Source: Promethearchaeota archaeon (lineage in GTDB: Archaea; Asgardarchaeota; Lokiarchaeia; Sigyniarchaeales; SOKP01). From it: a stretch of 64,000 nucleotides of DNA. Both the position numbers and the translations under genes were made by a program. A model generated the notes under the pieces. The model searched no databases. It worked only from the letters and a program-made list of their open reading frames with translations, and was not told the DNA's origin. Where the stretch lies: positions 56,064 through 120,063 of the forward strand of contig JBHLOC010000007.1 in assembly GCA_048940925.1 (NCBI GenBank). The letters run 5' to 3'. This document shows, piece after piece, positions 1 to 64,000 of the stretch. The stretch's first letter is position 1; the number at the start of each line of letters is the position of its first letter.

Positions 1-97
1 TCTCAGATAAATCAAGTGGATACCAAAGTAGAGGATTTGGACCCACATTTTCATCTAGTGTCGTGTAAATTATTGAGTTAATTATATCTTCCGACAT
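1..97 (-). CDS. Partial (5' end only) protein with uDENN/longin-like N-terminus
   Basis: Hand translation from the ATG at 97: MSEDIINSIIYTTLDENVGPNPLLWYPLDLSE..., open to the window edge. The hydrophobic strand followed by D-x-x-x-G-P resembles the start of uDENN/longin domains common in Asgard archaea. Not in the ORF track. Confidence 0.5.
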   Translation of the reverse strand, partial: MSEDIINSIIYTTLDENVGPNPLLWYPLDLSE

Positions 98-322
98 TAT
101 TAGCTGTAAATATTGAATATATCTAGTAAGATTTTACCCTTTATTGATTTTTCTGTATTGAATATGATAAATTGAAGATTCATTAAAATTCTAATTATAT
201 TATGCTAATATTAAGAATTCTTCGTAAAAGGTCTGTTTCACGAAGTATTAAAATAGGATTTTTAACATTTTTAAATAAATTTTTATTTAATAGTTTTAAT
301 TTTAAAATGAAAATAAGAAGGA

Positions 323-1147
323 ATGATAATGACAGTTATTCTTAGAAATCCAAATGATTCAGAAATTATACATGCAATTGAGTATAATTCATACGAATGT
401 ATGAAAAATATGATGAATGAATATAAAGATAAATTTCAGAATCTTAAGGATATAGAATATGAAGAGAGCGAAGAGTACTTCAAAGTTTATTCCGGAATTC
501 CATTTCCTATGGCCAATGGAGTGATTAATACTAAACTTACTTCTGAAATTGCTGAGAAAAAAATTAACCAAATTATTACTTATTTTGAAGATAAGAATAT
601 TCCATTTGCTTGGGTGGTTGGTCCATCAAGTGAACCAAAAGATTTAGGAGAGTTGTTAGCAAATAAAGGATTTATTCCAGTACAAAAAGCCCCAGGGATG
701 GCTTGTAATCTTAAAAATTTAATTTACAAAACTGAGCCTTTAGTTAATTTAAAAATAGTGAAGGTTAAAAATTTTGAGATGTTGAAATTATGGGCAGATG
801 TATGCATAACTGCTGCAGAGTGGCCAAAAGAATTATTACTCGATCTTTGGCTTACTATAAGTTCACCCGATAATGCGTTTTTGGCTTATTATGATGGCAA
901 ACCTGTTGCTACCTCTTATGTATTTTATGGTGCTGGTGTTGCAGGGATTTATAATGTTGGGACATTGGAGGATGTAAGAAATAAAGGAATTGGTACCGCT
1001 ATATCGTTAGCACCCCTATATCAAGCTAAGAAATTAGGATATGAAATTGCTATTTTACAATCTTCTGAAATGGGATTAAATATATATAAAAAAATAGGAT
1101 TCAAAGAATATTGTAAAATGGAGACATTTATTTGGAGTCCTAGTTAA
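323..1147 (+). CDS. GNAT family N-acetyltransferase
   Basis: C-terminal GNAT motif A (AGIYNVGTLEDVRNKGIGTAI) and LQSSEMGLNIYKKIGF. Confidence 0.9.
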   Translation: MIMTVILRNPNDSEIIHAIEYNSYECMKNMMNEYKDKFQNLKDIEYEESEEYFKVYSGIPFPMANGVINTKLTSEIAEKKINQIITYFEDKNIPFAWVVGPSSEPKDLGELLANKGFIPVQKAPGMACNLKNLIYKTEPLVNLKIVKVKNFEMLKLWADVCITAAEWPKELLLDLWLTISSPDNAFLAYYDGKPVATSYVFYGAGVAGIYNVGTLEDVRNKGIGTAISLAPLYQAKKLGYEIAILQSSEMGLNIYKKIGFKEYCKMETFIWSPS

Positions 1148-1297
1148 ACACCATAAATTAAATGTAAATATTTTGAATTATTAAGTCTCTAATTTGAATT
1201 TCTGATGGTACACCCATAATTAAAATTATTTTTAAATGATTTACAAATTGAGTTTTTAAAAAAAAAAATAAATTTAATAATTTAAGATTGAAGCCAT

Positions 1298-2233
1298 TTA
1301 GGAGTTTATTTTATGTAGTTTTTTGAGTTTAAAAAGCATAAATACTGAGATTGTACTTATAATTCCAATTAGTAAGAATAGGTCATAACCAGGAATCATA
1401 CTTTTAGAATCTTCAGAAAACTTAATTATTTCATAATTTTCAAATGGTTCTACCAATGGGTATCTATCAATGAGTAATTCATATGAATCATAATAAATCT
1501 GGGGATCATCTCCGATACCATCATTATTATTATCAGTATTTTGGCTAAGACCAGCCCAGTAATTACCTAAATATTTATCAAATGTATTACCCTTATATAT
1601 GTAAGTTGCTTTTTTTGGTGAATGAAACCTATAGGCTGTCTCATCTTTTATTAAAATAAAAAGATCCATCTGTTTACCCATAAGATTATTGAGATACATA
1701 ATTGTCCCGTAACAGATTCCAAGATATAAACCTCTCTTACCCGTCAACCTATTTCCCATAATGATATTATTATCACTTCGATTTAAGAAAAATCCAAAAG
1801 CGTCTCCAGTTACATTATTATTAATTAATTGCCCATTATCAACATCAATTAATTTAACTCCGGCATCATAGTATTCATCTCCAGTATTATTAAAATAACA
1901 ATTTTCTATCTTAAAATACTCATCAGAGTTTTCAATCAGTATGCAACTTCCTGATGCTCCACCATCTATTTCTAAATTTTCTATAACATAAGGACTGGAC
2001 TCTTTACCTGAACCTGTACATATTCCTGCAGATTTAGTGTCAGACCAATTATTATCAATGTGAATTTTCTCGAAATTTTTAGAGACTTTTAAATTTTCGT
2101 TATTAATATTAGAACTTGGGTTACTTTCCGTCTTAATACATAGATTATTGTTAACTATAGTTATGGAGGATATAACAAAGATAACTCCTAAAGTCAATAG
2201 AATAAATATTTTCATTTTCGAATGCAAATTCAT
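1298..2233 (-). CDS. Surface protein with parallel beta-helix (NosD/CASH-like) domain and Loki-CTERM-like anchor
   Basis: N-terminal signal/TM, GSGxxxxPYVIEN cap, Asn-rich beta-helix repeats, GNYW...DGIGD motif, and a C-terminal IPGY + hydrophobic helix + basic tail. Confidence 0.8.
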   Translation of the reverse strand: MNLHSKMKIFILLTLGVIFVISSITIVNNNLCIKTESNPSSNINNENLKVSKNFEKIHIDNNWSDTKSAGICTGSGKESSPYVIENLEIDGGASGSCILIENSDEYFKIENCYFNNTGDEYYDAGVKLIDVDNGQLINNNVTGDAFGFFLNRSDNNIIMGNRLTGKRGLYLGICYGTIMYLNNLMGKQMDLFILIKDETAYRFHSPKKATYIYKGNTFDKYLGNYWAGLSQNTDNNNDGIGDDPQIYYDSYELLIDRYPLVEPFENYEIIKFSEDSKSMIPGYDLFLLIGIISTISVFMLFKLKKLHKINS

Positions 2234-2363
2234 AGAATTTCACTTAAAATAAATTAAGTTTTATTGTATTTTGATAATTCTCTGTCTTAGAGTAATATTT
2301 ATATTTTTTTATCATAGATTTCATTATTCTAAATTTAATAAATTATCAAATTATTTCATAATC

Positions 2364-3230
2364 ATGAAAAAAAAATGGTATAAAGGAAAAGTATTTGTTA
2401 TAACTGGCGCTGCTGGAGATATTGGTTCTGAGGTCTGTCGTATTTTCGCGCCATTAGGGATGAGAATGTATCTGTTAGATCTTCCCAATACTCCATTGAA
2501 TGGATTAAAAATAGAATTACAAGAATTAGGGGCTGAATATGTCGAGACTTATGAGTTTGATCTAACAAATCGAATACAAGTAGAATCGGTAATCAAGGAG
2601 ATTGGTGAAAAGGAACACTATATTGACATTCTACATAATAATGCAGGTATCGGTTCGACTTGTTCAATAACTAATGGTGGGTCATTTGAAGAATATCGAA
2701 AGCTTATGTCAATAAATGTGGATGGAATATGGCTTGTACTTCAAGCTGCGCTTCCTTACATAGGACGTCCTGCACCAAAAAGAAAATTTTCAGAACGAAA
2801 AGAAGGGCAACTCATATTTACTTCAAGTTCAGCAGGTAAAACGGGTATTCCTGGCATGGCAGCATATAGTATGAGTAAATATGCTATAATTGGATTAGCA
2901 AACTCTCTTAGGTTAGAATATAGAGTGCAAAATCATAATATTCAGGTGATAACAATATGTCCTGCACCAGCAAAAACAAAATTCTGGAATGCAACTTCTG
3001 GTTTGAAAGAATGGATTGAAAAATACAAAAAGATGGGTTTTCTTTACAAGTTTGTTGATGTTAAAAATATTGCGAAAACAATTCTAAAGGCATCACGTAA
3101 ATATAAAAGAGAAGTTTTTGTTCCTCGATGGTGGTGGTTATTAGCATATTTGCAACTTAATAGTCATAAAGCTGTTGGAACATTATTAATAAAAATTGAA
3201 AAAAAAAAGGCAAATTTGCTTAAAAATTAG
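2364..3230 (+). CDS. SDR family oxidoreductase
   Basis: TGAAGDIG, NNAG and YSMSK motifs. The ATG at 2364 (MKKKWYKGK) is preferred over the TTG at 2271 because it places the Gly motif near the N-terminus. Confidence 0.9.
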   Translation: MKKKWYKGKVFVITGAAGDIGSEVCRIFAPLGMRMYLLDLPNTPLNGLKIELQELGAEYVETYEFDLTNRIQVESVIKEIGEKEHYIDILHNNAGIGSTCSITNGGSFEEYRKLMSINVDGIWLVLQAALPYIGRPAPKRKFSERKEGQLIFTSSSAGKTGIPGMAAYSMSKYAIIGLANSLRLEYRVQNHNIQVITICPAPAKTKFWNATSGLKEWIEKYKKMGFLYKFVDVKNIAKTILKASRKYKREVFVPRWWWLLAYLQLNSHKAVGTLLIKIEKKKANLLKN

Positions 3231-3340
3231 ATTTTTCACATTTATCTTTTTTTTTTTAGGTTATTTAAAATATAAAAATACTTGCTAATTCAAATGTTAA
3301 TAAAAAAAAAGTAATTCAATGGTATGTTTTTCTAGTTTAA

Positions 3341-4816
3341 TTACTTTTTTTTATTTATCAAATAAGTAAGCCCAATTATGCTGTTTACAATAATCACGAT
3401 TAGAATCAAAAAACTATATCCCGAAATAGCTGGAAGCCCACCCTTCTTTTCAGGAGTTTCAGTAAATTTTGCTAGAAACATTTTATAATCTGTTGTTCCT
3501 GAGCTAAAATTGTGTCCTGCAACAAAATAGTTACCAGAAAAATCAGTATATAAATCAACGCATTGTAAAGATCTTGAAAATGCCTTTATCGGTTCCCCCC
3601 ATTTAAAATACCATTGTTGAGCACCTGTATTATTGTATTTAACTATAAAAATATCGCTTTTGGATCCCCTATCAGATCCCCCAATATAAAGATTTTCTGA
3701 AGAATCAAAAATTATTGATGAAGAAACCTCATCATTCGGTCCAATTAAACTGCGATTCCATTTTAAATTTCCTGAACTATCGAATTTCATTATAAACATA
3801 TCAAATTCATATTGATCCAACATCTCGCTTCCAGTAAGATAAAGATTATTCAAATCATCAATTATTAAAGAAAGAGTTCCACCTAATATATCCGTTTCTA
3901 TACAAGAAACATTCCATAATCGAGTACCATTAGTATCGAACTTTACAAGTGTAATATTACAATAATTTTGGTTATATTCATTACAACGTTTTCCAATAGT
4001 ATAGACGTTATTTAAAGAATCTGAAACTAATGCATCATAAAAACTTAAAGACTTCCAAGTAGTATTTGATAATAGATCACCAGAACTACTAAATTTCAAT
4101 AAAAGATCATCAAAATCAGTAGAACCTCCAAGATAGACGTTATTTGAAGAATCTGTGATTATTGAATATACACAATCATCACCAGATTTACCCCAAGTTC
4201 GATTCCAAAGCTGATTTCCGTCTTTATTATACTTTACTAAAAAAATGTCATAACCATAGATAAGCCCAGTAATATAGATATTATCTGAAGAATCTATTGT
4301 CATTCCATAACAAGAAGCGAATCCTTCTACACCCTCCCAAATCTGTTCCCATTCTAATATACCCTCATTATTAAATTTCAAGAGATAAGAGAATTTTGAA
4401 CCATTGCTGAATGTTGATCCTGCTATATATATATTGTCTTTTGAATCCAAAACCATATCAGTAAACATCTCTGCTTCGTTACCCCCCCATGTTGTATTCT
4501 GCCCAATGATCCATGTTCCTAACTCACTAATAGATTCATTCAATTTGACTAAAAATATATCATGGTCTCCACTTTCCTCTATATATGTTTCCCCTGCAAT
4601 GAAAATGTTTTGTGAAGAATCTACAACCATTCGACCCATTTTAGCAAATTTATATCCAGACCAAACTTGAGTCCATTTATGTTGTAATTCATCAGATTTG
4701 GTTGAAGATGATTTTATGATGCAAACTGCAAAACTCGGCATTAGGAAGAGATTAAATATAAATATTATTAAGAAAATTAATTCTAATCTATTTTTTCTAT
4801 TTTTCATGAATTTCAC
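3341..4816 (-). CDS. Surface beta-propeller protein (SBBP-like repeats) with Loki-CTERM-like anchor
   Basis: Repeats of DSSxNIYIxG...DIFLVKYxxxGxxxW, signal peptide, and a C-terminal ISGY + TM + KKK. Confidence 0.85.
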   Translation of the reverse strand: MKFMKNRKNRLELIFLIIFIFNLFLMPSFAVCIIKSSSTKSDELQHKWTQVWSGYKFAKMGRMVVDSSQNIFIAGETYIEESGDHDIFLVKLNESISELGTWIIGQNTTWGGNEAEMFTDMVLDSKDNIYIAGSTFSNGSKFSYLLKFNNEGILEWEQIWEGVEGFASCYGMTIDSSDNIYITGLIYGYDIFLVKYNKDGNQLWNRTWGKSGDDCVYSIITDSSNNVYLGGSTDFDDLLLKFSSSGDLLSNTTWKSLSFYDALVSDSLNNVYTIGKRCNEYNQNYCNITLVKFDTNGTRLWNVSCIETDILGGTLSLIIDDLNNLYLTGSEMLDQYEFDMFIMKFDSSGNLKWNRSLIGPNDEVSSSIIFDSSENLYIGGSDRGSKSDIFIVKYNNTGAQQWYFKWGEPIKAFSRSLQCVDLYTDFSGNYFVAGHNFSSGTTDYKMFLAKFTETPEKKGGLPAISGYSFLILIVIIVNSIIGLTYLINKKK

Positions 4817-4939
4817 CTTTATTAAGATTATTTAATATGATATTAACAGAACATAATATCAAAAGAAACTTAAGTAAAATTTATATAAAAATTTATCCAT
4901 TTATGTAAATAGCAGAATATAGGAAATATGATTAGATTT

Positions 4940-5458
4940 ATGTATTATAGAGAAGCAATTATAAACGATGTTGCAGAAATTGTTAACGTTAAGGTAGACA
5001 TATAGAAAACTGGCATATAAGGAGATTATTTCAAATAAATATCTTCAGAATATATCATATGAAGAGAATGAATTAAAATGGAAAAAAAGATTTGAGAATC
5101 TAAATAATAAATCAATTATATACGTAGCTGAAACAGAAAATCAAAAGATTGTAGGTTTTGCTTTAGCTCATTTAGAAAAAATCAATCCCATACCAGATTT
5201 ACTTCAAATAAAAAAATTAGTAGGGGAATTAGGTGCAATTTATGTTTTAAAAGAATTTCAGGGCAAAAAGATAAGAACTAAATTGGTTTAAAAAGTGGTA
5301 TGATAGTATGGGTATTAAGAGATAATCCTTATCGTAGTTTTTTTGAAAAATTAGGAGGTAATTATTTAGGAGATCAATTTATTGAAATAGGATAAACTAA
5401 ATATATTGAGGTTTCTTACGGGGGGGAAAATATTAAACTAATTCTCAAGAAAATTTAG
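4940..5458 (+). pseudogene. Degraded GNAT acetyltransferase
   Basis: Hand translation: MYYREAIINDVAEIVNVKVDI*KT / AYKEIISNKYLQ...IYVAETENQKIVGFA...GELGAIYVLKEFQGKKIRTKLV*KV / MIVWVLRDNPYRSFFEKLGG...IEIG*TKYIEVSYG. These are recognisable GNAT motifs broken by three stops and two frameshifts. Confidence 0.85.
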
Positions 5459-5513
5459 TTTTTTTATAAACATTAATAGATAACAACATTGGTGCTAATT
5501 GATTATTACCCAT

Positions 5514-5945
5514 CTAAAATGAAACTATTTGTAATTCTTCTATAGAATTAGCTATTCCTCTTAAAATACAGTTTTTATTACGATAATTATTAAAATTAAG
5601 TTTGCAACCTTTTAGAATTATGCAATTATCTAATTTGAAATTATTGCCAATTTTCACATCATCTAATATTATAGAATTAGATATTTCTACATAATCTCCA
5701 ATTTCTGAATTATTACCAATATAAATATTTGGTCCAATGAGCACATCATCACCAATCTTGACTCTATCTCCAAGAACTACTGGTTCCATAAATGTAGGAT
5801 AATCCCCAATATAATTATCTATCTTCAATCCTTTAACATGTATCTTTAGAAATTCAATCATTAACGCCTGAATTTTTTCAGGCTCTATTTCTTGTCTACT
5901 AAGTAATTGCTCTAATTGGGTTAATAACTCTTTCATTTCTATCAT
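5514..5945 (-). CDS. Stand-alone left-handed beta-helix (hexapeptide repeat) protein, like the C-terminal domain of NDP-sugar pyrophosphorylases
   Basis: PVVLGDRVKIGDDVLIGPNIYIGNNSEIG...SNSIILDDVKIG hexapeptide repeats; no nucleotidyltransferase domain. Confidence 0.8.
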   Translation of the reverse strand: MIEMKELLTQLEQLLSRQEIEPEKIQALMIEFLKIHVKGLKIDNYIGDYPTFMEPVVLGDRVKIGDDVLIGPNIYIGNNSEIGDYVEISNSIILDDVKIGNNFKLDNCIILKGCKLNFNNYRNKNCILRGIANSIEELQIVSF

Positions 5946-5957
5946 TCTAAAATAATT

Positions 5958-6686
5958 TTATAAATCTAATTTTTCAATCAATTTTTCAATATTCAAACCA
6001 GTTTTAGCACTTGTAGTAATAACTTCTATATCTGGATTTATTTCTTTTGCATCCTGAACCATTTTCTTGACATTAGTCCCTAATCTTTCAGCTAAATCGA
6101 TTTTATTTATAACAGCAATTTGCGACATTTTAAAAAGCATCGGGTGTTTTTCTACAACCCATTCACCTTCAGTAGTAGATACAATTGTGATTCTTTTATC
6201 AGTACCAAGCATGAAATCAGAGGGACAAATTAAATTTCCTACATTCTCGATAAATAGCAAATCATAATTATTCAAATCTTTATTTTGTATGATTTGGTGT
6301 ATGTGATAAGCATTTAAAGCACATTCTCGTCCAGTATTGATTTGAATAGTTTCAGCATTATGAGATTGAATTCTATCAGCATCTACTCTTGTAGTTATGT
6401 CCCCACAGATCACTAATATTCTATATTTTGCTGACAAAATTTCAACCATTTTCTCGATAATCGCTGTTTTCCCAGCACCAATAGCTCCAACAATATCAAT
6501 CGATTTTATATTATATTGCTTCAATTCCTGGTTAATCTGTTGGGCCAAGCGATCATTATCTTTTTCGATTTCCCTTTTAGTTTGAACTACAAAATCTCTG
6601 ATCTCATCTGTAGCTAAATTTATACTCTCTAATTCTTTAATCCTTTGAACTTCTTGTTTTCTTTTTTCTGGCATTTGTAATATCAA
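5958..6686 (-). CDS. hypB: Hydrogenase nickel-incorporation GTPase HypB
   Basis: GAIGAGKT, GDITTRVDADRI, ENVGNLICPSDFMLG, NKIDL and SAKTG motifs. Confidence 0.9.
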   Translation of the reverse strand: MILQMPEKRKQEVQRIKELESINLATDEIRDFVVQTKREIEKDNDRLAQQINQELKQYNIKSIDIVGAIGAGKTAIIEKMVEILSAKYRILVICGDITTRVDADRIQSHNAETIQINTGRECALNAYHIHQIIQNKDLNNYDLLFIENVGNLICPSDFMLGTDKRITIVSTTEGEWVVEKHPMLFKMSQIAVINKIDLAERLGTNVKKMVQDAKEINPDIEVITTSAKTGLNIEKLIEKLDL

Positions 6687-6793
6687 ATACTATGCAGACT
6701 ATAAGACTTACTTTTATAAATTAAATATTCAAAAAAAATTATTTGATAAGTCTTCTAAATTTATATATTTAGGATTTCTCATCATTTTTCAGT

Positions 6794-7777
6794 TTAAGAA
6801 TAAACTTTTTTAATAATACTTAAAAAATAATCATTCTCTTTTTTAGAACCTATAGTAACTCGTATATAATCTGATCCCAATTGAGCAGAAGCATTATGTA
6901 CTAAAATTCCTTTTTCTGTTAGAATTTGTGAAATATTAGGTATTTTCATTTTTAATAACAAGAAATTAGTATAACTTGGAAAAACATTAATGTTAAATTC
7001 TGATAGATACTTGCTAATTCTCTCTTTTTCGTTTTGAATTTCATCAACATAATCTGTCATATATCCTGGATTTCTCAAAGCGTTTATTCCTGCTATAACA
7101 CTGGGATAAGGAAGCATTATTTCTAACCCCTGAAATTTTCTACGAATTATATCTCCTGCTATTAAATAACCTATTCCTGAACCTGCCAAACCAAATGATT
7201 TACTCAATGTTCTTACTATAGCAAGATTAGGGTATTTTTCAATTAAGTGAATAAAACTAATATTTGAGAATTCGAAATAGGCTTCATCAATTAGGAGAAT
7301 TACATTATCAATTTTTGATATACTTTCAATGTCCTTTTGATTTATTATTAAATTCCCCGTTGGATTATTTGGATTATCAAAGACTAGTAAAGAAGGTTTA
7401 TCAAGTTCTTTAAGCAGGGGATCTATAGATATTTTGAAATCTGGCTCTTGTAGTCGGATCTTGATAAGTGAACTACCCGTATTTTGAGCAGCATTATTTA
7501 TTATTATAAAAGTTGGGTCTGAAATTATTATTTGTCGATTACTGGAAAAAAGGAAAATAAATTCCTTTATTAAAAGGTCTGAACCTGAACTTAAAAAAAA
7601 TGAATCATTAGGGATATTACAATAGAGAGACAATTCATTAATTAAAGTATCTACTTCCTTTTGTGGAGTATAACGATGAATCTTTCTAATACATTTCTTT
7701 ACAGGATTAGTTACTGTTTTTGGAGGAGACTTATACATTTCATTTAAGTTTAGTTTAACATTCATAATTTGAATCAC
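6794..7777 (-). CDS. PLP-dependent class I/II aminotransferase, HisC/CobD-like
   Basis: KLNLNE, NPNNPTG, DEAYFEF, RTLSKSFGLAG and RVTIG motifs. Confidence 0.8.
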   Translation of the reverse strand: MIQIMNVKLNLNEMYKSPPKTVTNPVKKCIRKIHRYTPQKEVDTLINELSLYCNIPNDSFFLSSGSDLLIKEFIFLFSSNRQIIISDPTFIIINNAAQNTGSSLIKIRLQEPDFKISIDPLLKELDKPSLLVFDNPNNPTGNLIINQKDIESISKIDNVILLIDEAYFEFSNISFIHLIEKYPNLAIVRTLSKSFGLAGSGIGYLIAGDIIRRKFQGLEIMLPYPSVIAGINALRNPGYMTDYVDEIQNEKERISKYLSEFNINVFPSYTNFLLLKMKIPNISQILTEKGILVHNASAQLGSDYIRVTIGSKKENDYFLSIIKKVYS

Positions 7778-7867
7778 AAACTTGAATTTGTTTTAATTGT
7801 AATTTATATTCTTTATTAAAATAAATAACAGAACTTTAAAAAATAAAATAATTTAATTCACTGCTAA

Positions 7868-8974
7868 CTAACATTCTATTGGAATAATTAATTCTTCCTT
7901 ATATCCTATTATTACTTTAGTAAATCCCTTAATTAAATTATCTACTTCAACATCACCACTGTCTACTCTTAAACAATTCAAATCTCTCATTTTTTCTGCA
8001 GTAGCTATGATTGTAATATTATTTTTTCCAATTCTTTTGAGCACTTCAGGGGTGAATTGCTTGTTTCCCCTTCCGAAAATAAAGCCTTGGCCACCTATGG
8101 GTGAAACTATAATTTGCGCATTAGAATATTTATTTAATAACTTGAGAATACCTTTTTCATTAAGATCTTCTTCAATCAATTTCTCATTGCTAATTGCATC
8201 TATTCCAAGGAGAGTTTTAGATAAATTAAGGTTATCTGTAATTGTCTTTACTGTTGTTCCCGGTCCTAATAAATATAATATATCTTTTTTCATATTTTCA
8301 ATGATAAATTCTGCTATTTCTTGCTTATTTTCTTCTATTGTCTTTCCGAATCTTGAACCAGTTTTACTTGATTGAAATAATTCTAGGATTTTAGGGACTT
8401 TTAGGTATCCATATAATCTTGCTTCTAAAATATCTTTCCTAACAAGGCTCTCATCAATATCTAACACTTCTTTTTCCTGTGTTTCAACAGCTTCTTCTAT
8501 GAATTTATCAATTATTTGTGCAGCAGCTCTTGGATTTAAAGCGAACACAGAACTAAACATTTTAACACCAGCAGGTATTGCAACTACAGGTTTTTCTAAA
8601 TCAATTGCATCATAAATATCTCTCGCAGTCCCATCTCCTCCACAGAAAATCAGCAAATCGATATTTTTCTGGAGCATCAATTTTGCAATTTTTTTGGTAT
8701 CATCTGCTGATGTGTCACTACCAATTTTTCCTATTATTTCAAACTTAAATTGTGTTCCCTTGATACTCTCAGCACCCATTTTACCTGGTGGTACTAACAA
8801 AAAAATTTCATTTTTATTACTAATATGAGATAGTAGCTCATTTACTCTTTTTGAAGCTATAGGAGTGGCACCCATTTTTAATGCTTCTTTATATATATCT
8901 CCATCTGTGCCTTTAAGACCTACACTACCACCCATTCCGGCAATGGGATTAATAATCAATCCAATCTTTTTCAT
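7868..8974 (-). CDS. ATP-NAD kinase family protein (AcoX-like)
   Basis: NPIAGMGGSVGLKGTD, GGDGTARD, PAGVKMFS and GGQGFIFGRGNKQ motifs. Confidence 0.85.
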   Translation of the reverse strand: MKKIGLIINPIAGMGGSVGLKGTDGDIYKEALKMGATPIASKRVNELLSHISNKNEIFLLVPPGKMGAESIKGTQFKFEIIGKIGSDTSADDTKKIAKLMLQKNIDLLIFCGGDGTARDIYDAIDLEKPVVAIPAGVKMFSSVFALNPRAAAQIIDKFIEEAVETQEKEVLDIDESLVRKDILEARLYGYLKVPKILELFQSSKTGSRFGKTIEENKQEIAEFIIENMKKDILYLLGPGTTVKTITDNLNLSKTLLGIDAISNEKLIEEDLNEKGILKLLNKYSNAQIIVSPIGGQGFIFGRGNKQFTPEVLKRIGKNNITIIATAEKMRDLNCLRVDSGDVEVDNLIKGFTKVIIGYKEELIIPIEC

Positions 8975-9007
8975 TATTTTTGGAAATTGTAATTAAAATA
9001 AAAAAAT

Positions 9008-10801
9008 CTAGTTTTTAGTCGGTGGGATTTCAAGTATAATTTCGGTTTTTTTCTTAACTCTTCGCTTCCAACTATCAGGGTTATACCCCTCTTTAGCAAG
9101 ATAATTCATTACAGTATTTACTTTAGGATTGATGCGAACGTCAATTACTGATGGTAAACCTGAATCAAAAGCTCGTTGTAAAGCAGGGCGAATCTCATTC
9201 GGATCTGTAACTAGTTCACCATGACATTTAAAAGCTTTAGCATATTTGTCATAACGTGTTTCACTGCTTAATGAAGATCCTAAACCGAAGAATTTCTTAC
9301 CATGAGACATTTTCTGACCTCGAGCAACCATACCCCATAGTTGATCGTTACTAATCACAACAACAATGGGCAAATTAAATCTACGGGCAGTTTCAATTTC
9401 TTTTCCATTAAATAAAAATGATCCATCACCAGTTAAAACAAGTACCTTTTTATTAGGATATACATATTTATTAGCAATAGCCATTGGTACACCACCACCA
9501 AGATGTTGGATACCTAATCCGCCAGAAAAATATAGAGATTTAGGTTGTTTAGCCCTCAAGTAGGTAATACCCCAAATCGTCGTATCACCTCCATCCAAAA
9601 TAACAACTCCATCTTTAGGTATAAAATCTCGAATTTCTTTAACAAGACGCTGTGGTTGGATGGGAACTTTGTCAGAAGATCCTTCTTTCTCAAGACGTTC
9701 TTCAAATTTCAATAAATATTCTTGAACTGTTTTAACCCATTGAGTTTCAGATCTAGGGTTTTTCAATTTATCCTCTGCTATTTTAATAAATTGGGTAAGA
9801 ACACCTTTGACATCTCCCACAATGGGAATATCAATAGCTCTATTTCTCCCAATTTCTTCAGCTTTAATATCAACTTGAATAAGTTTTGCTTCATCAGAAA
9901 AATATGGCATATACCCATAATTCATTAATTCAGTTATTCTCGATCCTAAAATTAAAGCTATATCAACTTTTTGGAGTAATGCTGTTCCTGGACCATCTAA
10001 AGGACTTGCGGGTCCAAAAAATAATGGATGATCGGTCGGAAACTCACCCAATCCAAATCCCCACAATCCTACAGGTATTTGTGTCAATTCAGCAAATTTT
10101 AGCAATTCTAAAGATGCATCGGAAAAAGCACATCCCGTTCCGGCGATTATTAATGGTTGTTTAGCTTTTAGAAGTAAATCAAGCGCGTTAGATATTAAAT
10201 TTTCATTTCCGTAAGGACCGTTAAATGCTCTTAATTTCTGTACTGGTTTAAAAGCTTGTTGTATGATATCTAACTCATCATCACATTCTTTTATCATCAC
10301 ATCAAATGGGATAAGTAAAAGAACAGGTCCAGGGCGACCAGTTGTAGCAATTCTAAACGCCATATTAATATATTCAGGGATTCTAGCTGTTTCATAACAA
10401 TATCCGCTCCATTTTGTCACAGGACGGAAGGAAGGGATTACGTCAATTTCATTTTGTGCTAATTTTTCAAAATCCATAAGGGGAGTACTTGAACAAATAG
10501 CTATTAATGGAATGCTTGCATCATAAGCTATAGGAATTGATGGAAACAAATCTGTTATTCCAGGTCCAGATTGAACTGAGCATACACCTACTTCTCCTGT
10601 AGCAAGAAAATAACCCATTGCTGCATGCCCAGTGGCTTGTTCATGCCGAAAATCTATAATATCAATCCCTTGTTCAGTACAGGAAGAATCTTGACAATAA
10701 TGATAGATCATTCTATTATCCCCACAAAGAGTAAATAAAACTCTAACTCCCTGATTATCTAAAGTGCGAACTATTAATTGAGCTCCGTTAACTTTTGTCA
10801 T
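9008..10801 (-). CDS. Thiamine-diphosphate-dependent enzyme (acetolactate-synthase-like / 2-hydroxyacyl-CoA lyase-like)
   Basis: RHEQ catalytic Glu, GRPGPV, GDGS...ND TPP-binding motif; no ilvN regulatory subunit nearby. Confidence 0.85.
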   Translation of the reverse strand: MTKVNGAQLIVRTLDNQGVRVLFTLCGDNRMIYHYCQDSSCTEQGIDIIDFRHEQATGHAAMGYFLATGEVGVCSVQSGPGITDLFPSIPIAYDASIPLIAICSSTPLMDFEKLAQNEIDVIPSFRPVTKWSGYCYETARIPEYINMAFRIATTGRPGPVLLLIPFDVMIKECDDELDIIQQAFKPVQKLRAFNGPYGNENLISNALDLLLKAKQPLIIAGTGCAFSDASLELLKFAELTQIPVGLWGFGLGEFPTDHPLFFGPASPLDGPGTALLQKVDIALILGSRITELMNYGYMPYFSDEAKLIQVDIKAEEIGRNRAIDIPIVGDVKGVLTQFIKIAEDKLKNPRSETQWVKTVQEYLLKFEERLEKEGSSDKVPIQPQRLVKEIRDFIPKDGVVILDGGDTTIWGITYLRAKQPKSLYFSGGLGIQHLGGGVPMAIANKYVYPNKKVLVLTGDGSFLFNGKEIETARRFNLPIVVVISNDQLWGMVARGQKMSHGKKFFGLGSSLSSETRYDKYAKAFKCHGELVTDPNEIRPALQRAFDSGLPSVIDVRINPKVNTVMNYLAKEGYNPDSWKRRVKKKTEIILEIPPTKN

Positions 10802-10949
10802 TTATTTAACCTTCATAAATAAATTTTTCGTTAAAGTACAATATTGATTTAGATATTCTTTATTTTATAATCTTCCTTTTATCTTCTGATAATTTTAGAA
10901 TATAAAATTTAAATTTTCTTTCCAAATGCATAAGAAATTGTTTAGGTTG

Positions 10950-11801
10950 CTAAGTTTTACCTAATCTTTTTCTTGCCTTTTTATAACTCTTATCTGACCA
11001 AATTCTAATGAGTTTAGGAAAATATCGATTTAATTTCCATATCAATTTAGCCTCTCCAGGTAAAATGTTAAATTTGGTTTTTAAAATACTATGTATAAAG
11101 ACTTCAGCAATATCTTCGGGTGTTTCAAGACCTCCTCTTTCTTCCATTAATCTACATTCCTCCGGTTTGGTTTTGTTCTCTCTTTCAAACCCAGGTGTAT
11201 CCATAGCAGGAGGATATAGAATTGATACCTTAATATTATAAGGTTTTAGCTCATTACGTAATGTTTCTGATAAACCTACTACCGCATATTTAGATGGAAC
11301 ATAAGTTGCAAATCCCATTAATCCCATATATCCTAACATAGAAGCAACATTTGCGATATATCCCTTCTTTTCTTTCATAAAATAAGGTAATAAAATTAAG
11401 ATTGGGACTAACTGACCATAATAATTCACTTCCATGTTCATTTTAAAATCCTCAAGAGATAAATTTTCAATGTAATCAGCAAAAGCATACCCAACACAGT
11501 TGAATAAATAATCGGGAATTCCATGTTTCTCTAAAAATTCAGTCAAAAGTGGGTTTAATTTATCAATAATTGTGGTATCACAGGTAATAATCTCTATAAA
11601 TTGTGAATCAACCTGTTTTACTTCCTCAATCTCATTAGCTGCTTCTTTTAAAATTTCTGTTCTTCTCGCAATAATGCAAACACTTCCCCCTAGTTCAACA
11701 AAGTATTTTGCTGTAGCTTTTCCTAATCCCTGAGATCCACCTGTGATAATAGCAATCTTGTTTTTAAATGGTTGTTTTTTGATTAATTTCTCTTTTTTCA
11801 T
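10950..11801 (-). CDS. SDR oxidoreductase, 3-ketodihydrosphingosine-reductase (KDSR)-like subfamily
   Basis: TGGSQGLG, YVPSK, and YPPAMDTPGFERENKTKP, which resembles the KDSR-type YPPDTDTPGFxxENxTKP signature. Confidence 0.7.
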   Translation of the reverse strand: MKKEKLIKKQPFKNKIAIITGGSQGLGKATAKYFVELGGSVCIIARRTEILKEAANEIEEVKQVDSQFIEIITCDTTIIDKLNPLLTEFLEKHGIPDYLFNCVGYAFADYIENLSLEDFKMNMEVNYYGQLVPILILLPYFMKEKKGYIANVASMLGYMGLMGFATYVPSKYAVVGLSETLRNELKPYNIKVSILYPPAMDTPGFERENKTKPEECRLMEERGGLETPEDIAEVFIHSILKTKFNILPGEAKLIWKLNRYFPKLIRIWSDKSYKKARKRLGKT

Positions 11802-11853
11802 ATAATATCACTTAATTATGTTATTATTTTAATGGAATTAATTTCCTCAAATT

Positions 11854-12249
11854 TTAAATATTTATCAAACCATAAATCATGAAAATTGGTCCAAAAATAA
11901 TACAAAACAAATTAACTGCTAGATTTAAAATAATATCCCATTTTTCACCTGTATATCCCCCATATTGTAAGTTATGTGAAATATCAAGCAATCCTAAGAA
12001 GATCAATGCACTTCCCCCTGCAATTGAGAAGATAAATCCAAACATTTGGTTCATAATAAGACCAATTGCTCCAAAGATTAAACAAGGTGCCGCCCATCCC
12101 AAATCTGGAAGAGGGAATGATCGTTCATATTCAAGATATCCTTCTCTTTGATTAGGTTTCTTATTTTCTACTAAAAAAAAATAGATCCAAAAACCAATAA
12201 TACCTAATGTGATAAAAATTTCTAATCCGGCGATGATTAAATTCATCAT
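11854..12249 (-). CDS. Small 4-TM membrane protein of unknown function
   Basis: Four hydrophobic segments and a YERSFPLPD loop; co-oriented between two SDRs. Confidence 0.75.
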   Translation of the reverse strand: MMNLIIAGLEIFITLGIIGFWIYFFLVENKKPNQREGYLEYERSFPLPDLGWAAPCLIFGAIGLIMNQMFGFIFSIAGGSALIFLGLLDISHNLQYGGYTGEKWDIILNLAVNLFCIIFGPIFMIYGLINI

Positions 12250-12344
12250 TTTAAATTCAATCTAATTATTTTTTATATTAATTTTAGTTAAACACTTATC
12301 TTAATTAAAACTTTAATTTAAAATGAATGCAATATAAATAAATG

Positions 12345-13160
12345 TTAAACATCTGATTTAATATAAAATGCTGGAACTCCAACTTCAGCTATTCCCCCAT
12401 CAATAGGGAAATTATGGCCAGTAATAAAATCTGATAAATGAGATGCTAGAAATAAGACAACATTTGCTACATCCTCAACTTTTCCTAATCTATTTAAAGG
12501 AGTTTTTACGTGTCCATCTTCCATAATCATTTTAACAACATCTTCTCTATTATCATAAATGCCAGTTATATGATATCCCGGAGATATCGAATTAACAGTA
12601 ATTTTTGGAGCAAGACTTTGAGCTAACATCTGAACCATAGCAATGATTCCAACTTTACTAATTGAGTAGATGGGAGTTTTATTATCGACTTTCATTCCTG
12701 CTATTGAGGCCGTGTGAATAATCTTACCAATTAATGGTGTAAAAGTTTGTTTTTTCATTCTTTTACTCACAAATTTAGAAACTAACCATTGACCCTTTAA
12801 ATTAATATCCAATATTCTATCCCAGTCTTTTTCTTTTGTTCGCAAAATGTCTGCTCCATATGGGTAACCCACGCCTGCATTGTTAAATAATACATAAACA
12901 TTATCTAATTCTTGAAAAGCTTGTTTTGCCATAGCTTCTACTTGATCTGATTTTGAAACATCACATATTATGGGAATAGCTTTTTGTCCTGTTTCTTTAG
13001 AGATATTTTTACTAGTTTCTTCCAACAATTCTTCATTGATATCTACTAATGCTATATCTGCCCCTCGTTCAGCAAAATCAAAAGCAACACTTCTTCCAAA
13101 TCCAGAAGCACCCCCTGTAATAAGAGCCCCCTTCCCTTCAAGAAATTTTTCGACCATCAC
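12345..13160 (-). CDS. Classical SDR oxidoreductase (FabG/glucose-dehydrogenase-like)
   Basis: TGGASGFG, NNAG, YSISK, PLNRLG and FITGHNFPIDGG motifs. Confidence 0.9.
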   Translation of the reverse strand: MMVEKFLEGKGALITGGASGFGRSVAFDFAERGADIALVDINEELLEETSKNISKETGQKAIPIICDVSKSDQVEAMAKQAFQELDNVYVLFNNAGVGYPYGADILRTKEKDWDRILDINLKGQWLVSKFVSKRMKKQTFTPLIGKIIHTASIAGMKVDNKTPIYSISKVGIIAMVQMLAQSLAPKITVNSISPGYHITGIYDNREDVVKMIMEDGHVKTPLNRLGKVEDVANVVLFLASHLSDFITGHNFPIDGGIAEVGVPAFYIKSDV

Positions 13161-13598
13161 AAATTCACCATTTATTTAATTTTACTTCTTTTATCATATA
13201 AAGTGATTAATATTAAAATTATTATTCCAATAAAGAAGATTAGAATACTAAAAAATATAAAATTACTTAATCTCTATAATATTCCAATTAGAACGAGACC
13301 TATATCATCGAGAAAAAAATAATAAAACCCCAAAACATTATAAAATCATCTAATTTCATTTTTTTATAAGTATTTTCCATCTCTCTTCACATTCAATTTA
13401 TGTTTTGATATTTCTTGTTTAAATAATTAGATCTAAAAGCGAATTTTTTTATGATAAATATGAAGCTATACCTTCAAAGGAATTGATCAAATTTGATTAT
13501 CAATTTTGAAAAAAAGTTTAATATCAAAAAAAAAAATAATATAACACATACAATAAAAATAATAATTAATTGAACAATTTTCTAAACTCGATATTTCA

Positions 13599-16500
13599 AT
13601 GAAGCAAAAAAGAAGAATCTTAACTCTTATAATTTTAGCTCTTATACTTTTTTCTTTTTCAAATATTCAATTCTTCCTTAAATTTTTTCCAAATTATCAT
13701 GATAATAATGAAGATGAGATATCTGAATTAAATTCTGCGAAATATTGGCCAAATTTAAATAGAATACATATAGATGATAGCAATACTTCTTTAAATTGGG
13801 CAACCACTGCTGCTAATAATGATTGGTGTAATGGTTCAGGAACTTGGAGTGATCCTTATATTATCAAAAATGTAATTATAGATGGTCAGGAGAGAGAAAG
13901 TTGCATTTTAATTAAAAATTCAAATGTTTTCTTCATAATTGAAAATTGTACAGTCTACAATACTGGTGATGAGGGTAAATTTTCTGAAGAACCAGGGATT
14001 AAATTAATCAATACTAATAATGGAACTTTTATAAGTAATAACTGTTCTCTAAATCATTATGGGATAAGATTATTCAACAGCGATAATAACACTTTTTTAA
14101 ATAATATGATAACTAAGAATGAATTTAAAGGAATAACACTTGAAGATAGTTCTAATAATACTTTTGCTGGAAATGAGATAAGTAACAATTATCTCGATGG
14201 AATAGTTTTGGAATCAAATAGTGATCATAATAATATTTCTCAGAATAAATTATACAATAACTTTGGAAGCGGACTAAGTTTGATGTCCGGTGATAATAAT
14301 ACAATAAACAATAATGATATTTTTAAGAACAGAGAATATGGCATATTTCTTGAAGCCGGTCGTGAAAATACTATAAAAGAGAATGCAATGAAAAAGTGTG
14401 GAATTGGTATTTCTCCATCTGAAGAAATAAATACAAATATTATCGATACATCAAATACTGTGAATGGTAAAACTTTTTACATATATTTTAATCAGACAGA
14501 TTTAGATAATTCTGATTTTTCTTCCCCTAGACTAGCCGGGCAAATTATACTAATAAAATGTAATGATTCAATAATTTCTAATTTTAATCTTTCTCAAACG
14601 TCAATTGGATTAATCTTATATGAATGCCAAAATAATACAATATCGAATAACCTTGTTAATAATTGTACCAAATCTGGATTCTATCTGAACTTTTGTAACA
14701 ATAATACAATATATAACAATTCAGTAAATTATAATTTTGATGGTATAGAATTATTCGGATGCATTAATACGAGAATTAATAGAAACAACGCAACAAATAA
14801 TAAATGGAATGGGATAAAATTATCTGAAAATTGTGTTTTTAATATAATTCATGGGAATAATGCTTCCAATAATATCGAAACGGGAATATATACTGAATAT
14901 TGTGAAAGTAATAACATCACTAAAAATCTTGTACTTAATAATGAAAGAGCAGGAATAAGAATAAAAGCAAGCCACTTTACTTTAATTCAAAACAATACCG
15001 CAAATAACAATATCAATACTCGTGTCATTAATTTTGGTGTTGGAATTCAAATAGGAGAAACAGGTTCTTTTGAACAAAGTAATAACAATACAATTACTGA
15101 AAATATAATGAATAATAATAGTTATGTGGGATTGTTTCTAGATGGAAAAAATAACACAATAACAAAAAACAATTTTACTAATTGTGGTCTAATTTTTGGT
15201 TACTATTCAGATATAACTACTATTGATGACTTTAGTTCCCAAACAATTGATAGATCTAATCTAGTAAACAATAAAATTCTTTACTATTATTTTAATTCTA
15301 CCCACTTAAGCAATGATAACTTTTCTAATGCGGGACAAGTGGTCTTGGTCAGATGTAATGATTCCCTAATTTCTAATTTGCAATTAGAACGAGCTAGCCT
15401 ACCAATATCTTCATACTATTGTGATAACATTACTATTTCCAATAACAATCTTACAGAAAATACTTTTAGTGGAATTTATTTAATTCAAAATAGTAATTCT
15501 AATATCTCAAATAATCAATTAAATACAAATATAAATATTTATTTAGAGGTTTCAACTGTGATCACATTTGGATTTGGTATATATTTAGAAGACTGTTATA
15601 ATTGTAATTTTACATTCAATAATGCTACTAATAATGGATATGGAATCTATTTAAAGGATAGCAATAATATTCTCATAAAAAATAACACTTTTTATGATAA
15701 TAATATCGCAGGGATTAGTATTTTAGCAAATCAACCAGGAAAATGCGATGATATTAATTTTTCAGCTAATTACATGAGAAATTGTGGTGTATATATTTAT
15801 GAATCCCCATACTTACAAAACTCTAAATTATATATTGATAAAACAAATTTAATTAATAATAGACCACTTCATTATTTTTCTAACACTAATAGCTTAAAAT
15901 CGAGTGATTTTATAAATCCTGGGCAGATTATACTATTAAATTGTAATAATTCAGAAATTTCAAATCTTAGTTTTTCTAGATGTACAATAGGTATTTCTTT
16001 ATTTTATTGCCACAATGCATCTGTTTATAACATTAATTCCTCAAAAAATTCAATGTATGGATTTGTGTTGGTTCTAAGTAATAATTGTCATCTGTTCAAC
16101 AATACAGCATCTCAGAATCTTTTTGGAATCTTCAATGTGTTTTGTTTTAATAATACTTATACGGGAAATACCTTGAAGAATAGTAAATCGATATTTATAG
16201 ATAATTTATATTTCGGAGGAGGCATTTGTAGTATGTGGTACAATGATAATCTAAATATTGTCCGAAATACTTTTGAAAACTGCTCTAATGGAATTATGAT
16301 ATATTTAGAAGGACCTGGGATTTTTTTTAATGTCTCTGATAATTTATTAGATAATAATATTCAGTATGGTATTTGGTTAAAAAATTGCCATAATAGCACA
16401 TTTACAAAAAACAAAATTCAAAATAATGGAATTGGAATATATTTAGACTTCTACTCTGATAATAGTAATAATAGTTTTTTGTACAATAACTTAAATGGGA

Positions 16501-18392
16501 ATGATTTAAATGCCCAAGATAATGGAGATAATAATAAATGGGACGATGGATTTGCAGGAAATTATTGGGATGATTACACAGGTATAGATGCAAATATTGA
16601 TGCGATAGGTGATAATTCTTACACAATTCGTGGTTTAGCTTATAATAAAGATAATTATCCGTTAATTTATCGAACTGATATTGATACTGACGGAGATGGT
16701 CTAATAAATTACGAAGAATATGTTTTAGGAAAAGATCAATACCGCACTAATGTTACAAATCCCGACACAGATTATGATGAATTATCTGATTATTGGGAAT
16801 GGAAAAATTCTACTAATCCATGGAATCCAGACACTGATTTTGACAGAATGCCTGATGGGTGGGAAGTATTCAATTTTTTAAATCCTATATCCGGAGATGA
16901 TAATATCACTGATGCTGATAATGATTTTCTCTTGAATGTATATGAATTCAAGAATGGCACTGATCCAAATAATGAAGATACTGATGGAGATACATTTTTG
17001 GATGGTATTGAGGCTGGTGCTTTACCAGAATATAACTGGTGGACAGATCCCTTGAATAAGTGGTGGTATCCAATGCCTAATCTAGTGGCTGTAGGTTTTC
17101 AAATAACTTCTGCTGAATTAGGAAAACCATTTGTTTTAAACATAACGATAAAAAACGATGGAATCTGGGATGTAGAAAATATAACAATCATCATTTGGGT
17201 TGAGTATTTGGGACAAGCTTTATATAACAATTCTGAAAATCCTATTCCATTATTAGAAGTGGATGAGGTGTATCAAGATTTTATTCAAAGTGACATACTG
17301 CCAAGTGAGAAAATTCCTCAAGGAGGGCGTTTGGTTATGGAATTAAGATTAGATCCTGAAAATGTAATTAATGAAACTTACAGTAATAAAGATGGATCTG
17401 CTCGACACAGAAGTGAAGATGATAATATCCTAGAAACAATCTTGAATATTGGTGGACAATTACCTGGTGGTGGTTTTGATATCTTTTGGATTATTTTAAT
17501 TGTAATTGGAGTAATAGCTCTAGCGGGAATTACAAGTACTTATATGGTTTTAAGACCAAGAATGAAAAGAAGAGCTGCTTTTAAAAGACAAATTGAAACA
17601 GCGAAAACGGATATTAATAACTTTGAAATCAATATGCGTAGTTTTATTAAAACAAAATTAATAGACACTTACGAATCCAGATGGTGGGATGAAGGAGTCC
17701 CTGAATACATTAGAACCCCCATTGGAACCAAAATAAAAACCTTGAAACCAAAGAAACCAGGAGTGCCAATCGATAGAATGGATTTGTTAGATTTCACACA
17801 TTATAGTGCGATAATCACACAAAGAGATAATTGGGAACATACATTCTCAAAAATCTTTCCCGAAAGAGGCGTGGTTGACACAAATTTCGAAAACCTAAGA
17901 ATTATTAAAAGAGATCTTGCTGAAGGTACAATTACACGTGAACGGTTATCCAGTTATTCATTATTTCTACATAATATAACAAATTTCTTTAGAAAAGGAT
18001 TCAATGTGTTTTTAAGCTACTCCACACTCGATACAGAATACTTTAATGTTAAGGAAATCGCTAAACGTTTAGAATCATTTCCAGAAATTGATAGAGTCTT
18101 TTTCTGGGAAGAAGATAGTGGCGAAAACATCGTCACCTATATGGAAAGGACTTTAGCAATGACAAAGGCATTTGTATTCTTTTGCACGGAACATTCTGTT
18201 AGATCTAAGGCAGTAGAAGATGAGTGGCAAGCAGCTTTTCAGATGAGGAAAAAAGGACTGCTAAAAATAGTACCTGTATATGAAAATGAAAATATAATTC
18301 CCTTCTTATTGATGCCCTTATTAAATGTCAAATACACAAAAGATGATTTTGATGGTTTTATTCAAAAGCTTTATGAGGAAATTCTTAGATAA
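13599..18392 (+). CDS. TIR receptor 1: signal/TM, long beta-helix ectodomain, TSP3-like Ca-binding repeats, CARDB-like domain, TM, Swt1-like HEPN, TIR
   Basis: Asn-rich beta-helix repeats; DTDGDG/DTDxD repeats; TM IFWIILIVIGVIALAGITSTYMVL followed by RPRMKRR; WWDEGVP...LDFTHY...NWEHTFSKIF (HEPN-like); C-terminal VFLSYS...FVFFCTEHSVRSKAVEDEWQAA...IVPVY (TIR). Confidence 0.85.
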   Translation: MKQKRRILTLIILALILFSFSNIQFFLKFFPNYHDNNEDEISELNSAKYWPNLNRIHIDDSNTSLNWATTAANNDWCNGSGTWSDPYIIKNVIIDGQERESCILIKNSNVFFIIENCTVYNTGDEGKFSEEPGIKLINTNNGTFISNNCSLNHYGIRLFNSDNNTFLNNMITKNEFKGITLEDSSNNTFAGNEISNNYLDGIVLESNSDHNNISQNKLYNNFGSGLSLMSGDNNTINNNDIFKNREYGIFLEAGRENTIKENAMKKCGIGISPSEEINTNIIDTSNTVNGKTFYIYFNQTDLDNSDFSSPRLAGQIILIKCNDSIISNFNLSQTSIGLILYECQNNTISNNLVNNCTKSGFYLNFCNNNTIYNNSVNYNFDGIELFGCINTRINRNNATNNKWNGIKLSENCVFNIIHGNNASNNIETGIYTEYCESNNITKNLVLNNERAGIRIKASHFTLIQNNTANNNINTRVINFGVGIQIGETGSFEQSNNNTITENIMNNNSYVGLFLDGKNNTITKNNFTNCGLIFGYYSDITTIDDFSSQTIDRSNLVNNKILYYYFNSTHLSNDNFSNAGQVVLVRCNDSLISNLQLERASLPISSYYCDNITISNNNLTENTFSGIYLIQNSNSNISNNQLNTNINIYLEVSTVITFGFGIYLEDCYNCNFTFNNATNNGYGIYLKDSNNILIKNNTFYDNNIAGISILANQPGKCDDINFSANYMRNCGVYIYESPYLQNSKLYIDKTNLINNRPLHYFSNTNSLKSSDFINPGQIILLNCNNSEISNLSFSRCTIGISLFYCHNASVYNINSSKNSMYGFVLVLSNNCHLFNNTASQNLFGIFNVFCFNNTYTGNTLKNSKSIFIDNLYFGGGICSMWYNDNLNIVRNTFENCSNGIMIYLEGPGIFFNVSDNLLDNNIQYGIWLKNCHNSTFTKNKIQNNGIGIYLDFYSDNSNNSFLYNNLNGNDLNAQDNGDNNKWDDGFAGNYWDDYTGIDANIDAIGDNSYTIRGLAYNKDNYPLIYRTDIDTDGDGLINYEEYVLGKDQYRTNVTNPDTDYDELSDYWEWKNSTNPWNPDTDFDRMPDGWEVFNFLNPISGDDNITDADNDFLLNVYEFKNGTDPNNEDTDGDTFLDGIEAGALPEYNWWTDPLNKWWYPMPNLVAVGFQITSAELGKPFVLNITIKNDGIWDVENITIIIWVEYLGQALYNNSENPIPLLEVDEVYQDFIQSDILPSEKIPQGGRLVMELRLDPENVINETYSNKDGSARHRSEDDNILETILNIGGQLPGGGFDIFWIILIVIGVIALAGITSTYMVLRPRMKRRAAFKRQIETAKTDINNFEINMRSFIKTKLIDTYESRWWDEGVPEYIRTPIGTKIKTLKPKKPGVPIDRMDLLDFTHYSAIITQRDNWEHTFSKIFPERGVVDTNFENLRIIKRDLAEGTITRERLSSYSLFLHNITNFFRKGFNVFLSYSTLDTEYFNVKEIAKRLESFPEIDRVFFWEEDSGENIVTYMERTLAMTKAFVFFCTEHSVRSKAVEDEWQAAFQMRKKGLLKIVPVYENENIIPFLLMPLLNVKYTKDDFDGFIQKLYEEILR
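14452..15980 (+). repeat. Three copies of a beta-helix junction module within TIR receptor 1
   Basis: NTVNGKTFYIYFN...AGQIILIKCNDSIISN / NLVNNKILYYYFN...AGQVVLVRCNDSLISN / NLINNRPLHYFSN...PGQIILLNCNNSEISN, indicating internal triplication. Confidence 0.75.
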
Positions 18393-18441
18393 AATAGACA
18401 TTGATATTTTTAAATGATAATATCTAAAAAAACATAAAGCT

Positions 18442-18454
18442 AAAAGTTTAATTA
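18442..18454 (+). promoter_or_regulatory. Possible archaeal BRE/TATA element
   Basis: AAAAGTTTAATTA about 50 nt upstream of the 18502 start. A similar AAAAGTTTAATAT lies at about 13512-13524, upstream of 13599. Weak evidence in AT-rich DNA. Confidence 0.3.
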
Positions 18455-18501
18455 TTAACTTCTGTTAAAGAATAATAATAGAAAAATAATGTGAATCAAT
18501 T

Positions 18502-20082
18502 ATGGTTGATAGAGTAGTACCATATCTAATTAATATGGATGAAGTAACTCCTGTCCGCTCTCAAGCATCATTATTAAATGAATTAGCAATGGCGTTAATT
18601 GAGTGTATATCAATTAATAGTAAAAAACTAAAAAAATTAGGCAAAATATCTAAAATTTCAACAGCATTTTGGCCAGTTCGTTTAGTCCCGTTGAGTGATA
18701 CGAGAGCATGCGTATTTAGTTATCTATTAAACAAACAAGAGAAGTTAAGTGTTGGTAAATGGGCGCAGATGCCTCCAAAACCAGAAAACATTATTAAGGG
18801 AGCAGATCCAGAATCATTTTTAAGCTCATTACAAAATTATAATAATACTTATTTAAAAAAAAGCAAAAATTTTAAACGTGGAACTGTAATACAAGAAGCT
18901 TTATTTAATGCTAGCGAAGTTGAGTATTTTCAGAATTTTTTCTTAAACCAATATAGTTTAGGTTCTCATTCAACACCTTATTTTCTATTAGAAGGTGGAC
19001 CTATCGCAAAAAGTGTAAATCAAACCAAAATTGTTCCAGAAATTATTGAGTTTGTCTCTCAAAAAGATATTGAAATACTTGATAAAATTGAAGACGGTAT
19101 TATGAAATTATGCGAACGGTGGGTTCAAAAAGGCTCTAAGGAGGTTGATAAAATAAGAGATACTAAAGTTGATACAAGTGAAGAAGAAAAGAATTTATCA
19201 ATTCTAAATAAAGAATTGCAAGCAGAAAAAGAAGAAGAAATAGAAAAAACACCAGAAGAACTAGTCAAAATAGGAAAGTACAAGGTAAATGATAAAACTG
19301 GAGAATTAAATAATGATCTTAGCTCACTTAAAAATAGTGTTGATGGCATGAAAAATGCTATTAATCAAAGAGATCTTTTTTTAGTAGAAGAAGGATTAAA
19401 AGAAATTCAACTAAAGTATCAGGAATTAGGAAATTCAATCAGTCGCTACAATACTGAAATTACACAATTAAGAAAAAATATCCAACGTGAGATTTCTGAC
19501 ACTGAAAGAGCAAAACAACAAAGAGTCCGAGAATTAGAACGAAAAAAAGCTGAAGTGGAAAAACAAATAGAAGCTAAACATTCTGGTTTAAGCAGAGATT
19601 TAACTTCCGCAGAAGATATCATAGCAGCTATAAAAATTGAAAAACAATCTTGTTTAGATAATCTTGAATCTGTAAAAGATATAGAAATGACGAATGTTCA
19701 GAATTTCTTTAATAGCTATTCACTTGCATTAAAGACACAAAATGTTATAGTTGGTATCCCGATTTATATCTTCTATTTCGTAGATCCTAATACAAATAGG
19801 ACTACAGAAAGATCTCCTGTACTTCCTATATTGATTGAAAAAGGGAAAACCGTAAGCACTAAAGTTAATGCAAGTTTCAGGCAGAAATTACGAAATCTAA
19901 TGAATAAGGATAATGCAATGATAGATTTGGTTGAAACTCAAGGCGATAAAAATAATATAATGGAAATAAAAAATCTAGACACTCGACTTGAAGATGCAAT
20001 TAATGATTTGCGAATTCGAAAGATATTGAAAAAAGGTCAAGCTGAAACCGCTAAAGATTTAATTGCTAATCTTATCTGGTAA
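18502..20082 (+). CDS. Hypothetical cytoplasmic protein with long central coiled coil
   Basis: Heptad-rich E/K/Q/L region (about aa 190-400) flanked by globular termini (FWPVRLVP; VGIPIYIFYF); no TM and no Walker motifs. Confidence 0.8.
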   Translation: MVDRVVPYLINMDEVTPVRSQASLLNELAMALIECISINSKKLKKLGKISKISTAFWPVRLVPLSDTRACVFSYLLNKQEKLSVGKWAQMPPKPENIIKGADPESFLSSLQNYNNTYLKKSKNFKRGTVIQEALFNASEVEYFQNFFLNQYSLGSHSTPYFLLEGGPIAKSVNQTKIVPEIIEFVSQKDIEILDKIEDGIMKLCERWVQKGSKEVDKIRDTKVDTSEEEKNLSILNKELQAEKEEEIEKTPEELVKIGKYKVNDKTGELNNDLSSLKNSVDGMKNAINQRDLFLVEEGLKEIQLKYQELGNSISRYNTEITQLRKNIQREISDTERAKQQRVRELERKKAEVEKQIEAKHSGLSRDLTSAEDIIAAIKIEKQSCLDNLESVKDIEMTNVQNFFNSYSLALKTQNVIVGIPIYIFYFVDPNTNRTTERSPVLPILIEKGKTVSTKVNASFRQKLRNLMNKDNAMIDLVETQGDKNNIMEIKNLDTRLEDAINDLRIRKILKKGQAETAKDLIANLIW

Positions 20083-20101
20083 ATCTTTTTTTTATTTTTT
20101 T
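20083..20101 (+). terminator. Possible archaeal oligo-T terminator
   Basis: Two long T-runs directly after the stop of 18502..20082. Confidence 0.4.
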
Positions 20102-20165
20102 AAATTTAAGAATTTTAAGGGTTTCTATTTATTTTAAACTCTTTTTTTAAAATATTACATAAATT

Positions 20166-20349
20166 TACAAAATTCTAAGGATAAGACTAGAATTTCATGG
20201 TTTAAAGATTAGATCACTATATTCCAAAAAAATGGACCAAATTTAAAGTTATACGATACTTTAGGAATATTATTTATGAAATAATTGTTCAAAATCCAGA
20301 TCAATTATCAAAAGGGAATAAAAGAATAAAAATAGATAATATTAACTAG
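20166..20349 (+). pseudogene. Remnant of the C-terminus of a GH94 (cellobiose/chitobiose-type) glycoside phosphorylase
   Basis: Hand translation with one frameshift: YKILRIRLEFHGLKI / DHYIPKKWTKFKVIRYFRNIIYEIIVQNPDQLSKGNKRIKIDN*. This matches the GH94 tail pattern ILGIRPxxxGLxIDPxIPxxWxxFxVxRxFRGxxYxIxVxNPxxxxKGVxxIxVDG. Confidence 0.65.
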
Positions 20350-20518
20350 GATAACATTCTTTTGTTAAAAATTGAATAATAATAGTAGCTACTTAGGAGA
20401 CATGGATGCATGTCCATTGAAAGAAAGTTTTAAATATATTTGTTACAGCATTTAACTTAAAACCTTTATTTAATTATAAAAATAATTTGTTTTAAAATTT
20501 AACAATTGGGAGAAATTC

Positions 20519-23047
20519 ATGAAATTAGGCAAAAATTTACTAATTGCAATAATATTAGGTTCATTGTTAATGATAACTAAACCTATATTCAAAGTTAATG
20601 ATAACTTTTGTGATAATAATTATGTTCCAAACACAATGGAAGAGAAGATTTCTACATCAAATATTCCCCCAATACGCACTACTGAACCTCCTCGTGAAGA
20701 AACGGTCTGGATGACAGGAAGTTATAATTCTCCAACTCAATTTCTTCCATGGAGTGCTCAATTACCCCCAGGTGCAGATGCTGGTATGTATGAAGCTTTA
20801 TTCGGTTATAATAGTGTAACTAAGACACTTGTTCCGTGTATAGGTATTAGTTATTCATGGAGTGTAACTGGTAATAGTATTACTATTGATCTAAATCCTC
20901 TTGCTAAATGGTCTGATGGTTCACCTATTCAGGCTGATGATGTAGTTTATAGTTATGAATTAGCCTCAAATCAAACTAGATACAGAAAGGATTTTACAGC
21001 GAGGTTTATTGATCTTGTTGAAGTAGATACGGATACTGTTCGATTTGATATTAATACAACAGCAGGTTATAACTTTAGTAGGCAAGTTGAAATTTGGATT
21101 ATGTATAATATTCCAATTGTACCTAAACATGTATGGTCTCTAATTGTTGCTGATAAGGGTACTAATGATTTTATAGGAATTGGTTATCAATATGATTGGT
21201 TTGATTCAATAGATGTTCCTAACGAATGGAAAGTGATATCTGGACCTTATGCTCCTGTTTATCGAAATGCATCAAAAACTACTTGTGCATATCAGTATAG
21301 AGAGGATTGGTGGGGTGCTGGAATCCTTTACCAAGATCTTCCTAATGCAGCTGAAGATCCACCAAAATATATAGGAACAATTAGATTAACTTCTAATATT
21401 GAACAAAACCTCGCCTTGTTGCAAGGAGATGTTGATTTACATGCGAGTTATTATTATCATATTTGGGAAATCTGGGAAGATGCTACTCCGTCAGATCCTG
21501 GGTATTATATCAGTTGTTGGTATGATCATGATCCCCCTTATCAATTAGCTATTGGCCCTCTTATAACTCTTGCACCCAATCATCTTCTTGCAGATTCTCC
21601 ATTAGGAGTAAAAAATTTCAGAGAAGCCTTAGCTTATGCTATTAATTATACATCTATCCCTGCTGCAGCCGCTTCTGGATATTGGTCAAAATCTAAACCT
21701 GGATATATTGATAATAATAGCGCATTACATGCCCCATATTATAATGGGTCTATTACAGCAAAATATCAAAAATTTTTGAATGTCACTAATGCTATTGTAT
21801 TATTACAGAGCATTCCTGGTATGACAGGATCTGTAGCATCTGGATGGACATATAACGGACATGCTGTTGGACCTTACGAAGCAATTGTTCCTATTGGTTG
21901 GAGTGATGTTATTGCATATACAGAAATGGTTTGTAATGATATTACTGACAACTTAGGAATTACTATTACAGCCACACAAGTTGATTTTGAAACTATTTTT
22001 CAATCTTCGATAGAAAATAATAATTTTGATTTTGCTATATTTCGTGTCGGAAACCGAATATCAGATCCTCCTCAAAGATTTCTTGATTATATGAGAGGAA
22101 CACACTTATGGAACAAAAATGCAACCAATTGGAATAATCCTACATTTGAAGCTCTATGGCAGACGCTTGAAACTGCAAATGAAACAACTTATGCAAAGAA
22201 TCTGAACCTAATGCAAGAAATTTTAGCTGAAGAAGTTCCAGAAATTCCTGGGTTTGTTGATGGATATTGGTATGCTTTTAGTGAATATTTTTGGGAAGGT
22301 TGGGCAAGCGAAGCAAATAAATTTCAACAACTTGTTACAACTTGGACAGATAATCAGTTTGTAATTAAAACAAGATTAATGTTGAACTTAAAATCAATAG
22401 ACCGCAAAAGTCCGATGATTACTATTAATTCACCAAGTGAAAATCAAGTATACGGTGAATTTGCACCAAATTTTAACGTGGAAGTATATGATGCTAATCT
22501 TGATACGATGTGGTACACCATAGATGGAGGATTTACTAACATTACATTTATTACCAATGGAACAATCGATCAAAATAATTGGAGTGCTCAAGTTGACGGT
22601 CCTATGGAGATAATTTTTTATGCAAATGATACATTAGGTCATATAAACTCCAATCAAGTCATAATCAATAAAGATACTACAGTCCCTGAAATAATTATCA
22701 ATTCTCCATCTCCCGATCAAGTATTCAGAGGTAATCCTCCTGAATTCAGTTTATCTATAAATGAAAGTAATTTAGAATCAATTTGGTATACATTAGATAA
22801 TGGATTAGTGAATATTACATGTGAGATATCAGGACAAATTGATCAAAATTATTGGAATGCGCTAAAACCGGGAAGTTATACCCTTAGATTTTATGCTAAT
22901 GATACAATGGGTTATAAAGGATTTTCGGAAGTATCTATTAAGAAAAAAGCAAGGGTAATTTCTGTGTATAATCCAATAATTATATCTATAATTACTGTAT
23001 TGGTAACTATAACTATTAGGTATAAAATAAAGAAAAAATTGAAATAA
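20519..23047 (+). CDS. Family-5 ABC solute-binding protein (oligosaccharide/peptide-binding type) with two Ig-like stalk repeats and C-terminal membrane anchor
   Basis: MYEALFGYN, AKWSDGSPIQADDVVYSY, SGPY, FREALAYAIN and MQEILAEEVPEIP; WYTIDGG...FYANDTLG repeats; C-terminal ISVYNP + TM + basic tail. Confidence 0.85.
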   Translation: MKLGKNLLIAIILGSLLMITKPIFKVNDNFCDNNYVPNTMEEKISTSNIPPIRTTEPPREETVWMTGSYNSPTQFLPWSAQLPPGADAGMYEALFGYNSVTKTLVPCIGISYSWSVTGNSITIDLNPLAKWSDGSPIQADDVVYSYELASNQTRYRKDFTARFIDLVEVDTDTVRFDINTTAGYNFSRQVEIWIMYNIPIVPKHVWSLIVADKGTNDFIGIGYQYDWFDSIDVPNEWKVISGPYAPVYRNASKTTCAYQYREDWWGAGILYQDLPNAAEDPPKYIGTIRLTSNIEQNLALLQGDVDLHASYYYHIWEIWEDATPSDPGYYISCWYDHDPPYQLAIGPLITLAPNHLLADSPLGVKNFREALAYAINYTSIPAAAASGYWSKSKPGYIDNNSALHAPYYNGSITAKYQKFLNVTNAIVLLQSIPGMTGSVASGWTYNGHAVGPYEAIVPIGWSDVIAYTEMVCNDITDNLGITITATQVDFETIFQSSIENNNFDFAIFRVGNRISDPPQRFLDYMRGTHLWNKNATNWNNPTFEALWQTLETANETTYAKNLNLMQEILAEEVPEIPGFVDGYWYAFSEYFWEGWASEANKFQQLVTTWTDNQFVIKTRLMLNLKSIDRKSPMITINSPSENQVYGEFAPNFNVEVYDANLDTMWYTIDGGFTNITFITNGTIDQNNWSAQVDGPMEIIFYANDTLGHINSNQVIINKDTTVPEIIINSPSPDQVFRGNPPEFSLSINESNLESIWYTLDNGLVNITCEISGQIDQNYWNALKPGSYTLRFYANDTMGYKGFSEVSIKKKARVISVYNPIIISIITVLVTITIRYKIKKKLK

Positions 23048-23277
23048 CTACTTCTTAATTCATTCTCTCTTTGCTCAGTATGTTATTTAAATTAATGTTA
23101 AATAAAAGCATAGTAAAAGGGTAATATAAATATTAAGTTATCATATAGTTAATATAATAAATAGTATAATCCAAAAATCAACAAAGTAAAATTAAAAATA
23201 ATTAAGAGAAAAACCAACTGGAATCTAATTTTTTTAGCGAAAATCATAATAAGATACAAACTACAAGTAAAGGAGTA

Positions 23278-24798
23278 ATGAAAAATATGAATATTTCAAA
23301 ATTTTTAATAATAAGAATTGTTTATGGTGTTATTTTGGCATTGTTTATAACACTTGCTTTTTTTCCATACTTTTCTGTAACTTATACATACGGACCACAT
23401 TCTTATACAGAATATTCTTATGGATTTTTTGAATTGCTTTTTGGAGGTTGGGTTGGAATAGGGCTTATTGGTGCATCAGTTATTCTTTTAAATTCACAAA
23501 AAATAATCAAACCAATACTCTTTGGGATTTCTGGATCTGTCATAATATTGATTAATTTGATTATCCGCACTCGCATTCTCGGGATGACTCTCGAATTAAG
23601 TTATTATGTGAGTATTGTATTACTGATTAGTCTATTCGCAATAAACATATTATCATTTGTATATAGAGAAACAAAAGTTGTAGTAAAATTTATTCCAAAA
23701 AAGAAAAGAATTAAGATCGAGGAACCAGAAGAATTAGAAATTGATTGGGAAAAGAGAAAAGAAGAAGAGGCAAAACAAATTTTGAAAGAACTTCAGCTTA
23801 AAATGATAGATGCTGATAATCTAATTAAAGAACAAAAGATAAAAGTAGCACTAAAAAGTTTAAATAAAATTAAAGCAATAGCTAAAAATCATAACTTAAT
23901 TGAGCTTTTGGACGAATCAAAATCAAAAATCATTCAATGTAAAGAATTGGAATCAGAAATAAAGAGGAGAAAAAAACAACTTAAAGTTAAAGGTAAACTT
24001 GAGAAAAGAATATCAAATGTTGAAGTTTTAATCGAAGATTATGAATTAACTAAAGCATTGGAAAATTTAATCGAAATTAAGCAGATAGCAAAAACTAATG
24101 AAATTTCTGATTTATTAGGAATTATTGAAGACAGAATCAGATATTGTAAGAGTTTAGAAACAGATACAGTTAATAGAATCAAAAATACAATTTTAAACTA
24201 TGCAACAAAGCTTACTCGCCTTGAACTTGTAGATATCAGTGAAAAAAGTGGAATAAAAGATGAAAATTTAATTGAGAATGTGATTCTTGGAATGATTAGG
24301 AATAAAGAAATCAATGCTGAATATTTTTCAAGTTCTAAATCAATCGCATTTTATAAAGAGGAAAAAGAAGCAGTTCCTAAGCCAAAACTAAAGGAAGAAA
24401 AAGTTCTTAAAGTTTTCTTAAGTTATTCTACGTTAGATGCTGATCATTTCAGGATCTCTGATATTGTTAATAATTTAGAAGAATTCTCAGAAATTGGAAA
24501 GGTTTCATATTGGCAAGCAGATAGTAAACAAAACATTGTTGAATTTATGGAGGAAACTCTTAAAGATTGCGATGTTTTCGTGCTGTTTTGCTCTGAAAAT
24601 TCAAGAGGATCAAAAGCAGTAAAAGATGAGTGGCAAGCTGCCTTTCAAATGAGGAAAAAGGGATTACTGAAGATTATTCCCGTCTATGAAGAAGAAGAGC
24701 TTATTCCCGTCTTATTATGGCAGATGCTTAACGTTAAATTTACAAAGGATAATTTTGATGGATTTATCCAAAGGCTTTATGAAGAAATTTTAAGATAA
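23278..24798 (+). CDS. TIR receptor 2: about 4 N-terminal TM helices, helical repeats, PCI-like winged helix, TIR
   Basis: Hydrophobic aa 1-128; two copies of a helical unit (ALKSLNKIKAIAK / ALENLIEIKQIAK); RLELVDISEKSGI...MIRNKEINAEYFSSSKSIAF; TIR VFLSYS...SKAVKDEWQAA. Confidence 0.85.
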   Translation: MKNMNISKFLIIRIVYGVILALFITLAFFPYFSVTYTYGPHSYTEYSYGFFELLFGGWVGIGLIGASVILLNSQKIIKPILFGISGSVIILINLIIRTRILGMTLELSYYVSIVLLISLFAINILSFVYRETKVVVKFIPKKKRIKIEEPEELEIDWEKRKEEEAKQILKELQLKMIDADNLIKEQKIKVALKSLNKIKAIAKNHNLIELLDESKSKIIQCKELESEIKRRKKQLKVKGKLEKRISNVEVLIEDYELTKALENLIEIKQIAKTNEISDLLGIIEDRIRYCKSLETDTVNRIKNTILNYATKLTRLELVDISEKSGIKDENLIENVILGMIRNKEINAEYFSSSKSIAFYKEEKEAVPKPKLKEEKVLKVFLSYSTLDADHFRISDIVNNLEEFSEIGKVSYWQADSKQNIVEFMEETLKDCDVFVLFCSENSRGSKAVKDEWQAAFQMRKKGLLKIIPVYEEEELIPVLLWQMLNVKFTKDNFDGFIQRLYEEILR

Positions 24799-24824
24799 AC
24801 TTTATTCATTTTTAATACTTTTAA

Positions 24825-27812
24825 ATGGTAATATTATTGCTTAAGAATAAAAAAAAGAATTTAACACTCTTATTTAGTTTTTTTATCCTATTCATTATCA
24901 TCAATCTTAACAGCCGTTATAATAATTTCAATATACCTGTTAATAAAAATTTTGAAACCGATAAAAGAACTAATTTGAAAGAGCTTAAGACATCAACGAT
25001 CTATTATGAAATTACAATTAACGATCTTCTAACATCTAATACTACAAATATGGGTAATTGGACCTGGGCAAGAACTCAACCTTGGTGTACTCAAGGATCA
25101 GGAACTTCAGAAGACCCTTATGTAATTGAAAACAGCACATTTACAAATTCTTCATTATATGGTGCAGGTCTTAGTATTTATAATTCAAGAAGATATTTTA
25201 TTATCAGAAATTGTACATTTAAAGATGCGCCTTTTGGTATTCATCTTTGGTATGCCACAAATGGGACAATTATTAAAAATAAAATGCATAACAACTGGGA
25301 AGGTATATGGGCAATTAGAAGTGATCAGAATATTATATCAGAAAATAATGTAACCAACAATGGTATTGGCATTCGAATGTGGATGGGATGTGATAATATC
25401 AATATCACTAAAAATATCGTATCAGAAAGCAGTTATCTTGGAATTTATGTGGATTATGGCCACAATTGTCTTATTTCAGAAAATATAGTAAATGACAATA
25501 AAGCTAATATGGGGATTGGTTTATATAATTATAGTTCTAATAATTTGGTTGTAGATAACACTTTAGAGCGAAATGTAGATGGAATTAATATAGGCTGGGC
25601 TTATAATACTACGATTGCTAACAATATTTTGAATGAAAATAATCATACTGGACTTTATATGAAATTGAGTAAAAATATCACAATTTTAGGTAACATTTTA
25701 GAGGATAATAATGTTAGTGGAATTATTTTGGAAAGTGGTAACAATAACACAATTACAGGAAATGTAATAGAACGTAATAACATCAGTGGAATTGAGACTA
25801 TGGGTGGGTTTAATTTTAACCATATCTATGAGAACTACTTTATCATGAATGGAAAACATGCAATTGAGAAAGGATCGAATAATGACTGGAATAGCACTAC
25901 AATTGGTAATTATTGGGATAATTATACAGGTTTAGATCCAGATCAGGATGGAATTGGTAATATCCCTTATAATATTAGTTTATCGCCTTTAATCCAAGAC
26001 CATTTACCAATTGTAGACAATGAACCGCCATTTATAAGAATTGATTCCCCAAAGCCTGGTGATAAATTTAGTTTTAATGCCCCAAGGTTTAGTGTTTCTA
26101 TAATTGGTGAAGATCCTTATTCTATGTGGTATACTTTGGATGGAGGGTTAAACAACTACACATTCACGGAAAATGGTAAAATAGATCAAACAGCTTGGGA
26201 TGCTCTACCCTCAAGTACAATTACTCTTAAATTTTATGCGCGTGATAAACCATGTAATATTGGGACTTCAGAGGTTTCTATAATAAAGGACATCGAAGTT
26301 CCAAACATAATAATTAATTCACCGAGTTCTAATGAAATTTATGGTAATAAAGCACCAAATTTCAAAATTTCCATTGATGATCCAAATTTGGATTCTATCT
26401 GGTATACTTTAGACAACAATCTAATGATTCTAACTTATGAAAAGAATGGTACAATTAGTCAAAATATATGGAATGGATTTGGAAATGGAACTGTTACTAT
26501 CAAATTTTATGCAAATGATACTCTCGGAAATTTAGGTACAGCAGATATTAATATAAGAAAAGACATAATTTCACCCATAATAACAATTAAAAACATTGAG
26601 GAAAATCAACGATTTGGTAAGAAGCCTCCATCTTTTAATGTCTCTATAAATGAACCAAATTTAAACCTAACATGGTATTCAATATATAATGGTACTCAAT
26701 GGTCTCAAGAGATCATTTTTACAGAACTAATAGGCAATATCGATAAAGTATTATGGAAATCATTACCTAAAGGAAATGTAACAATTAGGTTTTACGCTAG
26801 CGACTTAGCAGGGAATATTGGGTTTGAAGAGATCTTATTCATTAAAAGCTATAAAGAAATCCTCTCTCCAACTGGAGTAGTTATTTTAATCACTGTCATT
26901 GCTATTAGTTCTACAGTGGTAATAAGTGGCACGATTGTATGGAAAAAGAAAAAATTCTCAAGGAAATTAAAAGAAGGAGGAAAAATAGAAGATAAAAAGA
27001 TACCTAAAATTAAAAACATAGTCCAAAAAAGAATGATATTAATTGATAACTTAATCCAAGAACAAAAATTAAAGGAGGCGATTAAACATTTAAATCAGAT
27101 TAGAGAGATAGCCCAAATTTATGGATTAAAATACTTATTGGCGAATATCCAAGAAAAGTTAGACGAGTGTAAAAAAATAGAATTAGATACAATTAATTCA
27201 ATTAAAAAAGCAATAAACGATCTAGGAAGGAAAAATCTTCGCTTTCAAATTGTAGAAATTAGTAAAAAAAGTGGTGTTAAAGATGAGAAGATAATAGAAG
27301 ACATAATTCATGAGATGATTAAAAATAAAGAAATTTCTGCTAAATATTATCCAAAGTCTGACACAATCGTATTAAGTCTAATGTTATTTCCTGTATTAAA
27401 GCTTAAAGAAATGAAGGAAATCAACTTGTTTTTAAGTTATTCAACCCTAGATTCAGAATACTTTCAGATACCCAAAATTGTTAGATATTTAGAAGAATAT
27501 CCTGAAATTGGTAGGGTCATGTTTTGGGAAGCTGATAGTAAAGCAAATATAGTAGAATATATGGAAAAGACTTTGAGAATTACAAATGTGTTTGTATTGT
27601 TTTGTTCTGAAAATTCAATGAAGTCTGCTTCTGTAGAAGGAGAATGGCACGCAGCCTATCAAATGAACAAGGAAGGACTTCTAAAAGTTATATCTGTTTA
27701 TGAAGATAAAGACCATATTCCAAGGTTATTATGGCCTTTATCAAATGTTAAATACTTAAAGGAAGATTTTCATGAATTTATTCAAACTCTTTTTAGAGTA
27801 ATTATGGAATAA
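24825..27812 (+). CDS. TIR receptor 3: beta-helix ectodomain, three Ig-like repeats, TM, PCI-like winged helix, TIR
   Basis: WCTQGSGTSEDPYVIEN cap, beta-helix, GNYWDNY..DGIG; three WY...FYAxD repeats; TM GVVILITVIAISSTVVISGTIVW + KKKK; TIR LFLSYS...SASVEGEWHAA. Confidence 0.88.
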   Translation: MVILLLKNKKKNLTLLFSFFILFIIINLNSRYNNFNIPVNKNFETDKRTNLKELKTSTIYYEITINDLLTSNTTNMGNWTWARTQPWCTQGSGTSEDPYVIENSTFTNSSLYGAGLSIYNSRRYFIIRNCTFKDAPFGIHLWYATNGTIIKNKMHNNWEGIWAIRSDQNIISENNVTNNGIGIRMWMGCDNINITKNIVSESSYLGIYVDYGHNCLISENIVNDNKANMGIGLYNYSSNNLVVDNTLERNVDGINIGWAYNTTIANNILNENNHTGLYMKLSKNITILGNILEDNNVSGIILESGNNNTITGNVIERNNISGIETMGGFNFNHIYENYFIMNGKHAIEKGSNNDWNSTTIGNYWDNYTGLDPDQDGIGNIPYNISLSPLIQDHLPIVDNEPPFIRIDSPKPGDKFSFNAPRFSVSIIGEDPYSMWYTLDGGLNNYTFTENGKIDQTAWDALPSSTITLKFYARDKPCNIGTSEVSIIKDIEVPNIIINSPSSNEIYGNKAPNFKISIDDPNLDSIWYTLDNNLMILTYEKNGTISQNIWNGFGNGTVTIKFYANDTLGNLGTADINIRKDIISPIITIKNIEENQRFGKKPPSFNVSINEPNLNLTWYSIYNGTQWSQEIIFTELIGNIDKVLWKSLPKGNVTIRFYASDLAGNIGFEEILFIKSYKEILSPTGVVILITVIAISSTVVISGTIVWKKKKFSRKLKEGGKIEDKKIPKIKNIVQKRMILIDNLIQEQKLKEAIKHLNQIREIAQIYGLKYLLANIQEKLDECKKIELDTINSIKKAINDLGRKNLRFQIVEISKKSGVKDEKIIEDIIHEMIKNKEISAKYYPKSDTIVLSLMLFPVLKLKEMKEINLFLSYSTLDSEYFQIPKIVRYLEEYPEIGRVMFWEADSKANIVEYMEKTLRITNVFVLFCSENSMKSASVEGEWHAAYQMNKEGLLKVISVYEDKDHIPRLLWPLSNVKYLKEDFHEFIQTLFRVIME

Positions 27813-27975
27813 ATCCATTTAATTATAAACATAAATATATTAATTTCAGTATCTTAATCTAGATTTAGATAGTATTGATCAATGTGAAATCTCAAGAAAG
27901 TTAAATGTCTGTTTTTATTCTTATTAATTCAATTTCATACGAAATTATATGGCATTATGAAGGTAGAATAACAAT

Positions 27976-30936
27976 ATGATAAAAAGAAATAGATATTGTC
28001 TTGTTTTACTTTTTCTAATAGTTATATTTAATATTATTCCATTGATTAGATTCAATTTCAATGAACCTAATAAAAAAATTATTATTACTGATGAGGATTT
28101 TCATGCTAAAATCAATTCTGTAAAAACATCAAATCCAATAGTTTTATCGGACGGATTTGCGGGTATAGAATGGAATGATGATATTAGTCAAACTCCTTCA
28201 ATCGTCATAGATACTAATGGCACTATTCATGCAGTCTGGTCAGACTTTACTAATGGTCCGTGGGGTAATGATCCTGAGATAATGTATGCAAATTATTCCT
28301 CTTCACTTGGATTATCTTATGCTACAGTCATTTCTGATGGATATAATGGTGATTATTGGAATTCGGGTGGTAGCTATTTTCCAGATATTGCTATCGATAA
28401 TTATGGAAATATTCATGTTGTTTGGTATGATGATACTGATGGTCAATGGGGCACTGATGAAGAAATAATGTATGTGAATTACACATCTTCCGCTGGTTGG
28501 TCAAATGCCACTGTAATTTCGGATTTATATGGTGGAAGTGTATGGAATAATCGTTATAGCAGGGATCCTTCAATTGCTATAGATAATATTGGAGGAATTC
28601 ATGTTGTTTGGAATGATGATACTGATGGCGAATGGGGAACTGATACAGAAATAATGTATGTAAATTATACATCTTCCACTGGCTGGTCAAATGCTTGTGT
28701 CATTTCGGATTTATATGGCCAAATTAAATGGAATAATGATTTTAGTGAGAATCCTTCAGTTGCTGCTGATAATATTGGAGGAGTTCATGTAGTTTGGCGA
28801 GATCTCACTGATGGTCTATGGGGCACTGATCCTGAAATAATGTATGTAAATTATACCTCTGATTCTGGTTGGTCAAACATTACTGTAATTTCGGATGGAT
28901 TTGGGGATAAATATTGGAATAATGAGTGGAGTGACTATCCTTCAATTACAACAGATAATTTTGGAGGAATTCATGTTGCTTGGCAGGATGATACTGATGG
29001 TGAATGGGGAACTGATACCGAAATAATGTATTGTAATTATACATCCTCAAATGGATGGTCTAATGCTTCGGTTATCTCAGATTTATATGGAGGAATTGAA
29101 TGGAATGATGGTTATAGTGGTACTCCTTCAATTGCTACTGACAATATTGGAATAGTCCATGTAGCTTGGGTTGATGGAACTGCTGGTCCATGGGGAAGTG
29201 ATGGGGAGATAATGTATTGTAATTATACATCTTCAAATGGATGGTCTAATGCTACAGTAGTTTCTGACGGATTTGATGGGACATATTGGGATACAGGTGC
29301 GAGTGGTAATCCTTCAATTGCTATAGATAATGCTAGAACTATTCATATAGTATGGCAAGATGATTTTGCATTATGGTGGGGTCCTGATTCTGATATAGTA
29401 TATATTTTCATTGATAATATCGTTCCAGTTATTTCAATAAAAAATCCTACTCCAAACCAATTTTTCGGAATAGCTCCTCCAAATTTTAGTATAGAAATTA
29501 GTGAAGATCGTTTGGATAGAATTTGGTATATTTTGAATGATGATATAAAGACTTTTATATCTAAAAGCAATGGTACAATAAATCAAAATGTATGGGATAG
29601 AATTTATAATGGAACTATAACTATCATTTTTTATGCAAATGATACTGTAGGAAATTTAGGTTCTGCAAATGTTAAAATAAGAAAAGATTTAATTTCTCCT
29701 ATAATAATAATTAACAATATTGAAACGAATCAACGGTTTGGTAAAGAATCTCCATCTTATAGCTTATCTATAAATGAACCAAACTTAAACATATCATGGT
29801 ATTCAATATATAATGGTACTCATTGGTCTCAAGAGTTTATTTTTACTGAACTAGAAGGAAAAATTAATCAGTTATTATGGGATTCATTACCTAAAGGAAA
29901 TGTAACGGTTAGGTTTTATGCTAATGATTTAGCGGGGAATATTGGATTTGAAGAGATCTCAATTATTAAAAGCTATAAACAAAATAAATTTCCTATTGAA
30001 TTAATTGCTTTAATTTCAGTTATTGCTATTGGGTCCACAATAGTATTAAGTGGTGTAATAGTACGAAAGAAGAAGATTTTTACTAAGATATCAAAAAAAG
30101 AAGGAAAGATTGAAGCTAAAGAGTTAATCAAAGATAAAAATTATCTCCAAAAAAGAAGGTTGTTAATAGATGATTTAATAAAAAGAAATGAATTTAAAGA
30201 GGCGATTAAAAATTTAAACCAGATTAAGGAAATAGCCCAACGTTATGGATTAAAATATCTATTGACGAATACCGAAGAAAAAATAGATGAATGTAAAAAA
30301 TTAGAATTGGAAACTATTAAATCCATTAAAGAGATAATAAAAAATTTAGGTAGGAAATATATTCGCGTACAAGTTGTAGAGATTAGCAAAAAAAGTGGCA
30401 TTAAAGATGAAAAAATGATAGAAGATATAATTCATGAAATGATTCAGAAGAAAGAAATTCTTGCCAAATATTATTCTAGTTCTAAAACAATCACATTTGG
30501 CCTAATGGTAATCCCTGTATTGAAGCCAAAGTTAAAAAGGAAAAATGATGTATTTTTAAGTTATTCAACCTTAGATTCAGAATACTTTCAGATACCCAAA
30601 ATTGTAAAAAGTTTAGAAGAATATCCTGAAATCGGCAGGGTTATGTTTTGGGAAGCGGATAGTCAAGCAAATATCGTAGAATATATGGAAAAAACTTTGA
30701 GAATTACGAATGTTTTTGTATTGTTATGTTCTGAAAATTCTTTCAAGTCTGAATCGGTAAAAGGTGAATGGCAAGCAGCTTATCAGATGGATAAAGAAGG
30801 CCTTTTGAGAATTATCCCTGTTTATGAAGTTCAAGACCACATTCCCCGGTTATTATGGCCTTTACCAAGTGTCAAATATATAAAAGATGATTTTGATATA
30901 TTTATTCAAAATCTTTATAAAACAATTTTAGAATAA
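27976..30936 (+). CDS. TIR receptor 4: 7-repeat beta-propeller ectodomain, two Ig-like repeats, TM, PCI-like winged helix, TIR
   Basis: Seven 62-aa repeats; TM LIALISVIAIGSTIVLSGVIV + RKKK; TIR VFLSYS...SESVKGEWQAA. Confidence 0.88.
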   Translation: MIKRNRYCLVLLFLIVIFNIIPLIRFNFNEPNKKIIITDEDFHAKINSVKTSNPIVLSDGFAGIEWNDDISQTPSIVIDTNGTIHAVWSDFTNGPWGNDPEIMYANYSSSLGLSYATVISDGYNGDYWNSGGSYFPDIAIDNYGNIHVVWYDDTDGQWGTDEEIMYVNYTSSAGWSNATVISDLYGGSVWNNRYSRDPSIAIDNIGGIHVVWNDDTDGEWGTDTEIMYVNYTSSTGWSNACVISDLYGQIKWNNDFSENPSVAADNIGGVHVVWRDLTDGLWGTDPEIMYVNYTSDSGWSNITVISDGFGDKYWNNEWSDYPSITTDNFGGIHVAWQDDTDGEWGTDTEIMYCNYTSSNGWSNASVISDLYGGIEWNDGYSGTPSIATDNIGIVHVAWVDGTAGPWGSDGEIMYCNYTSSNGWSNATVVSDGFDGTYWDTGASGNPSIAIDNARTIHIVWQDDFALWWGPDSDIVYIFIDNIVPVISIKNPTPNQFFGIAPPNFSIEISEDRLDRIWYILNDDIKTFISKSNGTINQNVWDRIYNGTITIIFYANDTVGNLGSANVKIRKDLISPIIIINNIETNQRFGKESPSYSLSINEPNLNISWYSIYNGTHWSQEFIFTELEGKINQLLWDSLPKGNVTVRFYANDLAGNIGFEEISIIKSYKQNKFPIELIALISVIAIGSTIVLSGVIVRKKKIFTKISKKEGKIEAKELIKDKNYLQKRRLLIDDLIKRNEFKEAIKNLNQIKEIAQRYGLKYLLTNTEEKIDECKKLELETIKSIKEIIKNLGRKYIRVQVVEISKKSGIKDEKMIEDIIHEMIQKKEILAKYYSSSKTITFGLMVIPVLKPKLKRKNDVFLSYSTLDSEYFQIPKIVKSLEEYPEIGRVMFWEADSQANIVEYMEKTLRITNVFVLLCSENSFKSESVKGEWQAAYQMDKEGLLRIIPVYEVQDHIPRLLWPLPSVKYIKDDFDIFIQNLYKTILE
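28141..29415 (+). repeat. Seven tandem 186-bp coding repeats (propeller blades)
   Basis: Consensus VISDxxGxxxWNxxxSxxPSIAxDNxGxIHVVWxDxTDGxWGxDxEIMYxNYTSSxGWSNAT, also visible at DNA level (gatactgatgg..aatgggg; gaaataatgtat). Confidence 0.9.
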
Positions 30937-31077
30937 ATCCAATTTTTTATAACAAAAGTATATAAGATTCAATATCTTAATGTTGATTTAAAAAAATTAG
31001 TATAAATGAAATCTCAAACAAATTATAGACTATTTTAATTTGTAAACTTTCGAATTTAATTCAAATTTAGTGTTTCT

Positions 31078-34017
31078 ATGAAATTAAGTATTAAAATAGA
31101 GAAAATGAAAAGAATCACCCTTATTTTATTATCTATGATTGTCATATTTAGCATTGTTTCATTAATCAAATTTGACACAAAAGAACCTATACACATAAAA
31201 AATGGAAATGATGATGATTTTAATATTGAATTAAGCTCTGTAAAATATACAAATGGAACAATTATTTCTGATGGGTTCAATGATGTGTATTGGAATGATC
31301 AACTAAGTAGTTCTCCTTTAATTGCTATTGATATCTATGGAAACCTCCATGTTGTGTGGCATGATGATACTGATGGTCCATGGGGTGTTGATTCTGAAAT
31401 AATGTATGCAAAATATTCAATATCAGCGGGTTGGTCTAATGTTACTGTAATTTCGGATTTGTATGGCTGGAATGATGGTGATAGTGTAAAGCCTTCAATT
31501 GCTACGGATTCAAATGGTAATGTTCATGTAGCATGGGAAGATGATACTGATGGTCCATGGGGTATTGACTCTGAAATAATGTATGCTAATTATTCTTCAT
31601 CTGTTGGGTGGTCTAACCCTGTTGTAATTTCAGATTTATATGGCGGAGTTGAATGGAATGATGGGAATAGTGGGAATTCTTCGATTGCAATAGATAATGA
31701 TGGAGATATTTATGTAGTCTGGGATGATAACACAGATACAATATGGGGTCCCGACTCAGAAATAATGTTAGCAAAATTTTCACCTTCAATTGGTTGGTCT
31801 AACGCTAGTGTGATCTCAGATAATTTTGGGGGTCAATCTTGGAATGATGGCTGGAGTAGAGATCCTTCAATTGCTATCGACAACGATAAAAACATTCATG
31901 TTGTATGGCAAGATGATACTGACCATGGTTCGTGGGGTACTGATACTGAAATTATGTATAGAAAATATGTTTATTCATGGTCTATGTGGACTAATGATAC
32001 TGTAATATCGGATACTTGGTGGGTTCAAAGTTGGAATGATGGTTATAGTGGAAATCCTTCAATTGCAATAGGTGAGTTTGGATTCCCACATATTGTATGG
32101 ATTGATGATACTGATGGCGAATGGGGCACTGATATTGAAATAATGTATATAGCGCAACCCTATGATAATGCTACTGTAATCTCGGATGGATTTGAAAGTG
32201 TATATTGGAATGATGATTTCAGTGGTTATCCTTCAATTACTACCGATATTGATGGAAACGTTCATGTAGTATGGTTCGATAATACTGATGGCTCGTGGGG
32301 GATTGATTCTGAAATTATGTATGTAAAATATTCTTCCTTAAGTGGGTGGTCTAATGCCACTGTAATTTCGGATGGATTTGGAGGCATATATTGGAATGAT
32401 GATAATAGTAAGAATCCTTCTATTATAACAGATCAGAATGGAAATATCCATGTAGTGTGGGAAGATGATACAAATGGAAAATGGGGTATGGATACCGAGA
32501 TAATGTATATCTTTACCGATTATCCCGCTCCAGTTATTACTATAAATAATCCAAGGTCAAATGAGATTTTTAGATCTCTAGCACCAAGCTTTAATATTAC
32601 TATTAAAGAGTCAAATTTAGACACGTTTTGGTATACCCTTGATGGAGGTATAACAAATATTACGATCACAGAATTCATAGGAACGATTAATCAAATAGAG
32701 TGGGACAAGATTGGAAGATCTACTGTGGAATTAACTTTTTATGCGATTGATGTTGTGGGAAATATTGGTTTTCAATCAGTTATTATTGAAAAAGCTATTG
32801 ATTATTGGCAAGTAAATCCAATTATTATTGATGACAAGGGAACTGGAGATTTCACTTGGTCTGAAGTAGCAATGCAGGGATGGTGTACCGGTTCTGGAAC
32901 TTCAACAGATCCTTATATTATTGAGTTTTTAAAAATTGATGGGCAGAATGGCTATAATTGTATTGAAATTAGGCATTCTAAAGTTTTTTTCGTAATTGGA
33001 AAATGTCTTTTGTTTAATTCTGGAACAGGATCAAGATTTGCAGGATTTAATTTATTCAATGTTTCTAATGGAATTTTGACTGATAATAATTGTTCTTATA
33101 ACAATGGATACGGCACAATTATAATGAATTGCTCATATATCACTATAACAGAAAATGAAGTGAATAATAATGAAATTGGTGGGATATATTTAGAATCTAG
33201 CCGTTTTATCAACATTTCAAATAATAAAGATACTATAAGTTACAATGGATTATATGGAATCTATTTAATATTTAGTAATGATAATACGATTACAGACAAC
33301 ACTATAAACTACAATCAGAATGGTATTTACTTGTATAGATCTAATGATAATACTATAATAGGAAATAAACTTATTGGGAATAAAGTACCAATTACAGAAA
33401 TTGAATGTAGTGGAAATATTATTAAAGGCAATAGCATTGGTATAAAGAAATTTCCCATTGAATTTTTAATAATAATTGGTACTCTAATAGGTATTACAAT
33501 AATATCTAGTGCTATTATTTTATTGAGGAAAAAGATCTTTAAGAAATTATTTCCTAAAAAGGGTGGAATAATCAAAGAGAAAGGCAAAAGAATTTCTGTA
33601 ACTAAAATTGGAGAAAAGCATAAGCTTAATGTGTTTCTAAGCTATTCTACTATAGATTCTGGATATTTTCAGATACCAAAAGTAGTACAACATTTAGAAA
33701 AGTATCCTGAAATTGACAAAGTTTCAAGCTGGGAAGCTGATAGTAAGGAAAATATAGTAGAATTTATGGGAAAAACTTTAAAGGACACTGATGTATTTGT
33801 GTTATTTTGTTCTGAAAATTCTGTTAATTCTGAATCTGTTAAAGGTGAATGGCAAGCAGCTTATCAATTGAATAAAGCTGGTCTTTTAAAAATAATTCCT
33901 GTATACGAAATTCAAGAACATATTCCTCGATTGTTATGGCATATATTAAATGTAAAGTATTCAAAAAAAGATTTCAATGGATTTATTGAAAATCTTTATC
34001 ATGAAATATTAAGATAA
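31078..34017 (+). CDS. TIR receptor 5: 7-repeat beta-propeller, Ig-like domain, beta-helix, TM, TIR (no winged helix)
   Basis: Seven repeats of the same family as receptor 4; WCTGSGTSTDPYIIE cap then beta-helix; TM FLIIIGTLIGITIISSAIILL + RKK; TIR VFLSYS...SESVKGEWQAA. The real start may be the ATG at 31105. Confidence 0.88.
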   Translation: MKLSIKIEKMKRITLILLSMIVIFSIVSLIKFDTKEPIHIKNGNDDDFNIELSSVKYTNGTIISDGFNDVYWNDQLSSSPLIAIDIYGNLHVVWHDDTDGPWGVDSEIMYAKYSISAGWSNVTVISDLYGWNDGDSVKPSIATDSNGNVHVAWEDDTDGPWGIDSEIMYANYSSSVGWSNPVVISDLYGGVEWNDGNSGNSSIAIDNDGDIYVVWDDNTDTIWGPDSEIMLAKFSPSIGWSNASVISDNFGGQSWNDGWSRDPSIAIDNDKNIHVVWQDDTDHGSWGTDTEIMYRKYVYSWSMWTNDTVISDTWWVQSWNDGYSGNPSIAIGEFGFPHIVWIDDTDGEWGTDIEIMYIAQPYDNATVISDGFESVYWNDDFSGYPSITTDIDGNVHVVWFDNTDGSWGIDSEIMYVKYSSLSGWSNATVISDGFGGIYWNDDNSKNPSIITDQNGNIHVVWEDDTNGKWGMDTEIMYIFTDYPAPVITINNPRSNEIFRSLAPSFNITIKESNLDTFWYTLDGGITNITITEFIGTINQIEWDKIGRSTVELTFYAIDVVGNIGFQSVIIEKAIDYWQVNPIIIDDKGTGDFTWSEVAMQGWCTGSGTSTDPYIIEFLKIDGQNGYNCIEIRHSKVFFVIGKCLLFNSGTGSRFAGFNLFNVSNGILTDNNCSYNNGYGTIIMNCSYITITENEVNNNEIGGIYLESSRFINISNNKDTISYNGLYGIYLIFSNDNTITDNTINYNQNGIYLYRSNDNTIIGNKLIGNKVPITEIECSGNIIKGNSIGIKKFPIEFLIIIGTLIGITIISSAIILLRKKIFKKLFPKKGGIIKEKGKRISVTKIGEKHKLNVFLSYSTIDSGYFQIPKVVQHLEKYPEIDKVSSWEADSKENIVEFMGKTLKDTDVFVLFCSENSVNSESVKGEWQAAYQLNKAGLLKIIPVYEIQEHIPRLLWHILNVKYSKKDFNGFIENLYHEILR
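31261..32520 (+). repeat. Seven tandem ~180-bp coding repeats (propeller blades)
   Basis: Same consensus as 28141-29415, with small indels in units 2, 4 and 5. Confidence 0.9.
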
Positions 34018-34027
34018 ATATATTTTT

Positions 34028-34195
34028 TTAATCTACATAAGTCATTTTCATTCCGCAACATTCAGGAATAGGTTGATATCCACACTCATCAGAACAACAA
34101 CAAAGCAGATAACCATCTTTTACAATCATTGATTTATTACAGCAGGTAGGAACTTCTTTTTTAGAACCGCAAATATTACAAACTAATTCTGGAAT
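34028..34195 (-). CDS. Small Cys-rich metal-binding protein (55 aa, tandem desulforedoxin-like motifs)
   Basis: Hand translation: (I/M)PELVCNICGSKKEVPTCCNKSMIVKDGYLLCCCSDECGYQPIPECCGMKMTYVD*, with 10 Cys. It begins at an ATT codon 6 nt after AGGTGAT (SD-like). Below the ORF track cutoff. Confidence 0.7.
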   Translation of the reverse strand: MPELVCNICGSKKEVPTCCNKSMIVKDGYLLCCCSDECGYQPIPECCGMKMTYVD

Positions 34196-34484
34196 TTTTT
34201 TATCACCTATCCTTTATAATTTAAATTTAATAAGAGAAATAGATAACAAAAATACTTCCTTTATATGATATAATCTTTTTCAATCTACTGTTTTCAATAA
34301 TTAGGTAGAGCAGTGGCAAATCTTGTGAAATATTAACAACTTTTCTTTACTGACAAGGATTATGAAATAAGGTCAAATTTTAATATAGAAGTCTTTTAAA
34401 TTGTCATTTAAGATAAATATAAATAATAGAGTATATCAATAATAATAAGACGAATTCAAGAATAGTCAAAATAAAAAATGATAT

Positions 34485-37073
34485 ATGAATTATGGTGGAA
34501 TTATGGAAGTAGAACAACGTAAGATTTATGAAGAACAAATTAATAAGTATAAGGAATTACGTCCGCTTTATAAACAGTATAGTAAGATTTTGAAAAAAAT
34601 ATTGGATAATTTAGTTTGTGGTTGTTCGTCTGAATTTATTATAGAACGAAGAGTCAAATCTATTTCTGGTTTTGCAAATAAAATATTCAATCCCGAAGAA
34701 ACATATACTAATCCTATTTTGGAAATAAAAGATTTATGTGGGATTCGGATTATTCTTCCTAATATTAGTGAAATGAATGCTGTTTGTAACGTTATTCGTG
34801 ATAATTTTATTGTTGATATCACTGAAAGTAGTGAGATAATTGGACCAAGTACAGGTATGGATATTTTAGAGCATTATCGCACATATATAGTCCAGCTTAT
34901 CCCAACATTAAGTCTTTATGAGAGATTAAATTTGAAAATTCCTGATGAAATTTTTAATTTAAAAGCAGAAATACAAGTTCGCACCTATCTTAGTCAGGGT
35001 TGGGCAGCAAATCAAGATCAAATTTTCAAAAAGTATGAATTTAAAGTACCAAGAGCGTATGAACAGGAATTTAGTCGCGTAAAATCATTATTAACGATTG
35101 AAGATGATGCTTTAGATAATATTATGAAAAAAATGCAGGATTACAAATCAATATATGGTGCTTATATGTCAAATGAAAAAATAAAATCAGAGATTGAAAG
35201 ATTAGAGATGGTTTATGAAGCAGATAAAAGTAATTATGAAATAGGTCATAGAATAGCAAAATTAGCAATGACAGTTAACAATATGGATAAATCTATAGAA
35301 ATTTTAAATGAAATCATTAATAATCCTGAATTTAAACAAGCTCCTGCTATAGAAATTGCTAATATATTGCGAGATTTTGGAACTTCACATCATATAAAAT
35401 ATAAAAAAGAGCCACGGGGTGCAAATTTCTTAAAAGGACAATCTTACTTAAAAGAAGCAGTTCAGAAAAATCCTCTTGATTATGATGCGTGGTCATCTTT
35501 AGGGGGGACCTATAAAGACCAAAAAAACCTTGATAAGGCATTAGAATGCTATAAACAAGCATTAAAAGTCAATCCTGGTGATCCTTATCCATTAGGGAAT
35601 TATCTAGTTTTAAATATTCAACAAACAGGAAATTTATTACATATTGAAAAAAACCATGAAATGATTAAAAAAGCGATTGAAAAAAGGTTAAGACAAGTAG
35701 AAGTTATGGTAGACATGCCTTGGGCTTATTTTGATTTAGGGTTGTTTAATTTATTTTTAGGAAACCTACATTTAGCTCTAGATAATTATTTGAAAGGAAT
35801 TCGATTCAGCCCGAATATTTGGATGATTGAAACTACATTAAATACCTTAAATAATCTTAATATTGTTCAAAATAAGTTAGAAGGCATAAAAACCGTAAAA
35901 CATTTATTACTGCTAGGAATATATTTTCATCCGAATCTTGAAGAAAAAACTGAAAAACTGTTAGAGGAAACTATTCTTAAATTAGATGCTGACTTTGACC
36001 AAAAAGAAAAAGATTTTGGTGATTCTATAGTTATTATAGCTGGAGGAACAGATGAGCGAATAGAAAGAAGCCTGGATGCTATAAGAAATAATCTAATTGA
36101 GTCCTTTAGCGATTTTGGATGCACAATTATCTCAGGAGGCACAAAATCTGGTATTAGTAAGATAGTAGGAGATATACAAGAAAAATACCCAAGTAATATT
36201 AAAACGGTTGGATATATCCCAAGTCATATTCCCGCTCATGTAGAATTGGACAAAAGGTATTCCGCAATCCATATTACAGAAGGAAAAGATTTTAGCATCT
36301 TGGAACCTTTGCATTATTGGTATGATTTAATGAAATCTGGAATTGAACCGAGTAGAATTAAACTTATTGGAATCAATGGAGGAAATATTGCGGCTTTTGA
36401 GTTTCATGTTGCGATTGTATTTGGAGCGCAAGTGGGTATAATGAAAAATAGTGGTAGAGCATCTTCAGAATTAATTAACGATCCTAGCTGGGAAGAACCA
36501 ACGGGACCTGAATATGGCTATAAACCAAAGAAATTGATTAAAGTTTTGAAAAATTCAACAGAAGATATTTATAACTTTTTGACAAAGCCATTTATAATTG
36601 ATCCTGATATAGATAATATTCAAAAGTTACTTATACAATATCGAGAAAGCGGAGCAGATATGTATGAATTAAATTTTACCTCAGAAGAAATCGATAATAC
36701 TATATTTTCTGGATTTTTAACGGCCTTGGATCTTATCGCAAGCCAAGAATTAAAGGTAGGCGAAATTGTATCAATAAAGTTCAGTGAAGGTCATTTGACT
36801 GGAGGATTCTTTACTAATAAGGAATTTAAAATAGTATTTTTACTAAATGAGACACCCTCACCATCGTTAGAAGAAAAAATTACTGATTATATAAAAGAGG
36901 TAGAAAGTAAATTAGGTGAACATTTTCATACTCTACAACAAAGTTGTCGGGGTTATCTTGGGGGTAAAGAGATGAATATGATTCTTTCAAATATCTTTGG
37001 TTCAGAAATTTTAAAATTTGTAGACACAAAATTCGAGCAAGAATCTTCAGAACTAGTTCAAGTGCCTGAATAA
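34485..37073 (+). CDS. Multidomain protein: RelA/SpoT-like synthetase, TPR, SLOG-like domain, longin-like domain
   Basis: RRVKSISGFANK, DLCGIRI and EIQVRT (RSH synthetase motifs); DAWSSLGGTYKDQKNLDKALECYKQALKVNP (TPR); IIAGG, ISGGTKSG, GINGGNIAAFE and SGRASSEL (SLOG-like); SG..MY...FSGFLTAL (Asgard longin-like). Confidence 0.75.
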   Translation: MNYGGIMEVEQRKIYEEQINKYKELRPLYKQYSKILKKILDNLVCGCSSEFIIERRVKSISGFANKIFNPEETYTNPILEIKDLCGIRIILPNISEMNAVCNVIRDNFIVDITESSEIIGPSTGMDILEHYRTYIVQLIPTLSLYERLNLKIPDEIFNLKAEIQVRTYLSQGWAANQDQIFKKYEFKVPRAYEQEFSRVKSLLTIEDDALDNIMKKMQDYKSIYGAYMSNEKIKSEIERLEMVYEADKSNYEIGHRIAKLAMTVNNMDKSIEILNEIINNPEFKQAPAIEIANILRDFGTSHHIKYKKEPRGANFLKGQSYLKEAVQKNPLDYDAWSSLGGTYKDQKNLDKALECYKQALKVNPGDPYPLGNYLVLNIQQTGNLLHIEKNHEMIKKAIEKRLRQVEVMVDMPWAYFDLGLFNLFLGNLHLALDNYLKGIRFSPNIWMIETTLNTLNNLNIVQNKLEGIKTVKHLLLLGIYFHPNLEEKTEKLLEETILKLDADFDQKEKDFGDSIVIIAGGTDERIERSLDAIRNNLIESFSDFGCTIISGGTKSGISKIVGDIQEKYPSNIKTVGYIPSHIPAHVELDKRYSAIHITEGKDFSILEPLHYWYDLMKSGIEPSRIKLIGINGGNIAAFEFHVAIVFGAQVGIMKNSGRASSELINDPSWEEPTGPEYGYKPKKLIKVLKNSTEDIYNFLTKPFIIDPDIDNIQKLLIQYRESGADMYELNFTSEEIDNTIFSGFLTALDLIASQELKVGEIVSIKFSEGHLTGGFFTNKEFKIVFLLNETPSPSLEEKITDYIKEVESKLGEHFHTLQQSCRGYLGGKEMNMILSNIFGSEILKFVDTKFEQESSELVQVPE

Positions 37074-37235
37074 AATCAGAATAATTATTTTTTTCATTTT
37101 TGCATTTAAATTTTCACCGTTAAGTTATATAATTCAATCCTTAAAATCCTATAAAGAAATATATTTGGTTCGGATTATTCCATTTAGAAATCTTCAATAA
37201 TTATGCTAAATAATTAAATGCTATAATTATAAAAC

Positions 37236-38498
37236 ATGGAGATATATTTGTCCAAAAAATTATATCTTGAAAATTCTTTCACGCTTTATAAAGAAGCGCT
37301 TGAATTAATACCTGGAGCAATATTAGGGATCCGAAGACCTTATAATTTTGTAGAAGGAGAGTATCCTATATTTTTCGAAAGCGCTAAAGGGGGAAAGGTA
37401 TCAGATGTGGATGGAAATGAGTATATTGATATGCTTTGTGCCTATGGGCCAATAATAATAGGACATAGAGAAGAAGAAATCGATAATGAAGTTATTAAGC
37501 AAATACAAGAAAAAGGATTTTGTATGTCATTAACTCAACCACTACAAAATCAATTAGCTAAGAAATTGAGAAAAATGATACCTTGCTGTGAAAAAATGGT
37601 TTTTGTTAAAACGGGTTCGGATGCTACTACAACAGGTATTAGAGTTGCTAGGGCATATACCAAACGTGTTAAATTATTAAGATGCGGATATCATGGATGG
37701 CATGATTGGGCTATAGGACATACTCTTGACGGCGGAATCCCCAAAAAATCATTTGAAGATGTGCATGAATTTGAATTTAATAATCTTGATCAAGTAACGA
37801 ATTTAATGGAAGAACATGGTAATGATGTAGCGGCTATTATTACTACGCCTATAGATCATCCTGGTGGGCATGAAGTAAAAAAGCCAAATCCTGGTTTTTT
37901 AGAAGGCCTTCAAAAGTTAGCAAATGACTATGGATCTTTACTGATGTTTGATGAAATTCGTACTGGTTTTAGAGTTGATTTAGGTGGAGCACAAAAACTA
38001 TTTGGAGTAATTCCTGATCTTGGTGCTTTTGGGAAAGCAATGGCAAATGGTTACCCAATAAGTTTTCTTGCTGGAAAAGAAAAAATTATGAATGTACTAA
38101 TCGAAGAGGTTTTTCTCAGCTCAACATTTTTCCCAAATAGTCTAGCTCAAGTAGCAGCTCTTAAAACAATAGAAATTATTGAGCGTGAAAAAGTCTTAGA
38201 GAATATCAGTAAAAAAGGGAATGTTTTTGCAAAAAATATTAGAGATTTAATAGAAGATAGTAGGATTCCTTGTGTTTTTACGGGAGATCCTTGGATGCCT
38301 TATATTACTTTTAACCCTGATCCAAATTATTTATATAGAAAATTGAGAGAGGAATTTTATACGCAATTGATTCGACGTAAAGTTTTTCTTCAGCCTTTCC
38401 ATCATGGATACATTTGTTATCGTCATACAAATGAAGATTTAGATTATGCAGCAGATATGATAAGAGAATCATTAAAAGAAACTAAAAAATTAATGTGA
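37236..38498 (+). CDS. kat: 3-aminobutyryl-CoA aminotransferase (class III PLP enzyme)
   Basis: GSA-aminomutase-like fold with GIRRPYNFVEGEYPIFF, FDEIRTGFR, FGKAMANG and VFLSSTFFPNS, as I recall for the Cloacimonas Kat; it heads the lysine fermentation cluster. The true start may be the TTG at 37248 after GGAG. Confidence 0.85.
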   Translation: MEIYLSKKLYLENSFTLYKEALELIPGAILGIRRPYNFVEGEYPIFFESAKGGKVSDVDGNEYIDMLCAYGPIIIGHREEEIDNEVIKQIQEKGFCMSLTQPLQNQLAKKLRKMIPCCEKMVFVKTGSDATTTGIRVARAYTKRVKLLRCGYHGWHDWAIGHTLDGGIPKKSFEDVHEFEFNNLDQVTNLMEEHGNDVAAIITTPIDHPGGHEVKKPNPGFLEGLQKLANDYGSLLMFDEIRTGFRVDLGGAQKLFGVIPDLGAFGKAMANGYPISFLAGKEKIMNVLIEEVFLSSTFFPNSLAQVAALKTIEIIEREKVLENISKKGNVFAKNIRDLIEDSRIPCVFTGDPWMPYITFNPDPNYLYRKLREEFYTQLIRRKVFLQPFHHGYICYRHTNEDLDYAADMIRESLKETKKLM

Positions 38499-38542
38499 AT
38501 TTTATTATCATTTATTCTTGTATATTCCAATAGTGAAATTTT

Positions 38543-39367
38543 ATGGAAAATTTGATAATAACTGCCGCTATATGTGGTGCTGAGGTATCAAAAGAAAATA
38601 ATCCAAATATTCCATATACTGTTAAGGAAATTGGAAAAGAAGCAAAGTATGCTTATGATGCAGGGGCTAGTATAATACATTTGCATGTTAGGGAAGATGA
38701 CGGAACTCCAACCCAAGATAAAGAACGATTTCGAATGTGTATCGAAGAAATAAAAAGAAAATGTCCCAATGTTATTATACAACCTTCAACTGGCGGTGCA
38801 GTTGGAATGACTAATGAAGAACGTTTACAACCCATATATCTAGATCCTCATCCTGAGTTAGCAACCTTGGATTGTGGTACTATGAATTACGGTGGCGGAG
38901 ATGAGATCTTTATCAATACAGAAAAAACTATAATCTACTTTGCTGAGGAAATGAATAAGCGTGGCATAAAGTATGAATTAGAATGTTTTGATAAGGGTAT
39001 GGTTGACATGGCATTGAGATTACATGATAAAGGCTATATTAAAGATCCTATGCATTTTAATTTCGTATTGGGAGTTATAGGGGGAATTGCCGCTACATCT
39101 CGCGATTTGGAATTTCTTAAACATAGTATTCCACCTGGATCAACTTTTACTGTATGTGCTGTAGGTAAACACGAGTTTCCTATGGTTATACAATCAATAA
39201 TAATGGGTGGACATGCTAGAGTAGGTTTTGAAGACAACGTTTATTTGTCAAAAGGAGTCTTGGCAAAATCTAATGGAGAACTAGTAGAAAAGGTTGTTAG
39301 GATTTCAAAAGAATTGGGGAGAGATATTGCTAGTCCTGATGAGGCACGCAAAATTTTGAAATTATAA
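38543..39367 (+). CDS. kce: 3-keto-5-aminohexanoate cleavage enzyme
   Basis: LIITAAICGAE, IIHLHVR, QPSTGGAVG and RVGFEDN motifs, plus gene context. Confidence 0.95.
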   Translation: MENLIITAAICGAEVSKENNPNIPYTVKEIGKEAKYAYDAGASIIHLHVREDDGTPTQDKERFRMCIEEIKRKCPNVIIQPSTGGAVGMTNEERLQPIYLDPHPELATLDCGTMNYGGGDEIFINTEKTIIYFAEEMNKRGIKYELECFDKGMVDMALRLHDKGYIKDPMHFNFVLGVIGGIAATSRDLEFLKHSIPPGSTFTVCAVGKHEFPMVIQSIIMGGHARVGFEDNVYLSKGVLAKSNGELVEKVVRISKELGRDIASPDEARKILKL

Positions 39368-39397
39368 TAAATAAATTGGTAAACCAAGGGAATAATA

Positions 39398-40108
39398 ATG
39401 TTGTACAATAAGTTAGCAAAATATTATGATTTAATATATTCATGGAAAGATTATAAGCAGGAAGTCAATAGCATTAAGAGTTTAATTAAAAAATATAAAA
39501 ATTCTGATGGTAATGAATTACTTGATGTCGGGTGTGGAACAGGAAAGCATTTAAAATATTTAAAACTCGATTTTTCTTGTATCGGGATTGATATTAATAT
39601 CGAAATGCTAAAAATTGCAAGAGACAATATAAAAGATGTAATTTTTACTCAAGCAGATATGATAACTATGGATCTCAACAAAAAGTTCGATATAATAATA
39701 AGCCTTTTTAGTTCTATTGGGCATGTAAAAACCTACAATAATTTAAAACAAACGATTCTAAACTTCTCAAGACATTTAAAAAAAGGTGGAGTGGTAGTTA
39801 TTGAACCATGGCTTACTAAATCAACTTACGATGTTGGACGTCCCGGAATGACTACTTATGAGACAGAAGATATAAAGATTGCAAGATTAAATACTACAAA
39901 ATTAGAAAATGACTTGTCAATCTTGGAGATGCATTATTTAATTGCTGAAAGAAATAAGGATATTGAATATTTTTCTGAAAGACATGAAATGGGACTTTTT
40001 GATATTAATAAATTTCTGAAGTATATGACTCAAGCAGGATTAAAGTCAGAATTTTTAAAAGATGGTTTAATGAAAGATAGAGGACTTTATGTAGGTATAA
40101 AAGAGTAA
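39398..40108 (+). CDS. Class I SAM-dependent methyltransferase (TylM1/DesVI-like N-methyltransferase family)
   Basis: YDLIYSWKDY, LLDVGCGTGKH, LFSSIG, EPW and C-terminal RGLYVG. Confidence 0.85.
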   Translation: MLYNKLAKYYDLIYSWKDYKQEVNSIKSLIKKYKNSDGNELLDVGCGTGKHLKYLKLDFSCIGIDINIEMLKIARDNIKDVIFTQADMITMDLNKKFDIIISLFSSIGHVKTYNNLKQTILNFSRHLKKGGVVVIEPWLTKSTYDVGRPGMTTYETEDIKIARLNTTKLENDLSILEMHYLIAERNKDIEYFSERHEMGLFDINKFLKYMTQAGLKSEFLKDGLMKDRGLYVGIKE

Positions 40109-40139
40109 AAAATATTTTATAATAATTTTCGGTATAATT

Positions 40140-41180
40140 ATGAAAAAAGGATCTAAATATGGAACTCATAGAGTGATTGAACCAGAAGGTGCATTACCTC
40201 AACCTGCTACAAAAATTTCAAATGAAATGGATATCTATGATAATGAAATCTTAATTAATGTAGATTATTTAAATATTGATTCGGCAAGCTTTACACAACT
40301 CAGAGAAGAAGCCCAGGATGATATCGAAAAAGTGAAAAAAAAAATATTAGAGATAGTAAAAGAAAAAGGAAAAATGCAGAATCCTGTAACTGGCTCTGGT
40401 GGAATGCTTATAGGAAAAGTGGAACAAATTGGAGATGCTTTAAGAGATAAAATTGATTTAAAAGTTGGTGATAAAATAGCTACGCTTGTGTCTCTCTCCC
40501 TCACCCCACTTAGGATAGATAAAATAATAAATATTCAGCCGGATATAGATAGAGTTGAAATTGAGGGTAAAGCAATTCTTTTTGAAAGTGGGATATATGC
40601 AAAGCTTCCTGAAGATATGGAAGATACGTTAACATTAGCAATTCTTGATGTAGCAGGCGCTCCAGCTCAGGTAAAAAATTTGGTCAAACCTGGATATACT
40701 GTTCTAATTTTAGGAGCCACAGGAAAGTCTGGATTGATGTGTTCTTTAATGGCAAAAAAATTGGTTGGTGATGAGGGTAAAGTTATTGGACAAGCAAGAA
40801 ATGAAAAACGTGCAAAGTTTCTGGAAGATACCGAATTTTGCCATGAAATTATAATTGCGGATGTACTTAATCCTGTAGATATATTAAATAAAGTTCTTGA
40901 AGTGAATGATGGAAAAGAAGTAGATATTTCAATAAATTGTTTAAGTATCCCCAATACTGAGATGTCAAGTATACTTCCGGTGAAGGATGGTGGAATAGTT
41001 TATTTTTTTTCTATGGCGACAGAATTTACAAAAGCAGCATTGGGGGCAGAAGGAGTTGGTAAGGATGTTAAAATGTTGATTGGATGTGGATATGCTAAAA
41101 ATCATGCGCAAATTGCTTTAGATTTAGTTCGGGAATCAGAAACAATACGAAAAATATTTGAAGAAAGATATGTTAAATAA
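40140..41180 (+). CDS. kdd: L-erythro-3,5-diaminohexanoate dehydrogenase
   Basis: YGTHRVIEPEGALPQPA, NIDSASF, NPVTGSGGML and AALGAEG motifs. Confidence 0.95.
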   Translation: MKKGSKYGTHRVIEPEGALPQPATKISNEMDIYDNEILINVDYLNIDSASFTQLREEAQDDIEKVKKKILEIVKEKGKMQNPVTGSGGMLIGKVEQIGDALRDKIDLKVGDKIATLVSLSLTPLRIDKIINIQPDIDRVEIEGKAILFESGIYAKLPEDMEDTLTLAILDVAGAPAQVKNLVKPGYTVLILGATGKSGLMCSLMAKKLVGDEGKVIGQARNEKRAKFLEDTEFCHEIIIADVLNPVDILNKVLEVNDGKEVDISINCLSIPNTEMSSILPVKDGGIVYFFSMATEFTKAALGAEGVGKDVKMLIGCGYAKNHAQIALDLVRESETIRKIFEERYVK

Positions 41181-41216
41181 ATTGTTGAGTCAAAAATAAA
41201 ATTATAGAGTAGAATC

Positions 41217-42455
41217 ATGAAAGTAAATAGAAGAGAAGAATTATTTGGACATGTAAGCGATGAGGACTGGAATGATTGGCGCTGGCAAGTTAAAAACAGG
41301 ATAACAACTTTAGAAGAACTCAAACAATATATCACATTAACTGAAGAAGAAGACGATCCTAGAATTTTGCAAGAATATAGGATGGCTATAACTCCTTATT
41401 ATTTGTCATTAATCGATCCGAATGATCCTTATGATCCAATTAGAAAACAATCAATTCCCACAATCCATGAGTTAGAGAAATATGTTGGTGAACTTCAAGA
41501 TCCACTGAGTGAAGATGTTGATTCTCCTGTTGAAGGATTAACACATCGTTATCCTGATAGAGTTTTATTTTTAGTTACTGAAAACTGTTCAATGTATTGT
41601 AGGCATTGTACAAGAAGACGATTTGCAGGTCATCATGATATGGCACCTCCACAATCACAAATAGATGCTTGTATAGAATATATACGAAAAACACCTTCTA
41701 TTCGAGATGTATTATTATCTGGGGGTGATGCATTATTAATGTCTGATAAAAAGTTAGAAGATATTCTGAAAAAATTAAAAGAAATTCCTCATGTTGAAAT
41801 AATACGTATCGGATCTAGAGCTCCAGTTACAAATCCTTTCCGTATTACTCCAGAATTGTGTGAAATGCTGAAAAAATATCATCCTATTTGGTTTAATACC
41901 CATTTTAATCATCCAAATGAAATCACCATAGATTCTACAAGAGCGTGCGAAATGCTAGCAGATGCAGGGATGCCACTTGGAAATCAATCTGTTTTGTTAA
42001 GAGGGATAAATGATTGTATTCATATTATGAAAAAATTAGTACATGAATTGGTAAAAATTAGAGTTAGACCATATTATATTTATCAATGTGATCTTTCTAT
42101 AGGATTAGGACATTTTAGAACAAGTGTTGCCCAAGGTATTGAAATTATTGAAGGTTTGAGAGGGCATACTTCTGGTTTATGTGTACCCACATTTGTAGTT
42201 GATGCACCTGGAGGAGGCGGAAAAATTCCAGTTATGCCAGATTATACGATCTCTCAGGGACATAAAAGAGTAGTATTGAGAAATTTTGAAGGAGTAATTA
42301 CAACTTACGAAGAACCTGAAGATTATATTCCTAACTGTCATTGTGAAGATTGTGAAAAGCAAATTGGAGTCAGTGCATTACTAAGCGGAGAAAAAGTCAC
42401 TATTGAACCTGAAGATCTAAAAAGAAAATTAAGAAGAAAAAAACTTACCAAGTGA
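41217..42455 (+). CDS. kamA: Lysine 2,3-aminomutase (radical SAM, PLP)
   Basis: [29 protein letters not shown] and C-terminal Zn Cys (CHCEDC). Confidence 0.97.
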
Positions 42456-42552
42456 AAACTTCTTCTTTTAAATATACTTATATTATTCCTATTCTTAACT
42501 ATTACTTGAATTTTCCAATTTTACATAAAGTTAATAAAGAAAGGATTCAAAT

Positions 42553-44319
42553 TTGTCTGATTCAACACAAAAAGACTTAGTTCAGATTAAAGAACTCATT
42601 GATGAGAGTAAGTATAATGAAGCTCTAGACTTAATGAAAATTTTCGAGGAAAAAGGAGAGTATTCAGTAGAAGACTTAATAAAATGCCATCTCCTCAAGT
42701 GTGAGCTATTGGGACAACGAGGATTATATAATGAGGCTCGTGAACTCGCTAATCAAGCATATGAAAAGAGTTTAAGTTTAGGGAACCCTCTTTTAACTAT
42801 TGATACCTTACTTTCACTTTCTAAGACCTTACCTTTTTTAGGATATCAAGATACTCTTCTAAAAACAATAAACCAAATTGAAAAATTACTAGAGTTTTAC
42901 CCGCAAAAAGAATCAAATGATTTCATGCAAAGAAAAGCAACTATTTTTGCGTTAAAAAGTTTTCTAGATATCTATAGCGTAGATCAACAATTGAAATTTA
43001 GGGAACATTGTTTATCAATACGGAAAAAGATTGGCTCTAAAGTAGAAATTGTTGAAGCATATACGTATTATATTAATCATGTAGTAGCATTAAAGGGTGA
43101 AATAGATCGAGCCTTAAAACTTACAGAACAAACATATAACCTTGCTCAGGAAATAAATAATAAATTTTGGATTGGTTTCACTTTAATTAACTTTATGCTA
43201 TTTTATAAAATTAAAGGTGAATTTGATAAAAGTCTTGATTATTGCAAACAGAGTATGGCCTTATTCGAAGAAATTGGAAATAAAAGAATTATAGGGGGTT
43301 TGCTTAGTCAATTTGGAGAGATCTATAGAATGAAAGGTGATCTTGACATTGCTCTCGAGTATGCAAAGCAAGGCTTATCAATTCGCGAGAAAACAGGAAT
43401 CCCAGTTGATATTGCAACTGCTCTTGGTATTTCGATTGATCTAGCTGTTGAGATGAACGAAATTGACTTAGCTAAGCAATATTTATCTCGTTTAAAAGAG
43501 TTAGATGATCGGAAAGATAGTCAATGGATTCATATCATGTATCTCTCCTGTAAAGCTTCAATCTTAAAAACGAGTCCTAGAGCCAAAAATCGAGCTGAAG
43601 CAGAAGATATCTTAAAATGGATAATTGAAGAGGGAGAGAGAGGTGGTATTAAGAGTGATGCATTGATAGGATTATGTGATTTATTATTAATTGAATTACG
43701 TATGACCAACGATATTAAAGTTTTGGACGAGTTAGATCAATATATACATCAGCTAGTGGAACTTTCTGAAAGCTCTAATTCGTTTTATCTTTTAGCTGAG
43801 ACCTGTCTTCTACAAGCTAAATTGTCATTAATTACTTTAGATATGAATGAAGCTCGCAGATTCTTGACTCAAGGCCAAAAAATTGCGGAAAGACATGGGT
43901 ATAACCAGTTGGCTGTTAAACTTTCAAAAGAGCACGAAAATTTGATTAACCAATTAGATATTTGGAAGGAAATCAAGACATCAGAAGTAATCCTTGCTGA
44001 AAGAATAGAAATGGCTAAGATTGGTGAACAAATGGAAGGAATGATTCGTAATCGTAAGACGCTACTTACCCAAATTTTTGAAGAAAAAGTTGAAATTCAT
44101 AAAGAACAGAAAATCTGCCTTGTCTGTAAAGGACAGGCATTAGGATTTACATACATATGTGATTGCGGTGCAATTTATTGTGAAAATTGTGCCCTGGCAT
44201 TAAGTAACTTAGAAAATATTTGTTGGGTATGTGATTCTCCAATAGATAAATCAAAACCTATAAAACCATATCAAACAGAAAGTCCAATAATAGAACCAAG
44301 AAATTTCAAAAAAAAGTAG
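42553..44319 (+). CDS. TPR-repeat protein with C-terminal Zn finger (Lokiarchaeia-expanded type)
   Basis: Helical TPR repeats (GEIYRMKGDLDIALEYAKQGLSIRE) and CLVC...YICDCGAIYCENC...CWVC. Confidence 0.85.
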   Translation: MSDSTQKDLVQIKELIDESKYNEALDLMKIFEEKGEYSVEDLIKCHLLKCELLGQRGLYNEARELANQAYEKSLSLGNPLLTIDTLLSLSKTLPFLGYQDTLLKTINQIEKLLEFYPQKESNDFMQRKATIFALKSFLDIYSVDQQLKFREHCLSIRKKIGSKVEIVEAYTYYINHVVALKGEIDRALKLTEQTYNLAQEINNKFWIGFTLINFMLFYKIKGEFDKSLDYCKQSMALFEEIGNKRIIGGLLSQFGEIYRMKGDLDIALEYAKQGLSIREKTGIPVDIATALGISIDLAVEMNEIDLAKQYLSRLKELDDRKDSQWIHIMYLSCKASILKTSPRAKNRAEAEDILKWIIEEGERGGIKSDALIGLCDLLLIELRMTNDIKVLDELDQYIHQLVELSESSNSFYLLAETCLLQAKLSLITLDMNEARRFLTQGQKIAERHGYNQLAVKLSKEHENLINQLDIWKEIKTSEVILAERIEMAKIGEQMEGMIRNRKTLLTQIFEEKVEIHKEQKICLVCKGQALGFTYICDCGAIYCENCALALSNLENICWVCDSPIDKSKPIKPYQTESPIIEPRNFKKK

Positions 44320-44448
44320 AAAAAAGAGCAATATATTATTCGATCAATAACCTTTAGAAAATCTAGTCTAATATAAAGCTGAAATTATATTTTAATTACT
44401 TAAGATTATTTCGTATGTTATCAAAAACACCTTATATTTAGCTAGAAA

Positions 44449-45483
44449 ATGGACTTAATGATTGAATACCTGAAAAGTCTTGGTAAAAATAAAATTATTT
44501 CGATAATAGGACTCGCAAAAAATGTTAGTAAAACTACCACATTGAACTATATCATACGAAATATCGGAGAACAATTCACTTTAGGTCTTACATCGATAGG
44601 AAGAGATGGGGAACAATATGATGTTATCACTGAATTACCAAAACCAAAAATATACATTAGAAATAAGACCTATGTAGTAACTGCTAAGCAGTGTTTTGAA
44701 GAGAGCTCAATAACTTTTGAACTAATAAAAAACACTGGATTTAATACACCCTTAGGAGAAATCGTGATATTAAGATCTAAAAGTGAAGGGTATATTGAAT
44801 TGGCTGGACCTTCAATTAATAGCCAACTATCTAGAATTTGTTTAGAACTTAAAAATTTAGGATGTGATTTTATATTAGTGGATGGGGCGTTTGACAGAAG
44901 ATCCTATGCAACTCCACAAATTTCAGATGCTACCATACTCTCAACTGGTGCCTCTGTATCAAGAAATATAAATGAAGTAATTGATATAACGATTCACACG
45001 ATTAAGTTATTAACCTTAGAGCAAGAGAAAAACTTAGAATTAAGGAAACTCTCAGAAGATATCTTAAAAAAATCAAAAGTGATTATTATTGATAAAAGTT
45101 ATAAAGTAAATTCTTTAAATGTAACAACGGCTTTAGATTCTGCTCAAGAAATTAGTGCAAATTTAGATGACAATTCTCAATATGTTATAATAAATGGAGC
45201 TATTACAGATAAACTATTGGAAGATTTGATGAAATCTACCCAAAATTATAAAGGAATTACTTTTCTAGTGGAAGATAGTACAAAATTGTTTTTAAGTCAA
45301 AGAACAACAAATAAATTTCTCAAAAAAGGAGGAATTTTAAAAGTTTTAAACCCTATAAATATAATTGCAGTAACAATAAACCCGACTTCTCCGTATGGAT
45401 ATAATTTTAATAGAGATAAATTTTTAAAATCATTACAGGAGAAATTGAATATTCCTGTTTATAATCTTGGAGTTAATGATTAA
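44449..45483 (+). CDS. kamB: Lysine 5,6-aminomutase reactivase subunit KamB-like P-loop protein
   Basis: SIIGLAKNVSKTTTLN, LTSIGRDGE, LAGPS and DGAFDR; located just upstream of kamDE. Confidence 0.8.
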   Translation: MDLMIEYLKSLGKNKIISIIGLAKNVSKTTTLNYIIRNIGEQFTLGLTSIGRDGEQYDVITELPKPKIYIRNKTYVVTAKQCFEESSITFELIKNTGFNTPLGEIVILRSKSEGYIELAGPSINSQLSRICLELKNLGCDFILVDGAFDRRSYATPQISDATILSTGASVSRNINEVIDITIHTIKLLTLEQEKNLELRKLSEDILKKSKVIIIDKSYKVNSLNVTTALDSAQEISANLDDNSQYVIINGAITDKLLEDLMKSTQNYKGITFLVEDSTKLFLSQRTTNKFLKKGGILKVLNPINIIAVTINPTSPYGYNFNRDKFLKSLQEKLNIPVYNLGVND

Positions 45484-45516
45484 ATTTTTAAAATTTTTTA
45501 AAAAAAAGTGAGATAA

Positions 45517-47106
45517 GTGAATGAAAAAGAATTAAATCGAAAAAGTAAGTTAAATTTAGATTTTTTGATTGTAGAGAAAGCAAGAGATACAGCAAAAAAT
45601 ATAGCATTAAGTACTCAAAAATTTATAGATCAACACACAACTACAACAATCGAAAGGACTGTATGTAGATTATTTGGAATTGATGGTGTAGATGAATTTG
45701 AAGTACCATTACCGAATATAGTAATTGATAGTATAAAAAAAGGAAAAGGACTTGGGAGTGGAGCAGCAGTTTACATCGGAAATGCAATATTGCACACAAA
45801 TTTTTCACCACAAGAGATTGCAGAAAAAGTAGCACATGAAGAATTGGATTTAATGGATCTACCCTTGAAAAGCCTTTCTGAAATCAAGGCAACAGTAAGA
45901 ATTATTGGCCAAGAATCACTGACAAAAATTACTCAAAACAAGAAAATAAGGGATAAATTACTTAAAAAATATGGTGATAAGGAAGGCCCCTTAATTTACG
46001 TAATTGTCGCTACTGGAAATATTTATGAGGATATCATCCAAGCTCAAGCAGCAGCTAGACAGGGAGCAGATGTAATTGCAGTTATAAGATCAACAGTGCA
46101 AAGTTTACTAGATTATGTCCCTTATGGTGCCACAACAGAAGGTTTTGGAGGAACTTATGCTACACAAGAAAACTTTAAACTTATGAGAAAAGCCTTAGAT
46201 GAAGTTAGTGAAGAAGTGGGAAGATATATACGATTAACTAACTATTGTTCTGGATTATGTATGCCTGAAATTGCGGCTATGGGTGCTTTTGAACGACTTG
46301 ATATGATGCTCAATGATGCTTTATATGGCATTTTATTTCGAGATATCAATATGAAAAGGACAATAATTGACCAATATTTTTCACGGATGATTAATGCTTA
46401 TGCGGGAATTATAATTAATACAGGAGAAGATAATTATCTCACAACAGCAGATGCATATGAAGCTGCTCACACAGTTCTAGCATCTCAATTTATAAATGAG
46501 CAATTTGCATTGTTAGCTGGATTAAAAGAAAATCAAATGGGATTAGGACACGCTTTTGAAATGAATCCAGATCTTAAAAATGGTTTTCTATATGAACTTG
46601 CTCAAGCACAAATGGCAAGAGAAATATTTCCTAACGCGCCATTAAAATATATGCCTCCGACTAAATATATGACGGGAAATATATTTAAGGGTCATATTCA
46701 GGATGCTTTATTCAATACTATTACTATTATGACTAATCAAAGGATACATCTGCTTGGTATGTTGACAGAAGCAATTCACACTCCCTTTATGTCAGATCGA
46801 GCTTTATCAATTGAAAATGCAAAATACATTTTCAATAATATGGAATCTATAAATGAGGAAATTGAATTTAAGAAAGGGGGAATAATGGAACGAAGAGCCA
46901 ATGAAATAGTAAATAAAGCTTACCATTTATTAAAAGATATTGAAAAAGAAGGTCTATTTAAAACTATTGAAAAAGGTATTTTTGCTAGTATTAAAAGACC
47001 TATTGATGGGGGCAAGGGATTGGGTGGTGTAATTAAAAAAGAAAAAGATTACTTTAATCCATTTATGGAACTCATGATTAATGAATTAAAGAAGGGAGGT
47101 AATTAA
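45517..47106 (+). CDS. kamD: Lysine 5,6-aminomutase alpha subunit
   Basis: YVIVATGNIYED, GATTEGFGGTYATQENF, NYCSGLCMPE and KYMPPTK motifs. Confidence 0.97.
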   Translation: MNEKELNRKSKLNLDFLIVEKARDTAKNIALSTQKFIDQHTTTTIERTVCRLFGIDGVDEFEVPLPNIVIDSIKKGKGLGSGAAVYIGNAILHTNFSPQEIAEKVAHEELDLMDLPLKSLSEIKATVRIIGQESLTKITQNKKIRDKLLKKYGDKEGPLIYVIVATGNIYEDIIQAQAAARQGADVIAVIRSTVQSLLDYVPYGATTEGFGGTYATQENFKLMRKALDEVSEEVGRYIRLTNYCSGLCMPEIAAMGAFERLDMMLNDALYGILFRDINMKRTIIDQYFSRMINAYAGIIINTGEDNYLTTADAYEAAHTVLASQFINEQFALLAGLKENQMGLGHAFEMNPDLKNGFLYELAQAQMAREIFPNAPLKYMPPTKYMTGNIFKGHIQDALFNTITIMTNQRIHLLGMLTEAIHTPFMSDRALSIENAKYIFNNMESINEEIEFKKGGIMERRANEIVNKAYHLLKDIEKEGLFKTIEKGIFASIKRPIDGGKGLGGVIKKEKDYFNPFMELMINELKKGGN

Positions 47107-47107
47107 A

Positions 47108-47905
47108 ATGGGAGGAGGTATGTATTCTACTGAAGAAAAAGATTTTGATAAAACTCTTGATCTAACAAGAATCAAAGCTTATGGAGATACTATGAATGAT
47201 GGTAAAGTTCAAATTAGTTTTACACTTCCGGTAGAAGATAGCGAAAAAGCAATCATAGCGGCGAAAAGTTTAGCTAGAAAAATGGGTTTAGAAGATCCTT
47301 CAGTAGTATATCATACGTCACTAGATAAGGACTTCACATTCTTCATTGTATATGGCAGTTTGATTCATACAATCGATATCACTAAAATTCAAGTAGAATC
47401 TGTAGAAGTTGAAGTTATGTCTAAAGAAGAAATTAATGAATTTATTAATGAGAATTTTAAGAGAAAAATAGTTGTACTTGGTGCTTCAACAGGATCAGAT
47501 GCTCATACTGTAGGAATTGATGCCATTATGAATATGAAAGGATTTGCTGGACATCATGGACTTGAAGTGTACGAAATGATCAAAACTTATAATCTTGGAA
47601 GTCAAGTAACAAATGAAGAATTTATAAAAAGGGCTATAGAATTACAAGCAGATGTGTTGCTTGTCTCTCAAACTGTTACTCAAAAAAATATTCACATGAA
47701 AAACTTAACTAATTTAGTAGAACTTTTAGAGGCTGAAGGAATAAGGGATCGAGTAATTTTAATATGTGGTGGAGCAAGAATAAGTAATGAATTGGCAAAA
47801 GAACTAGGATATGATGCTGGATTTGGACCTGGGACATATGCTGAAATTGTAGCAACCTATTTTATTAAAGAACTTGAAATAAGAAAGAATTTCAATAAAG
47901 AATAA
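47108..47905 (+). CDS. kamE: Lysine 5,6-aminomutase beta (B12-binding) subunit
   Basis: YGDTMNDGKVQ, DAHTVG B12 motif, MNMKG (PLP lysine); GGAGG SD upstream. Confidence 0.97.
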   Translation: MGGGMYSTEEKDFDKTLDLTRIKAYGDTMNDGKVQISFTLPVEDSEKAIIAAKSLARKMGLEDPSVVYHTSLDKDFTFFIVYGSLIHTIDITKIQVESVEVEVMSKEEINEFINENFKRKIVVLGASTGSDAHTVGIDAIMNMKGFAGHHGLEVYEMIKTYNLGSQVTNEEFIKRAIELQADVLLVSQTVTQKNIHMKNLTNLVELLEAEGIRDRVILICGGARISNELAKELGYDAGFGPGTYAEIVATYFIKELEIRKNFNKE

Positions 47906-47925
47906 GTAAAAAAATATATTAAAAC

Positions 47926-49299
47926 TTAACCTGATACTGTAAAACCTTCAAATGCTATCGATGGAATTTTTCCTCTATAAGTTAATTCAGTTTCATTTCC
48001 AATGGCAATTATTTGATTAAAACCTTTATAGAAGTTTCCTGCAATGGTAACTGGTTCTAATGGAGTAGTTATTTCACCATTTTCTATTTTAAAACTAGTC
48101 GGAGACACAATAGAAAAATCTCCAGATACAAAGTCAGAATGTCCTTCACCCATCAAATATCCTGTAGCAAATATCCCATTCTCGATTTCAGAAGCAATTT
48201 CGTTTAGATTTTTAGATCCTGGATTAATTGAAATAGTTGTCAGTGCTATCGAAGGTACTGATTCATAGGATTGAGGCCCTCTTCTATTAGCATTTCCTGT
48301 ATTTTCTGCTGAATAAATTTGACTGTAATAATGGTCAAAAATGAAAGATTTCAACTCTCCTTTTTCAATAATTAATGTTTTCTTATGTGGAAATCCCTCA
48401 TCATCAATTGCCACCATTTTGGGATCTTCAGGAATTTGAGCATCATCATAGATATTTAGAAAAGGAACCCCAACTTGGGTATTCAGTTTATCAGCAAAAG
48501 TACATCTTCCCTCAATAACACTTTTACCACTTACACTATTTAGTAAACTTGCATATATCAATTGAGATGCTGTTAAATTGTTAAAAAGTACACGCATTTG
48601 ACCTGTCTTATTAAGTGGCCTAGACTTTAAGAACTTTAATGCTCTCTCAGCACCAGTCTTCCCAAAACCTTCAAATTTTGGAACTCCTCGTCCTATTATC
48701 ATATTTACTCCTGTTTTACTCTTATTACCTTCGTTAGCTACAAACTCAGCATCCATCATTCCAAATGAAGTTTTGCTGGATTTAGAAAGGCCTTCCGTAT
48801 TTCCTACAGCAAATGCTCCATAACCAATTGAAATTGTACCTCTTACAGATGATATCCTAGAATCATAATTTTTAGCTTCGTTAAAAATCAAATTAGCACC
48901 ATTTACAACTTCTTCACTATCAATTTCCAGAACAGAATCGTCTATAATTCCTTCCTTACCTTTTTCTGAAGAATTGACAAAGTTATTCCACCGATCATCT
49001 TCCTTAGTTAATGTTCTGGAAATTTTTGATGCAGATTCAATAGCAAAATTTATAGCATTGTCTGTAATTCCCGAAGCAGAAGCAAATCCAACTTTTTTGG
49101 CTATTACACAACGACACCCTACGCCAATATTTCCTCCTTGAGTTGCATCAATCATACCGCTTTTTATTTTAATATCTAATGATTGCAGTTTAGTGATATA
49201 AAGTTCAAGAGCATCGATCCGTAAAGATAAACCAAATTTTAAACCACGATCGATACGAAAAAGAAGATCTGATTCCCAATCATCAAAATCTATGTTCAT
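47926..49299 (-). CDS. pmbA: TldD/PmbA family protein, non-catalytic PmbA(TldE)-like partner
   Basis: DDEG, TGNANR, SGDFS and IAGN motifs; no HExxxH; immediately downstream of tldD. Confidence 0.85.
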   Translation of the reverse strand: MNIDFDDWESDLLFRIDRGLKFGLSLRIDALELYITKLQSLDIKIKSGMIDATQGGNIGVGCRCVIAKKVGFASASGITDNAINFAIESASKISRTLTKEDDRWNNFVNSSEKGKEGIIDDSVLEIDSEEVVNGANLIFNEAKNYDSRISSVRGTISIGYGAFAVGNTEGLSKSSKTSFGMMDAEFVANEGNKSKTGVNMIIGRGVPKFEGFGKTGAERALKFLKSRPLNKTGQMRVLFNNLTASQLIYASLLNSVSGKSVIEGRCTFADKLNTQVGVPFLNIYDDAQIPEDPKMVAIDDEGFPHKKTLIIEKGELKSFIFDHYYSQIYSAENTGNANRRGPQSYESVPSIALTTISINPGSKNLNEIASEIENGIFATGYLMGEGHSDFVSGDFSIVSPTSFKIENGEITTPLEPVTIAGNFYKGFNQIIAIGNETELTYRGKIPSIAFEGFTVSG

Positions 49300-49301
49300 T
49301 T

Positions 49302-50729
49302 TTATTCTTCACCTCCAAATCGAACATTATTTATTAATAGTTTTGGACCCCCAAGCCCTACAGGAAGAGGTGATTGGCCATCTTTTCCACATCCACCAAA
49401 ATAAGTAGCAAACATAACTAGATCTTTTGTAGCACCTTCCACATTTTTAAGCAATTGAAGAATATTTCCCGTCAAAGAAACATCTTTTAATGGATATTTC
49501 TTTTCTCCATTTTCAACCCAATAACCTCTAACTGCTTTAAAGAAAAACGATCCATCCATGCCTACTTGTCCTCCTAAAGTATTAATAGCATAGATCCCTG
49601 TTCCTAATTGTTTTATAGCTTCCTCTTCTGTAAGATCTCCTGGCAAAAAATAAGTATTTTTCATTCTTGGTATTGGAGCAAATGTGAAGTTTACAGCTCT
49701 AGCATTACCAGTAGGTTTTGCCTTTAATAGTTTAGCTGTAGAACGTGAATGCAAGAATTCTTTTAATAGACCATTTTCGATAAGAACATTATGTTTCGTT
49801 TTTACTCCTTGGTCATCATAAGGAAGCCAAAAACCAGAAACATTCTCATCTTGTATTGGTGTTCCTTCATCAATTATTGTTACATATTCAGAACCTAGTA
49901 TTTCTCCCAATTTATTATGAATCGGAGTGCCTTTAGAAACAACAAAATCGCCTTCAGTTAAATGACCAAAACTTTCATGAGCCAGAACTCCAACTAATAT
50001 ATTCTCACAAAGTGCTCGAAATATACCAGCTGGTGCTACTTTAGCTTTTATCTTCTCTCTTGCCCATAACGCAGCATTTTTACCCAAATCTTCCGGTGAA
50101 AAATTTTTCATTTTTAAATGTTCTAAACCTATAGAACCTGATCTTACATCTGAAGCATTTACAAGATCTCCTTGAGAAGTCTTACTAGTGACTTCGCATC
50201 TCACGTCTAATAGGAATGGATGCCAATGAATCTCAGTCCCCTCTGAATTTGTAAATAATTTCTCTCCAGACAATTCTCCATAAAGAGCTTTTATAGATGC
50301 GATATCTTTACCATTCTCTTTCATAGAGTCTTCCATCCGGCTTAATAACTCTAATTTTTCATGATTTTCAACTAACCACGCTGGTTCTCTGATTTTTGGT
50401 TTAAGATATACATTTTTTATCGGTTCTAGGGGTTCTATTTCAGATTTAATACTAACCGCTAAGGCACTAGCTTTAGCTATACTTAAAGCATCCATAGCTG
50501 ATTGTTCAAGATTGGTTTTAGATAAATCCGCTGAAAAAGCATAACCGGTAGCCCCTTTATAATACACATTAAATCCAACACCAGCTCGTTTCATTGCTTT
50601 ACATTCTTGAATTCTCTCATTGTCTTTTATTATAGTCCTAAGTAAAAGTTCGTCATAACGAGCTTCAACAAAATCTGCACCTTTAGTCTCAACTTTAGAA
50701 ATTATAGTTTGCAACTCATCAAACATCAA
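49302..50729 (-). CDS. tldD: TldD metalloprotease
   Basis: HESFGH, YDDQG, PRMKNT and GGCGKDGQ motifs. Confidence 0.9.
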   Translation of the reverse strand: MMFDELQTIISKVETKGADFVEARYDELLLRTIIKDNERIQECKAMKRAGVGFNVYYKGATGYAFSADLSKTNLEQSAMDALSIAKASALAVSIKSEIEPLEPIKNVYLKPKIREPAWLVENHEKLELLSRMEDSMKENGKDIASIKALYGELSGEKLFTNSEGTEIHWHPFLLDVRCEVTSKTSQGDLVNASDVRSGSIGLEHLKMKNFSPEDLGKNAALWAREKIKAKVAPAGIFRALCENILVGVLAHESFGHLTEGDFVVSKGTPIHNKLGEILGSEYVTIIDEGTPIQDENVSGFWLPYDDQGVKTKHNVLIENGLLKEFLHSRSTAKLLKAKPTGNARAVNFTFAPIPRMKNTYFLPGDLTEEEAIKQLGTGIYAINTLGGQVGMDGSFFFKAVRGYWVENGEKKYPLKDVSLTGNILQLLKNVEGATKDLVMFATYFGGCGKDGQSPLPVGLGGPKLLINNVRFGGEE

Positions 50730-50921
50730 ATTACCTCTAATTTTAAGATTTTTAATAATATATTTGCTAATAATTCTATATATCCGGTATAATGATAAAA
50801 AAGTAACTTAAATCAATTATTTTTAATTAATCCCACTTCATTCCCTTATTCATTAAAAATCTAAAACTTTATGGATATTTTCATATTATAAAGTAATAGA
50901 ACAACTACTAAATTTGAAAAG

Positions 50922-52193
50922 ATGTGTACAATGCCAACTACAAAAGATTTTATTAATATGGATCTTGAATATTGTGCTCATAATTATCATCCTATTCCTG
51001 TTGTTATATCAAGAGCAGAAGGTGTTTGGGTCTATGATCCTGAAGGAAATAAATATTTAGATTGCTTATCAGCTTATTCATCTCAAAATACGGGACACTG
51101 CCATCCAGAAATTATTGCTACTCTCAAGGAACAAGCAGATATTGTGACATTAACCTCTCGAGCGTTTCATAATGATAAGATGGGACCTTTTTTAAAAATG
51201 TTAGCTGAGGTTGTAGGTCCACATATAAACGATCCTCATAATTCAGGAATAATGTCAATACCTATGAATACCGGAACGGAAGCAGTATCAACTGGTATTA
51301 AAATGGTAAGAGCATGGGGGTATATAAAGAAAAAAATTCCAAAAAATAAAGCTGTAATAATTGTATGTAGAAATAATTTTCATGGAAGAACAATCACGAT
51401 AGTAGGATTTAGTTCTGATATTTCAGCGGTTCGATATTATGGAAATTTTGGGCCTTATACTCCGGGATTTACTATTATACCCTATGGTGATGCTGAAGAA
51501 TTAGAAAATACAATTTTAGAAATCGGTCCTGAAAAAGTAGCTGCTTTTTTAGTAGAACCTATCCAAGGCGAAGCTGGAGTTAATGTTCCTCCAGAAGGAT
51601 ATTTAAGAGCAGTAAGAGAAATTTGTACAAAATATAATATTTTAATGGTTTTAGACGAGATTCAAACTGGTTTTTGTAGAACTGGTGAACTTTTTGCATG
51701 TGACCATGAAAATGTGAAACCAGATATGTTACTATTAGGTAAAGCGTTAGGAGGAGGAATTTATCCTGTGTCTGCATGCGTTACTACAAAAGAGGTTATT
51801 GGACCAGATGTAATCAAACCAGGAACTCACGGAAGTACTTTTGGTGGAAATCCTTTAGGCGCTGCTATTGCAATGAAATCAATTGATATCCATTTACGTG
51901 AGAATCTCGCTGAACGTGCGAAAGAAATGGGTGCCTATTTTATTAAAAGACTTAGAGAAATTGGAGAGAAAAAAACAAAAATTCCAATAAAAGAGATCAG
52001 AGGTAAAGGATTACTTGTTGCTGTTGAATTTACTGCGGATGCAAGATCCATCGTTGAGGAATTGAAGAACAACGGAATTTTAGCTAAAGATACCCATTCA
52101 ACAACCATACGATTTGCTCCTCCCTTAATAATAACTAAAGAAGAGATAGATTGGGCTCTTAAAGTAATTGAAAAAGTCTTTGTGAAACATTAA
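50922..52193 (+). CDS. rocD: Ornithine aminotransferase
   Basis: AHNYHPIPVV, LSAYSS, LTSRAF, EPIQGEAG, LGKALGGG and HGSTFGGNPL motifs. Confidence 0.93.
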   Translation: MCTMPTTKDFINMDLEYCAHNYHPIPVVISRAEGVWVYDPEGNKYLDCLSAYSSQNTGHCHPEIIATLKEQADIVTLTSRAFHNDKMGPFLKMLAEVVGPHINDPHNSGIMSIPMNTGTEAVSTGIKMVRAWGYIKKKIPKNKAVIIVCRNNFHGRTITIVGFSSDISAVRYYGNFGPYTPGFTIIPYGDAEELENTILEIGPEKVAAFLVEPIQGEAGVNVPPEGYLRAVREICTKYNILMVLDEIQTGFCRTGELFACDHENVKPDMLLLGKALGGGIYPVSACVTTKEVIGPDVIKPGTHGSTFGGNPLGAAIAMKSIDIHLRENLAERAKEMGAYFIKRLREIGEKKTKIPIKEIRGKGLLVAVEFTADARSIVEELKNNGILAKDTHSTTIRFAPPLIITKEEIDWALKVIEKVFVKH

Positions 52194-52234
52194 AAAATAG
52201 TAAATGAATTTTTCTTTAAATAATGTCTATTAAT

Positions 52235-53149
52235 TTAATTATCTCTAAAAATATGAGTTCCTGCTTTTCCTTCTAAAGCTTCTTTTATTTTTTCAATGGA
52301 GGTAATAATCGCTTTTTCTCCCCCTGATTCCATAAAATTAATTATTGCTTGAATTTTAGGTCCCATACTTCCAGCTGGGAATTGACCTTCTTTCAAATAT
52401 TTTTTAGCATCAGATATTGAAATCTTATCAAAATCTTTTTGGTCAGGGGTCTTATAATTAATAGCAACTTTCTCTACATCAGTAGCTATCAATAAAATAT
52501 CTGCTCCAATTTGTTCAGCTAATTTTGAACTAGCAAGATCTTTATCTATAACTGCCTCAACACCATATAATCTTTTTTTTTCTTTTATAACAGGAATTCC
52601 ACCGCCTCCACAGGCTATTACTATCCAACTTCCTAATTCCATAAGCCTTTTAATTTCACGCCATTGATAGATCTTTATAGGTTTTGGAGAAGGTACCACA
52701 CGACGATATCCCTTGGTTGTTTTCACATATCCCGGTTTTGGAACATCATATGCAGGACCGATTGGTTTAGTTGGATTATAAAAAGCTGAGTCTTCTGGAT
52801 CAACCTTCACATAAGTGAGAACAGTAAGAAAAAGTTTATCTTCATCAAGTCCTAATCTCATCAATTCTTCATCTAAAGTTGATTCAATCATAAAACCAAT
52901 TTGTCCCTGTGTTTCTGCTACTAAAATCTGTAAAGGTCTTTTTGTAACTGCCATCGTTGCCTCTTGTTGTAATAGAAGATTTCCTACTTGAGGTCCATTA
53001 CCATGTGTTATAATTATATTATAATTCTTCGCTAATTCAGCTATCTGACTAATAGGAACTCTTAAATTCTTGAATTGCTCCTCTGTTGTGCCTTCCTCTC
53101 CAAATTTAATTAACGCATTTCCTCCAAGCGCGATTATTAATGTTTTCAA
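52235..53149 (-). CDS. arcC: Carbamate kinase
   Basis: ALGGNAL, THGNGPQVG, PTKPIGP, RRVVPSP, GGGGIPV and GSMGPK motifs. Confidence 0.95.
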   Translation of the reverse strand: MKTLIIALGGNALIKFGEEGTTEEQFKNLRVPISQIAELAKNYNIIITHGNGPQVGNLLLQQEATMAVTKRPLQILVAETQGQIGFMIESTLDEELMRLGLDEDKLFLTVLTYVKVDPEDSAFYNPTKPIGPAYDVPKPGYVKTTKGYRRVVPSPKPIKIYQWREIKRLMELGSWIVIACGGGGIPVIKEKKRLYGVEAVIDKDLASSKLAEQIGADILLIATDVEKVAINYKTPDQKDFDKISISDAKKYLKEGQFPAGSMGPKIQAIINFMESGGEKAIITSIEKIKEALEGKAGTHIFRDN

Positions 53150-53324
53150 TTAATGTACCTCTAGGTAAAATTACATAAAAGTAAATGAAAAATAAATAAT
53201 ATTAAACGTTTTATTTAAAATTTATCTCATAGAGAGATTCTTATTTCGTTTTCCTTTTTATTAATTTCTGAAAACATCAAAATCATCAGTAAAAAGGCTG
53301 TACACTATTCAATATCTTTATTAT

Positions 53325-54242
53325 TTAACCTAACCTTGGAGTTATATTCTTGAAAGGGGTAGTAACCGCTCTAGGCCACCCCGGATTTAATTTTATAAGT
53401 GCAGCAAGATGAAATACCGCCCAAGCTCCACAAAGATCGCAATTTACATCATTTCCATAACAACAAAATGGCAATTCAAATCCCTTATCTCCAAGATATA
53501 AGGGAACCATATAATTTTTAACAGGACAGTTTTGAGTAAATTCTAAGGCATTTTGAGATAACATAAGTTCTAAAACCTTCAAATAATTTAGAATAAATTT
53601 AGGATATTTTTTCTTAAGTTTCATTATTTTTTTAATGGCTAAATCTCGTTTCTCCAAAGACTTCCAGCAGAAACCGCTTATATCATTTTTTTTCGGTACA
53701 TAGAAGGTGAAATTCACCCCCCTAATGGGTGTTTCTTTTTGTAAACATTTTATAAAAGCTTCTAGATGATTTTCATTCCTTTTAGTTATTACACAACTAC
53801 ATTGAAGGTCACCACTAAAATTTCCAGGTAAATTATTTAAATTATTAATAACTTTCTCAAAACTCCCCTTACCCCTTAACTCATCATTTATACCTTCAGG
53901 GCCATCTAAAGAAATTACCCATCTTATTTTTGGTCCAAGATTAAATAAGGGTAAAGTTCCATTAGTTGTAATCGTATTTTGAGGGAAAATTTTGACACCT
54001 AATTCTAATACATCTTTTCTTAGAAGTGGTTCTCCACCCATCCAAACCATTCGAACAATCCCATATCGTTTTTTAAATTTTTTAATTTCATTTATCATTT
54101 GCTTTGCAGGCATTTCATTCTTCTTAGTAGGAGTATGAGGTGTGCCCTCCCTATAAATAAAACAATGTTTACATTTTAAAGTACATCTATTTGTTATATT
54201 TACCATTGCAATAGGACGCAACTCTTTATTCAATGTTTCCAC
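53325..54242 (-). CDS. Radical SAM protein with C-terminal Cys cluster
   Basis: CTLKCKHC, GGEPLLR, TNG, ISLDG and CCYGNDVNCDLC. Confidence 0.88.
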   Translation of the reverse strand: METLNKELRPIAMVNITNRCTLKCKHCFIYREGTPHTPTKKNEMPAKQMINEIKKFKKRYGIVRMVWMGGEPLLRKDVLELGVKIFPQNTITTNGTLPLFNLGPKIRWVISLDGPEGINDELRGKGSFEKVINNLNNLPGNFSGDLQCSCVITKRNENHLEAFIKCLQKETPIRGVNFTFYVPKKNDISGFCWKSLEKRDLAIKKIMKLKKKYPKFILNYLKVLELMLSQNALEFTQNCPVKNYMVPLYLGDKGFELPFCCYGNDVNCDLCGAWAVFHLAALIKLNPGWPRAVTTPFKNITPRLG

Positions 54243-54442
54243 TTTTTATAATAACTAGTTACTGATCTCAAGATCATCAATTCAATCAGAATATTTTATA
54301 GTTTTTAATAGTATTTAATTTAATTTGATCCAAGAAATAGATTTAAATAATATTCTGAAAAGATTCTATTAATGATTATTTTAAAATATTCTTATTATGA
54401 GCAATTCTATTAAAAGATTAATTAAAATTAAGTCAAGAAGAA

Positions 54443-55426
54443 ATGCCAAAAAAGAATTTTCGTATCTTTAAGGGAATTATTATTTTATGTTTCATCATTT
54501 TGAGTTATGTTGTTCTTAATTTCTTTTTTTACTACAACCAACACTATAACTGGAATAATATAAAATTAAGACTCAATTGGATGTTTACTATACTTTATTT
54601 TACTATTATGTTTTATACTCTTTTTTTTATGATTAGCTTTAAACTTTACAACCAAATTTTTATTTTTATAGTTACAATCGGCACTTTATTATGGATCATA
54701 ATTTATCTGTTTGATCTTCTTAAGATTGAGCTAAATTTTTGGGATTGGTATACGCTGAGAGATTCTGCCACAATTATATCTATATCTGTATTAGCTCCTG
54801 GAGTTGCATTGAATCAAATTAAATATATCAAGAATCATTCTAATCAAAATGAAAAAGGAAAGATTTTTAAGAATTATCATATTCATGAAGGATTTGTTGG
54901 GATTATATTTGTTATATTAGCGATTATCTTATTGATTACATTTTATATTTTCATCCAATATAAGATAATGAATAATGAATTAAAAGTAATCTTAGCTATA
55001 ACTATGATATTGTTATATCTGTTTTTATTTAGTGGAAGCTTCCTCATTTTCCGAGATAGAAGAGATTTAGTTAATTTAAAAATGATTGAAAGACGAAATT
55101 CTACAATTGAAAACAATACATTATCAATTTTTAATCCAATTACTCAAGATTCTATAGAATTTTTTAAAACTCCCCGTTTTTTGTTATATCCTTATGGACT
55201 TCTACTTAATAGCTTGTCACTAAATATGCTTATACATGGAACGGATTTCTTATTAGAAGAAATATTTAGTCTTAAATATGAAGTCATTGTTTTTTTAGGA
55301 TTTATTTTTTGTTTCATTGGAGGAGTTTTAATGGGAATAGACTGGTATCGTTTATTTGGAAAAATTTATCCCGTTGAGTTTAAAGAGATTGAAAAAATTT
55401 TAAATGAGTTAAGAATTTCAGCTTAA
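54443..55426 (+). CDS. Polytopic membrane protein of unknown function
   Basis: About 8 hydrophobic helices and a YHIHEG motif. Confidence 0.75.
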   Translation: MPKKNFRIFKGIIILCFIILSYVVLNFFFYYNQHYNWNNIKLRLNWMFTILYFTIMFYTLFFMISFKLYNQIFIFIVTIGTLLWIIIYLFDLLKIELNFWDWYTLRDSATIISISVLAPGVALNQIKYIKNHSNQNEKGKIFKNYHIHEGFVGIIFVILAIILLITFYIFIQYKIMNNELKVILAITMILLYLFLFSGSFLIFRDRRDLVNLKMIERRNSTIENNTLSIFNPITQDSIEFFKTPRFLLYPYGLLLNSLSLNMLIHGTDFLLEEIFSLKYEVIVFLGFIFCFIGGVLMGIDWYRLFGKIYPVEFKEIEKILNELRISA

Positions 55427-56355
55427 TATTTATCTCGTAAAAAGAGCATTATTGCTTTTTGAATATGTAAACGATTTTCAGCCTGATCAAAAACTACTGA
55501 TTGAGGACCATCGATCACTTCACCTGTTTGCTCATATTCTCTCATTGCTGGTAAACAATTCATAAATATAGCATCTGACTTAGCAGCTTGCATCAGTGAG
55601 GATGTAACTTGATAGGACATAAAAGCTTTTTTTCGCTCTTCTTCTTGTTCTAATGGGATTCCATAACTCATCCAACTATCAGTATATATGACGTTGGCAT
55701 CTTCAGCAGCTTCTAAAGCATTATGGATTACTTTTACCTCTGCACCACTATTTTTTGAGAGTTCTAATACTTCTTCTATAACTGATTGCTCAGGTGAATA
55801 ATCAGATTTGTTAGGACAGGCAACATCCATCCTCAAACCAAACATAGCACTTATTCTCATTAAATCATAAGTTACATTATTATAAGCATCTCCAAAATAA
55901 GATAATTTAATATTATCAAATCGTCCTATTTTTTCTTTAATGGTTTGAAGGTCTCCAAGAATTTGGCATGGATGTGCAAAATCATCTAGCATATTAATGA
56001 CAGGAACATCTGAGTACTGTGCAAGTTCCCAAATGTCTTGTCTTTTAAAGACACGAGCAGCAATTAAATTAACAAATCGAGAAGCAACTTTCGCAGTATC
56101 GCTTATATTTTCCTTTTTACCTAATGGAGAATCTTTAATTGAATAAAAAATAGCATGACCCCCTAATTGTTGCATCCCTGTTTCAAACGATATTCGAGTT
56201 CTCAAAGATGGCTTTTCAAATAGCATCAAAAGTGTTTCTCCTTCCAAAAGTAAATTATACTTTTTAGGATTTTTCTTAATTTCAATTGATTTATTTATTA
56301 CCTTTTCACATTCTTCTTTTGAAAAATCTGAGACTTTTAATAGATGTCGTACCAT
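55423..56355 (-). CDS. argF: Ornithine carbamoyltransferase (probably catabolic)
   Basis: SLRTR, HPCQ, YTDSWMSY, NCLP and QAENRLH; carbamate kinase nearby. Confidence 0.93.
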   Translation of the reverse strand: MVRHLLKVSDFSKEECEKVINKSIEIKKNPKKYNLLLEGETLLMLFEKPSLRTRISFETGMQQLGGHAIFYSIKDSPLGKKENISDTAKVASRFVNLIAARVFKRQDIWELAQYSDVPVINMLDDFAHPCQILGDLQTIKEKIGRFDNIKLSYFGDAYNNVTYDLMRISAMFGLRMDVACPNKSDYSPEQSVIEEVLELSKNSGAEVKVIHNALEAAEDANVIYTDSWMSYGIPLEQEEERKKAFMSYQVTSSLMQAAKSDAIFMNCLPAMREYEQTGEVIDGPQSVVFDQAENRLHIQKAIMLFLRDKY

Positions 56356-56453
56356 TTCTGAATTCCTTTTTCAATTATTAATTATTATTAGATAGTAAAA
56401 GAAAATATCAAATTAAATTTACTATAGAGTTTTATTCCTATTTAATTTTATAT

Positions 56454-58076
56454 TTATAAATTGTGTTTTAATACTTTTCCTGGAAATTTTCGCTTTTGTT
56501 TATTATTATCAACAACAATAACGCCATTAACTATTACATAGGGAATGCCTTCAGGAAATTGATGGGGTTCTTCATAAGTTGCTTTATCAATTATAGTATC
56601 TGGATTAAAAATAACGATATCTGCCCAAAAATTTTCATGTATTAATCCACGATTATTTAATCCTAATCTTAATGCAGGAAATGAAGTCATTCTACGAATC
56701 GCATCCTCTAATGTCAACAGTTTTTCTTCTCTTACATATCTACCCAAAATACGGGGATATGTTCCGTAAAATCGAGGATGATATTTTCCTAAACTTGGTA
56801 TGTTTGGAATTCCTAAACCATCTGTTCCAACCATGTGATATCTTCCCGTCATAATTCTGCGAATATCTTCTTCTCCCATAGTTTCAAGTGTTACTGTTGA
56901 CCCACCCTCATCATCAATCAAAATCGAAAATATTGTCTCCCAATTATCTCTCAATCCTTTAATTTTTGTTATTTCAGGTATATTTTTACCTTCAATATCT
57001 TTCCATTTCTCCGAAACAACAGATGAAATGTAAATACTTTCGAATCCATTTCTCTTTATAAAATTTTCCCATCCTTCTATTGCTTTCTCTGTTTCTTCCT
57101 TAATTCTTTCTTGATTAATTTTTTCCTTTATCCGTTCAATTAATTTATCAGGACCACCCTCATGTACCCAAGGAGGAAGAATTGAACTTAAAGAAGTAAA
57201 TCCTCTATTATATGGATATTGATCATATGTAATACTAATTCCCCTATTATTTGCATCTTCAATTAGCTCTAATGTATCTTTACTCTTGCCCCAAGAGACT
57301 TTTCCCGAGATTTTATGGTGAGCGATATGTCCCCCTCTACATCTTGATTTTTCAACAATTTCAATAACTTCTTTAATTGCATCAATTATATCTTCTCCTT
57401 CATCGCGAATATGAGAAAAATATAATCCATCATACTGAGTAACAACTTTAGTTACTCCTATGATTTCTTCAGTCTTTGCGTAAACTTGTGGGGCATAGAT
57501 AAGACCAGTGCTCATGCCAAAAGCTCCTGCTTCCATCGCCTCTCTAACATATTCTTTCATCCTAGTAATCTCATTTGAAGTTGGAGGGCGATTCTCATAG
57601 CCAGGTCCGCCAGCAATTCGAATATTTTCAAATCCAACAACAGGTACTATATTTATAGCACAACGATCTTCTTCTAATTTCGTTATATACTCCCCAAACG
57701 TATTCCATGTGAATTCATAATCTTCATAAAGAGGAATTGTACGAGCAGAAAATTTTCGAAAATCTTCCATATATTCAGGAGGGATTGGAGCGAAACTACC
57801 TCCACACATCCCAATTACATTAGTAGTTATACCTTGATGTACAAAAGACTCCACTCTATTAAAAAGTGGCAAAATCATATCAGTATGAGAATGCATATCA
57901 ATGAAACCTGGACAAATTGTCATATCCTCTGCATCTATCTCTATGGATGCTGACTCCTTTATATTTGTTTTAATTTTCTTTATTTTTCCATCTTTAATTC
58001 CAATTTCTCCTTTATACCAAGGATTTCCTGTCCCATCAATTATTCTCCCCTTTTTAATTATAATATCAAGACTCAT
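56454..58076 (-). CDS. N-acyl-D-amino-acid deacylase family amidohydrolase
   Basis: PGFIDMHSHTD, STGLIYAP, SHIRDE, HPRFYGTYPR and ADIVIFNP motifs. Confidence 0.9.
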   Translation of the reverse strand: MSLDIIIKKGRIIDGTGNPWYKGEIGIKDGKIKKIKTNIKESASIEIDAEDMTICPGFIDMHSHTDMILPLFNRVESFVHQGITTNVIGMCGGSFAPIPPEYMEDFRKFSARTIPLYEDYEFTWNTFGEYITKLEEDRCAINIVPVVGFENIRIAGGPGYENRPPTSNEITRMKEYVREAMEAGAFGMSTGLIYAPQVYAKTEEIIGVTKVVTQYDGLYFSHIRDEGEDIIDAIKEVIEIVEKSRCRGGHIAHHKISGKVSWGKSKDTLELIEDANNRGISITYDQYPYNRGFTSLSSILPPWVHEGGPDKLIERIKEKINQERIKEETEKAIEGWENFIKRNGFESIYISSVVSEKWKDIEGKNIPEITKIKGLRDNWETIFSILIDDEGGSTVTLETMGEEDIRRIMTGRYHMVGTDGLGIPNIPSLGKYHPRFYGTYPRILGRYVREEKLLTLEDAIRRMTSFPALRLGLNNRGLIHENFWADIVIFNPDTIIDKATYEEPHQFPEGIPYVIVNGVIVVDNNKQKRKFPGKVLKHNL

Positions 58077-58102
58077 TTTTATTCTACTTATTTCTTTTAT
58101 TT

Positions 58103-59269
58103 TTATTTTAATTCTTCTTCTGCACTAAAATCACGAGAATAGGAAAGAGATTCTAAAATTTCTTTATCGTGTGAAATTAGTTTTCCTGTTAGAAGACGGC
58201 TTAAAAGTTCTCCCAAACCAGGTCCTAACATAAATCCTTGACCACACATTCCAACTGCATTGATATAACCCTCTAATTTTGCAACTTGTCCGATAATTGG
58301 GTTACCATCTGGCGTCATCGGATATAAACCTCGCCAAGTTCTTCTTACTTTAACATTTTTTAAGCGAGGGATCAGTTTTATCATTCTCTTTGAAATCTGA
58401 GGTAAAAAAGAACTAGTTTCACGACGATCTACTCCGGGAATTGTTGGTTCAGGAGTTAAACAAAAGATTATTTTTCCTTCTTTATTTTGATAAAAATAAT
58501 AATTGCTAGAATCACCAAATTTTGGATCAGAATAAGGTCTAATATCTACAATCATTGGTGAAAAGATTTTCTTTACTGGCTCTGTTATTCCCGCTTCATG
58601 TGATTCTGGTTCTACGGGAATAGAGATACCCACCATATTACCTATATCTTTAGCGTGAGCTCCCGCAGCATTAATTATATTTTTTGTATTATATTGACCT
58701 TGTGTAGTTTTAACATTAAACATTTTATCATTTTTAGCCATAATATCAATAACTTTCTCATTAAAAAGATATTCAGCACCATAGTTTTTAGATTGTCTGT
58801 AGAAAGCGTGTAAAGCTAATAATGGTGAAGCATTTCCATCCTCGGGGCTATAAGTACCCCCTAATAACCCATTATCATTTATACCAGGGATAATTTGCTT
58901 GATTTTCTCAGCATCAACAAAATTGATGTTTAATCCATAACTTTTTTGAAGTTGAACAGTTTCTCGCAATAATCTATTATCATTTTCTGTATATGCTAAG
59001 AAAGTATAACCTCCTTGATTCCACCATATATCATCACCGAACTTTTCTTCCCATGTAGAAAATATTTCTATTGATTTTTGACATAACCATATCTTTCCTT
59101 TGTGGGAATGAGTTGCTCTAATACCACCAATTGCATGTTTATTATCAGCTTGAGCTACAGAGGGCAATGAATCAATGACCAAAGTTTTAAGTCCATCATT
59201 TGCCATAGCTAAAGCTGTTGGAACACCTACACTTCCAGCACCGATAATTATAACATCATATTCAACCAT
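58103..59269 (-). CDS. FAD-dependent oxidoreductase, proline dehydrogenase / sarcosine oxidase beta-subunit-like
   Basis: IIGAGSVG, INAAGAHA, GLYPMTPDGNPIIG and GQGFMLGP; translationally coupled to the upstream gene. Confidence 0.85.
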   Translation of the reverse strand: MVEYDVIIIGAGSVGVPTALAMANDGLKTLVIDSLPSVAQADNKHAIGGIRATHSHKGKIWLCQKSIEIFSTWEEKFGDDIWWNQGGYTFLAYTENDNRLLRETVQLQKSYGLNINFVDAEKIKQIIPGINDNGLLGGTYSPEDGNASPLLALHAFYRQSKNYGAEYLFNEKVIDIMAKNDKMFNVKTTQGQYNTKNIINAAGAHAKDIGNMVGISIPVEPESHEAGITEPVKKIFSPMIVDIRPYSDPKFGDSSNYYFYQNKEGKIIFCLTPEPTIPGVDRRETSSFLPQISKRMIKLIPRLKNVKVRRTWRGLYPMTPDGNPIIGQVAKLEGYINAVGMCGQGFMLGPGLGELLSRLLTGKLISHDKEILESLSYSRDFSAEEELK

Positions 59270-61354
59270 TCAGAAGTCCTCCTTCTTATCTTTAACATTA
59301 GCAAAGATGCCCATAGGAACTTCAATAAATAACGGACGATTTGTTCCAGGAATAACATCTTGAGGAGATATTCCTTCTTCTTGAAATATTAATTCAATTA
59401 AAGGAGTACATGTTTTACCTCCACAAGCACCCATTCCAACCTTAGTGAGTGCTTTTAATTCATTGAAATCTCTAACACCTAACTTAATCCACTTTCTGAT
59501 TTCTCCAACTGATACACGTTCACATCTACATACAATTATATCATCGTCAGTAGAAGATTTCTGATATAATTCTATAGGTTCACTATAACGGGTTTTATAT
59601 AATTTAATTGCTACAGCTTGCTTAGCTATTTCTAAAGGCAATTGAACAGTTATTAATTGAGTTTTAGGAAATTCTTTTAATATTCGTGATCTATATATTT
59701 TAAATTCTCCCAATTCTCTCTTATTACTTACTACTACAACTTTTTCTCCTTTATTTAATTTCTTATTTGTTAGTTCAAGGGGAAATGTTACTAATGGATT
59801 AGCTTTATCTTTTCTATAATCCATTAAAACAACTGCTAATCCAGGGCAAACTGCAACACATTTCCCACACCCAATACAATCTTTCTCACCCTTGAAATAT
59901 GGTAATTGTGTAATGAGATTATCGATAGTTTCAATTTGTTCTTGGGGACAAACGGATGTGCATGGATTGCAAGGAATTTCCTGATCACAATAAAAAACAG
60001 GATAAATTGATTCTTCTTTAAATGAAATATCGGATTTTATTGGTTGAGAGGGTTTAGCTTTCATTATATCCGCAAGTTTTTGAAGTTCATCAACATTTTC
60101 AGAAATTTTAATACCCATTTCTTTTAGGATTTTTAAAGCTTCAATTTTACCTGTAAAAATCGCGGCAGAAGCTTCTGCGATTTCTTGAGCATCACCAGCT
60201 ACCCAAACTTTAAATCCAAATTCTCTTGCTTTATGATAAAATTCATTTACAGGATTTAACCCAACTGCAATCAAGATAGTGTCGCATGGATATGTTCGTT
60301 CAGTTCCAGAAATGATATTAAAATTATTATCAAGTTGACCAATAGTAATAGATTCTACTTCATTATTTCCATTAGCAGAAATAATTGTATGATTAGTATA
60401 AATTGGTACACCTAACCGTCTTAATTTATCTTCATGAACCTTATATCCACCACACTGAGGTAATGCTTCAATCAATCCTATTACTTCTATTCCTGCTTGG
60501 ATAGCATGATATCCCGCTATTAATCCTACATTACCTCCTCCTATTATAAAAATTTTGTCAGCTGCTTTAATCAAATCTCGATTTACTAAAGTTTGAAATG
60601 CACCAGCACCATATACTCCAGGAAGAGTATTCCCTGGAAAGACCAACATTTTTTCCCTAGCACCAGTTGCAATTAACAAATAACTTGGTTTTACAAGAAT
60701 ATATTCCTCGTTATTTTTTAAAATTCCCACAAAACCATCACTAAAAACTGCCAAACAAACACTATTTTTCCAGATTTTAATATTTGATAAAGATTTTACC
60801 GATTCACCCAGGATTTTCGCAATTTCAATACCACGTTTACCGGCATAAACATCTTCTTGTGATCCAAAAAATTTATGTGTCTGAAGAACTAATTTTCCCC
60901 CAAGTCTACTCTTATCATCTATTAAAATAACCTGAACTTTATAATCTCCTAAAGCTTGAGTTGCTGATAATCCAGCTGGTCCTGCACCTATTACAAGGAC
61001 TTCAGTATTAATAATTTTTGGATCTCCTACACTCACAGCATTGTTTATTGGAGGTAATTCTGGTAGACCATTACAACTTTCAATAACCATACCTTCTTTA
61101 AGGAATCTCATGCATGCTTTTACGGGAATACCATCTGCTATAACATTGCATTGTGCGCACTGTCCATTGGCACAAAACATTCCCTGTGAACTATTATCTT
61201 TTACATGGTGACCGAAAATTTTAATTTTATTAAGAAAAAGGGCAGAAGATATAACTAATCCTTCAAATCCAGTTAATTCTTGCCCATCAAAACTAAAATT
61301 TATCTTTTTTCTTTTTGGTGTCTCTATAATAGGATGTTTTGTTATGTCTTCCAT
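59270..61354 (-). CDS. Fe-S flavoprotein, proline dehydrogenase / sarcosine oxidase alpha-subunit-like fusion
   Basis: N-terminal 2Fe-2S (CANGQCAQC), GAGPAG, ATGARE, 2x4Fe-4S (CNPCTSVCP, CIGCGKCVAVCP) and C-terminal BFD-like CRCE...GACGGKTC. Confidence 0.85.
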   Translation of the reverse strand: MEDITKHPIIETPKRKKINFSFDGQELTGFEGLVISSALFLNKIKIFGHHVKDNSSQGMFCANGQCAQCNVIADGIPVKACMRFLKEGMVIESCNGLPELPPINNAVSVGDPKIINTEVLVIGAGPAGLSATQALGDYKVQVILIDDKSRLGGKLVLQTHKFFGSQEDVYAGKRGIEIAKILGESVKSLSNIKIWKNSVCLAVFSDGFVGILKNNEEYILVKPSYLLIATGAREKMLVFPGNTLPGVYGAGAFQTLVNRDLIKAADKIFIIGGGNVGLIAGYHAIQAGIEVIGLIEALPQCGGYKVHEDKLRRLGVPIYTNHTIISANGNNEVESITIGQLDNNFNIISGTERTYPCDTILIAVGLNPVNEFYHKAREFGFKVWVAGDAQEIAEASAAIFTGKIEALKILKEMGIKISENVDELQKLADIMKAKPSQPIKSDISFKEESIYPVFYCDQEIPCNPCTSVCPQEQIETIDNLITQLPYFKGEKDCIGCGKCVAVCPGLAVVLMDYRKDKANPLVTFPLELTNKKLNKGEKVVVVSNKRELGEFKIYRSRILKEFPKTQLITVQLPLEIAKQAVAIKLYKTRYSEPIELYQKSSTDDDIIVCRCERVSVGEIRKWIKLGVRDFNELKALTKVGMGACGGKTCTPLIELIFQEEGISPQDVIPGTNRPLFIEVPMGIFANVKDKKEDF

Positions 61355-61391
61355 AAAGAATCTAAATTAAAATTGTTAAGATTATTATTAT

Positions 61392-63572
61392 TCATTGATA
61401 AGGTTTTATGAAGTTTATTACATCATCATAATCAATTCCTAATTCTTTGACTTTTTCAATTGTCGGACATCCTTTCTGATTCCAACCACGTTCTTTATAA
61501 ACAGCATCTTGAAGCTGTGAATATTGCTCTTCACGATATTTTCGAAGAATTTTTATCTTTTCTTTTGTAGTTTTATTAATTATATCAATTCCTAATTCTT
61601 TGAGTTTATTATCATATCTTTCTTGACGACTTTCATATTCTAGTGATAAAACGGGACCCATTGATCGATATGGCAAATTAGAATCATCTTCTCTTAACCC
61701 ATGTCCTAGTCTAATATTAAAAATTCTTTGAAAGTTGTAAACTCTTTCGGACATTTTAATGAGATCATTTGGAACAGATTTTCTTCCCGTAACTGCTGAA
61801 AAATATTTTGCATACCATTCAACATGGTCAGGAACTTTTGCACGAACTAATTCTCCTGTCTTTGGATCTTTAATTGGATAATCATTTTGAGATTCTGGTT
61901 GTATATCATTCCAGGGAAGTTTACAAAGTCCAGCAAGACTAAACCAAGTTCGCCATAATGGAAACCAACGAAGAGCTTTTGCTTTATCCTCAAAACTAGG
62001 GATAGAATTCCGAATCATATCTTCAAAAATTAACCAGGCTTCATCATGTTGAGGTCCTTTATTAGTCAACCCATATCCAGCTTGTTGTGCTAAAGATTCT
62101 TTTGTCATATATTCAGAAAATTCCAAACCCTTATGTTCCATTCCAATATCTTGTAAGAATTGGGGATCAGCACCGTATTTTTCTATGAAGATTTTTTTCA
62201 TTTCTCGGATTCCTTGACCTACTATAACTCCAAAACCTTTCCCTTTAGCCATTTGATGTATTAGTTCTAATGCTTCTTTCGCGTTCCCAAAATTAAGTTC
62301 TAAACCACCAGTAATCTCATTATTCAATATACCTTCTTCATAACATTCCATTACAAATGCAATACCTGTACCAACAGATATTGTATCTAAACCATAGGTG
62401 TCACAATAAAAATTAACTTCTAATACCCATTTTGGATCCCATACTCCCCAATTTGAACCACATCCAGCAATAGTTTCATATTCTGGCCCATCAACAATAA
62501 CTTTTTCGCCTTTAAAAGGACCAGTTAAAACAGTATGATTTTCGCTATAATGAGAACAACTAACCGTGCAGCCAAGCCAACATCCATCCGCTCCTTCTCT
62601 CCCAGAATAGATATTTCTCATAACTTCACGACTATAGGGAATATTTTTACCACTAATTTCTTTATGCATTCCAAAACGAAAATTTTCAGTTGGCAAAAGA
62701 TCAGTCACATTCATTATATCTGGAAGGTGCCCAGTCCCTACTCTCCGCATTTCATTTTGCTTCGGATCAAGTTTTATGATTTCTTGACTATGGATTTTTC
62801 CTAATTCTCTAGCCGTTACTAAATCTGCTGGGTTATTTGAGTTAATTGATACTTTGGGTGTTAAGCATAATAATGCTTTGAGATTTTTATCTTTAAATAC
62901 AGTCCCAATCCCTCCTCGTCCTGCTTGTTTAGAAGAAGCCCAATTTCGAATAGGAACAAACCAAGAAAAATTGAGCATTCCCCATTTAGTATTTTTTGCA
63001 GCAGGTCCCGAACTCACTACTGAAACACGTTGTTTTTCTCGCTCATCTGAAGCATAATTTTCAGTAAGCTGTTGAGTAAGTTTATGAGAATATTCTGAAA
63101 GTCCTTCTGACTTTTCAACACTTTTTATTTGAACTACTCCTTTTATACCATCTATAAATATTATTACCTCATTAGATGCTTTTCCTTGAATTTCTAACGC
63201 ATCAAAACCAGAAAATTTGAGAAATGGCCCAAAATATCCTCCAACATTCGAATCAATAATTATACCCGTTAAAGGTGAGATAGATGTAACGATAGATTTA
63301 CCGGATCCTGGATAGAAAATACTACCTCCTAATGGACCAGAGGAAATGCATATTTCATTTTCGGGATCATCCCACTTTACTATCTTATCTTTAGGAAGAG
63401 AATTCCACATTAACCATAAATCAAAACCCTTACCACCGGTGAATTTTTCTTTCATTTCAACGGTGACCGGTTTTATTTGTATCTTATTTTGGGAAAGATT
63501 AATATATAAGGTTCTATTGACATAGCCCTTCTGGATTTCGTCGGATTCATATCTTTCTTCTGCTAAAATCAT
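61392..63572 (-). CDS. Aldehyde:ferredoxin oxidoreductase family (tungsten-pterin) enzyme
   Basis: SPLTG...DSNVGG, AGRGGIG, CWLGCTVSC, GPEYET, DTYGLDTIS, GLCK and RGW motifs. Confidence 0.92.
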   Translation of the reverse strand: MILAEERYESDEIQKGYVNRTLYINLSQNKIQIKPVTVEMKEKFTGGKGFDLWLMWNSLPKDKIVKWDDPENEICISSGPLGGSIFYPGSGKSIVTSISPLTGIIIDSNVGGYFGPFLKFSGFDALEIQGKASNEVIIFIDGIKGVVQIKSVEKSEGLSEYSHKLTQQLTENYASDEREKQRVSVVSSGPAAKNTKWGMLNFSWFVPIRNWASSKQAGRGGIGTVFKDKNLKALLCLTPKVSINSNNPADLVTARELGKIHSQEIIKLDPKQNEMRRVGTGHLPDIMNVTDLLPTENFRFGMHKEISGKNIPYSREVMRNIYSGREGADGCWLGCTVSCSHYSENHTVLTGPFKGEKVIVDGPEYETIAGCGSNWGVWDPKWVLEVNFYCDTYGLDTISVGTGIAFVMECYEEGILNNEITGGLELNFGNAKEALELIHQMAKGKGFGVIVGQGIREMKKIFIEKYGADPQFLQDIGMEHKGLEFSEYMTKESLAQQAGYGLTNKGPQHDEAWLIFEDMIRNSIPSFEDKAKALRWFPLWRTWFSLAGLCKLPWNDIQPESQNDYPIKDPKTGELVRAKVPDHVEWYAKYFSAVTGRKSVPNDLIKMSERVYNFQRIFNIRLGHGLREDDSNLPYRSMGPVLSLEYESRQERYDNKLKELGIDIINKTTKEKIKILRKYREEQYSQLQDAVYKERGWNQKGCPTIEKVKELGIDYDDVINFIKPYQ

Positions 63573-63724
63573 CGAGCTTCACTTCAATTTAGAATAATAC
63601 GTCAAAATTATAAATTTGATTATAGATGAGTTAATGAGACTTTAGAAATAAATTTTATTTAAATGAATTTAAAAAAGAAATATAAAAAATAGATTCAGGA
63701 TGTTTTATTCTGAATAGGGTTTTT

Positions 63725-64000
63725 TTAAATCATACTAACTAGCTCTTTAGCCCATTTACGAATCTTATCCCAATTTCTTGAATCGTAAACTCCTGGCTCT
63801 GTTTCTTTAAATCCTGCCGGTATGAAATTGTCTTTATCTGCTTCGAGGAATTTTCTATAAATTTTACCCATCTGATTATAATCCCAGATACCTCCAAACA
63901 TGGTCATAGAGATTGGATTCAAATCATATTTAGAAGCTTTATCTTCAAGATATTTTTTAGTAATTCTCTTTATTTCATCATATTCTCCTTTATATTCCAT
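63725..64000 (-). CDS. Partial flavodoxin-domain protein (HemG/Flavodoxin_5-like), N-terminus outside the window
   Basis: MFGGIWDY...DSRNWDKIRKWAKEL C-terminal signature; the frame is open to the window edge. Confidence 0.7.
   Translation of the reverse strand: MEYKGEYDEIKRITKKYLEDKASKYDLNPISMTMFGGIWDYNQMGKIYRKFLEADKDNFIPAGFKETEPGVYDSRNWDKIRKWAKELVSMI

Follow-up and report, generated by a model that had tools for sequence, protein, structure and literature searches.

Gene content of the block

The locus lies in a window of 64,000 nucleotides from a Promethearchaeota archaeon (contig JBHLOC010000007.1). An orthologue from a genome of the same genus is likewise deposited under 'Promethearchaeota archaeon', in support of placing the DNA among the Asgard archaea. 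The locus consists of eight open reading frames, all eight of which were recovered on the + strand at the coordinates given below, in the order TIR receptor 1, a coiled-coil gene, a solute-binding surface gene, TIR proteins 2 to 5 and an RSH-SLOG gene. A preliminary description had presented this block as five membrane TIR proteins accompanied by a protein with RelA/SpoT, TPR, SLOG and longin domains. Pfam searches and AlphaFold models upheld these domains, but two genes without a TIR domain were found inside the block.

Based on Pfam, five proteins of the block carry a TIR_2 domain above cut-off at the C terminus. TIR receptor 1 (13599..18392, 1597 aa; TIR_2 E 1.9e-13, TIR at residues 1470-1591) is composed of a signal/anchor, a long NosD/right-handed beta-helix ectodomain, a TM helix at 1293-1311, a juxtamembrane segment with a weak HEPN_Swt1 match under the cut-off (E 0.005), and the TIR domain. 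TIR receptor 3 (24825..27812, 995 aa; TIR_2 E 1e-9, TIR 869-978) has a signal/anchor, NosD/beta-helix, three Big_13-like repeats and a TM helix at 684-702; the PCI-like match between this helix and the TIR domain (E 0.09) is a lead only. Receptor 4 (27976..30936, 986 aa; TIR_2 E 2e-12, TIR 859-958) carries propeller-like repeats of about 62 aa and Ig-like repeats between its signal/anchor and a TM helix at 677-695, and receptor 5 (31078..34017, 979 aa; TIR_2 E 2e-12, TIR 852-962) has a signal/anchor, propeller-like repeats (SBBP), an Ig-like repeat, NosD/beta-helix, a TM helix at 797-815 and a short linker. In a hydropathy scan, four of the five TIR proteins showed an N-terminal signal/anchor and one TM helix followed by a Lys/Arg-rich tail. 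Large ectodomains are likewise present in four of the five, and the ectodomain repeats of the block proteins were assigned by Pfam to the NosD/beta-helix, Big_13 Ig-like and SBBP-like propeller families. TIR protein 2 (23278..24798, 506 aa; TIR_2 E 7e-15 together with ThsB_TIR in Pfam, TIR 379-500) is built differently, with four TM helices, no ectodomain and a helical, winged-helix-like cytosolic segment ahead of the TIR domain.

The Glu at the catalytic position is kept in all five TIR proteins (E1542, E451, E940, E931 and E924, in gene order). This Glu, the last residue of S-x-x-V-x-x-E, was invariant across 13 TIR domains and aligns with SEWVKKE and SEWCHYEL of solved TIRs. Also invariant were the F-x-S-x-S and D motifs that characterize enzymatic TIRs.

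The surface protein encoded at 20519..23047 (842 aa) was found by Pfam and TM scan to consist of a signal, an SBP_bac_5 solute-binding domain, stalk repeats of the Big_13 Ig-like type and a C-terminal TM anchor, after which only a short Lys-rich tail follows and no TIR domain. A paralogue elsewhere in the genome (L044:7120-10797, 1225 aa) unites SBP_bac_5, a TM helix and a TIR domain in one protein, and the 842-aa protein and TIR protein 2 may possibly form a split receptor with the former as the ligand-binding half. Including the 1225-aa protein, the genome encodes two receptor paralogues outside the block that fuse solute-binding ectodomains to TM-TIR, one with SBP_bac_5 and one with Peripla_BP_6/ANF_receptor, which suggests sensing of small molecules rather than of viruses.

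The soluble 526-aa coiled-coil protein encoded at 18502..20082 had no match in Pfam, NCBIfam or PADLOC, and the atlas clusters that hold it contain archaeal hypothetical proteins. Its gene is present as a single copy, at 55-81% identity, in 62 of the 71 genomes of the archaeal family, and in most cases it lies on a different contig from the RSH-SLOG gene. We therefore rejected it as a component of the system and regard it as an unrelated core gene of the family.

The RSH-SLOG-longin protein

The last gene of the block (34485-37073) encodes an 862-aa protein, for which Pfam and comparison of AlphaFold models with the PDB agreed with all four of the domains proposed earlier. The RSH domain (residues 1-235, 34485..35189; Pfam RelA_SpoT 56-175, E 5e-9) was modelled at pLDDT 84.3 with the fold of small alarmone synthetases, and matched RelQ/RelP and CapRel (Foldseek: RelQ 5dec, E 5e-9; CapRel 7ztb, E 1.2e-7). 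A motif alignment showed that R56, K58, D83, G86, R88, E162, Q164, R166 and T167 are retained. In the present clade, the acceptor loop GYxSxH and the EHAW motif are degenerate or lost, and the acceptor loop (113-126) was modelled at pLDDT of 40-47 only. Among 21 close orthologues, three have lost R56, G86/R88 and E162/Q164, and R166 is changed in four more. It is therefore possible that the RSH domain does not serve as the working output, and the role of alarmone-synthetase effector, which had been ascribed to this protein, is uncertain for the clade.

The TPR region (approximately residues 236-502, 35190..35990; TPR at 315-370, TPR_1 and related families) resembles the TPR-S 'sensor' type, with a match under the cut-off here (E 4.8e-4) and above it in Lokiarchaeial paralogues. 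It is followed by a SLOG domain of the LSDAT/TRPM type (residues 503-704, 35991..36596). LSDAT_prok just missed its Pfam cut-off of 25.4 bits (515-666, E 2.8e-5, 23.9 bits), and an AlphaFold model of residues 490-862 (pLDDT 87.6) showed a SLOG fold joined to a longin/roadblock fold, so that the SLOG fold previously proposed for 36027-36570 was confirmed and placed in the TRPM/LSDAT type. The SLOG model aligned with 1rcu (Z 19.1), with TRPM2 MHR1/2 (Z 15-16) and with the SLOG domain of ThsA (Z 11.2). Foldseek ranked structures of TRPM2 highest, including several determined with ADP-ribose, and the SLOG domain falls in one clade with the ADPR-binding MHR1/2 of TRPM2. The residues G520, GGT 551-553, G556, Y577, P579, W612, D614, G629, GG 632-633 and E639 are invariant, and the glycine-rich nucleotide-binding loops remain so across the family, down to 22% overall identity.

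The C-terminal longin/roadblock-like domain (residues 707-844, 36603..37016) was identified by VIA-align of the model, with matches to TRAPP 7b6d_C (Z 10.4), AP sigma (Z 9.5), the Lokiarchaeal Roadblock3 9jue (Z 9.3) and MglB (Z 8.9); this tail is shared by a family of ecto-TM-longin proteins. In relatives of the protein the TPR-S and SLOG core is constant, whereas the N terminus is exchanged (RSH or other) and the longin tail is replaced in distant relatives by RyR, HD_4 or KaiC modules. The HD_4 tail of one paralogue is of the alarmone-hydrolase type and would fit a pyrophosphorylated product.

Association of TIR and RSH-SLOG genes

The link between TIR and SLOG had originally been drawn from a single genome; we found it conserved in other Lokiarchaeial genomes and in distant phyla. 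RSH-SLOG orthologues adjoin TIR genes in seven related genomes (G276, G279, G189, G177, G207, G147 and G071), in rearranged order, orientation and surroundings and across three Lokiarchaeial genera. TIR protein 2 is the most conserved neighbour; similar genes immediately precede the RSH orthologue in G276, G279, G189 and G071. Orthologues of receptor 1 adjoin the RSH-SLOG gene in G207, where the downstream context differs, and in G147, where the TIR and RSH-SLOG genes are convergent. Shorter RSH-SLOG forms also have TIR genes directly upstream, three TPR-TIR genes in a row in G246 and one gene each in G258 and G231, the latter being the only TIR gene of its genome; in G171, the RSH contig carries six of the genome's seven TIR genes, clustered with a shorter form.

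Distant relatives (25-40% identity, with an RyR tail and a NUDIX partner) adjoin TIR genes of quite varied architecture in numerous phyla of both bacteria and archaea. All seven distant metagenomic contexts contained TIR_2 or the TIR-like DUF4062, and the domains to which the TIR partners are fused were STAND, kinase, LRR, tubulin or FGE-sulfatase. In a cross-phylum sample of 76 loci from one-genome-per-species contigs, 32 loci were well flanked (at least 5 kb on both sides), and a TIR gene was found within 10 kb in 22 of these and within 5 kb in 20. The remaining ten had no TIR gene within 10 kb, which counts against a TIR-to-SLOG pathway. Per 100 kb, there were 7.8 TIR genes at up to 5 kb from the RSH-SLOG gene, 1.9 at 5-10 kb and approximately 0.07 genome-wide in the Lokiarchaeial family. 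A TM segment was predicted in 28 of 48 RSH-linked TIR ORFs by a crude scan, and a Bathyarchaeia locus (L055) encodes a propeller-PKD-TM-TIR receptor beside NUDIX and RSH-SLOG-RyR-KaiC genes.

It is improbable, in our estimation, that the two gene types are independent neighbours sharing accessory islands, with the membrane TIRs as self-contained NAD+-depleting effectors or sensors and the RSH-SLOG protein as a separate nucleotide-responsive enzyme. TIR-only NADase effectors such as SARM1 and TIR-APAZ are well known. The RSH-SLOG gene occurs in 13 of the 71 family genomes, and TIR genes occur in all 13 of these as compared to 47 of the 71 overall; TIR genes are thus common in genomes lacking RSH-SLOG (34 of 58, including large forms of the size of receptor 1 and of SBP-TM-TIR), and the receptors therefore have no need of the RSH-SLOG reader. 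One 90% complete genome (G123) had the RSH-SLOG gene and no TIR_2 that could be found, and the 467 bp between the last TIR gene and the RSH-SLOG gene of our locus speak against a tight operon; both count against coupling of the two. Set against independence are the fourfold drop in TIR density beyond 5 kb, several genomes whose TIR genes are mostly or all located next to RSH-SLOG, and an adjacency that persists through rearrangement, inversion and full replacement of the other TIR-protein domains in both archaeal and bacterial phyla.

A reversed direction, with the RSH domain (or an enzymatically active SLOG) as the source of the signal and the TIRs as NAD+-depleting effectors like those of TIR-SAVED, TIR-STING and Pycsar TIR, is in our opinion still less probable. 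CBASS and Pycsar do employ TIR domains as effectors, and an RSH-linked protein of G171 matches CAP12-PCTIR_TIR. The TIR proteins, however, have clear inputs (ectodomains, TPR, LRR, WD40, STAND) but lack any known domain for sensing nucleotides. In the RSH protein, both TPR-S and SLOG are predicted to be sensor modules and an input domain is not evident, and many TIRs per RSH protein fit many sensors feeding one reader. In a published account, domains of SLOG/TIR assemblages are given possible roles as generator, sensor or effector, which would also allow the reversed direction.

We regard it as very improbable that the TIRs are protein-protein adaptors that recruit the RSH-SLOG-longin protein or other partners with no diffusible nucleotide, as TIR domains are classically described in animal TLR-MyD88 signaling. 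The best PDB profile match of the TIR domains was a bacterial TIR-TPR protein, followed by Hydra TRR-2, TLR6, TLR2, TLR1 and TLR10, and the winged-helix/PCI-like and longin modules are interaction domains. Against this, the Glu, F-x-S-x-S and D motifs of enzymatic TIRs and the nucleotide loops of SLOG are invariant, and no TIR or death-fold adaptor domain was found by Pfam in the 862-aa protein. NUDIX was a neighbour in at least 37 of 75 loci of relatives, and SLATT, the cADPR effector domain of Thoeris VII, also occurs near these loci; such partners point to a small-molecule signal.

Proposed pathway and its possible role

As the pairing of TIR and SLOG recurs in dozens of phyla, the locus probably encodes a Thoeris-like pathway with a second messenger running from TIR to SLOG. 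Such a pathway has most likely not been described, and here surface receptors would drive it. It would share the TIR-to-SLOG pairing with Thoeris and differ in having membrane receptors as sensors. No described Thoeris type among those searched matched the system, and the suggested PADLOC comparison yielded no model for it. The five paralogous TIR proteins would use their variable ectodomains to sense a cue at the membrane or within it, and for TIR protein 2 sensing may pass through its tail-less SBP partner. Receptor clustering would activate the cytosolic TIR domains, which would then convert NAD+ to ADP-ribose or a cyclic ADPR isomer. This nucleotide could be read by the TPR-S/SLOG core of the lone cytosolic 862-aa protein, and binding would switch on one or both output modules: the RSH domain, as a pyrophosphokinase of the RelA/SpoT type whose substrate would be a nucleotide or, as for toxSAS/CapRel, tRNA, and the longin domain through a protein partner.

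The same wiring may have a non-immune purpose, as a transmembrane route for environmental or nutritional cues in place of the histidine kinases or chemoreceptors found elsewhere, with a non-lethal alarmone-like messenger or longin-mediated regulation as the outcome. We consider this rather unlikely, yet it has more in its favor than the solute-binding ectodomains of the paralogous receptors and the SBP_bac_5 surface protein inside the array. The locus is surrounded by metabolic genes and shows conserved synteny with those of the lysine-fermentation type (aminotransferase, BKACE, lysine 2,3-aminomutase); neither mobile elements nor known defence genes were found nearby, which counts against the Thoeris-like pathway. 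Additionally, the longin tail, common to the ecto-TM-longin family, resembles GTPase-regulator platforms, and the motifs canonical for RSH toxins are eroded. Between the two, we nevertheless somewhat favor a role in immunity or conflict over the sensing of environmental cues. Members of the wider family have the kind of neighbours commonly seen in conflict systems, namely STAND, WD40, TPR and LRR TIR proteins, NUDIX, SLATT, transposases and recombinases, and RelA-type toxin domains are established conflict effectors. The distribution is patchy within one genus, the tandem, domain-shuffled receptor paralogues suggest diversifying sensors, and the RSH domain matches the PADLOC defence candidate PDC-S33.

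The RSH-SLOG protein

Based on Pfam searches, AlphaFold models and Foldseek comparisons we found that the gene at 34485-37073 (+) encodes a soluble protein of 862 amino acids, and that the RelA/SpoT-like, TPR, SLOG-like and longin-like domains assigned to it in the preliminary description are all correct. The RSH domain (residues 1-235) is a RelA/SpoT-type synthetase (Pfam E 5e-9; AlphaFold model with pLDDT 84.3), and its model matched RelQ (5dec, E 5e-9), RelP and the tRNA pyrophosphokinase CapRel (7ztb, 1.2e-7) in Foldseek. The ATP-side motifs RxKxxxS, DxxGxR and ExQxRT are present, with R56, K58, D83, G86, R88, E162, Q164, R166 and T167 in place. Neither the acceptor-nucleotide motif GYxSxH nor the EHxWA motif is found: the window protein reads EHYRTY and SQGWAA. 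Distant relatives have FGYRSVHY and EHAWA intact. The acceptor loop (residues 113-126) was poorly modelled, with a pLDDT of 40-47. Moreover, RSH catalytic residues have been lost in three of 21 close orthologues, and R166 is changed in four more. Judging from these substitutions, the longin clade may not depend on the RSH domain as an output.

The TPR region (residues about 236-502) is related to the TPR-S 'sensor' type, with a score under the cut-off in the window protein and over the cut-off in its paralogues. The SLOG domain (residues 503-704) is of the LSDAT/TRPM type, and its model (residues 490-862, pLDDT 87.6) matched the folds of 1rcu (Z 19.1), TRPM2 MHR1/2 (Z 15-16) and the ThsA SLOG with bound 3'cADPR (7uxs, Z 11.2). 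The stretch 36027-36570, previously proposed to encode a SLOG-like domain, adopts this fold according to the model, and its top 30 Foldseek matches were TRPM channels throughout (TRPM E 1e-7). The fold is Rossmannoid and has glycine-rich nucleotide loops and the GGxxxxxxE motif; residues G520, GGT551-553, GG632-633 and E639 were invariant in all 35 family members compared, even where identity drops to 22%. The Pfam LSDAT_prok score of the window protein was 23.9 bits against a gathering threshold of 25.4, and most homologues have a precomputed PF18171 match. Searching a SLOG-longin profile against PDB sequences gave nvTRPM2 (E 0.48) as the sole match, so a fold search was needed instead. With NCBIfam, the window proteins gave YjbM and TPR matches only, far under the cut-off.

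The C-terminal longin/roadblock domain (residues 707-844) is an alpha-beta-alpha sandwich that matched solved longin/roadblock domains, namely TRAPP (Z 10.4), AP sigma (Z 9.5), Roadblock3 of Prometheoarchaeum (Z 9.3) and MglB (Z 8.9). The likeness of the modelled tail to these folds does not demonstrate regulation of GTPases. The source genome also encodes ecto-TM-longin proteins of about 750-790 amino acids (G000:C11, L041:1814-4081; G000:C52, L042:3065-5380, minus strand), which have a signal, an ectodomain of roughly 500 amino acids, one TM helix and a cytosolic tail, and gave no Pfam match. At its end this tail is similar (E 1e-5 to 1e-9) to the longin-like domain of the RSH-SLOG protein, and most genomes of the archaeal family encode such proteins. 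The ecto-TM-longin proteins, which coexist with the ecto-TM-TIR proteins, are possible partners of the longin tail.

The TIR proteins

The block at 13599-37073 (+) contains eight ORFs, five of which carry Pfam TIR_2 (PF13676) at the C-terminal end, with 39-56 bits against a curated cut-off of 28 bits. Together with the TM helices detected in a hydropathy scan, this confirms the five membrane-bound TIR proteins reported before for this block. Eight genes of the source genome exceed the TIR_2 cut-off in total. According to the hydropathy scan, the proteins of 1597, 995, 986 and 979 amino acids (receptors 1, 3, 4 and 5) have an N-terminal signal or anchor, an ectodomain and one TM helix, and the 506-amino-acid protein (TIR2) has four TM helices without an ectodomain. 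The ectodomains of the four large proteins span 650-1280 amino acids and are built from NosD/right-handed beta-helix, Big_13 Ig-like and propeller-like repeats, the last of about 62 amino acids. A Lys/Arg-rich stretch follows the TM helix in all four, indicating that their TIR domain is cytoplasmic. Four of the five TIR proteins therefore have the layout of Toll-like/IL-1 receptors, in which a single TM helix connects an ectodomain to a cytosolic TIR.

The motifs F-x-S-Y-S, D and S-x-x-V-x-x-E are kept in all five TIR domains of the block. The Glu at the catalytic position (E1542, E451, E940, E931 and E924) was invariant in 13 aligned TIRs from the source and related genomes, and its counterparts in HMMER alignments were the Glu of SEWCHYEL in TLR6 and that of SEWVKKE in 9m0n, a bacterial TIR-TPR protein of solved structure. 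The TIR domains of the block thus have the catalytic Glu of the S-x-x-(V/C)-x-x-E motif that marks enzymatic (NADase/cyclase) TIRs, and are predicted to act on NAD+. Among the block TIR proteins, Pfam ThsB_TIR was above the cut-off in the 506-amino-acid protein only. Matches next to the membrane in the receptors were sub-threshold in Pfam for both PCI (E about 0.08) and HEPN_Swt1 (E 0.005), and these putative PCI-like and Swt1-HEPN-like modules are leads. The PCI cut-off was passed only in a soluble LRR-PCI-TIR paralogue of 477 amino acids (G000:C10, L045:6526-7959).

Two further paralogues in the source genome are receptors with solute-binding ectodomains: an SBP_bac_5-TM-TIR protein of 1225 amino acids (G000:C55, L044:7120-10797) and a Peripla_BP_6/ANF_receptor plus beta-helix-TM-TIR protein of 1144 amino acids (G000:C59, L043:1085-4519). 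With such ectodomains, a role in environmental sensing has to be taken seriously as an alternative to an immune one. The C-terminal motif LLNVK(Y/F)xKxDFxxFIxxLYxEIxR is common to all eight TIRs of the source genome. In the window, the gene before that of TIR2 (20519-23047, +) encodes a surface protein without a TIR tail, which has an SBP_bac_5 domain on the Ig-like stalk seen in the receptors of the block and a C-terminal TM anchor; the SBP-TM-TIR fusion gives Rosetta-stone support for reading this protein and the 4TM-TIR protein as a split receptor. An LRR-PCI protein without TIR adjoins the SBP_bac_5-TM-TIR gene.

Membrane TIR receptors are not confined to the window. In a Bathyarchaeia MAG (L055, JBEKTQ010000026.1), a NUDIX gene precedes a gene for a RelA_SpoT-TPR-LSDAT-RyR-KaiC fusion of 1053 amino acids, and a gene for a beta-propeller-PKD-TM-TIR receptor of 1164 amino acids is convergent with this pair. 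A crude scan across phyla detected a hydrophobic segment in 28 of 48 RSH-linked TIR ORFs, the usual layout being TIR, TM and WD40/propeller, which is the reverse of the topology in the window.

Linkage of TIR and RSH-SLOG genes

The preliminary description had based the link between TIR and SLOG on adjacency in a single genome. Comparison with 71 Lokiarchaeial family genomes extended it to rearranged contexts within Lokiarchaeia, and TIR and RSH-SLOG genes were found co-localized in seven related genomes (G276, G279, G189, G207, G147, G071 and G177). Full-length RSH-SLOG orthologues (50-91% identity) are restricted to some genomes of the genus and family, and TIR genes adjoin them in every case where the contig is long enough. 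The arrangement is syntenic in G276, G279 and G189. G207 has the order TIR1-like gene, core gene (that at 18502-20082 in the window) and RSH gene with different genes downstream, the TIR1-like gene of G147 is convergent with the RSH gene, the RSH gene of G071 is flanked by a TIR gene on each side, and the G177 orthologue has a TIR gene next to it. The most constant neighbour of the RSH-SLOG gene is the 4TM-TIR type, and in the window the genes of receptors 3-5 resemble an insertion by tandem expansion that separates the 4TM-TIR gene from the RSH gene. An in-frame TAG interrupts the RSH-SLOG orthologue of G071 (L026, G071:C47), and its TIR2-like neighbour matches in two shifted pieces; this may reflect the decay of the two partners together, or sequencing error.

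Short RSH-TPR-SLOG forms of about 670 amino acids (35-41% identity) also occur in Lokiarchaeia. Immediately upstream of the short form, G246 has three genes for soluble TPR(MalT-like)-TIR proteins, and G258 and G231 have one each, which in G231 is the only TIR of the genome. An earlier reading of these three genomes as having no TIR was discarded, as tblastn with the window TIRs was too insensitive and the Pfam HMM found the TIRs. The short form of G171 clusters with genes for TIR-LRR, LRR-TIR-like, solo TIR and DUF4062-STAND-TPR proteins. Overall, TIR genes were present in all 13 of the 71 family genomes that carry an RSH-SLOG gene, and also in 34 of the 58 without one, including large forms of the size of receptor 1 and of the SBP-TM-TIR protein. 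The dependence is one-way, and the receptors in these 34 genomes need another output or act alone.

Homologues with 25-40% identity have a RyR domain in place of longin at the C-terminal end. TIR_2 or the TIR-like DUF4062 was found nearby in all seven distant contigs examined. The domains joined to TIR in these partners were STAND NTPase, protein kinase, LRR, tubulin/FtsZ or FGE-sulfatase. The wider family comprises 3,268 cluster representatives (50% identity) at E <= 1e-30. We scanned contigs of one genome per species with the RyR-type subset of the 35-sequence alignment and obtained 76 loci of the family, from groups that include bacteria (Chloroflexota, Planctomycetota, Gemmatimonadota, Acidobacteriota and Bacteroidales) and archaea (Bathyarchaeia, Thermoplasmatota and methanogens). 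Among the 32 of these loci with at least 5 kb of flank on both sides, an iterated TIR HMM found a TIR gene within 10 kb in 22 and within 5 kb in 20. The TIR density was 7.8 per 100 kb up to 5 kb from the family gene and fell to 1.9 per 100 kb between 5 and 10 kb from it. As a yardstick, 188 TIR matches were counted in the roughly 256 Mb of the 71 Lokiarchaeial family genomes, or about 0.07 per 100 kb. The link between TIR and SLOG is thereby also conserved across phyla.

When the neighbours in these loci were clustered, at least 37 of 75 loci had a NUDIX gene (roughly 135 amino acids) immediately upstream of the family gene. Among the 76 loci, TrkA_N-RyR proteins were near the family gene in at least 17, WD40/STAND proteins in 24, and SLATT membrane effectors in four. 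In type VII Thoeris, SLATT serves as the effector domain that responds to cADPR. The core of TPR-S and SLOG is constant in the family and the end modules are exchanged. Non-RSH N-termini are found on this core in L125, L126 and L028:3929-6031, and the C-terminal variants are longin, RyR, the alarmone-hydrolase-type HD_4 (L124) and KaiC (L055). Taken from the domain architectures, this exchange is the pattern of a putative sensor core with swappable effectors. In L124 (G306:C475:141-3320), a Lokiarchaeial paralogue of 1060 amino acids, an RSH synthetase-like domain, TPRs, a SLOG region and a C-terminal HD_4 of the RelA/SpoT hydrolase type follow one another, so that synthetase and hydrolase domains flank the sensor core. 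A pyrophosphorylated nucleotide as the product, or a ligand of the ADPR type, would agree with the HD_4 and NUDIX partners.

Relation to known systems and surroundings of the locus

One or more TIR genes coupled to the gene of a signal-binding effector, the composition that characterizes Thoeris, were found in Lokiarchaeia and in other phyla. [quoted passage not shown] Similarly, TIR proteins with a catalytic Glu are encoded in the window beside a cytosolic fusion of SLOG to an enzyme, and the predicted order of events is that a TIR product would bind SLOG and SLOG would control the effector. However, the window SLOG belongs to the LSDAT/TRPM clade and not to the ThsA type, the effector is RelA/SpoT-like instead of SIR2 and is joined by TPR-S and longin modules, the TIRs are membrane receptors with ectodomains whereas ThsB is small and cytosolic, and the host is an archaeon. 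The PADLOC models of ThsA and ThsB gave no match to window proteins at E <= 0.01. PADLOC matched only PDC-S33 (RSH) and PDC-M34B, with no match at the system level, which answers, for PADLOC, the earlier question of whether an existing model covers the system.

[quoted passage not shown] Many TIRs together with a TPR/SLOG reader are also seen in the window, but types III and VIII are bacterial with cytosolic TIRs; this comparison is based on their published descriptions. RelA/SpoT, LSDAT and RyR effectors are unmentioned among the 29 predicted types in the main text of this 2025 TIR survey and in the supplement text consulted (bioRxiv 10.64898/2025.12.03.692087). The window system is most likely Thoeris-like TIR signalling and lies outside every Thoeris type testable here.

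The NUDIX plus RelA/SpoT-TPR-SLOG-RyR proteins of bacteria and archaea are an uncharacterized family homologous over RSH, TPR and SLOG (25-40% identity, E down to 1e-130), with the same recurrent linkage to TIR genes. They keep all canonical RSH motifs, end in RyR and usually have NUDIX directly upstream, whereas in the window protein the acceptor motif is degenerate, the tail is a longin domain and a NUDIX partner is lacking, and the window receptors (ecto-TM-TIR) have the opposite topology to the TIRs of this family. A literature search found no experimental description of the longin or RyR form. Searches on LSDAT/SLOG/TIR/RelA and on TIR or Toll-like proteins of Lokiarchaeota gave no description of the architecture, and an earlier in-silico mention is possible. 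SLOG/LSDAT and TPR-S were reportedly defined by Burroughs et al. in 2015 (NAR).

The fold and ATP-side catalytic residues of residues 1-235 are shared with the toxSAS FaRel and CapRel and with RelQ and RelP, and RelA-type toxin domains count as accepted conflict effectors. Unlike toxSAS, the window RSH has no adjacent antitoxin, no pseudo-ZFD sensor and an unconserved acceptor loop, and its regulation is predicted to occur via the fused TPR-S/SLOG rather than via a phage protein or antitoxin. In Foldseek the SLOG model was closest to the N-terminal MHR1/2 of TRPM2, an ADPR-binding LSDAT domain that occurs with NUDT9H (8sr8, 8sre and others at E about 1e-7; 7aov at Z 15.2), and LSDAT is also paired with NUDIX in relatives of the window protein. 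However, the window protein has no channel, and the sequence identity is 14-18%. On the modelled fold, the SLOG domain would bind ADPR.

Animal Toll-like/IL-1 receptors share with the window receptors an ectodomain with Ig-like repeats, a single TM helix and a cytosolic C-terminal TIR, and the window TIR profile matched TLR6, TLR2, TLR1, TLR10 and Hydra TRR-2 (E 1e-6 to 5e-4). The ectodomains differ, being beta-helix, propeller, Big_13 and SBP in the window and LRR or IL-1R Ig in animals, and neither Pfam nor the neighbour survey found a gene for a MyD88-like adaptor in the window. The likeness may be convergent.

The proposal that TIR receptors feed a SLOG-gated alarmone-synthetase-like effector held up for the coupling of TIR and SLOG and for the domain folds, and was weakened by the degenerate RSH acceptor motif and by receptors occurring without the reader. 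We consider it somewhat probable that a TIR product acts on SLOG; an immune role, a surface trigger, the chemistry and an RSH output are presumed. What stands out is the presence of receptor-type TIR proteins in an Asgard archaeon together with a TRPM2-type reader. A joint reading, which we regard as rather unlikely, is that of a non-lethal Asgard transmembrane pathway running from TLR-like ecto-TM-TIR proteins, some of them with solute-binding ectodomains, through an NAD+-derived messenger and a TRPM2-type LSDAT to longin, all parts that eukaryotes would later have used one by one. It would, for example, convert extracellular cues into an alarmone-like response or small-GTPase control, as opposed to abortive infection, and the bacterial TIR-TM-propeller/RSH-SLOG-RyR loci would follow the same principle with opposite topology. 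If a TIR product does act on SLOG, a RelA/SpoT pyrophosphokinase would be a new effector class, and an LSDAT/TRPM-type SLOG with TPR-S a new reader clade, for TIR-based signalling. This would also be a clear prokaryotic example of membrane receptors with an extracellular part triggering TIR signalling, in the archaea most closely related to eukaryotes, and the origins of ectodomain-TM-TIR receptors and of ADP-ribose gating of TRPM2 would become directly testable. As the in-silico folds (490-862 and 1-235) are confident and the five Glu are defined, the chemistry is testable by standard assays without culture.

The gene at 18502-20082 was rejected as a component of the system: it accompanies the RSH gene in G276, G195, G207 and G071, but 62 of the 71 genomes carry it as a single-copy core gene, usually far from RSH. 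Its product of 526 amino acids, a conserved archaeal protein, combines an N-terminal alpha/beta part with a long coiled coil and a C-terminal domain, is without family assignment and has look-alike clusters in Bathyarchaeota and Thermoproteota. TIR and RSH genes are inserted around this core gene in several genomes.

The 467-bp gap upstream of the RSH gene contains neither a small ORF nor a NUDIX remnant, and no mobile or known defence genes were found near the locus, the surroundings of which are metabolic. Contigs of sediment and mangrove metagenomes contain the stretch (public runs; no RNA run listed). The genes at 37236-42455 (+) for a class-III aminotransferase, a beta-keto acid cleavage enzyme (BKACE), a SAM methyltransferase, an unassigned 346-amino-acid protein and a lysine-2,3-aminomutase-type radical SAM enzyme look like a lysine-fermentation-type set, and are syntenic with the RSH-SLOG gene in G276, G279, G189 and G255. 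The gene at 42553-44319 (+), 5.5 kb downstream of the RSH-SLOG gene, encodes a TPR_MalT-like protein of 588 amino acids without TIR, which has a Cys-rich zinc-ribbon-like tail and shares 35% identity over 515 amino acids with the sensor portion of the G246 TPR-TIR proteins.

Follow-up and report, generated by a model that had tools for sequence, protein, structure and literature searches.

What does a group of neighboring membrane-bound TIR proteins do in an archaeon? In the window, by which we mean the whole 64,000-nucleotide stretch of DNA analyzed here, a Lokiarchaeia-type Asgard archaeon encodes five such proteins (T1-T5) in neighboring genes, all on the + strand. They had been proposed from the sequence to form a repertoire of receptors with a Toll-like topology. 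We analyzed the locus, its relatives and the gene g8 downstream of it.

Gene order and integrity of the locus

The five predicted TIR genes are all present: T1 (13599..18392) encodes a 1597-aa membrane TIR protein, T2 (23278..24798) a 506-aa, T3 (24825..27812) a 995-aa, T4 (27976..30936) a 986-aa and T5 (31078..34017) a 979-aa TIR protein. However, the array is not uninterrupted, because two + strand genes without a TIR, g2 (18502..20082; 526 aa) and g3 (20519..23047; an 842-aa surface protein), lie inside the interval. The next gene downstream of the array, g8 (34485..37073, + strand), encodes an 862-aa soluble protein. The T2-T3, T3-T4 and T4-T5 junctions are each bridged by contigs from the runs of other studies. 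Thus, the array is no assembly chimera. Metabolic genes flank the array (SDRs, a TPP enzyme and a lysine-fermentation-like cluster), and no defense-island context was found around it.

The g2 protein has a coiled-coil middle and no Pfam family. It was considered as a third component of the system and rejected, since g2 is a single-copy core gene that is present in 57/68 genomes of the window's GTDB family, some of which lack the TIR family or g8. Its adjacency is therefore synteny, and g2 probably lies inside the array but outside the system.

Membrane topology

Membrane segments were called by a Kyte-Doolittle scan, and their orientation was judged from the positive-inside rule and the asymmetry of sequons and charges. 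T1, T3, T4 and T5 each have a K/R-rich start ahead of a single N-terminal hydrophobic segment, and a single internal TM segment that is followed by 5-7 K/R within 15 residues. This is the arrangement of signal segment, ectodomain, single TM and basic stop-transfer run that had been predicted for four genes. T2 lacks an ectodomain and contains four TM segments instead. K and R together account for 4-7% of the outside parts versus 16-19% of the inside parts, and the cytoplasmic parts contain 0-1 N-x-S/T sequon. The predicted richness in sequons was found in the ectodomains of T1 (52 versus 31.3 ± 4.8 in composition-matched shuffles), T3 (26 versus 13.9 ± 3.2) and T4 (18 versus 10.3 ± 2.8) but not in that of T5 (14 versus 12.4). 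The TM scan, the stop-transfer charges and the two asymmetries agree with the proposed orientation: the TIR of T1-T5 is predicted to be cytoplasmic, with, in the four single-pass proteins, a type I topology as in Toll-like receptors.

The TIR domain

Each of the five proteins ends in Pfam TIR_2 (PF13676; 39.1-56.0 bits against a cut-off of 28). The domain is located at aa 1470-1591 of T1 (nt 18006-18371), aa 379-500 of T2 (nt 24412-24777), aa 869-978 of T3 (nt 27429-27758), aa 859-986 of T4 (nt 30550-30933) and aa 852-962 of T5 (nt 33631-33963). TIR_2 was also above the cut-off in 41/42 relatives. With T1 as the reference, the last 158 residues of T2-T5 show 48-54% identity, and 55 columns of this tail alignment are invariant, among them the motifs quoted in the original prediction (FLSYST..D, W..DS..NIV..M, C.E.S..S..V..EW.AA and VYE). 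In the TIR tree, T3, T4 and T5 form one clade, and the TIR of T1 groups with g2-adjacent orthologs of other genomes.

An AF2 model of T4 aa 697-986 had a pLDDT of 87.9 overall and about 94 across the TIR. Foldseek gave 46 matches to this model at E<=1e-3. All of them are TIR domains except several entries of CSN3 (COP9 signalosome), which align to the juxtamembrane part and not to the TIR. The top matches were MyD88, SPARTA TIR-APAZ, Hydra TRR-2, SARM1, TLR2, AbTir, RPS4, ThsB and Cat1 (TM 0.6-0.77 by target), and the isolated TIR chains among the matches ranged from 0.46 to 0.77 by target. A non-TIR flavodoxin-like fold had been named as the result that would speak against a TIR; the T4 model matches solved TIR domains instead.

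At the NADase catalytic position, 48/48 family members have the Glu of VK[DG]EW, which corresponds in alignments to the conserved Glu of Cat1 ('WDEL') and of the 9m0n TIR ('VKKE'). Yet >70% of all TIR domains carry a Glu there, and this residue alone is no predictor of NADase activity (PMC7075850). The eukaryote-type PF01582 had no match in T1-T5 at E<=0.01, and only 2/42 relatives matched it, at 1e-4. With the ThsB_TIR Pfam, T2 scored 24.1 bits versus a cut-off of 21.2, and T4 and T5 were below the cut-off. The PADLOC models, run against T1-T5, g2 and g3 (E<=0.01), gave no TIR, ThsB or Rst match; the sole match was PDC-M34B on the T1 linker (1.4e-8).

Ectodomains and cytoplasmic linkers

T1 consists of an anchor (aa 7-25), many NosD/beta-helix repeats with an acidic repeat region, and a TM segment (aa 1293-1311); a weak HEPN_Swt1-like segment was detected at aa ~1337-1446 (E 0.005). 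In T2, the four TM segments (aa 9-128) are followed by a cytoplasmic helical region, a PCI-like winged helix and the TIR; its orthologs (686-838 aa) occur in loci L007 and L009-L012. T3 has an anchor (aa 12-30), NosD/beta-helix and three Ig-like (Big_13-like) modules, a TM segment (aa 684-702) and a PCI-like region, and its residues 436-995 are 62% identical to residues 417-986 of T4. T4 carries an anchor (aa 8-26), about seven propeller-like repeats of ~56 aa, Ig-like modules and a TM segment (aa 677-695); its cytoplasmic part is helical and includes a PCI-like winged helix before the TIR. T5 combines an anchor (aa 13-31), propeller-like repeats that are 52% identical to the T4 N-terminus, an Ig-like module, a beta-helix, a TM segment (aa 797-815) and a short linker to the TIR.

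The g3 protein possesses a signal anchor, an SBP_bac_5 solute-binding domain, an Ig-like stalk (40-44% identical to the T3 and T4 stalks), a C-terminal TM segment and a 10-residue basic tail. In L009-L012, T2-like genes are immediately preceded by genes like g3, and SBP-TM-TIR fusions occur (L001 and L019). By gene order and domain content, g3 is a candidate ligand-binding partner of T2.

Among 42 relatives, the ectodomain types were NosD/beta-helix (27), SBP_bac_5 (5), Peripla_BP_6 (3) and LVIVD (1); NCBIfam profiles added only beta-helix and NosD repeats. The idea of a conserved output domain behind divergent ectodomains was thus borne out, as mosaic, shuffled ectodomains are joined to a conserved tail. 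With 53-85% identity across MAGs, the cytoplasmic tail is conserved more than any other part of the proteins; together with the 55 invariant columns, it therefore fits a constrained functional output. The PCI assignment (PF01399) was at 13.9 bits in T4, below the cut-off of 22, and at 23.9 bits in a paralog on contig C10 and 24.2 bits in an LRR protein encoded on contig C55. The T4 model matched the PCI of CSN3 with a Foldseek E of about 1e-4 but an rmsd of 18-21.

Paralogs and distribution

Eight close paralogs were found in this genome, and three paralogs, on contigs C55, C10 and C59, sit apart from g8. The C55 paralog is an SBP-TM-PCI-TIR gene adjoined by the LRR-PCI gene. C10 carries a soluble LRR-PCI-TIR paralog of the same TIR subtype, which is also found on TIR-only proteins. 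No LRR family was detected by Pfam in T1-T5. Thus, the predicted lack of LRRs is true within the window but not for the whole genome, where LRRs occur only in the soluble paralogs.

Clustered at 50% identity, the TIR subfamily falls into at least 175 groups. It was present in 36/68 genomes of the window's own GTDB family, in 5 more genomes that belong to three other families of its class, and in 1/224 of the other genomes of the phylum that were searched. A pan-Asgard spread, suggested by MAG labels such as 'Hermodarchaeota', 'Thorarchaeota' and 'Odinarchaeota', was rejected because contig L013, judged by position and open-frame length, corresponds to a genome of the window's own genus (G049:C54:4532-4930); the census is concentrated in one GTDB family. 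In the viral contigs scanned, only two distant TIRs were detected (26% identity). By this census, the subfamily is a Lokiarchaeia-specific, lineage-restricted expansion.

These results bear on the suggestion that the array might illuminate the origin of eukaryotic TIR receptors. Since the domain falls under the prokaryotic TIR_2 type rather than PF01582, and the family is lineage-restricted, an ancestry of TLRs is not supported. The topology shared with Toll-like receptors is most simply convergent because the family is mostly found in one GTDB family. Convergence is indicated by the TIR subtype as well as by the distribution.

The downstream gene g8

The g8 protein contains a RelA/SpoT-like nucleotidyltransferase domain (aa ~50-230; Pfam RelA_SpoT, 36.9 bits), TPR, a SLOG domain (aa ~513-690) and a longin/roadblock domain (aa ~708-843). 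The RSH core residues R56, K58, K66, D83, G86, R88, E162, Q164 and T167 are conserved across 15 homologs, and the RSH acceptor-site motifs (GYxSxH and H..YK) are degenerate in g8 and its close orthologs. LSDAT_prok scored 26.6 bits on the excised aa 480-862 (cut-off 25.4), 23.9 bits on the whole protein and 28.5 bits on the homolog L069. The assignment is precomputed for most g8 homologs, the Atlas lead was 26/30, and G150, G153 and E160 are invariant. The structural matches of the g8 SLOG (VIA) were 1rcu (LOG), TRPM8/TRPM MHR, DprA and the ThsA SLOG with 3'cADPR, with Z of 8.2-9.5 in a low-pLDDT region. The AF2 model of aa 480-862 has a mean pLDDT of 57.8 and only its longin/roadblock part is trustworthy, so these matches give weak support. 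By profile, modeled Rossmann-like fold and Gly-rich motifs, this part of g8 belongs to the SLOG domains.

A TIR gene of the family lies beside g8, or one gene (g2) off, in 8/8 close g8 orthologs with a usable flank, that is, with an upstream flank or, in one case, a convergent neighbor. These TIR genes come from several TIR clades. Part of the adjacency among close relatives is synteny inherited around g2, a core gene. Distant g8 homologs (25-41% identity) adjoin four other TIR architectures: a TPR-roadblock-TIR gene directly upstream of homologs L067, L068 and L070, a TIR-STAND gene in an overlapping operon with P0253, a TIR-LRR gene 4.6 kb from P0237, and a 555-aa TIR gene 4 kb from P0242. 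At about 8-11 TIR genes per ~4.5 Mb, TIR adjacency within 6 kb is expected by chance in ~3% per case. The g8 family is thus found beside five TIR architectures at 25-41% identity, and therefore synteny is no explanation. On the other hand, g8 is no universal partner of the TIR family: of 27 genomes of the sister genus g4, 19 were found to carry the TIR family but only 3 to carry g8.

In Thoeris I, the SLOG domain reads the TIR-made 3'cADPR, and in type VIII the TPR is the proposed cADPR reader (preprint 10.64898/2025.12.03.692087). By analogy, the gene neighborhood supports a Thoeris-like pair of a TIR sensor and a SLOG-gated effector, and g8 is a candidate for both the reader and the effector of the TIR signal.

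Proposed mechanism and alternatives

We propose, with a probability of about one half, that T1-T5 are membrane sensors that signal through a TIR-made messenger to g8, following the logic of Thoeris with a membrane-bound sensor. The in silico basis is the topology, the TIR fold, the invariant Glu, the shuffled ectodomains, the lineage expansion and the recurrent TIR/g8 neighborhood. The variable module would face outward, as a carbohydrate-type beta-helix, an Ig-like stalk or propeller-like repeats, or as a solute-binding domain supplied by g3 and in paralogs; the conserved TIR would face inward, in most members behind the helical PCI-like winged-helix module. Binding of a ligand or particle outside would lead to clustering, or oligomerization, of the receptors. 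The TIR domains would then meet and, by an NADase or cyclase activity, cleave NAD+ to an ADP-ribose-derived messenger. TIR-TIR association is common to all known active TIRs. The messenger may bind the SLOG (or TPR) of g8 and switch on the RelA/SpoT-like nucleotidyltransferase, and the activity of g8 would produce a stress or growth-arrest response. The biological role could be the sensing of viruses or that of partners and the environment.

The proteins may instead be stand-alone suicide receptors, in which surface engagement, for example virus docking, causes the TIR to deplete NAD+ as in SARM1 and SPARTA without making a messenger, and g8 is an unrelated syntenic neighbor. Both of these NAD+-depleting TIRs are among the closest structural matches, the Glu at the catalytic position does not vary, the TIR family occurs without g8 in many genomes, and the three paralogs on C55, C10 and C59 are not beside g8. 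However, the recurrence of the g8 family beside five TIR architectures, and its possession of both a SLOG (for which sensing is shown in Thoeris I) and TPR (for which it is proposed in type VIII), make this rather unlikely.

We regard it as unlikely that the TIR is a non-catalytic scaffold, as in classical TLR/IL-1R, with clustered TIR and PCI-like modules recruiting soluble adaptor paralogs. The soluble C10 paralog has the same TIR subtype and a PCI above the cut-off, the C55 receptor-like gene adjoins an LRR-PCI gene, the juxtamembrane module resembles the PCI of CSN3, which is an assembly domain, and the top structural matches include MyD88 and TLR2. The adaptors would be, for example, the C10 LRR-PCI-TIR or TIR-only proteins, acting through TIR-TIR or PCI-PCI contacts. 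Against this stand the TIR_2 type of the domain, the invariant Glu, the SLOG neighbor, which hints at a small-molecule signal, and the fact that neither a death-domain nor a kinase partner was found in the window. The known studied examples of the prokaryotic TIR_2 type are enzymes.

Finally, the proteins could mainly be structural or adhesive (in the envelope, or in attachment to syntrophic partners or substrates) with a TIR tail for anchoring or turnover. Archaeal surface proteins typically combine such beta-helix/NosD, Ig-like and propeller modules with many sequons and a C-terminal TM; g3 shares the stalk and TM but lacks a cytoplasmic domain, and the flanks are not defense genes. This reading is nevertheless unlikely, given that the cytoplasmic tail is the most conserved part, that the same TIR subtype occurs on soluble LRR and TIR-only proteins, and that the family is linked with g8.

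Returning to the membrane-sensor reading, the receptor part of the proposed repertoire gains support from the SBP_bac_5 and Peripla_BP_6 ectodomains in paralogs and relatives and from the conserved SLOG neighbor; the immune, pattern-recognition part is more tentative, and there is neither a defense island nor a PADLOC TIR match. A further, tentative claim, which we consider possible but doubtful, is that this would be the first prokaryotic outside-in TIR pathway, running from a Lokiarchaeia surface-receptor repertoire through an NAD-derived messenger to a SLOG-gated RelA/SpoT-like enzyme, analogous to animal TLR signaling and independently evolved. Its targets would be viruses, partner cells or polymers at the envelope, and the repertoire would be germline. 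The characterized prokaryotic TIR systems known to us all sense intracellular events. In the literature searched, whose coverage is incomplete so that novelty is unproven, we found neither a prokaryotic (including Asgard) ectodomain-TM-TIR receptor nor a RelA/SpoT-SLOG partner of a TIR. If true, TIR signaling would be coupled to surface recognition outside animals, a RelA/SpoT-like enzyme would join the known Thoeris-type effectors, and there would be a concrete signaling pathway for Asgard archaea, whose surface biology (protrusions, syntrophy and viruses) is little known. A TLR-like topology is, however, no proof of ancestry.

Comparison with known systems

Rst proteins are small and are not known to have large ectodomains. 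Rst_2TM_1TM_TIR, a bacterial defense system listed by DefenseFinder (PMC11291487), shares with the array a superficial likeness, a membrane-anchored TIR with a multi-TM partner that recalls g3/T2 or T2. Its PADLOC models, however, match none of T1-T5 at E<=0.01.

RSH-fold enzymes (toxSAS-type and small alarmone synthetases, e.g., CapRel and FaRel) are known defense or toxin effectors. Like them, g8 keeps the RSH core RxKxxxSxxxK, DxxGxR and ExQxRT. In contrast to toxSAS, g8 has no antitoxin-like neighbor that we could see, its acceptor-site motifs are degenerate, and it is fused to TPR, SLOG and longin/roadblock domains.

With Toll-like and IL-1 receptors, the array proteins share a signal sequence, an ectodomain, one TM and a cytoplasmic TIR, as well as a multigene repertoire with variable ectodomains. 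The Ig-like modules recall IL-1R, and the modeled TIR fold matches TLR2, MyD88 and Hydra TRR-2. They differ in that LRR ectodomains are absent from the membrane members of the window, the TIR is TIR_2 and not PF01582, a PCI-like module is inserted between the TM and the TIR, and no death-domain adaptor was seen.

From Thoeris, the locus differs in its membrane TIRs with large ectodomains, as Thoeris sensors are soluble and cytoplasmic, and in its RelA/SpoT-like effector g8, versus SIR2, Macro, caspase or TM effectors. Further differences are the added longin/roadblock domain of g8, the lack of a PADLOC match and of a defense island, and the Asgard host. The likeness to Thoeris is that a TIR gene adjoins the gene for a SLOG protein, here also with TPR, that the catalytic-position Glu is conserved and T2 exceeds the ThsB_TIR Pfam cut-off, and that several TIR genes lie beside one effector gene, as reported for type III.

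Organization of the TIR gene array

The array interval contains seven same-strand open reading frames, and an eighth (g8) follows immediately. Five of the seven, T1 (13599-18392), T2 (23278-24798), T3 (24825-27812), T4 (27976-30936) and T5 (31078-34017), all on the plus strand, end in a Pfam TIR_2 domain (39-56 bits; cut-off, 28). Over the last 158 residues, T2-T5 are 48-54% identical to T1, and 55 columns are invariant among the five proteins. Thus, the original prediction of five genes with a closely related terminal TIR domain was borne out, and every motif that it quoted lies among these columns. Two further plus-strand genes are located between T1 and T2: g2 (18502-20082) and g3 (20519-23047), which encodes an SBP_bac_5 domain, an Ig-like stalk and a C-terminal transmembrane (TM) helix. 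g8 (34485-37073, plus strand) encodes a RelA/SpoT-like (RSH) nucleotidyltransferase with TPRs, SLOG and longin/roadblock domains. The T2-T3, T3-T4 and T4-T5 junctions are spanned, at 0-1 differences, by contigs from other studies' sequencing runs, which shows the tandem array to be genuine rather than an assembly artefact.

Directly downstream of g8, positions 37236-42455 carry genes for a class-III aminotransferase, a beta-keto acid cleavage enzyme (BKACE), a methyltransferase, a weakly zinc-ADH-like protein and a lysine-2,3-aminomutase. This run looks like a lysine-fermentation-type cluster. A further gene (42553-44319) encodes a 588-aa product whose TPR region is MalT-like. It also shows weak similarity to RPN7 and, at its C-terminus, a weak match to a RING-type zinc finger (zf-C3HC4_3, E 6e-4), a domain mix that is eukaryote-like.

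Membrane topology

By Kyte-Doolittle hydropathy, T1, T3, T4 and T5 have a common layout: a K/R-rich start leads into a single hydrophobic segment at the N-terminus; a long hydrophilic stretch follows, and then a strongly hydrophobic helix with 5-7 K/R in the 15 residues after it. In T2 there are four TM segments and no ectodomain, and the K/R rule used for the other four places its C-terminus inside. The ectodomains contain 4-7% K+R, 10-18% Asn and 14-52 N-x-S/T sequons, as against 16-19%, about 4-5% and 0-1, respectively, in the cytoplasmic parts. These indirect indicators agree, and the TIR domain is predicted to be cytoplasmic, as had been proposed. Four sequon-rich ectodomains had also been claimed: compared with composition-matched shuffles, sequons were in excess in T1, T3 and T4 (z about 2.7-4.3) and not in T5.

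The TIR domain and the juxtamembrane region

T4 residues 697-986 were modelled with AlphaFold2 from a 48-sequence alignment (mean pLDDT 87.9; about 94 across the last 130 residues). In a Foldseek search of the PDB, the C-terminal region matched solved TIR domains, namely those of MyD88, SPARTA TIR-APAZ, Hydra TRR-2, SARM1, TLR2, AbTir, RPS4, ThsB and Cat1, with TM-scores by target of 0.6-0.77. The modelled domain is therefore assigned as TIR, and these matches exclude a non-TIR flavodoxin-like fold. All 48 aligned sequences have the Glu of the VK[DG]EW motif, and in profile alignments this residue coincides with the conserved Glu in Cat1 and in the PDB 9m0n TIR. According to a published survey, a Glu at this position is common across TIR domains and alone does not predict NADase activity (PMC7075850).

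The segment that links the TM helix to the TIR domain in T2-T4 folds into helical hairpins and a winged helix, which resemble the CSN3 PCI domain in Foldseek; paralogs encoded at other loci of the genome score above the Pfam cut-off for PCI. The corresponding segment of T1 (aa 1337-1446) is unlike this module. Its matches are to PDC-M34B, a candidate-defence model of PADLOC (E 1.4e-8), and, more weakly, to HEPN_Swt1 (E 0.005); by eye, the usual HEPN His is apparently absent.

Domains and gene neighborhood of g8

The RelA/SpoT-like domain of g8 scored 36.9 bits, and TPRs were detected. The longin/roadblock domain was recognized from VIA Z-scores of 10-11 against TRAPP, longin and Asgard Roadblock structures. 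For SLOG, the excised part scored 26.6 bits against LSDAT_prok (cut-off, 25.4), the homolog at locus L069 was above the cut-off, and a precomputed match exists in most homologs. In an Atlas search, 26 of 30 clusters were LSDAT, and structural matches to LOG, TRPM, DprA and ThsA-SLOG had Z 8.2-9.5, in a region modelled with low confidence. The RSH core residues of g8 are retained in 15 homologs; in g8 itself and in close orthologs, the motifs of the acceptor site are degenerate.

As an accessory gene, g8 was detected in 19/301 genomes and in 17/68 of the window's own GTDB family. All eight close orthologs with neighboring DNA have a TIR gene of the family beside them or one gene (g2) away. This adjacency could be inherited synteny. 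The link nevertheless recurs at far greater divergence, with different TIR architectures. At L067, L068 and L070, loci away from g2, a homolog with 39-41% identity to g8 has a TPR-roadblock-TIR gene (~470 aa) directly upstream. Among more distant homologs, P0253 (NUDIX-RSH-SLOG-RyR, 27%) is in an overlapping operon with a TIR-STAND gene, P0237 (36%) is 4.6 kb from a TIR-LRR gene, and P0242 (35%) is 4 kb from a 555-aa TIR gene; no TIR gene was found within 6 kb of P0254 (25%). In the window it is g8 that has the roadblock domain, and in the L067-type pairs it is the TIR protein; such migration between partner genes is typical of cooperating proteins.

Two metagenome contigs, L081 (554-7105) and L082, carry an overlapping operon of a NUDIX-RelA_SpoT-SLOG-RyR gene, a 47-aa ORF, a TIR_2-STAND NTPase and a 766-aa protein; a transposase comes next. 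The operon has the appearance of a compact relative, in soluble form, of the proposed TIR/RSH-SLOG system.

Distribution of the TIR family

The genome has eight close paralogs, three of them outside the window: an SBP_bac_5-TM-PCI-TIR protein (contig C55), a Peripla_BP_6-beta-helix-TM-TIR protein (C59) and a soluble LRR-PCI-TIR protein (C10). On C55, a direct repeat of 176 nt (86% identity; L001:2572-2747 and 9232-9407, 6660 nt apart) flanks a convergent pair of an LRR-PCI gene and the TIR paralog, which fits an inserted block. Soluble LRR proteins with distant TIR-like C-terminal regions are encoded on C18 (L005:5305-10085), where two are adjacent, and on C77 (L004:4913-6505); they matched the family HMM (E 7e-15 and 5e-9) and gave no Pfam TIR_2 match at E<=0.01.

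Pattern scanning across GTDB species genomes detected 51 loci, every one in an Asgard MAG (53-85% identity). Among 42 full-length relatives, Pfam identified TIR_2 in 41, NosD/beta-helix in 27, SBP_bac_5 in five, Peripla_BP_6 in three, LRR in three and LVIVD in one. By hydropathy, 19 complete ORFs have the anchor-ectodomain-TM-TIR layout, 14 have an internal TM only, six are of the 4-TM type, and the remainder are soluble or fragmentary. When 1.84 billion representatives were searched with a profile, 175 clusters reached E<=1e-30 and 602 reached E<=1e-10. Named members carry no labels other than "TIR domain-containing", "NosD domain-containing" or "ABC transporter substrate-binding protein".

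The TIR subfamily, with up to 11 copies per genome, was found in 43/301 sampled genomes of the phylum: the window's own, 36/68 others of its GTDB family, five from three further families of its class, and 1/224 of the other genomes. A pan-Asgard spread (Hermod-, Thor-, Odinarchaeota), suggested by NCBI labels, was rejected since the labels conflict with GTDB kinship. The MAGs of L013, L014, L031 and L035 are titled Hermod-, Thor-, Odin- or Hodarchaeota. The L013 contig, judged from position and open-frame length, corresponds to a genome placed in the window's own genus by GTDB kinship. The submitter labels of this MAG series look unreliable.

Evolution of the array

In the TIR-domain tree, T1 groups with g2-adjacent orthologs of other genomes (support 99/96) and T2 with 4-TM orthologs (97/94), and T3, T4 and T5 form a separate clade. 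Thus, the array consists of two older lineages and a lineage-specific tandem triplet. T3 and T4 have the stalk, TM and tail in common (62% identity), T4 and T5 the N-terminal repeat domain (52%), and beta-helix modules are common to T1, T3 and T5; the triplet is mosaic. In the closest sampled relative (g8 at 91% identity), the g2-g8 interval contains only one 188-aa TIR-only gene, and a TIR fragment is upstream of g2. The cassette thus has a fast turnover.

The 526-aa g2 product belongs to no Pfam family, and its middle part is a long coiled coil. Its gene is single-copy in 57/68 family genomes, with 55-81% identity in 53 of the 57 and distant copies (35-37%) in four genomes of the genus designated g3; this query found none outside the GTDB family. 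g2 looks like a family-specific core gene anchoring a variable TIR locus, and since some genomes have it without the TIR family or g8, we treated it as a locus anchor only. The gene g3 and T2, which follows it, may form a split receptor in which an SBP subunit would be paired with a TIR transducer of the 4-TM type. Pairs of this type recur in L009-L012, and fused SBP-TM-TIR forms are also known.

Proposed mechanism

Of the readings considered, a Thoeris-like two-part system with its TIR sensor shifted to the membrane has the best support. Engagement of the ectodomain would cluster the receptors, and the assembled TIR domains would convert NAD+ to an ADPR-derived messenger. The SLOG (or TPR) module of g8 would bind this messenger, and the RelA/SpoT-like domain would be turned on. 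In type I Thoeris, TIR-made 3'cADPR is bound by a SLOG domain, and in type VIII a TPR has been proposed as the cADPR reader (preprint 10.64898/2025.12.03.692087).

Three other explanations retain real weight: direct NAD+ depletion by the TIR domains, scaffold-type signalling via the soluble TIR/PCI paralogs, and a mainly structural role at the surface. We retain them because the genes flanking the array are metabolic, PADLOC gave no TIR model match, g8 is absent from most sister-genus genomes carrying the TIR family, three paralogs of the same genome are distant from g8, and all support for the two-part system is in silico.

Comparison with known systems

TLR and IL-1R have the same topology as the membrane TIR proteins of the window. 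However, the TIR domain here is of the prokaryotic TIR_2 type, the membrane members do not have an LRR ectodomain, and the family is lineage-restricted. Thus, convergence is the simplest reading of the TLR-like topology. In the literature searched, there was no description of a prokaryotic ectodomain-TM-TIR receptor or of a RelA/SpoT-SLOG partner for TIR proteins. Thoeris is the closest in logic, and the system in the window differs from it in its membrane sensor, its RSH-type effector and its archaeal host.

Follow-up and report, generated by a model that had tools for sequence, protein, structure and literature searches.

Five receptor-like genes and their neighbors

We studied positions 56,064–120,063 (forward strand) of contig JBHLOC010000007.1 from Promethearchaeota archaeon GCA_048940925.1 (SOKP01). 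We refer to this 64,000-nt stretch as the window, and all coordinates below are positions within it. The window contains five intact genes on the + strand (R1–R5; 13599–34017) that encode membrane proteins ending in a TIR domain (Table 1). R1 and R3–R5 are type-I receptors that resemble glycoproteins; R2 is a polytopic protein with transmembrane windows at residues 6–35, 53–71, 76–98, and 107–129.

Table 1. Features of the receptor locus. E-4 is the residue four positions before the conserved glutamate.
Feature	Position	Strand	Length	Description	Conserved Glu (codon)	E-4
R1	13599-18392	+	1597 aa	Signal anchor, ~1260-aa beta-helix (NosD/PbH1) ectodomain, TM 1288-1318, HEPN-like juxtamembrane module, C-terminal TIR		
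R1 TIR	17985-18389	+	135 aa	Bounds by family profile	Glu1542 (18222-18224)	Ala
Coiled-coil protein	18502-20082	+	526 aa	Conserved; between R1 and R2; syntenic neighbor		
SBP_bac_5 + Ig-like surface protein	20519-23047	+		C-terminal anchor, without TIR (Pfam)		
R2	23278-24798	+	506 aa	Four N-terminal TM helices, coiled-coil/PCI-like cytoplasmic module, C-terminal TIR; without ectodomain		
R2 TIR	24391-24795	+		Domain modeled with AF2	Glu451 (24628-24630)	Ala
R3	24825-27812	+	995 aa	Beta-helix + Ig-like ectodomain, TM 681-706, PCI-like module, TIR		
R3 TIR	27405-27809	+			Glu940 (27642-27644)	Ser
R4	27976-30936	+	986 aa	Repeat (propeller-like) + Ig-like ectodomain, TM 672-697, PCI-like module, TIR		
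R4 TIR	30529-30933	+			Glu931 (30766-30768)	Ser
R5	31078-34017	+	979 aa	Repeat (propeller-like) + Ig-like + beta-helix ectodomain, TM 792-817, short linker, TIR		
R5 TIR	33610-34014	+			Glu924 (33847-33849)	Ser
RelA/SpoT-like nucleotidyltransferase + TPR + SLOG (LSDAT type) + C-terminal tail	34485-37073	+		Candidate reader/effector of a TIR product		
SLOG domain of 34485-37073	35952-36644	+		AF2 model m030bd98fef4c, pLDDT 84.6		

The ectodomain of R1 matches the Pfam families NosD (4e-65) and Beta_helix (1e-62), and its juxtamembrane module has a weak match to HEPN_Swt1 and a match to PADLOC's PDC-M34B. The topology of R1 is indicated by 52 sequons outside versus 1 inside and by seven lysines or arginines following the transmembrane helix. 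More generally, the distribution of sequons (1.8–4.1 per 100 residues outside versus 0–0.4 inside), together with 6–8 K/R directly past the membrane segment, places the TIR domains on the cytoplasmic side. The TIR domains are 58–80% identical, as compared to 16–43% for the ectodomains. Genomes that contain this family have up to 13 copies.

Conservation of the TIR domains

All five proteins have C-terminal matches to TIR_2 (PF13676) that are above Pfam's cutoff of 28 bits: 51.4 bits for R1 (E = 1.9e-13), 56.0 for R2 (E = 7.3e-15), 39.1 for R3, 48.3 for R4, and 48.0 for R5. TIR_2 was the sole TIR profile matched in R1–R5, apart from a hit of R2 to ThsB_TIR (24.1 bits, with a cutoff of 21.2 bits); PF01582 was not matched. 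An initial sequence-only reading of this DNA had claimed that all five TIR domains keep the glutamate of the catalytic position, and the αC motifs that it quoted (SKAVEDEWQAA in R1, SKAVKDEWQAA in R2, SASVEGEWHAA in R3, and SESVKGEWQAA in R4 and R5) agree letter for letter with the intact + strand reading frames. The span that it gave, 18000–34014, runs from the start of the first TIR to the final sense codon of R5.

The five TIR domains are paralogous (those of R2–R5 are 56–62% identical to R1's), and more than 70% of TIR domains in general have a glutamate at this position (PMC7075850), so its retention in five of five domains is no more than shared descent would predict. The informative figure is the retention across the family. 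Among 159 family domains, which are representatives of clusters at 50% identity, the glutamate is kept in 155, and a serine and an aspartate (Ser74 and Asp16 in the numbering of the 135-residue domain, which we use from here on) are each kept in 158. The glutamate (E80) is also present in all 36 family TIRs from the loci that we fetched. In a more diverse set of TIR domains, only F9, S11, D16, and E80 are invariant. The family is nearly confined to the Promethearchaeota.

The sequence-only reading also divided the five domains into two subtypes, R1 and R2 versus R3–R5. In a phylogenetic tree, R3–R5 do form a clade (support 90/86), within which R3 and R4 are sisters (100/99). R1 and R2 share the family's consensus motif, yet they belong to two separate orthologous clades, so only the second subtype stands.

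Fold and active-site residues

The AF2 model of the R2 TIR (m6403b9d14b4d; pLDDT 93.3) has five strands alternating with helices, and the glutamate lies in helix 75–89 (αC). Foldseek assigned a probability of 1.0 to its matches with TIR structures. VIA Z was 13.4–15.4 for SPARTA TIR-APAZ, RPS4, Cat1, RUN1, and SARM1, including 15.4 for SPARTA and 14.9 for Cat1 (rmsd 1.6 Å across 115 residues). Sequence or structure matches also include the TIR domains of Hydra TRR-2, TLR2, TLR6, and MyD88; by structure, MyD88, MAL, and Hydra TRR-2 rank near the top.

Aligning the domain to TIRs in the PDB required family profiles. With the R2 TIR as a single sequence, phmmer found one marginal match (9m0n, E = 0.011); with the family profile, the best matches were 9m0n and then Cat1 (E = 3.9e-06). 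The gap-free profile alignments place S74 and E80 onto S68 and E74 of Cat1, and they place E80 onto the glutamate of SSWCLDEL in the plant TIR 3jrn and of SEWVKKE in the TIR-TPR protein 9m0n. The βA/αA loop residues S11-Y12-S13-T14 align to S7-H8-N9-N10 of Cat1. For the acidic residue of the BB loop, Cat1's D33 aligned into an insertion, with the family's E42 and D44 nearby. S68 and E74 of Cat1 belong to the lining of its NADase site, and either alanine substitution (S68A or E74A) abolishes toxicity (PMC12162218).

These alignments support the view, proposed in the sequence-only reading, that the glutamate before the tryptophan occupies the position equivalent to that of the catalytic glutamate in TIR NADases. 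They also show that, as far as sequence can tell, the positions equivalent to the serine and the glutamate that line Cat1's NADase pocket are nearly invariant in the family.

What the glutamate and the E-4 residue imply

The glutamate is necessary for TIR catalysis but is not diagnostic of it. Among the surface residues of TIR domains generally, no other is highly conserved. The glutamate is found in more than 90% of the TIRs of TLR1/2/6/10 and in under 10% of scaffold-only adaptors and receptors (MyD88, TIRAP, and endosomal TLRs) (PMC7075850). TLR2, IL-1R9, and IL-1R10 contain the glutamate, and activity was not seen for them (2026 animal-TIR preprint). Just 25 of 154 eukaryotic TIRs with the glutamate made cyclic ADPR in E. 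coli. On the other side, the TIRs of TLR4 and of invertebrate TLRs are reported to synthesize cADPR in a glutamate-dependent manner (2026 preprint).

The sequence-only reading argued from the glutamate to an enzymatic output, either NAD+ depletion or a second messenger, and contrasted this with the scaffold role of animal TLR TIRs. Judging from the conserved Glu and Ser positions, activity is plausible, but the glutamate alone is insufficient, as it is also present in the inactive TLR2. The contrast with animal TLRs carries little weight, given the recent report that the TLR4 TIR is catalytic.

The residue at E-4 bears on the type of product. This is the position of SARM1 W638 and L6 W131, which contact the ligand and are required for full activity. 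Manik et al. reported an aromatic residue at E-4 in every cyclase TIR that they examined; they also reported that L6 W131A and ROQ1 W82A are inactive and that loss of this tryptophan lowers the activity of SARM1 and AbTir. In contrast, none of the 159 family domains has an aromatic residue at E-4 (91 have alanine, 49 have serine, and 10 have proline). A tryptophan at E+1 is invariant in the family. Because the aromatic residue at E-4 is missing, a cyclic second messenger is a less likely output; the motif in the sequence-only reading, S-x-W/x, had left the missing tryptophan unweighed. Also, given the effects of losing this tryptophan in L6, ROQ1, SARM1, and AbTir, the family could be weakly active or inactive.

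A RelA/SpoT-TPR-SLOG gene downstream of the receptors

The gene at 34485–37073 matches Pfam's RelA_SpoT (5e-09), TPR, and LSDAT_prok (2.8e-05). In a structural search with the model of its SLOG domain, the best PDB matches were the MHR1-2 regions of TRPM7, TRPM2, and TRPM4 (E ~ 3e-08), including ADPR-bound TRPM2. ThsA was absent from the best 50 matches.

In eight related loci, the RelA/SpoT-TPR-SLOG gene is 0.4–2.6 kb downstream of a TIR gene of the family. In all eight same-family genomes with a RelA/SpoT or SLOG match, that match is no more than 10 kb from a TIR of the family. The gene is convergent with the TIR gene in one locus (G147) and rearranged in another (L009). A paralog (37% identical) lies in a second, different TIR island (G171), beside proteins with an N-terminal TIR and LRRs; these TIRs have Phe or Tyr at E-4.

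We rejected this gene as a family-wide partner of the TIRs: of the 31 other genomes sampled that have the TIR family, 24 gave no match to it, and one genome without a match to TIR_2 contains a homolog (35% identical). It is a candidate for a locus-specific partner. Because the housekeeping flanks are also syntenic, the adjacency of the TIR and RelA/SpoT-SLOG genes could largely be inherited synteny.

Predicted activity and alternative explanations

We predict that the C-terminal TIR domains of R1–R5, which lie on the cytoplasmic side, are most likely catalytically competent NAD+-cleaving domains. As to the reaction, we tentatively favor cleavage of NAD+ to a non-cyclic ADPR-type product, although our confidence falls a little short of even. 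If the ectodomains or the juxtamembrane modules (PCI-like or HEPN-like) cluster, the TIR domains would come together head to tail, and by analogy to SARM1, AbTir, and Cat1, they could then form a composite active site in which the glutamate would cut the nicotinamide-ribose bond. The product would more likely be nicotinamide with linear ADPR, or else an ADPR conjugate that is not cyclic, than 2'- or 3'-cADPR, because the E-4 residue that is aromatic in all known cyclase TIRs is Ala or Ser here. At the R1–R5 locus, the downstream protein may sense the product through its TRPM2-like SLOG domain, and binding would turn on its RelA/SpoT-like nucleotide pyrophosphokinase domain. In genomes with the receptors but without this gene, the output might be NAD+ consumption itself, or there might be another reader. 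Several observations count against the favored reading: the glutamate is found in most TIRs, including inactive ones of the TLR2 type; few of the glutamate-bearing eukaryotic TIRs (25 of 154) gave cyclic products; mutants without the E-4 tryptophan lose activity; there is no PADLOC match to a defense TIR; the SLOG gene is often missing, and a homolog occurs in a genome without a TIR_2 match; and much of its adjacency to TIR genes could be inherited.

The complete chain is more doubtful than its first step, and we hold it to be unlikely. It would be an outside-in pathway of Loki-type Asgard archaea in which glycosylated receptors with a Toll-like layout use enzymatic TIRs to make a linear ADPR-type product, which a TRPM2-like SLOG would pass on to a RelA/SpoT alarmone-type synthetase.

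Alternatively, the TIRs might be scaffolds or adaptors that act by homotypic TIR-TIR assembly, for instance by recruiting a soluble protein, with the glutamate and serine conserved for packing or as part of an interface. A potential adaptor exists: the genome encodes an LRR-PCI-TIR paralog that lacks transmembrane helices and is its only LRR-TIR member of the family. This explanation would account for a glutamate that is the sole highly conserved surface residue of TIRs and that is frequent in the non-enzymatic TLR1/2/6/10 and kept without activity in TLR2, IL-1R9, and IL-1R10. It is also compatible with the absence of the WxxxE tryptophan from 159 of 159 domains (the corresponding L6 and ROQ1 mutants being inactive), with MyD88, MAL, and Hydra TRR-2 ranking among the top structural matches, and with the absence of the SLOG reader from most genomes with the family. 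However, scaffold-only adaptors usually lack the glutamate, and Hydra TRR-2 has a threonine at the aligned position. Furthermore, Glu, Ser74, and the βA loop residues, which correspond to the lining of Cat1's pocket, are all near-invariant, and the linkage to a nucleotide-binding SLOG gene is tight and repeated. We consider a scaffold role to be unlikely, though it is the likeliest of the three alternatives.

A second alternative is that the receptors trigger a self-contained TIR NADase and that exhaustion of NAD+, leading to growth arrest or dormancy, is itself the output, as for SARM1, SPARTA, and Cat1; the SLOG gene would be a mere syntenic neighbor. The active-site evidence for this is identical to that for the favored reading, and plain hydrolysis would fit the missing cyclization aromatic. 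The nearest solved relatives by sequence and structure, Cat1 and SPARTA TIR-APAZ, are NAD+-depleting effectors. Also, the SLOG gene is missing from most of the other family-bearing genomes (24/31), and at a second chromosomal site of the family, all of the neighbors are housekeeping genes. On the other hand, the RelA/SpoT-SLOG gene has stayed with TIR genes despite rearrangement (L009), inversion (G147), and paralogy (the G171 island). As a matter of argument rather than test, up to 13 copies of a suicide enzyme per genome, under the control of surface receptors, would be hazardous. We think this explanation is quite improbable.

Least probable is the second-messenger option of the sequence-only reading in its usual form, namely that the TIRs are cyclases whose product (2'cADPR, 3'cADPR, or canonical cADPR) is bound by the SLOG domain in the manner of ThsA: this would fit R2's score above the ThsB_TIR cutoff and the precedent of Thoeris, whose SLOG binds 3'cADPR from the neighboring TIR, such that TIR-SLOG operon linkage has been used to predict 3'cADPR producers (2026 preprint), but all cyclase TIRs examined have the E-4 aromatic that is absent from the family (and present in the TIR-LRR proteins of the G171 island), no PADLOC model for ThsB matched, and the SLOG here is of the TRPM/LSDAT type, for which the characterized ligand (of TRPM2) is linear ADPR.

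Comparison with known TIR systems

With PADLOC's models (E ≤ 0.01), there was no defense-TIR match in R1–R5, including to the Rst_2TM_1TM_TIR protein models; the hit to PDC-M34B in the juxtamembrane module of R1 was the sole match. NCBIfam gave no informative TIR assignment for these proteins. Among the papers that our literature search covered, we found no published family of Asgard or Lokiarchaeal receptor TIRs, and Leao et al. only list TIR-containing defense systems as Asgard-enriched.

The TIRs of Cat1 (PDB 9mud/9mue) and SPARTA share the fold, and with Cat1 the pocket Ser and Glu and the βA loop positions align. However, Cat1 is activated by cA4 via a CARF domain and SPARTA by guide and target nucleic acids, while the TIRs of R1–R5 are the tails of membrane receptors. 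Cat1 also has a tryptophan at E-4 (SDWCWDE), where the Asgard family has Ala or Ser along with the invariant Trp at E+1, and the sequence identity is just ~19%. SARM1 and the plant TIR NADases (RPS4, RUN1, and L6) are similar in fold (Z = 13.4–15.3) and have the glutamate at the WxxxE position, as judged from the 3jrn alignment. They differ in having the E-4 tryptophan, and their SAM/ARM or NB-ARC partners are missing here.

Thoeris systems (a ThsB TIR with a SIR2-SLOG ThsA, or multi-TIR types) resemble this locus in that one or several TIR genes adjoin a gene for a SLOG sensor, and R2, alone among R1–R5, passes the ThsB_TIR cutoff. But no Thoeris model from PADLOC matched R1–R5. The TIR sensors of Thoeris are small and soluble, instead of being tails of large membrane receptors; its effectors are SIR2, TM, or Macro domains, whereas the putative effector here is RelA/SpoT-like and the SLOG is TRPM/LSDAT-like. 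Also, R1–R5 lack the cyclization aromatic and have housekeeping flanks rather than a defense island, and the SLOG gene is absent from the majority of family-bearing genomes.

As in the animal Toll-like, IL-1, and Hydra Toll-related receptors, an ectodomain is followed by one transmembrane helix and a cytoplasmic C-terminal TIR. Other similarities are the fast-diverging ectodomains with conserved TIRs and the retention of the glutamate, as in TLR4 and TLR1/2/6/10. Nevertheless, our comparisons did not show that the domains are specifically related to animal TIRs: enzymatic TIRs of bacteria and plants score equally well or better. Instead of the LRR ectodomains of TLRs, we find β-helix, propeller-like repeat, Ig-like, or solute-binding ectodomains, and we saw no MyD88-like death-domain adaptor.

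If the TIRs are active, then TIR enzymology coupled to surface receptors is present in Asgard archaea. This would back the view of the 2026 animal-TIR preprint that catalysis is ancestral for TIRs and scaffolding is a later specialization, and it would provide a tractable prokaryotic model for how clustering of ectodomains switches a TIR active site. As the WxxxE tryptophan is missing, the family offers a natural way to test the role of the aromatic residue. If the TIRs are inactive, they would be prokaryotic scaffold TIRs that retain the glutamate, which would caution against predicting activity from this residue alone. A chain from ADPR to a TRPM-type SLOG to RelA/SpoT would represent a new type of messenger relay. 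Such a pathway would mean that the closest prokaryotic relatives of eukaryotes have a transmembrane TIR enzyme route, which would join TIR receptors and an ADPR-sensing TRPM-type SLOG, two modules that animals use as well.

Other neighbors and genome context

A defense-island or mobile-element setting is unsupported, as the flanking genes are metabolic. In the loci without the RelA/SpoT-SLOG gene, a search for a different conserved effector turned up only housekeeping genes (a HAD hydrolase, an NTP transferase, amidases, and an aldehyde dehydrogenase).

The coiled-coil protein between R1 and R2 has no match in Pfam, PADLOC, or NCBIfam. Copies that are 66–79% identical lie beside TIR genes in eight loci, but look-alike clusters in the Atlas are spread across archaeal phyla (Promethearchaeota, Bathyarchaeota, and Thermoproteota). 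Because the look-alikes are so widespread and there is no domain match, we set this protein aside as a component; it is probably outside the system.

The surface protein at 20519–23047 has an SBP_bac_5 ectodomain and no TIR. Elsewhere in the same genome, this type of ectodomain is fused to a TIR, in an SBP_bac_5-TM-TIR protein (L002:5120-8797, - strand).

Receptor-like genes that end in a TIR domain

Five intact open reading frames with a terminal TIR domain (R1 to R5) lie on the forward strand between positions 13599 and 34017 of the window, an AT-rich stretch (GC 0.25–0.34) that we placed on contig C34 of a 4.8-Mb, 90-contig assembly. Relatives of these genes were found in MAGs labelled Promethearchaeota or Promethearchaeia (Loki-type Asgard archaea). 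All five domains score above the curated cut-off for Pfam TIR_2, and they belong to the TIR superfamily. By Pfam, the N-terminal parts contain NosD/beta-helix, Ig-like or repeat domains. R1 and R3–R5 have an N-terminal hydrophobic anchor and a single internal transmembrane (TM) helix; R2 lacks an ectodomain and has four TM helices at its N-terminus. There are 1.8–4.1 N-glycosylation sequons per 100 residues ahead of the TM segment versus 0–0.4 beyond it, and 6–8 Lys/Arg directly follow it, which together place the TIR domains in the cytoplasm. The ectodomains are 16–43% identical between receptors, versus 58–80% for the TIR domains.

Animal TLRs have a similar layout, but their ectodomains are LRRs, which the window receptors lack, and no specific kinship between these TIR domains and animal TIRs was shown. 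PADLOC's models for Thoeris and membrane TIRs recognize none of the five, and a literature search found no published description of this receptor-TIR family.

Features of the window (upper rows) and family members or relatives elsewhere in the same genome (last four rows)
Feature	Location	Strand	Length	Start of Glu80 codon
NAD kinase gene	7868-8974	-		
R1	13599-18392	+	1597 aa	18222
R1 juxtamembrane module	17619-17900			
Conserved coiled-coil gene	18502-20082			
SBP_bac_5 + Ig gene	20519-23047			
R2	23278-24798	+	506 aa	24628
R3	24825-27812	+	995 aa	27642
R4	27976-30936	+	986 aa	30766
R5	31078-34017	+	979 aa	33847
RSH-SLOG gene	34485-37073	+		
PDC-S33 match in RSH-SLOG gene	34518-34805			
LRR + PCI-like + TIR (contig C10)	L003:6526-7959	-	477 aa	
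Solute-binding TM-TIR (contig C55)	L002:5120-8797	-		
Solute-binding TM-TIR (contig C59)	L001:1085-4519	-		
Divergent TIR, coiled coil (contig C77)	L030:3913-5502	+	530 aa	

In R1, the juxtamembrane module (residues about 1337–1433) hits PDC-M34B, a candidate family in PADLOC (1.4e-08), and has a weak hit to HEPN_Swt1 in Pfam (0.0077), whereas the hit in R3 and R4 is weak and PCI-like (E about 0.1).

The sequence-only reading had divided the TIR domains into two subtypes. In a TIR tree, R3–R5 do form a clade (support 90/86, and 100/99 for R3 with R4), which fits duplication in tandem at this locus. By contrast, R1 and R2 fall into two different orthologue clades, each common to other MAGs, so the other subtype is the family consensus and not a clade. 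The tandem paralogues R3–R5 are 67–80% identical in the TIR and 23–43% in the ectodomain, and 26 nt separate the stop of R2 from the start of R3. At the closest relative locus (L004), the coiled-coil and RSH-SLOG genes flank an R2-like gene alone, so either the R3–R5 array arose by lineage-specific expansion, or L004 has lost it.

The catalytic-position glutamate

The alpha-C motifs listed in the sequence-only reading are present letter for letter in R1–R5, and their Glu (Glu80 of the 135-residue domain) is at the catalytic position, as claimed, as far as alignment can show. In a profile of 34 family members, S74-x-A76-V77-x-x-E80 aligns without gaps to S68-D-W70-C-W-D-E74 of Cat1. A broader profile of 20 TIRs aligns E80 in the same way to Cat1, as well as to the Glu in two other motifs, SSWCLDEL of a plant TIR (3jrn) and SEWVKKE of a TIR-TPR protein (9m0n); Hydra TRR-2 has a Thr there. 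It also aligns the family's S11-Y12-S13-T14 with Cat1 S7-H8-N9-N10. The NADase site of Cat1 is lined by S7, H8, N9, N10, D33, S68, and E74, and toxicity was lost in the tested alanine mutants, including S68A and E74A (PMC12162218). In an AlphaFold2 model of the R2 TIR (pLDDT 93.3), the Glu lies in the first half of helix 75–89, which is alpha-C. This model matches TIR structures with a Foldseek probability of 1.0 and VIA Z scores of 13.4–15.4 (SPARTA TIR-APAZ, 15.4; RPS4, 15.3; Cat1, 14.9, with an rmsd of 1.6 Å over 115 residues; RUN1, 14.7; SARM1 and MyD88, about 14.5).

Because the TIR domains of the paralogues are 56–62% identical to R1 and over 70% of all TIR domains have this Glu (PMC7075850), finding it in five of five is not beyond chance. 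Its retention across the family is more informative. Searching 1.84 billion cluster representatives with the family profile gave 1036 proteins at E ≤ 1e-3, including 143 at E ≤ 1e-30. Across 159 aligned domains, Glu80 is retained in 155, Ser74 and Asp16 in 158 each, and Trp81 in 149; the Glu is also present in each of the 36 family TIRs from the fetched loci. Only F9, S11, D16, and E80 are invariant in a deliberately diverse TIR set. Among the best 150 of the 1036 proteins, the TIR is nearly always C-terminal (at most 15 residues follow it in 134/154 domains). Of the 125 proteins with an extended N-terminal part, 76 have an internal TM helix ahead of the TIR.

Enzymes and scaffolds cannot be told apart by a Glu at this position, which is found in >90% of TLR1/2/6/10 TIRs and in <10% of endosomal TLR, TIRAP, and MyD88 TIRs (PMC7075850). 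TLR2, IL-1R9, and IL-1R10 have this Glu but no detectable activity, and its side chain faces away from the pocket; 25 of 154 Glu-bearing eukaryotic TIRs made a cyclic ADPR isomer when expressed in E. coli (2026 animal-TIR preprint). We consider it rather unlikely that the family TIRs are likewise scaffolds that retain the Glu; Ser74 is kept along with it. The sequence-only reading had set R1–R5 against animal TLRs, whose TIRs it took to be scaffolds, but this contrast is no longer clean, because Glu-dependent cADPR synthesis is reported for human and mouse TLR4 and for two invertebrate TLR TIRs (2026 animal-TIR preprint).

A RelA/SpoT-like gene with a SLOG domain

Immediately downstream of the receptors is a gene with RelA_SpoT, TPR, and SLOG (LSDAT_prok type) domains, as identified by Pfam (the RSH-SLOG gene). 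A model of its SLOG region (pLDDT 84.6) best matches MHR1-2 of TRPM7, TRPM2, and TRPM4 (E about 3e-08), including ADPR-bound TRPM2; ThsA is absent from the top 50 structural matches. The RelA/SpoT-like N-terminus (residues 12–107) matches the PADLOC candidate defence family PDC-S33 (1.9e-07).

The TIR family was found in 32 of 201 sampled genomes of the phylum (1–13 matches each). These include 26 of 40 from the window's taxonomic family, and only 4 of the 10 others from the window's genus. A search of the 201 for the RSH-SLOG protein gave 10 genomes. In eight related loci, the RSH-SLOG gene is 0.4–2.6 kb downstream of a family TIR gene, and all eight genomes of the same taxonomic family with an RSH/SLOG match have a family TIR within 10 kb. 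The arrangement is convergent in one genome (G147) and rearranged in another locus (L009). A genome of the same genus (G171) has a second kind of island (contig C38; L028:1-20000 and L029) with two RSH/TPR/SLOG paralogues, one of them 37% identical to the window's protein, as well as a 189-aa TIR-only protein, three N-terminal TIR-LRR proteins, and DUF4062-TPR and LRR-only proteins. The recurrence of such a paralogue in a different TIR island argues for a functional link, beyond inherited synteny.

On the other side, the SLOG profile matched in only 9/201 genomes, so a SLOG gene was not found by profile search in 24 of the 31 other genomes with the family, which speaks against a general link. 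Also, a genome from another family of the phylum (G123; L031, contig C40) encodes an RSH-TPR-SLOG homologue (35% identity, with one in-frame TAA within the SLOG match) and has no match to TIR_2, which is a counter-example to an obligate partnership. The flanks of the window consist of metabolic genes, which are syntenic as well, and at a second chromosomal site the TIR family has housekeeping neighbours only. NAD+ depletion as the entire output would fit the genomes without a SLOG match; we think it quite improbable.

Look-alikes of the coiled-coil gene occur across archaeal phyla, and it is probably no more than a neighbour. The NAD kinase gene, 4.6 kb upstream of R1, is syntenic in two related loci (L010 and L021), and its proximity to putative NAD+-cleaving domains is probably coincidental.

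The missing aromatic residue and a possible mechanism

The canonical motif of catalytic TIRs is WxxxE. The family has its Glu and lacks its Trp: the residue at E-4 (four before Glu80) is Ala in R1 and R2 and Ser in R3–R5, and across the family it is Ala in 91 domains, Ser in 49, Pro in 10, and aromatic in 0/159. Instead, there is a near-invariant Trp at E+1, where TIRs usually have Leu. The E-4 Trp stacks on the ligand in AbTir (W204), SARM1 (W638), and L6 (W131), and an aromatic side chain occupies this position in all of the cyclase TIRs examined by Manik et al.; 2'cADPR production is far lower in AbTir W204A, and L6 W131A and ROQ1 W82A are inactive (bioRxiv 10.1101/2022.05.07.491051). This published rule predicts that the family TIRs are not cyclases and that any activity would yield non-cyclic products; they may also have little activity or none. 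That they are classical cADPR-isomer cyclases seems very unlikely. The TIR-LRR proteins of the G171 island have Phe or Tyr at this cyclization position, unlike the window TIRs.

The locus combines cytoplasmic TIRs with Ser/Glu pocket residues, fast-evolving receptor ectodomains, and an adjoining TRPM-type SLOG gene. We tentatively favor a mechanism in which clustering via the ectodomain or juxtamembrane region would cause the TIRs to assemble head to tail, and the Glu-dependent site of the assembled TIRs would cleave NAD+. The product would be linear ADPR or a non-cyclic conjugate, because the cyclization aromatic is missing. In the window's locus, the SLOG domain would bind this product and activate the RelA/SpoT-like domain.

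Other TIR proteins and relatives

The genome encodes a protein with the LRR-TIR domain pair of TLRs that is nevertheless soluble: the LRR + PCI-like + TIR protein, whose TIR is from the same family, has no TM helix. Its role could be sensing in the cytoplasm, or it could serve the membrane receptors as an adaptor. The neighbouring gene encodes a PAS histidine kinase.

Two other family members have a solute-binding ectodomain fused to TM-TIR, with SBP_bac_5 in one and Peripla_BP_6 plus beta-helix in the other. The window's SBP_bac_5 + Ig gene is of the same type without a TIR, which suggests that ectodomains are swapped as modules.

A ninth, divergent TIR is in a soluble protein with a C-terminal coiled coil. 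Its motif, SEDCSNEL, is more canonical, and orthologues of about 530–560 aa recur across many genomes of the taxonomic family.

Finally, a locus labelled Candidatus Odinarchaeota (L023, JBHLQA010000152.1) has R1-like and coiled-coil genes that are 57–78% identical to those of the window, and it is sister to a Promethearchaeota locus in the TIR tree (support 98/96), which suggests misbinning, mislabelling, or recent transfer.
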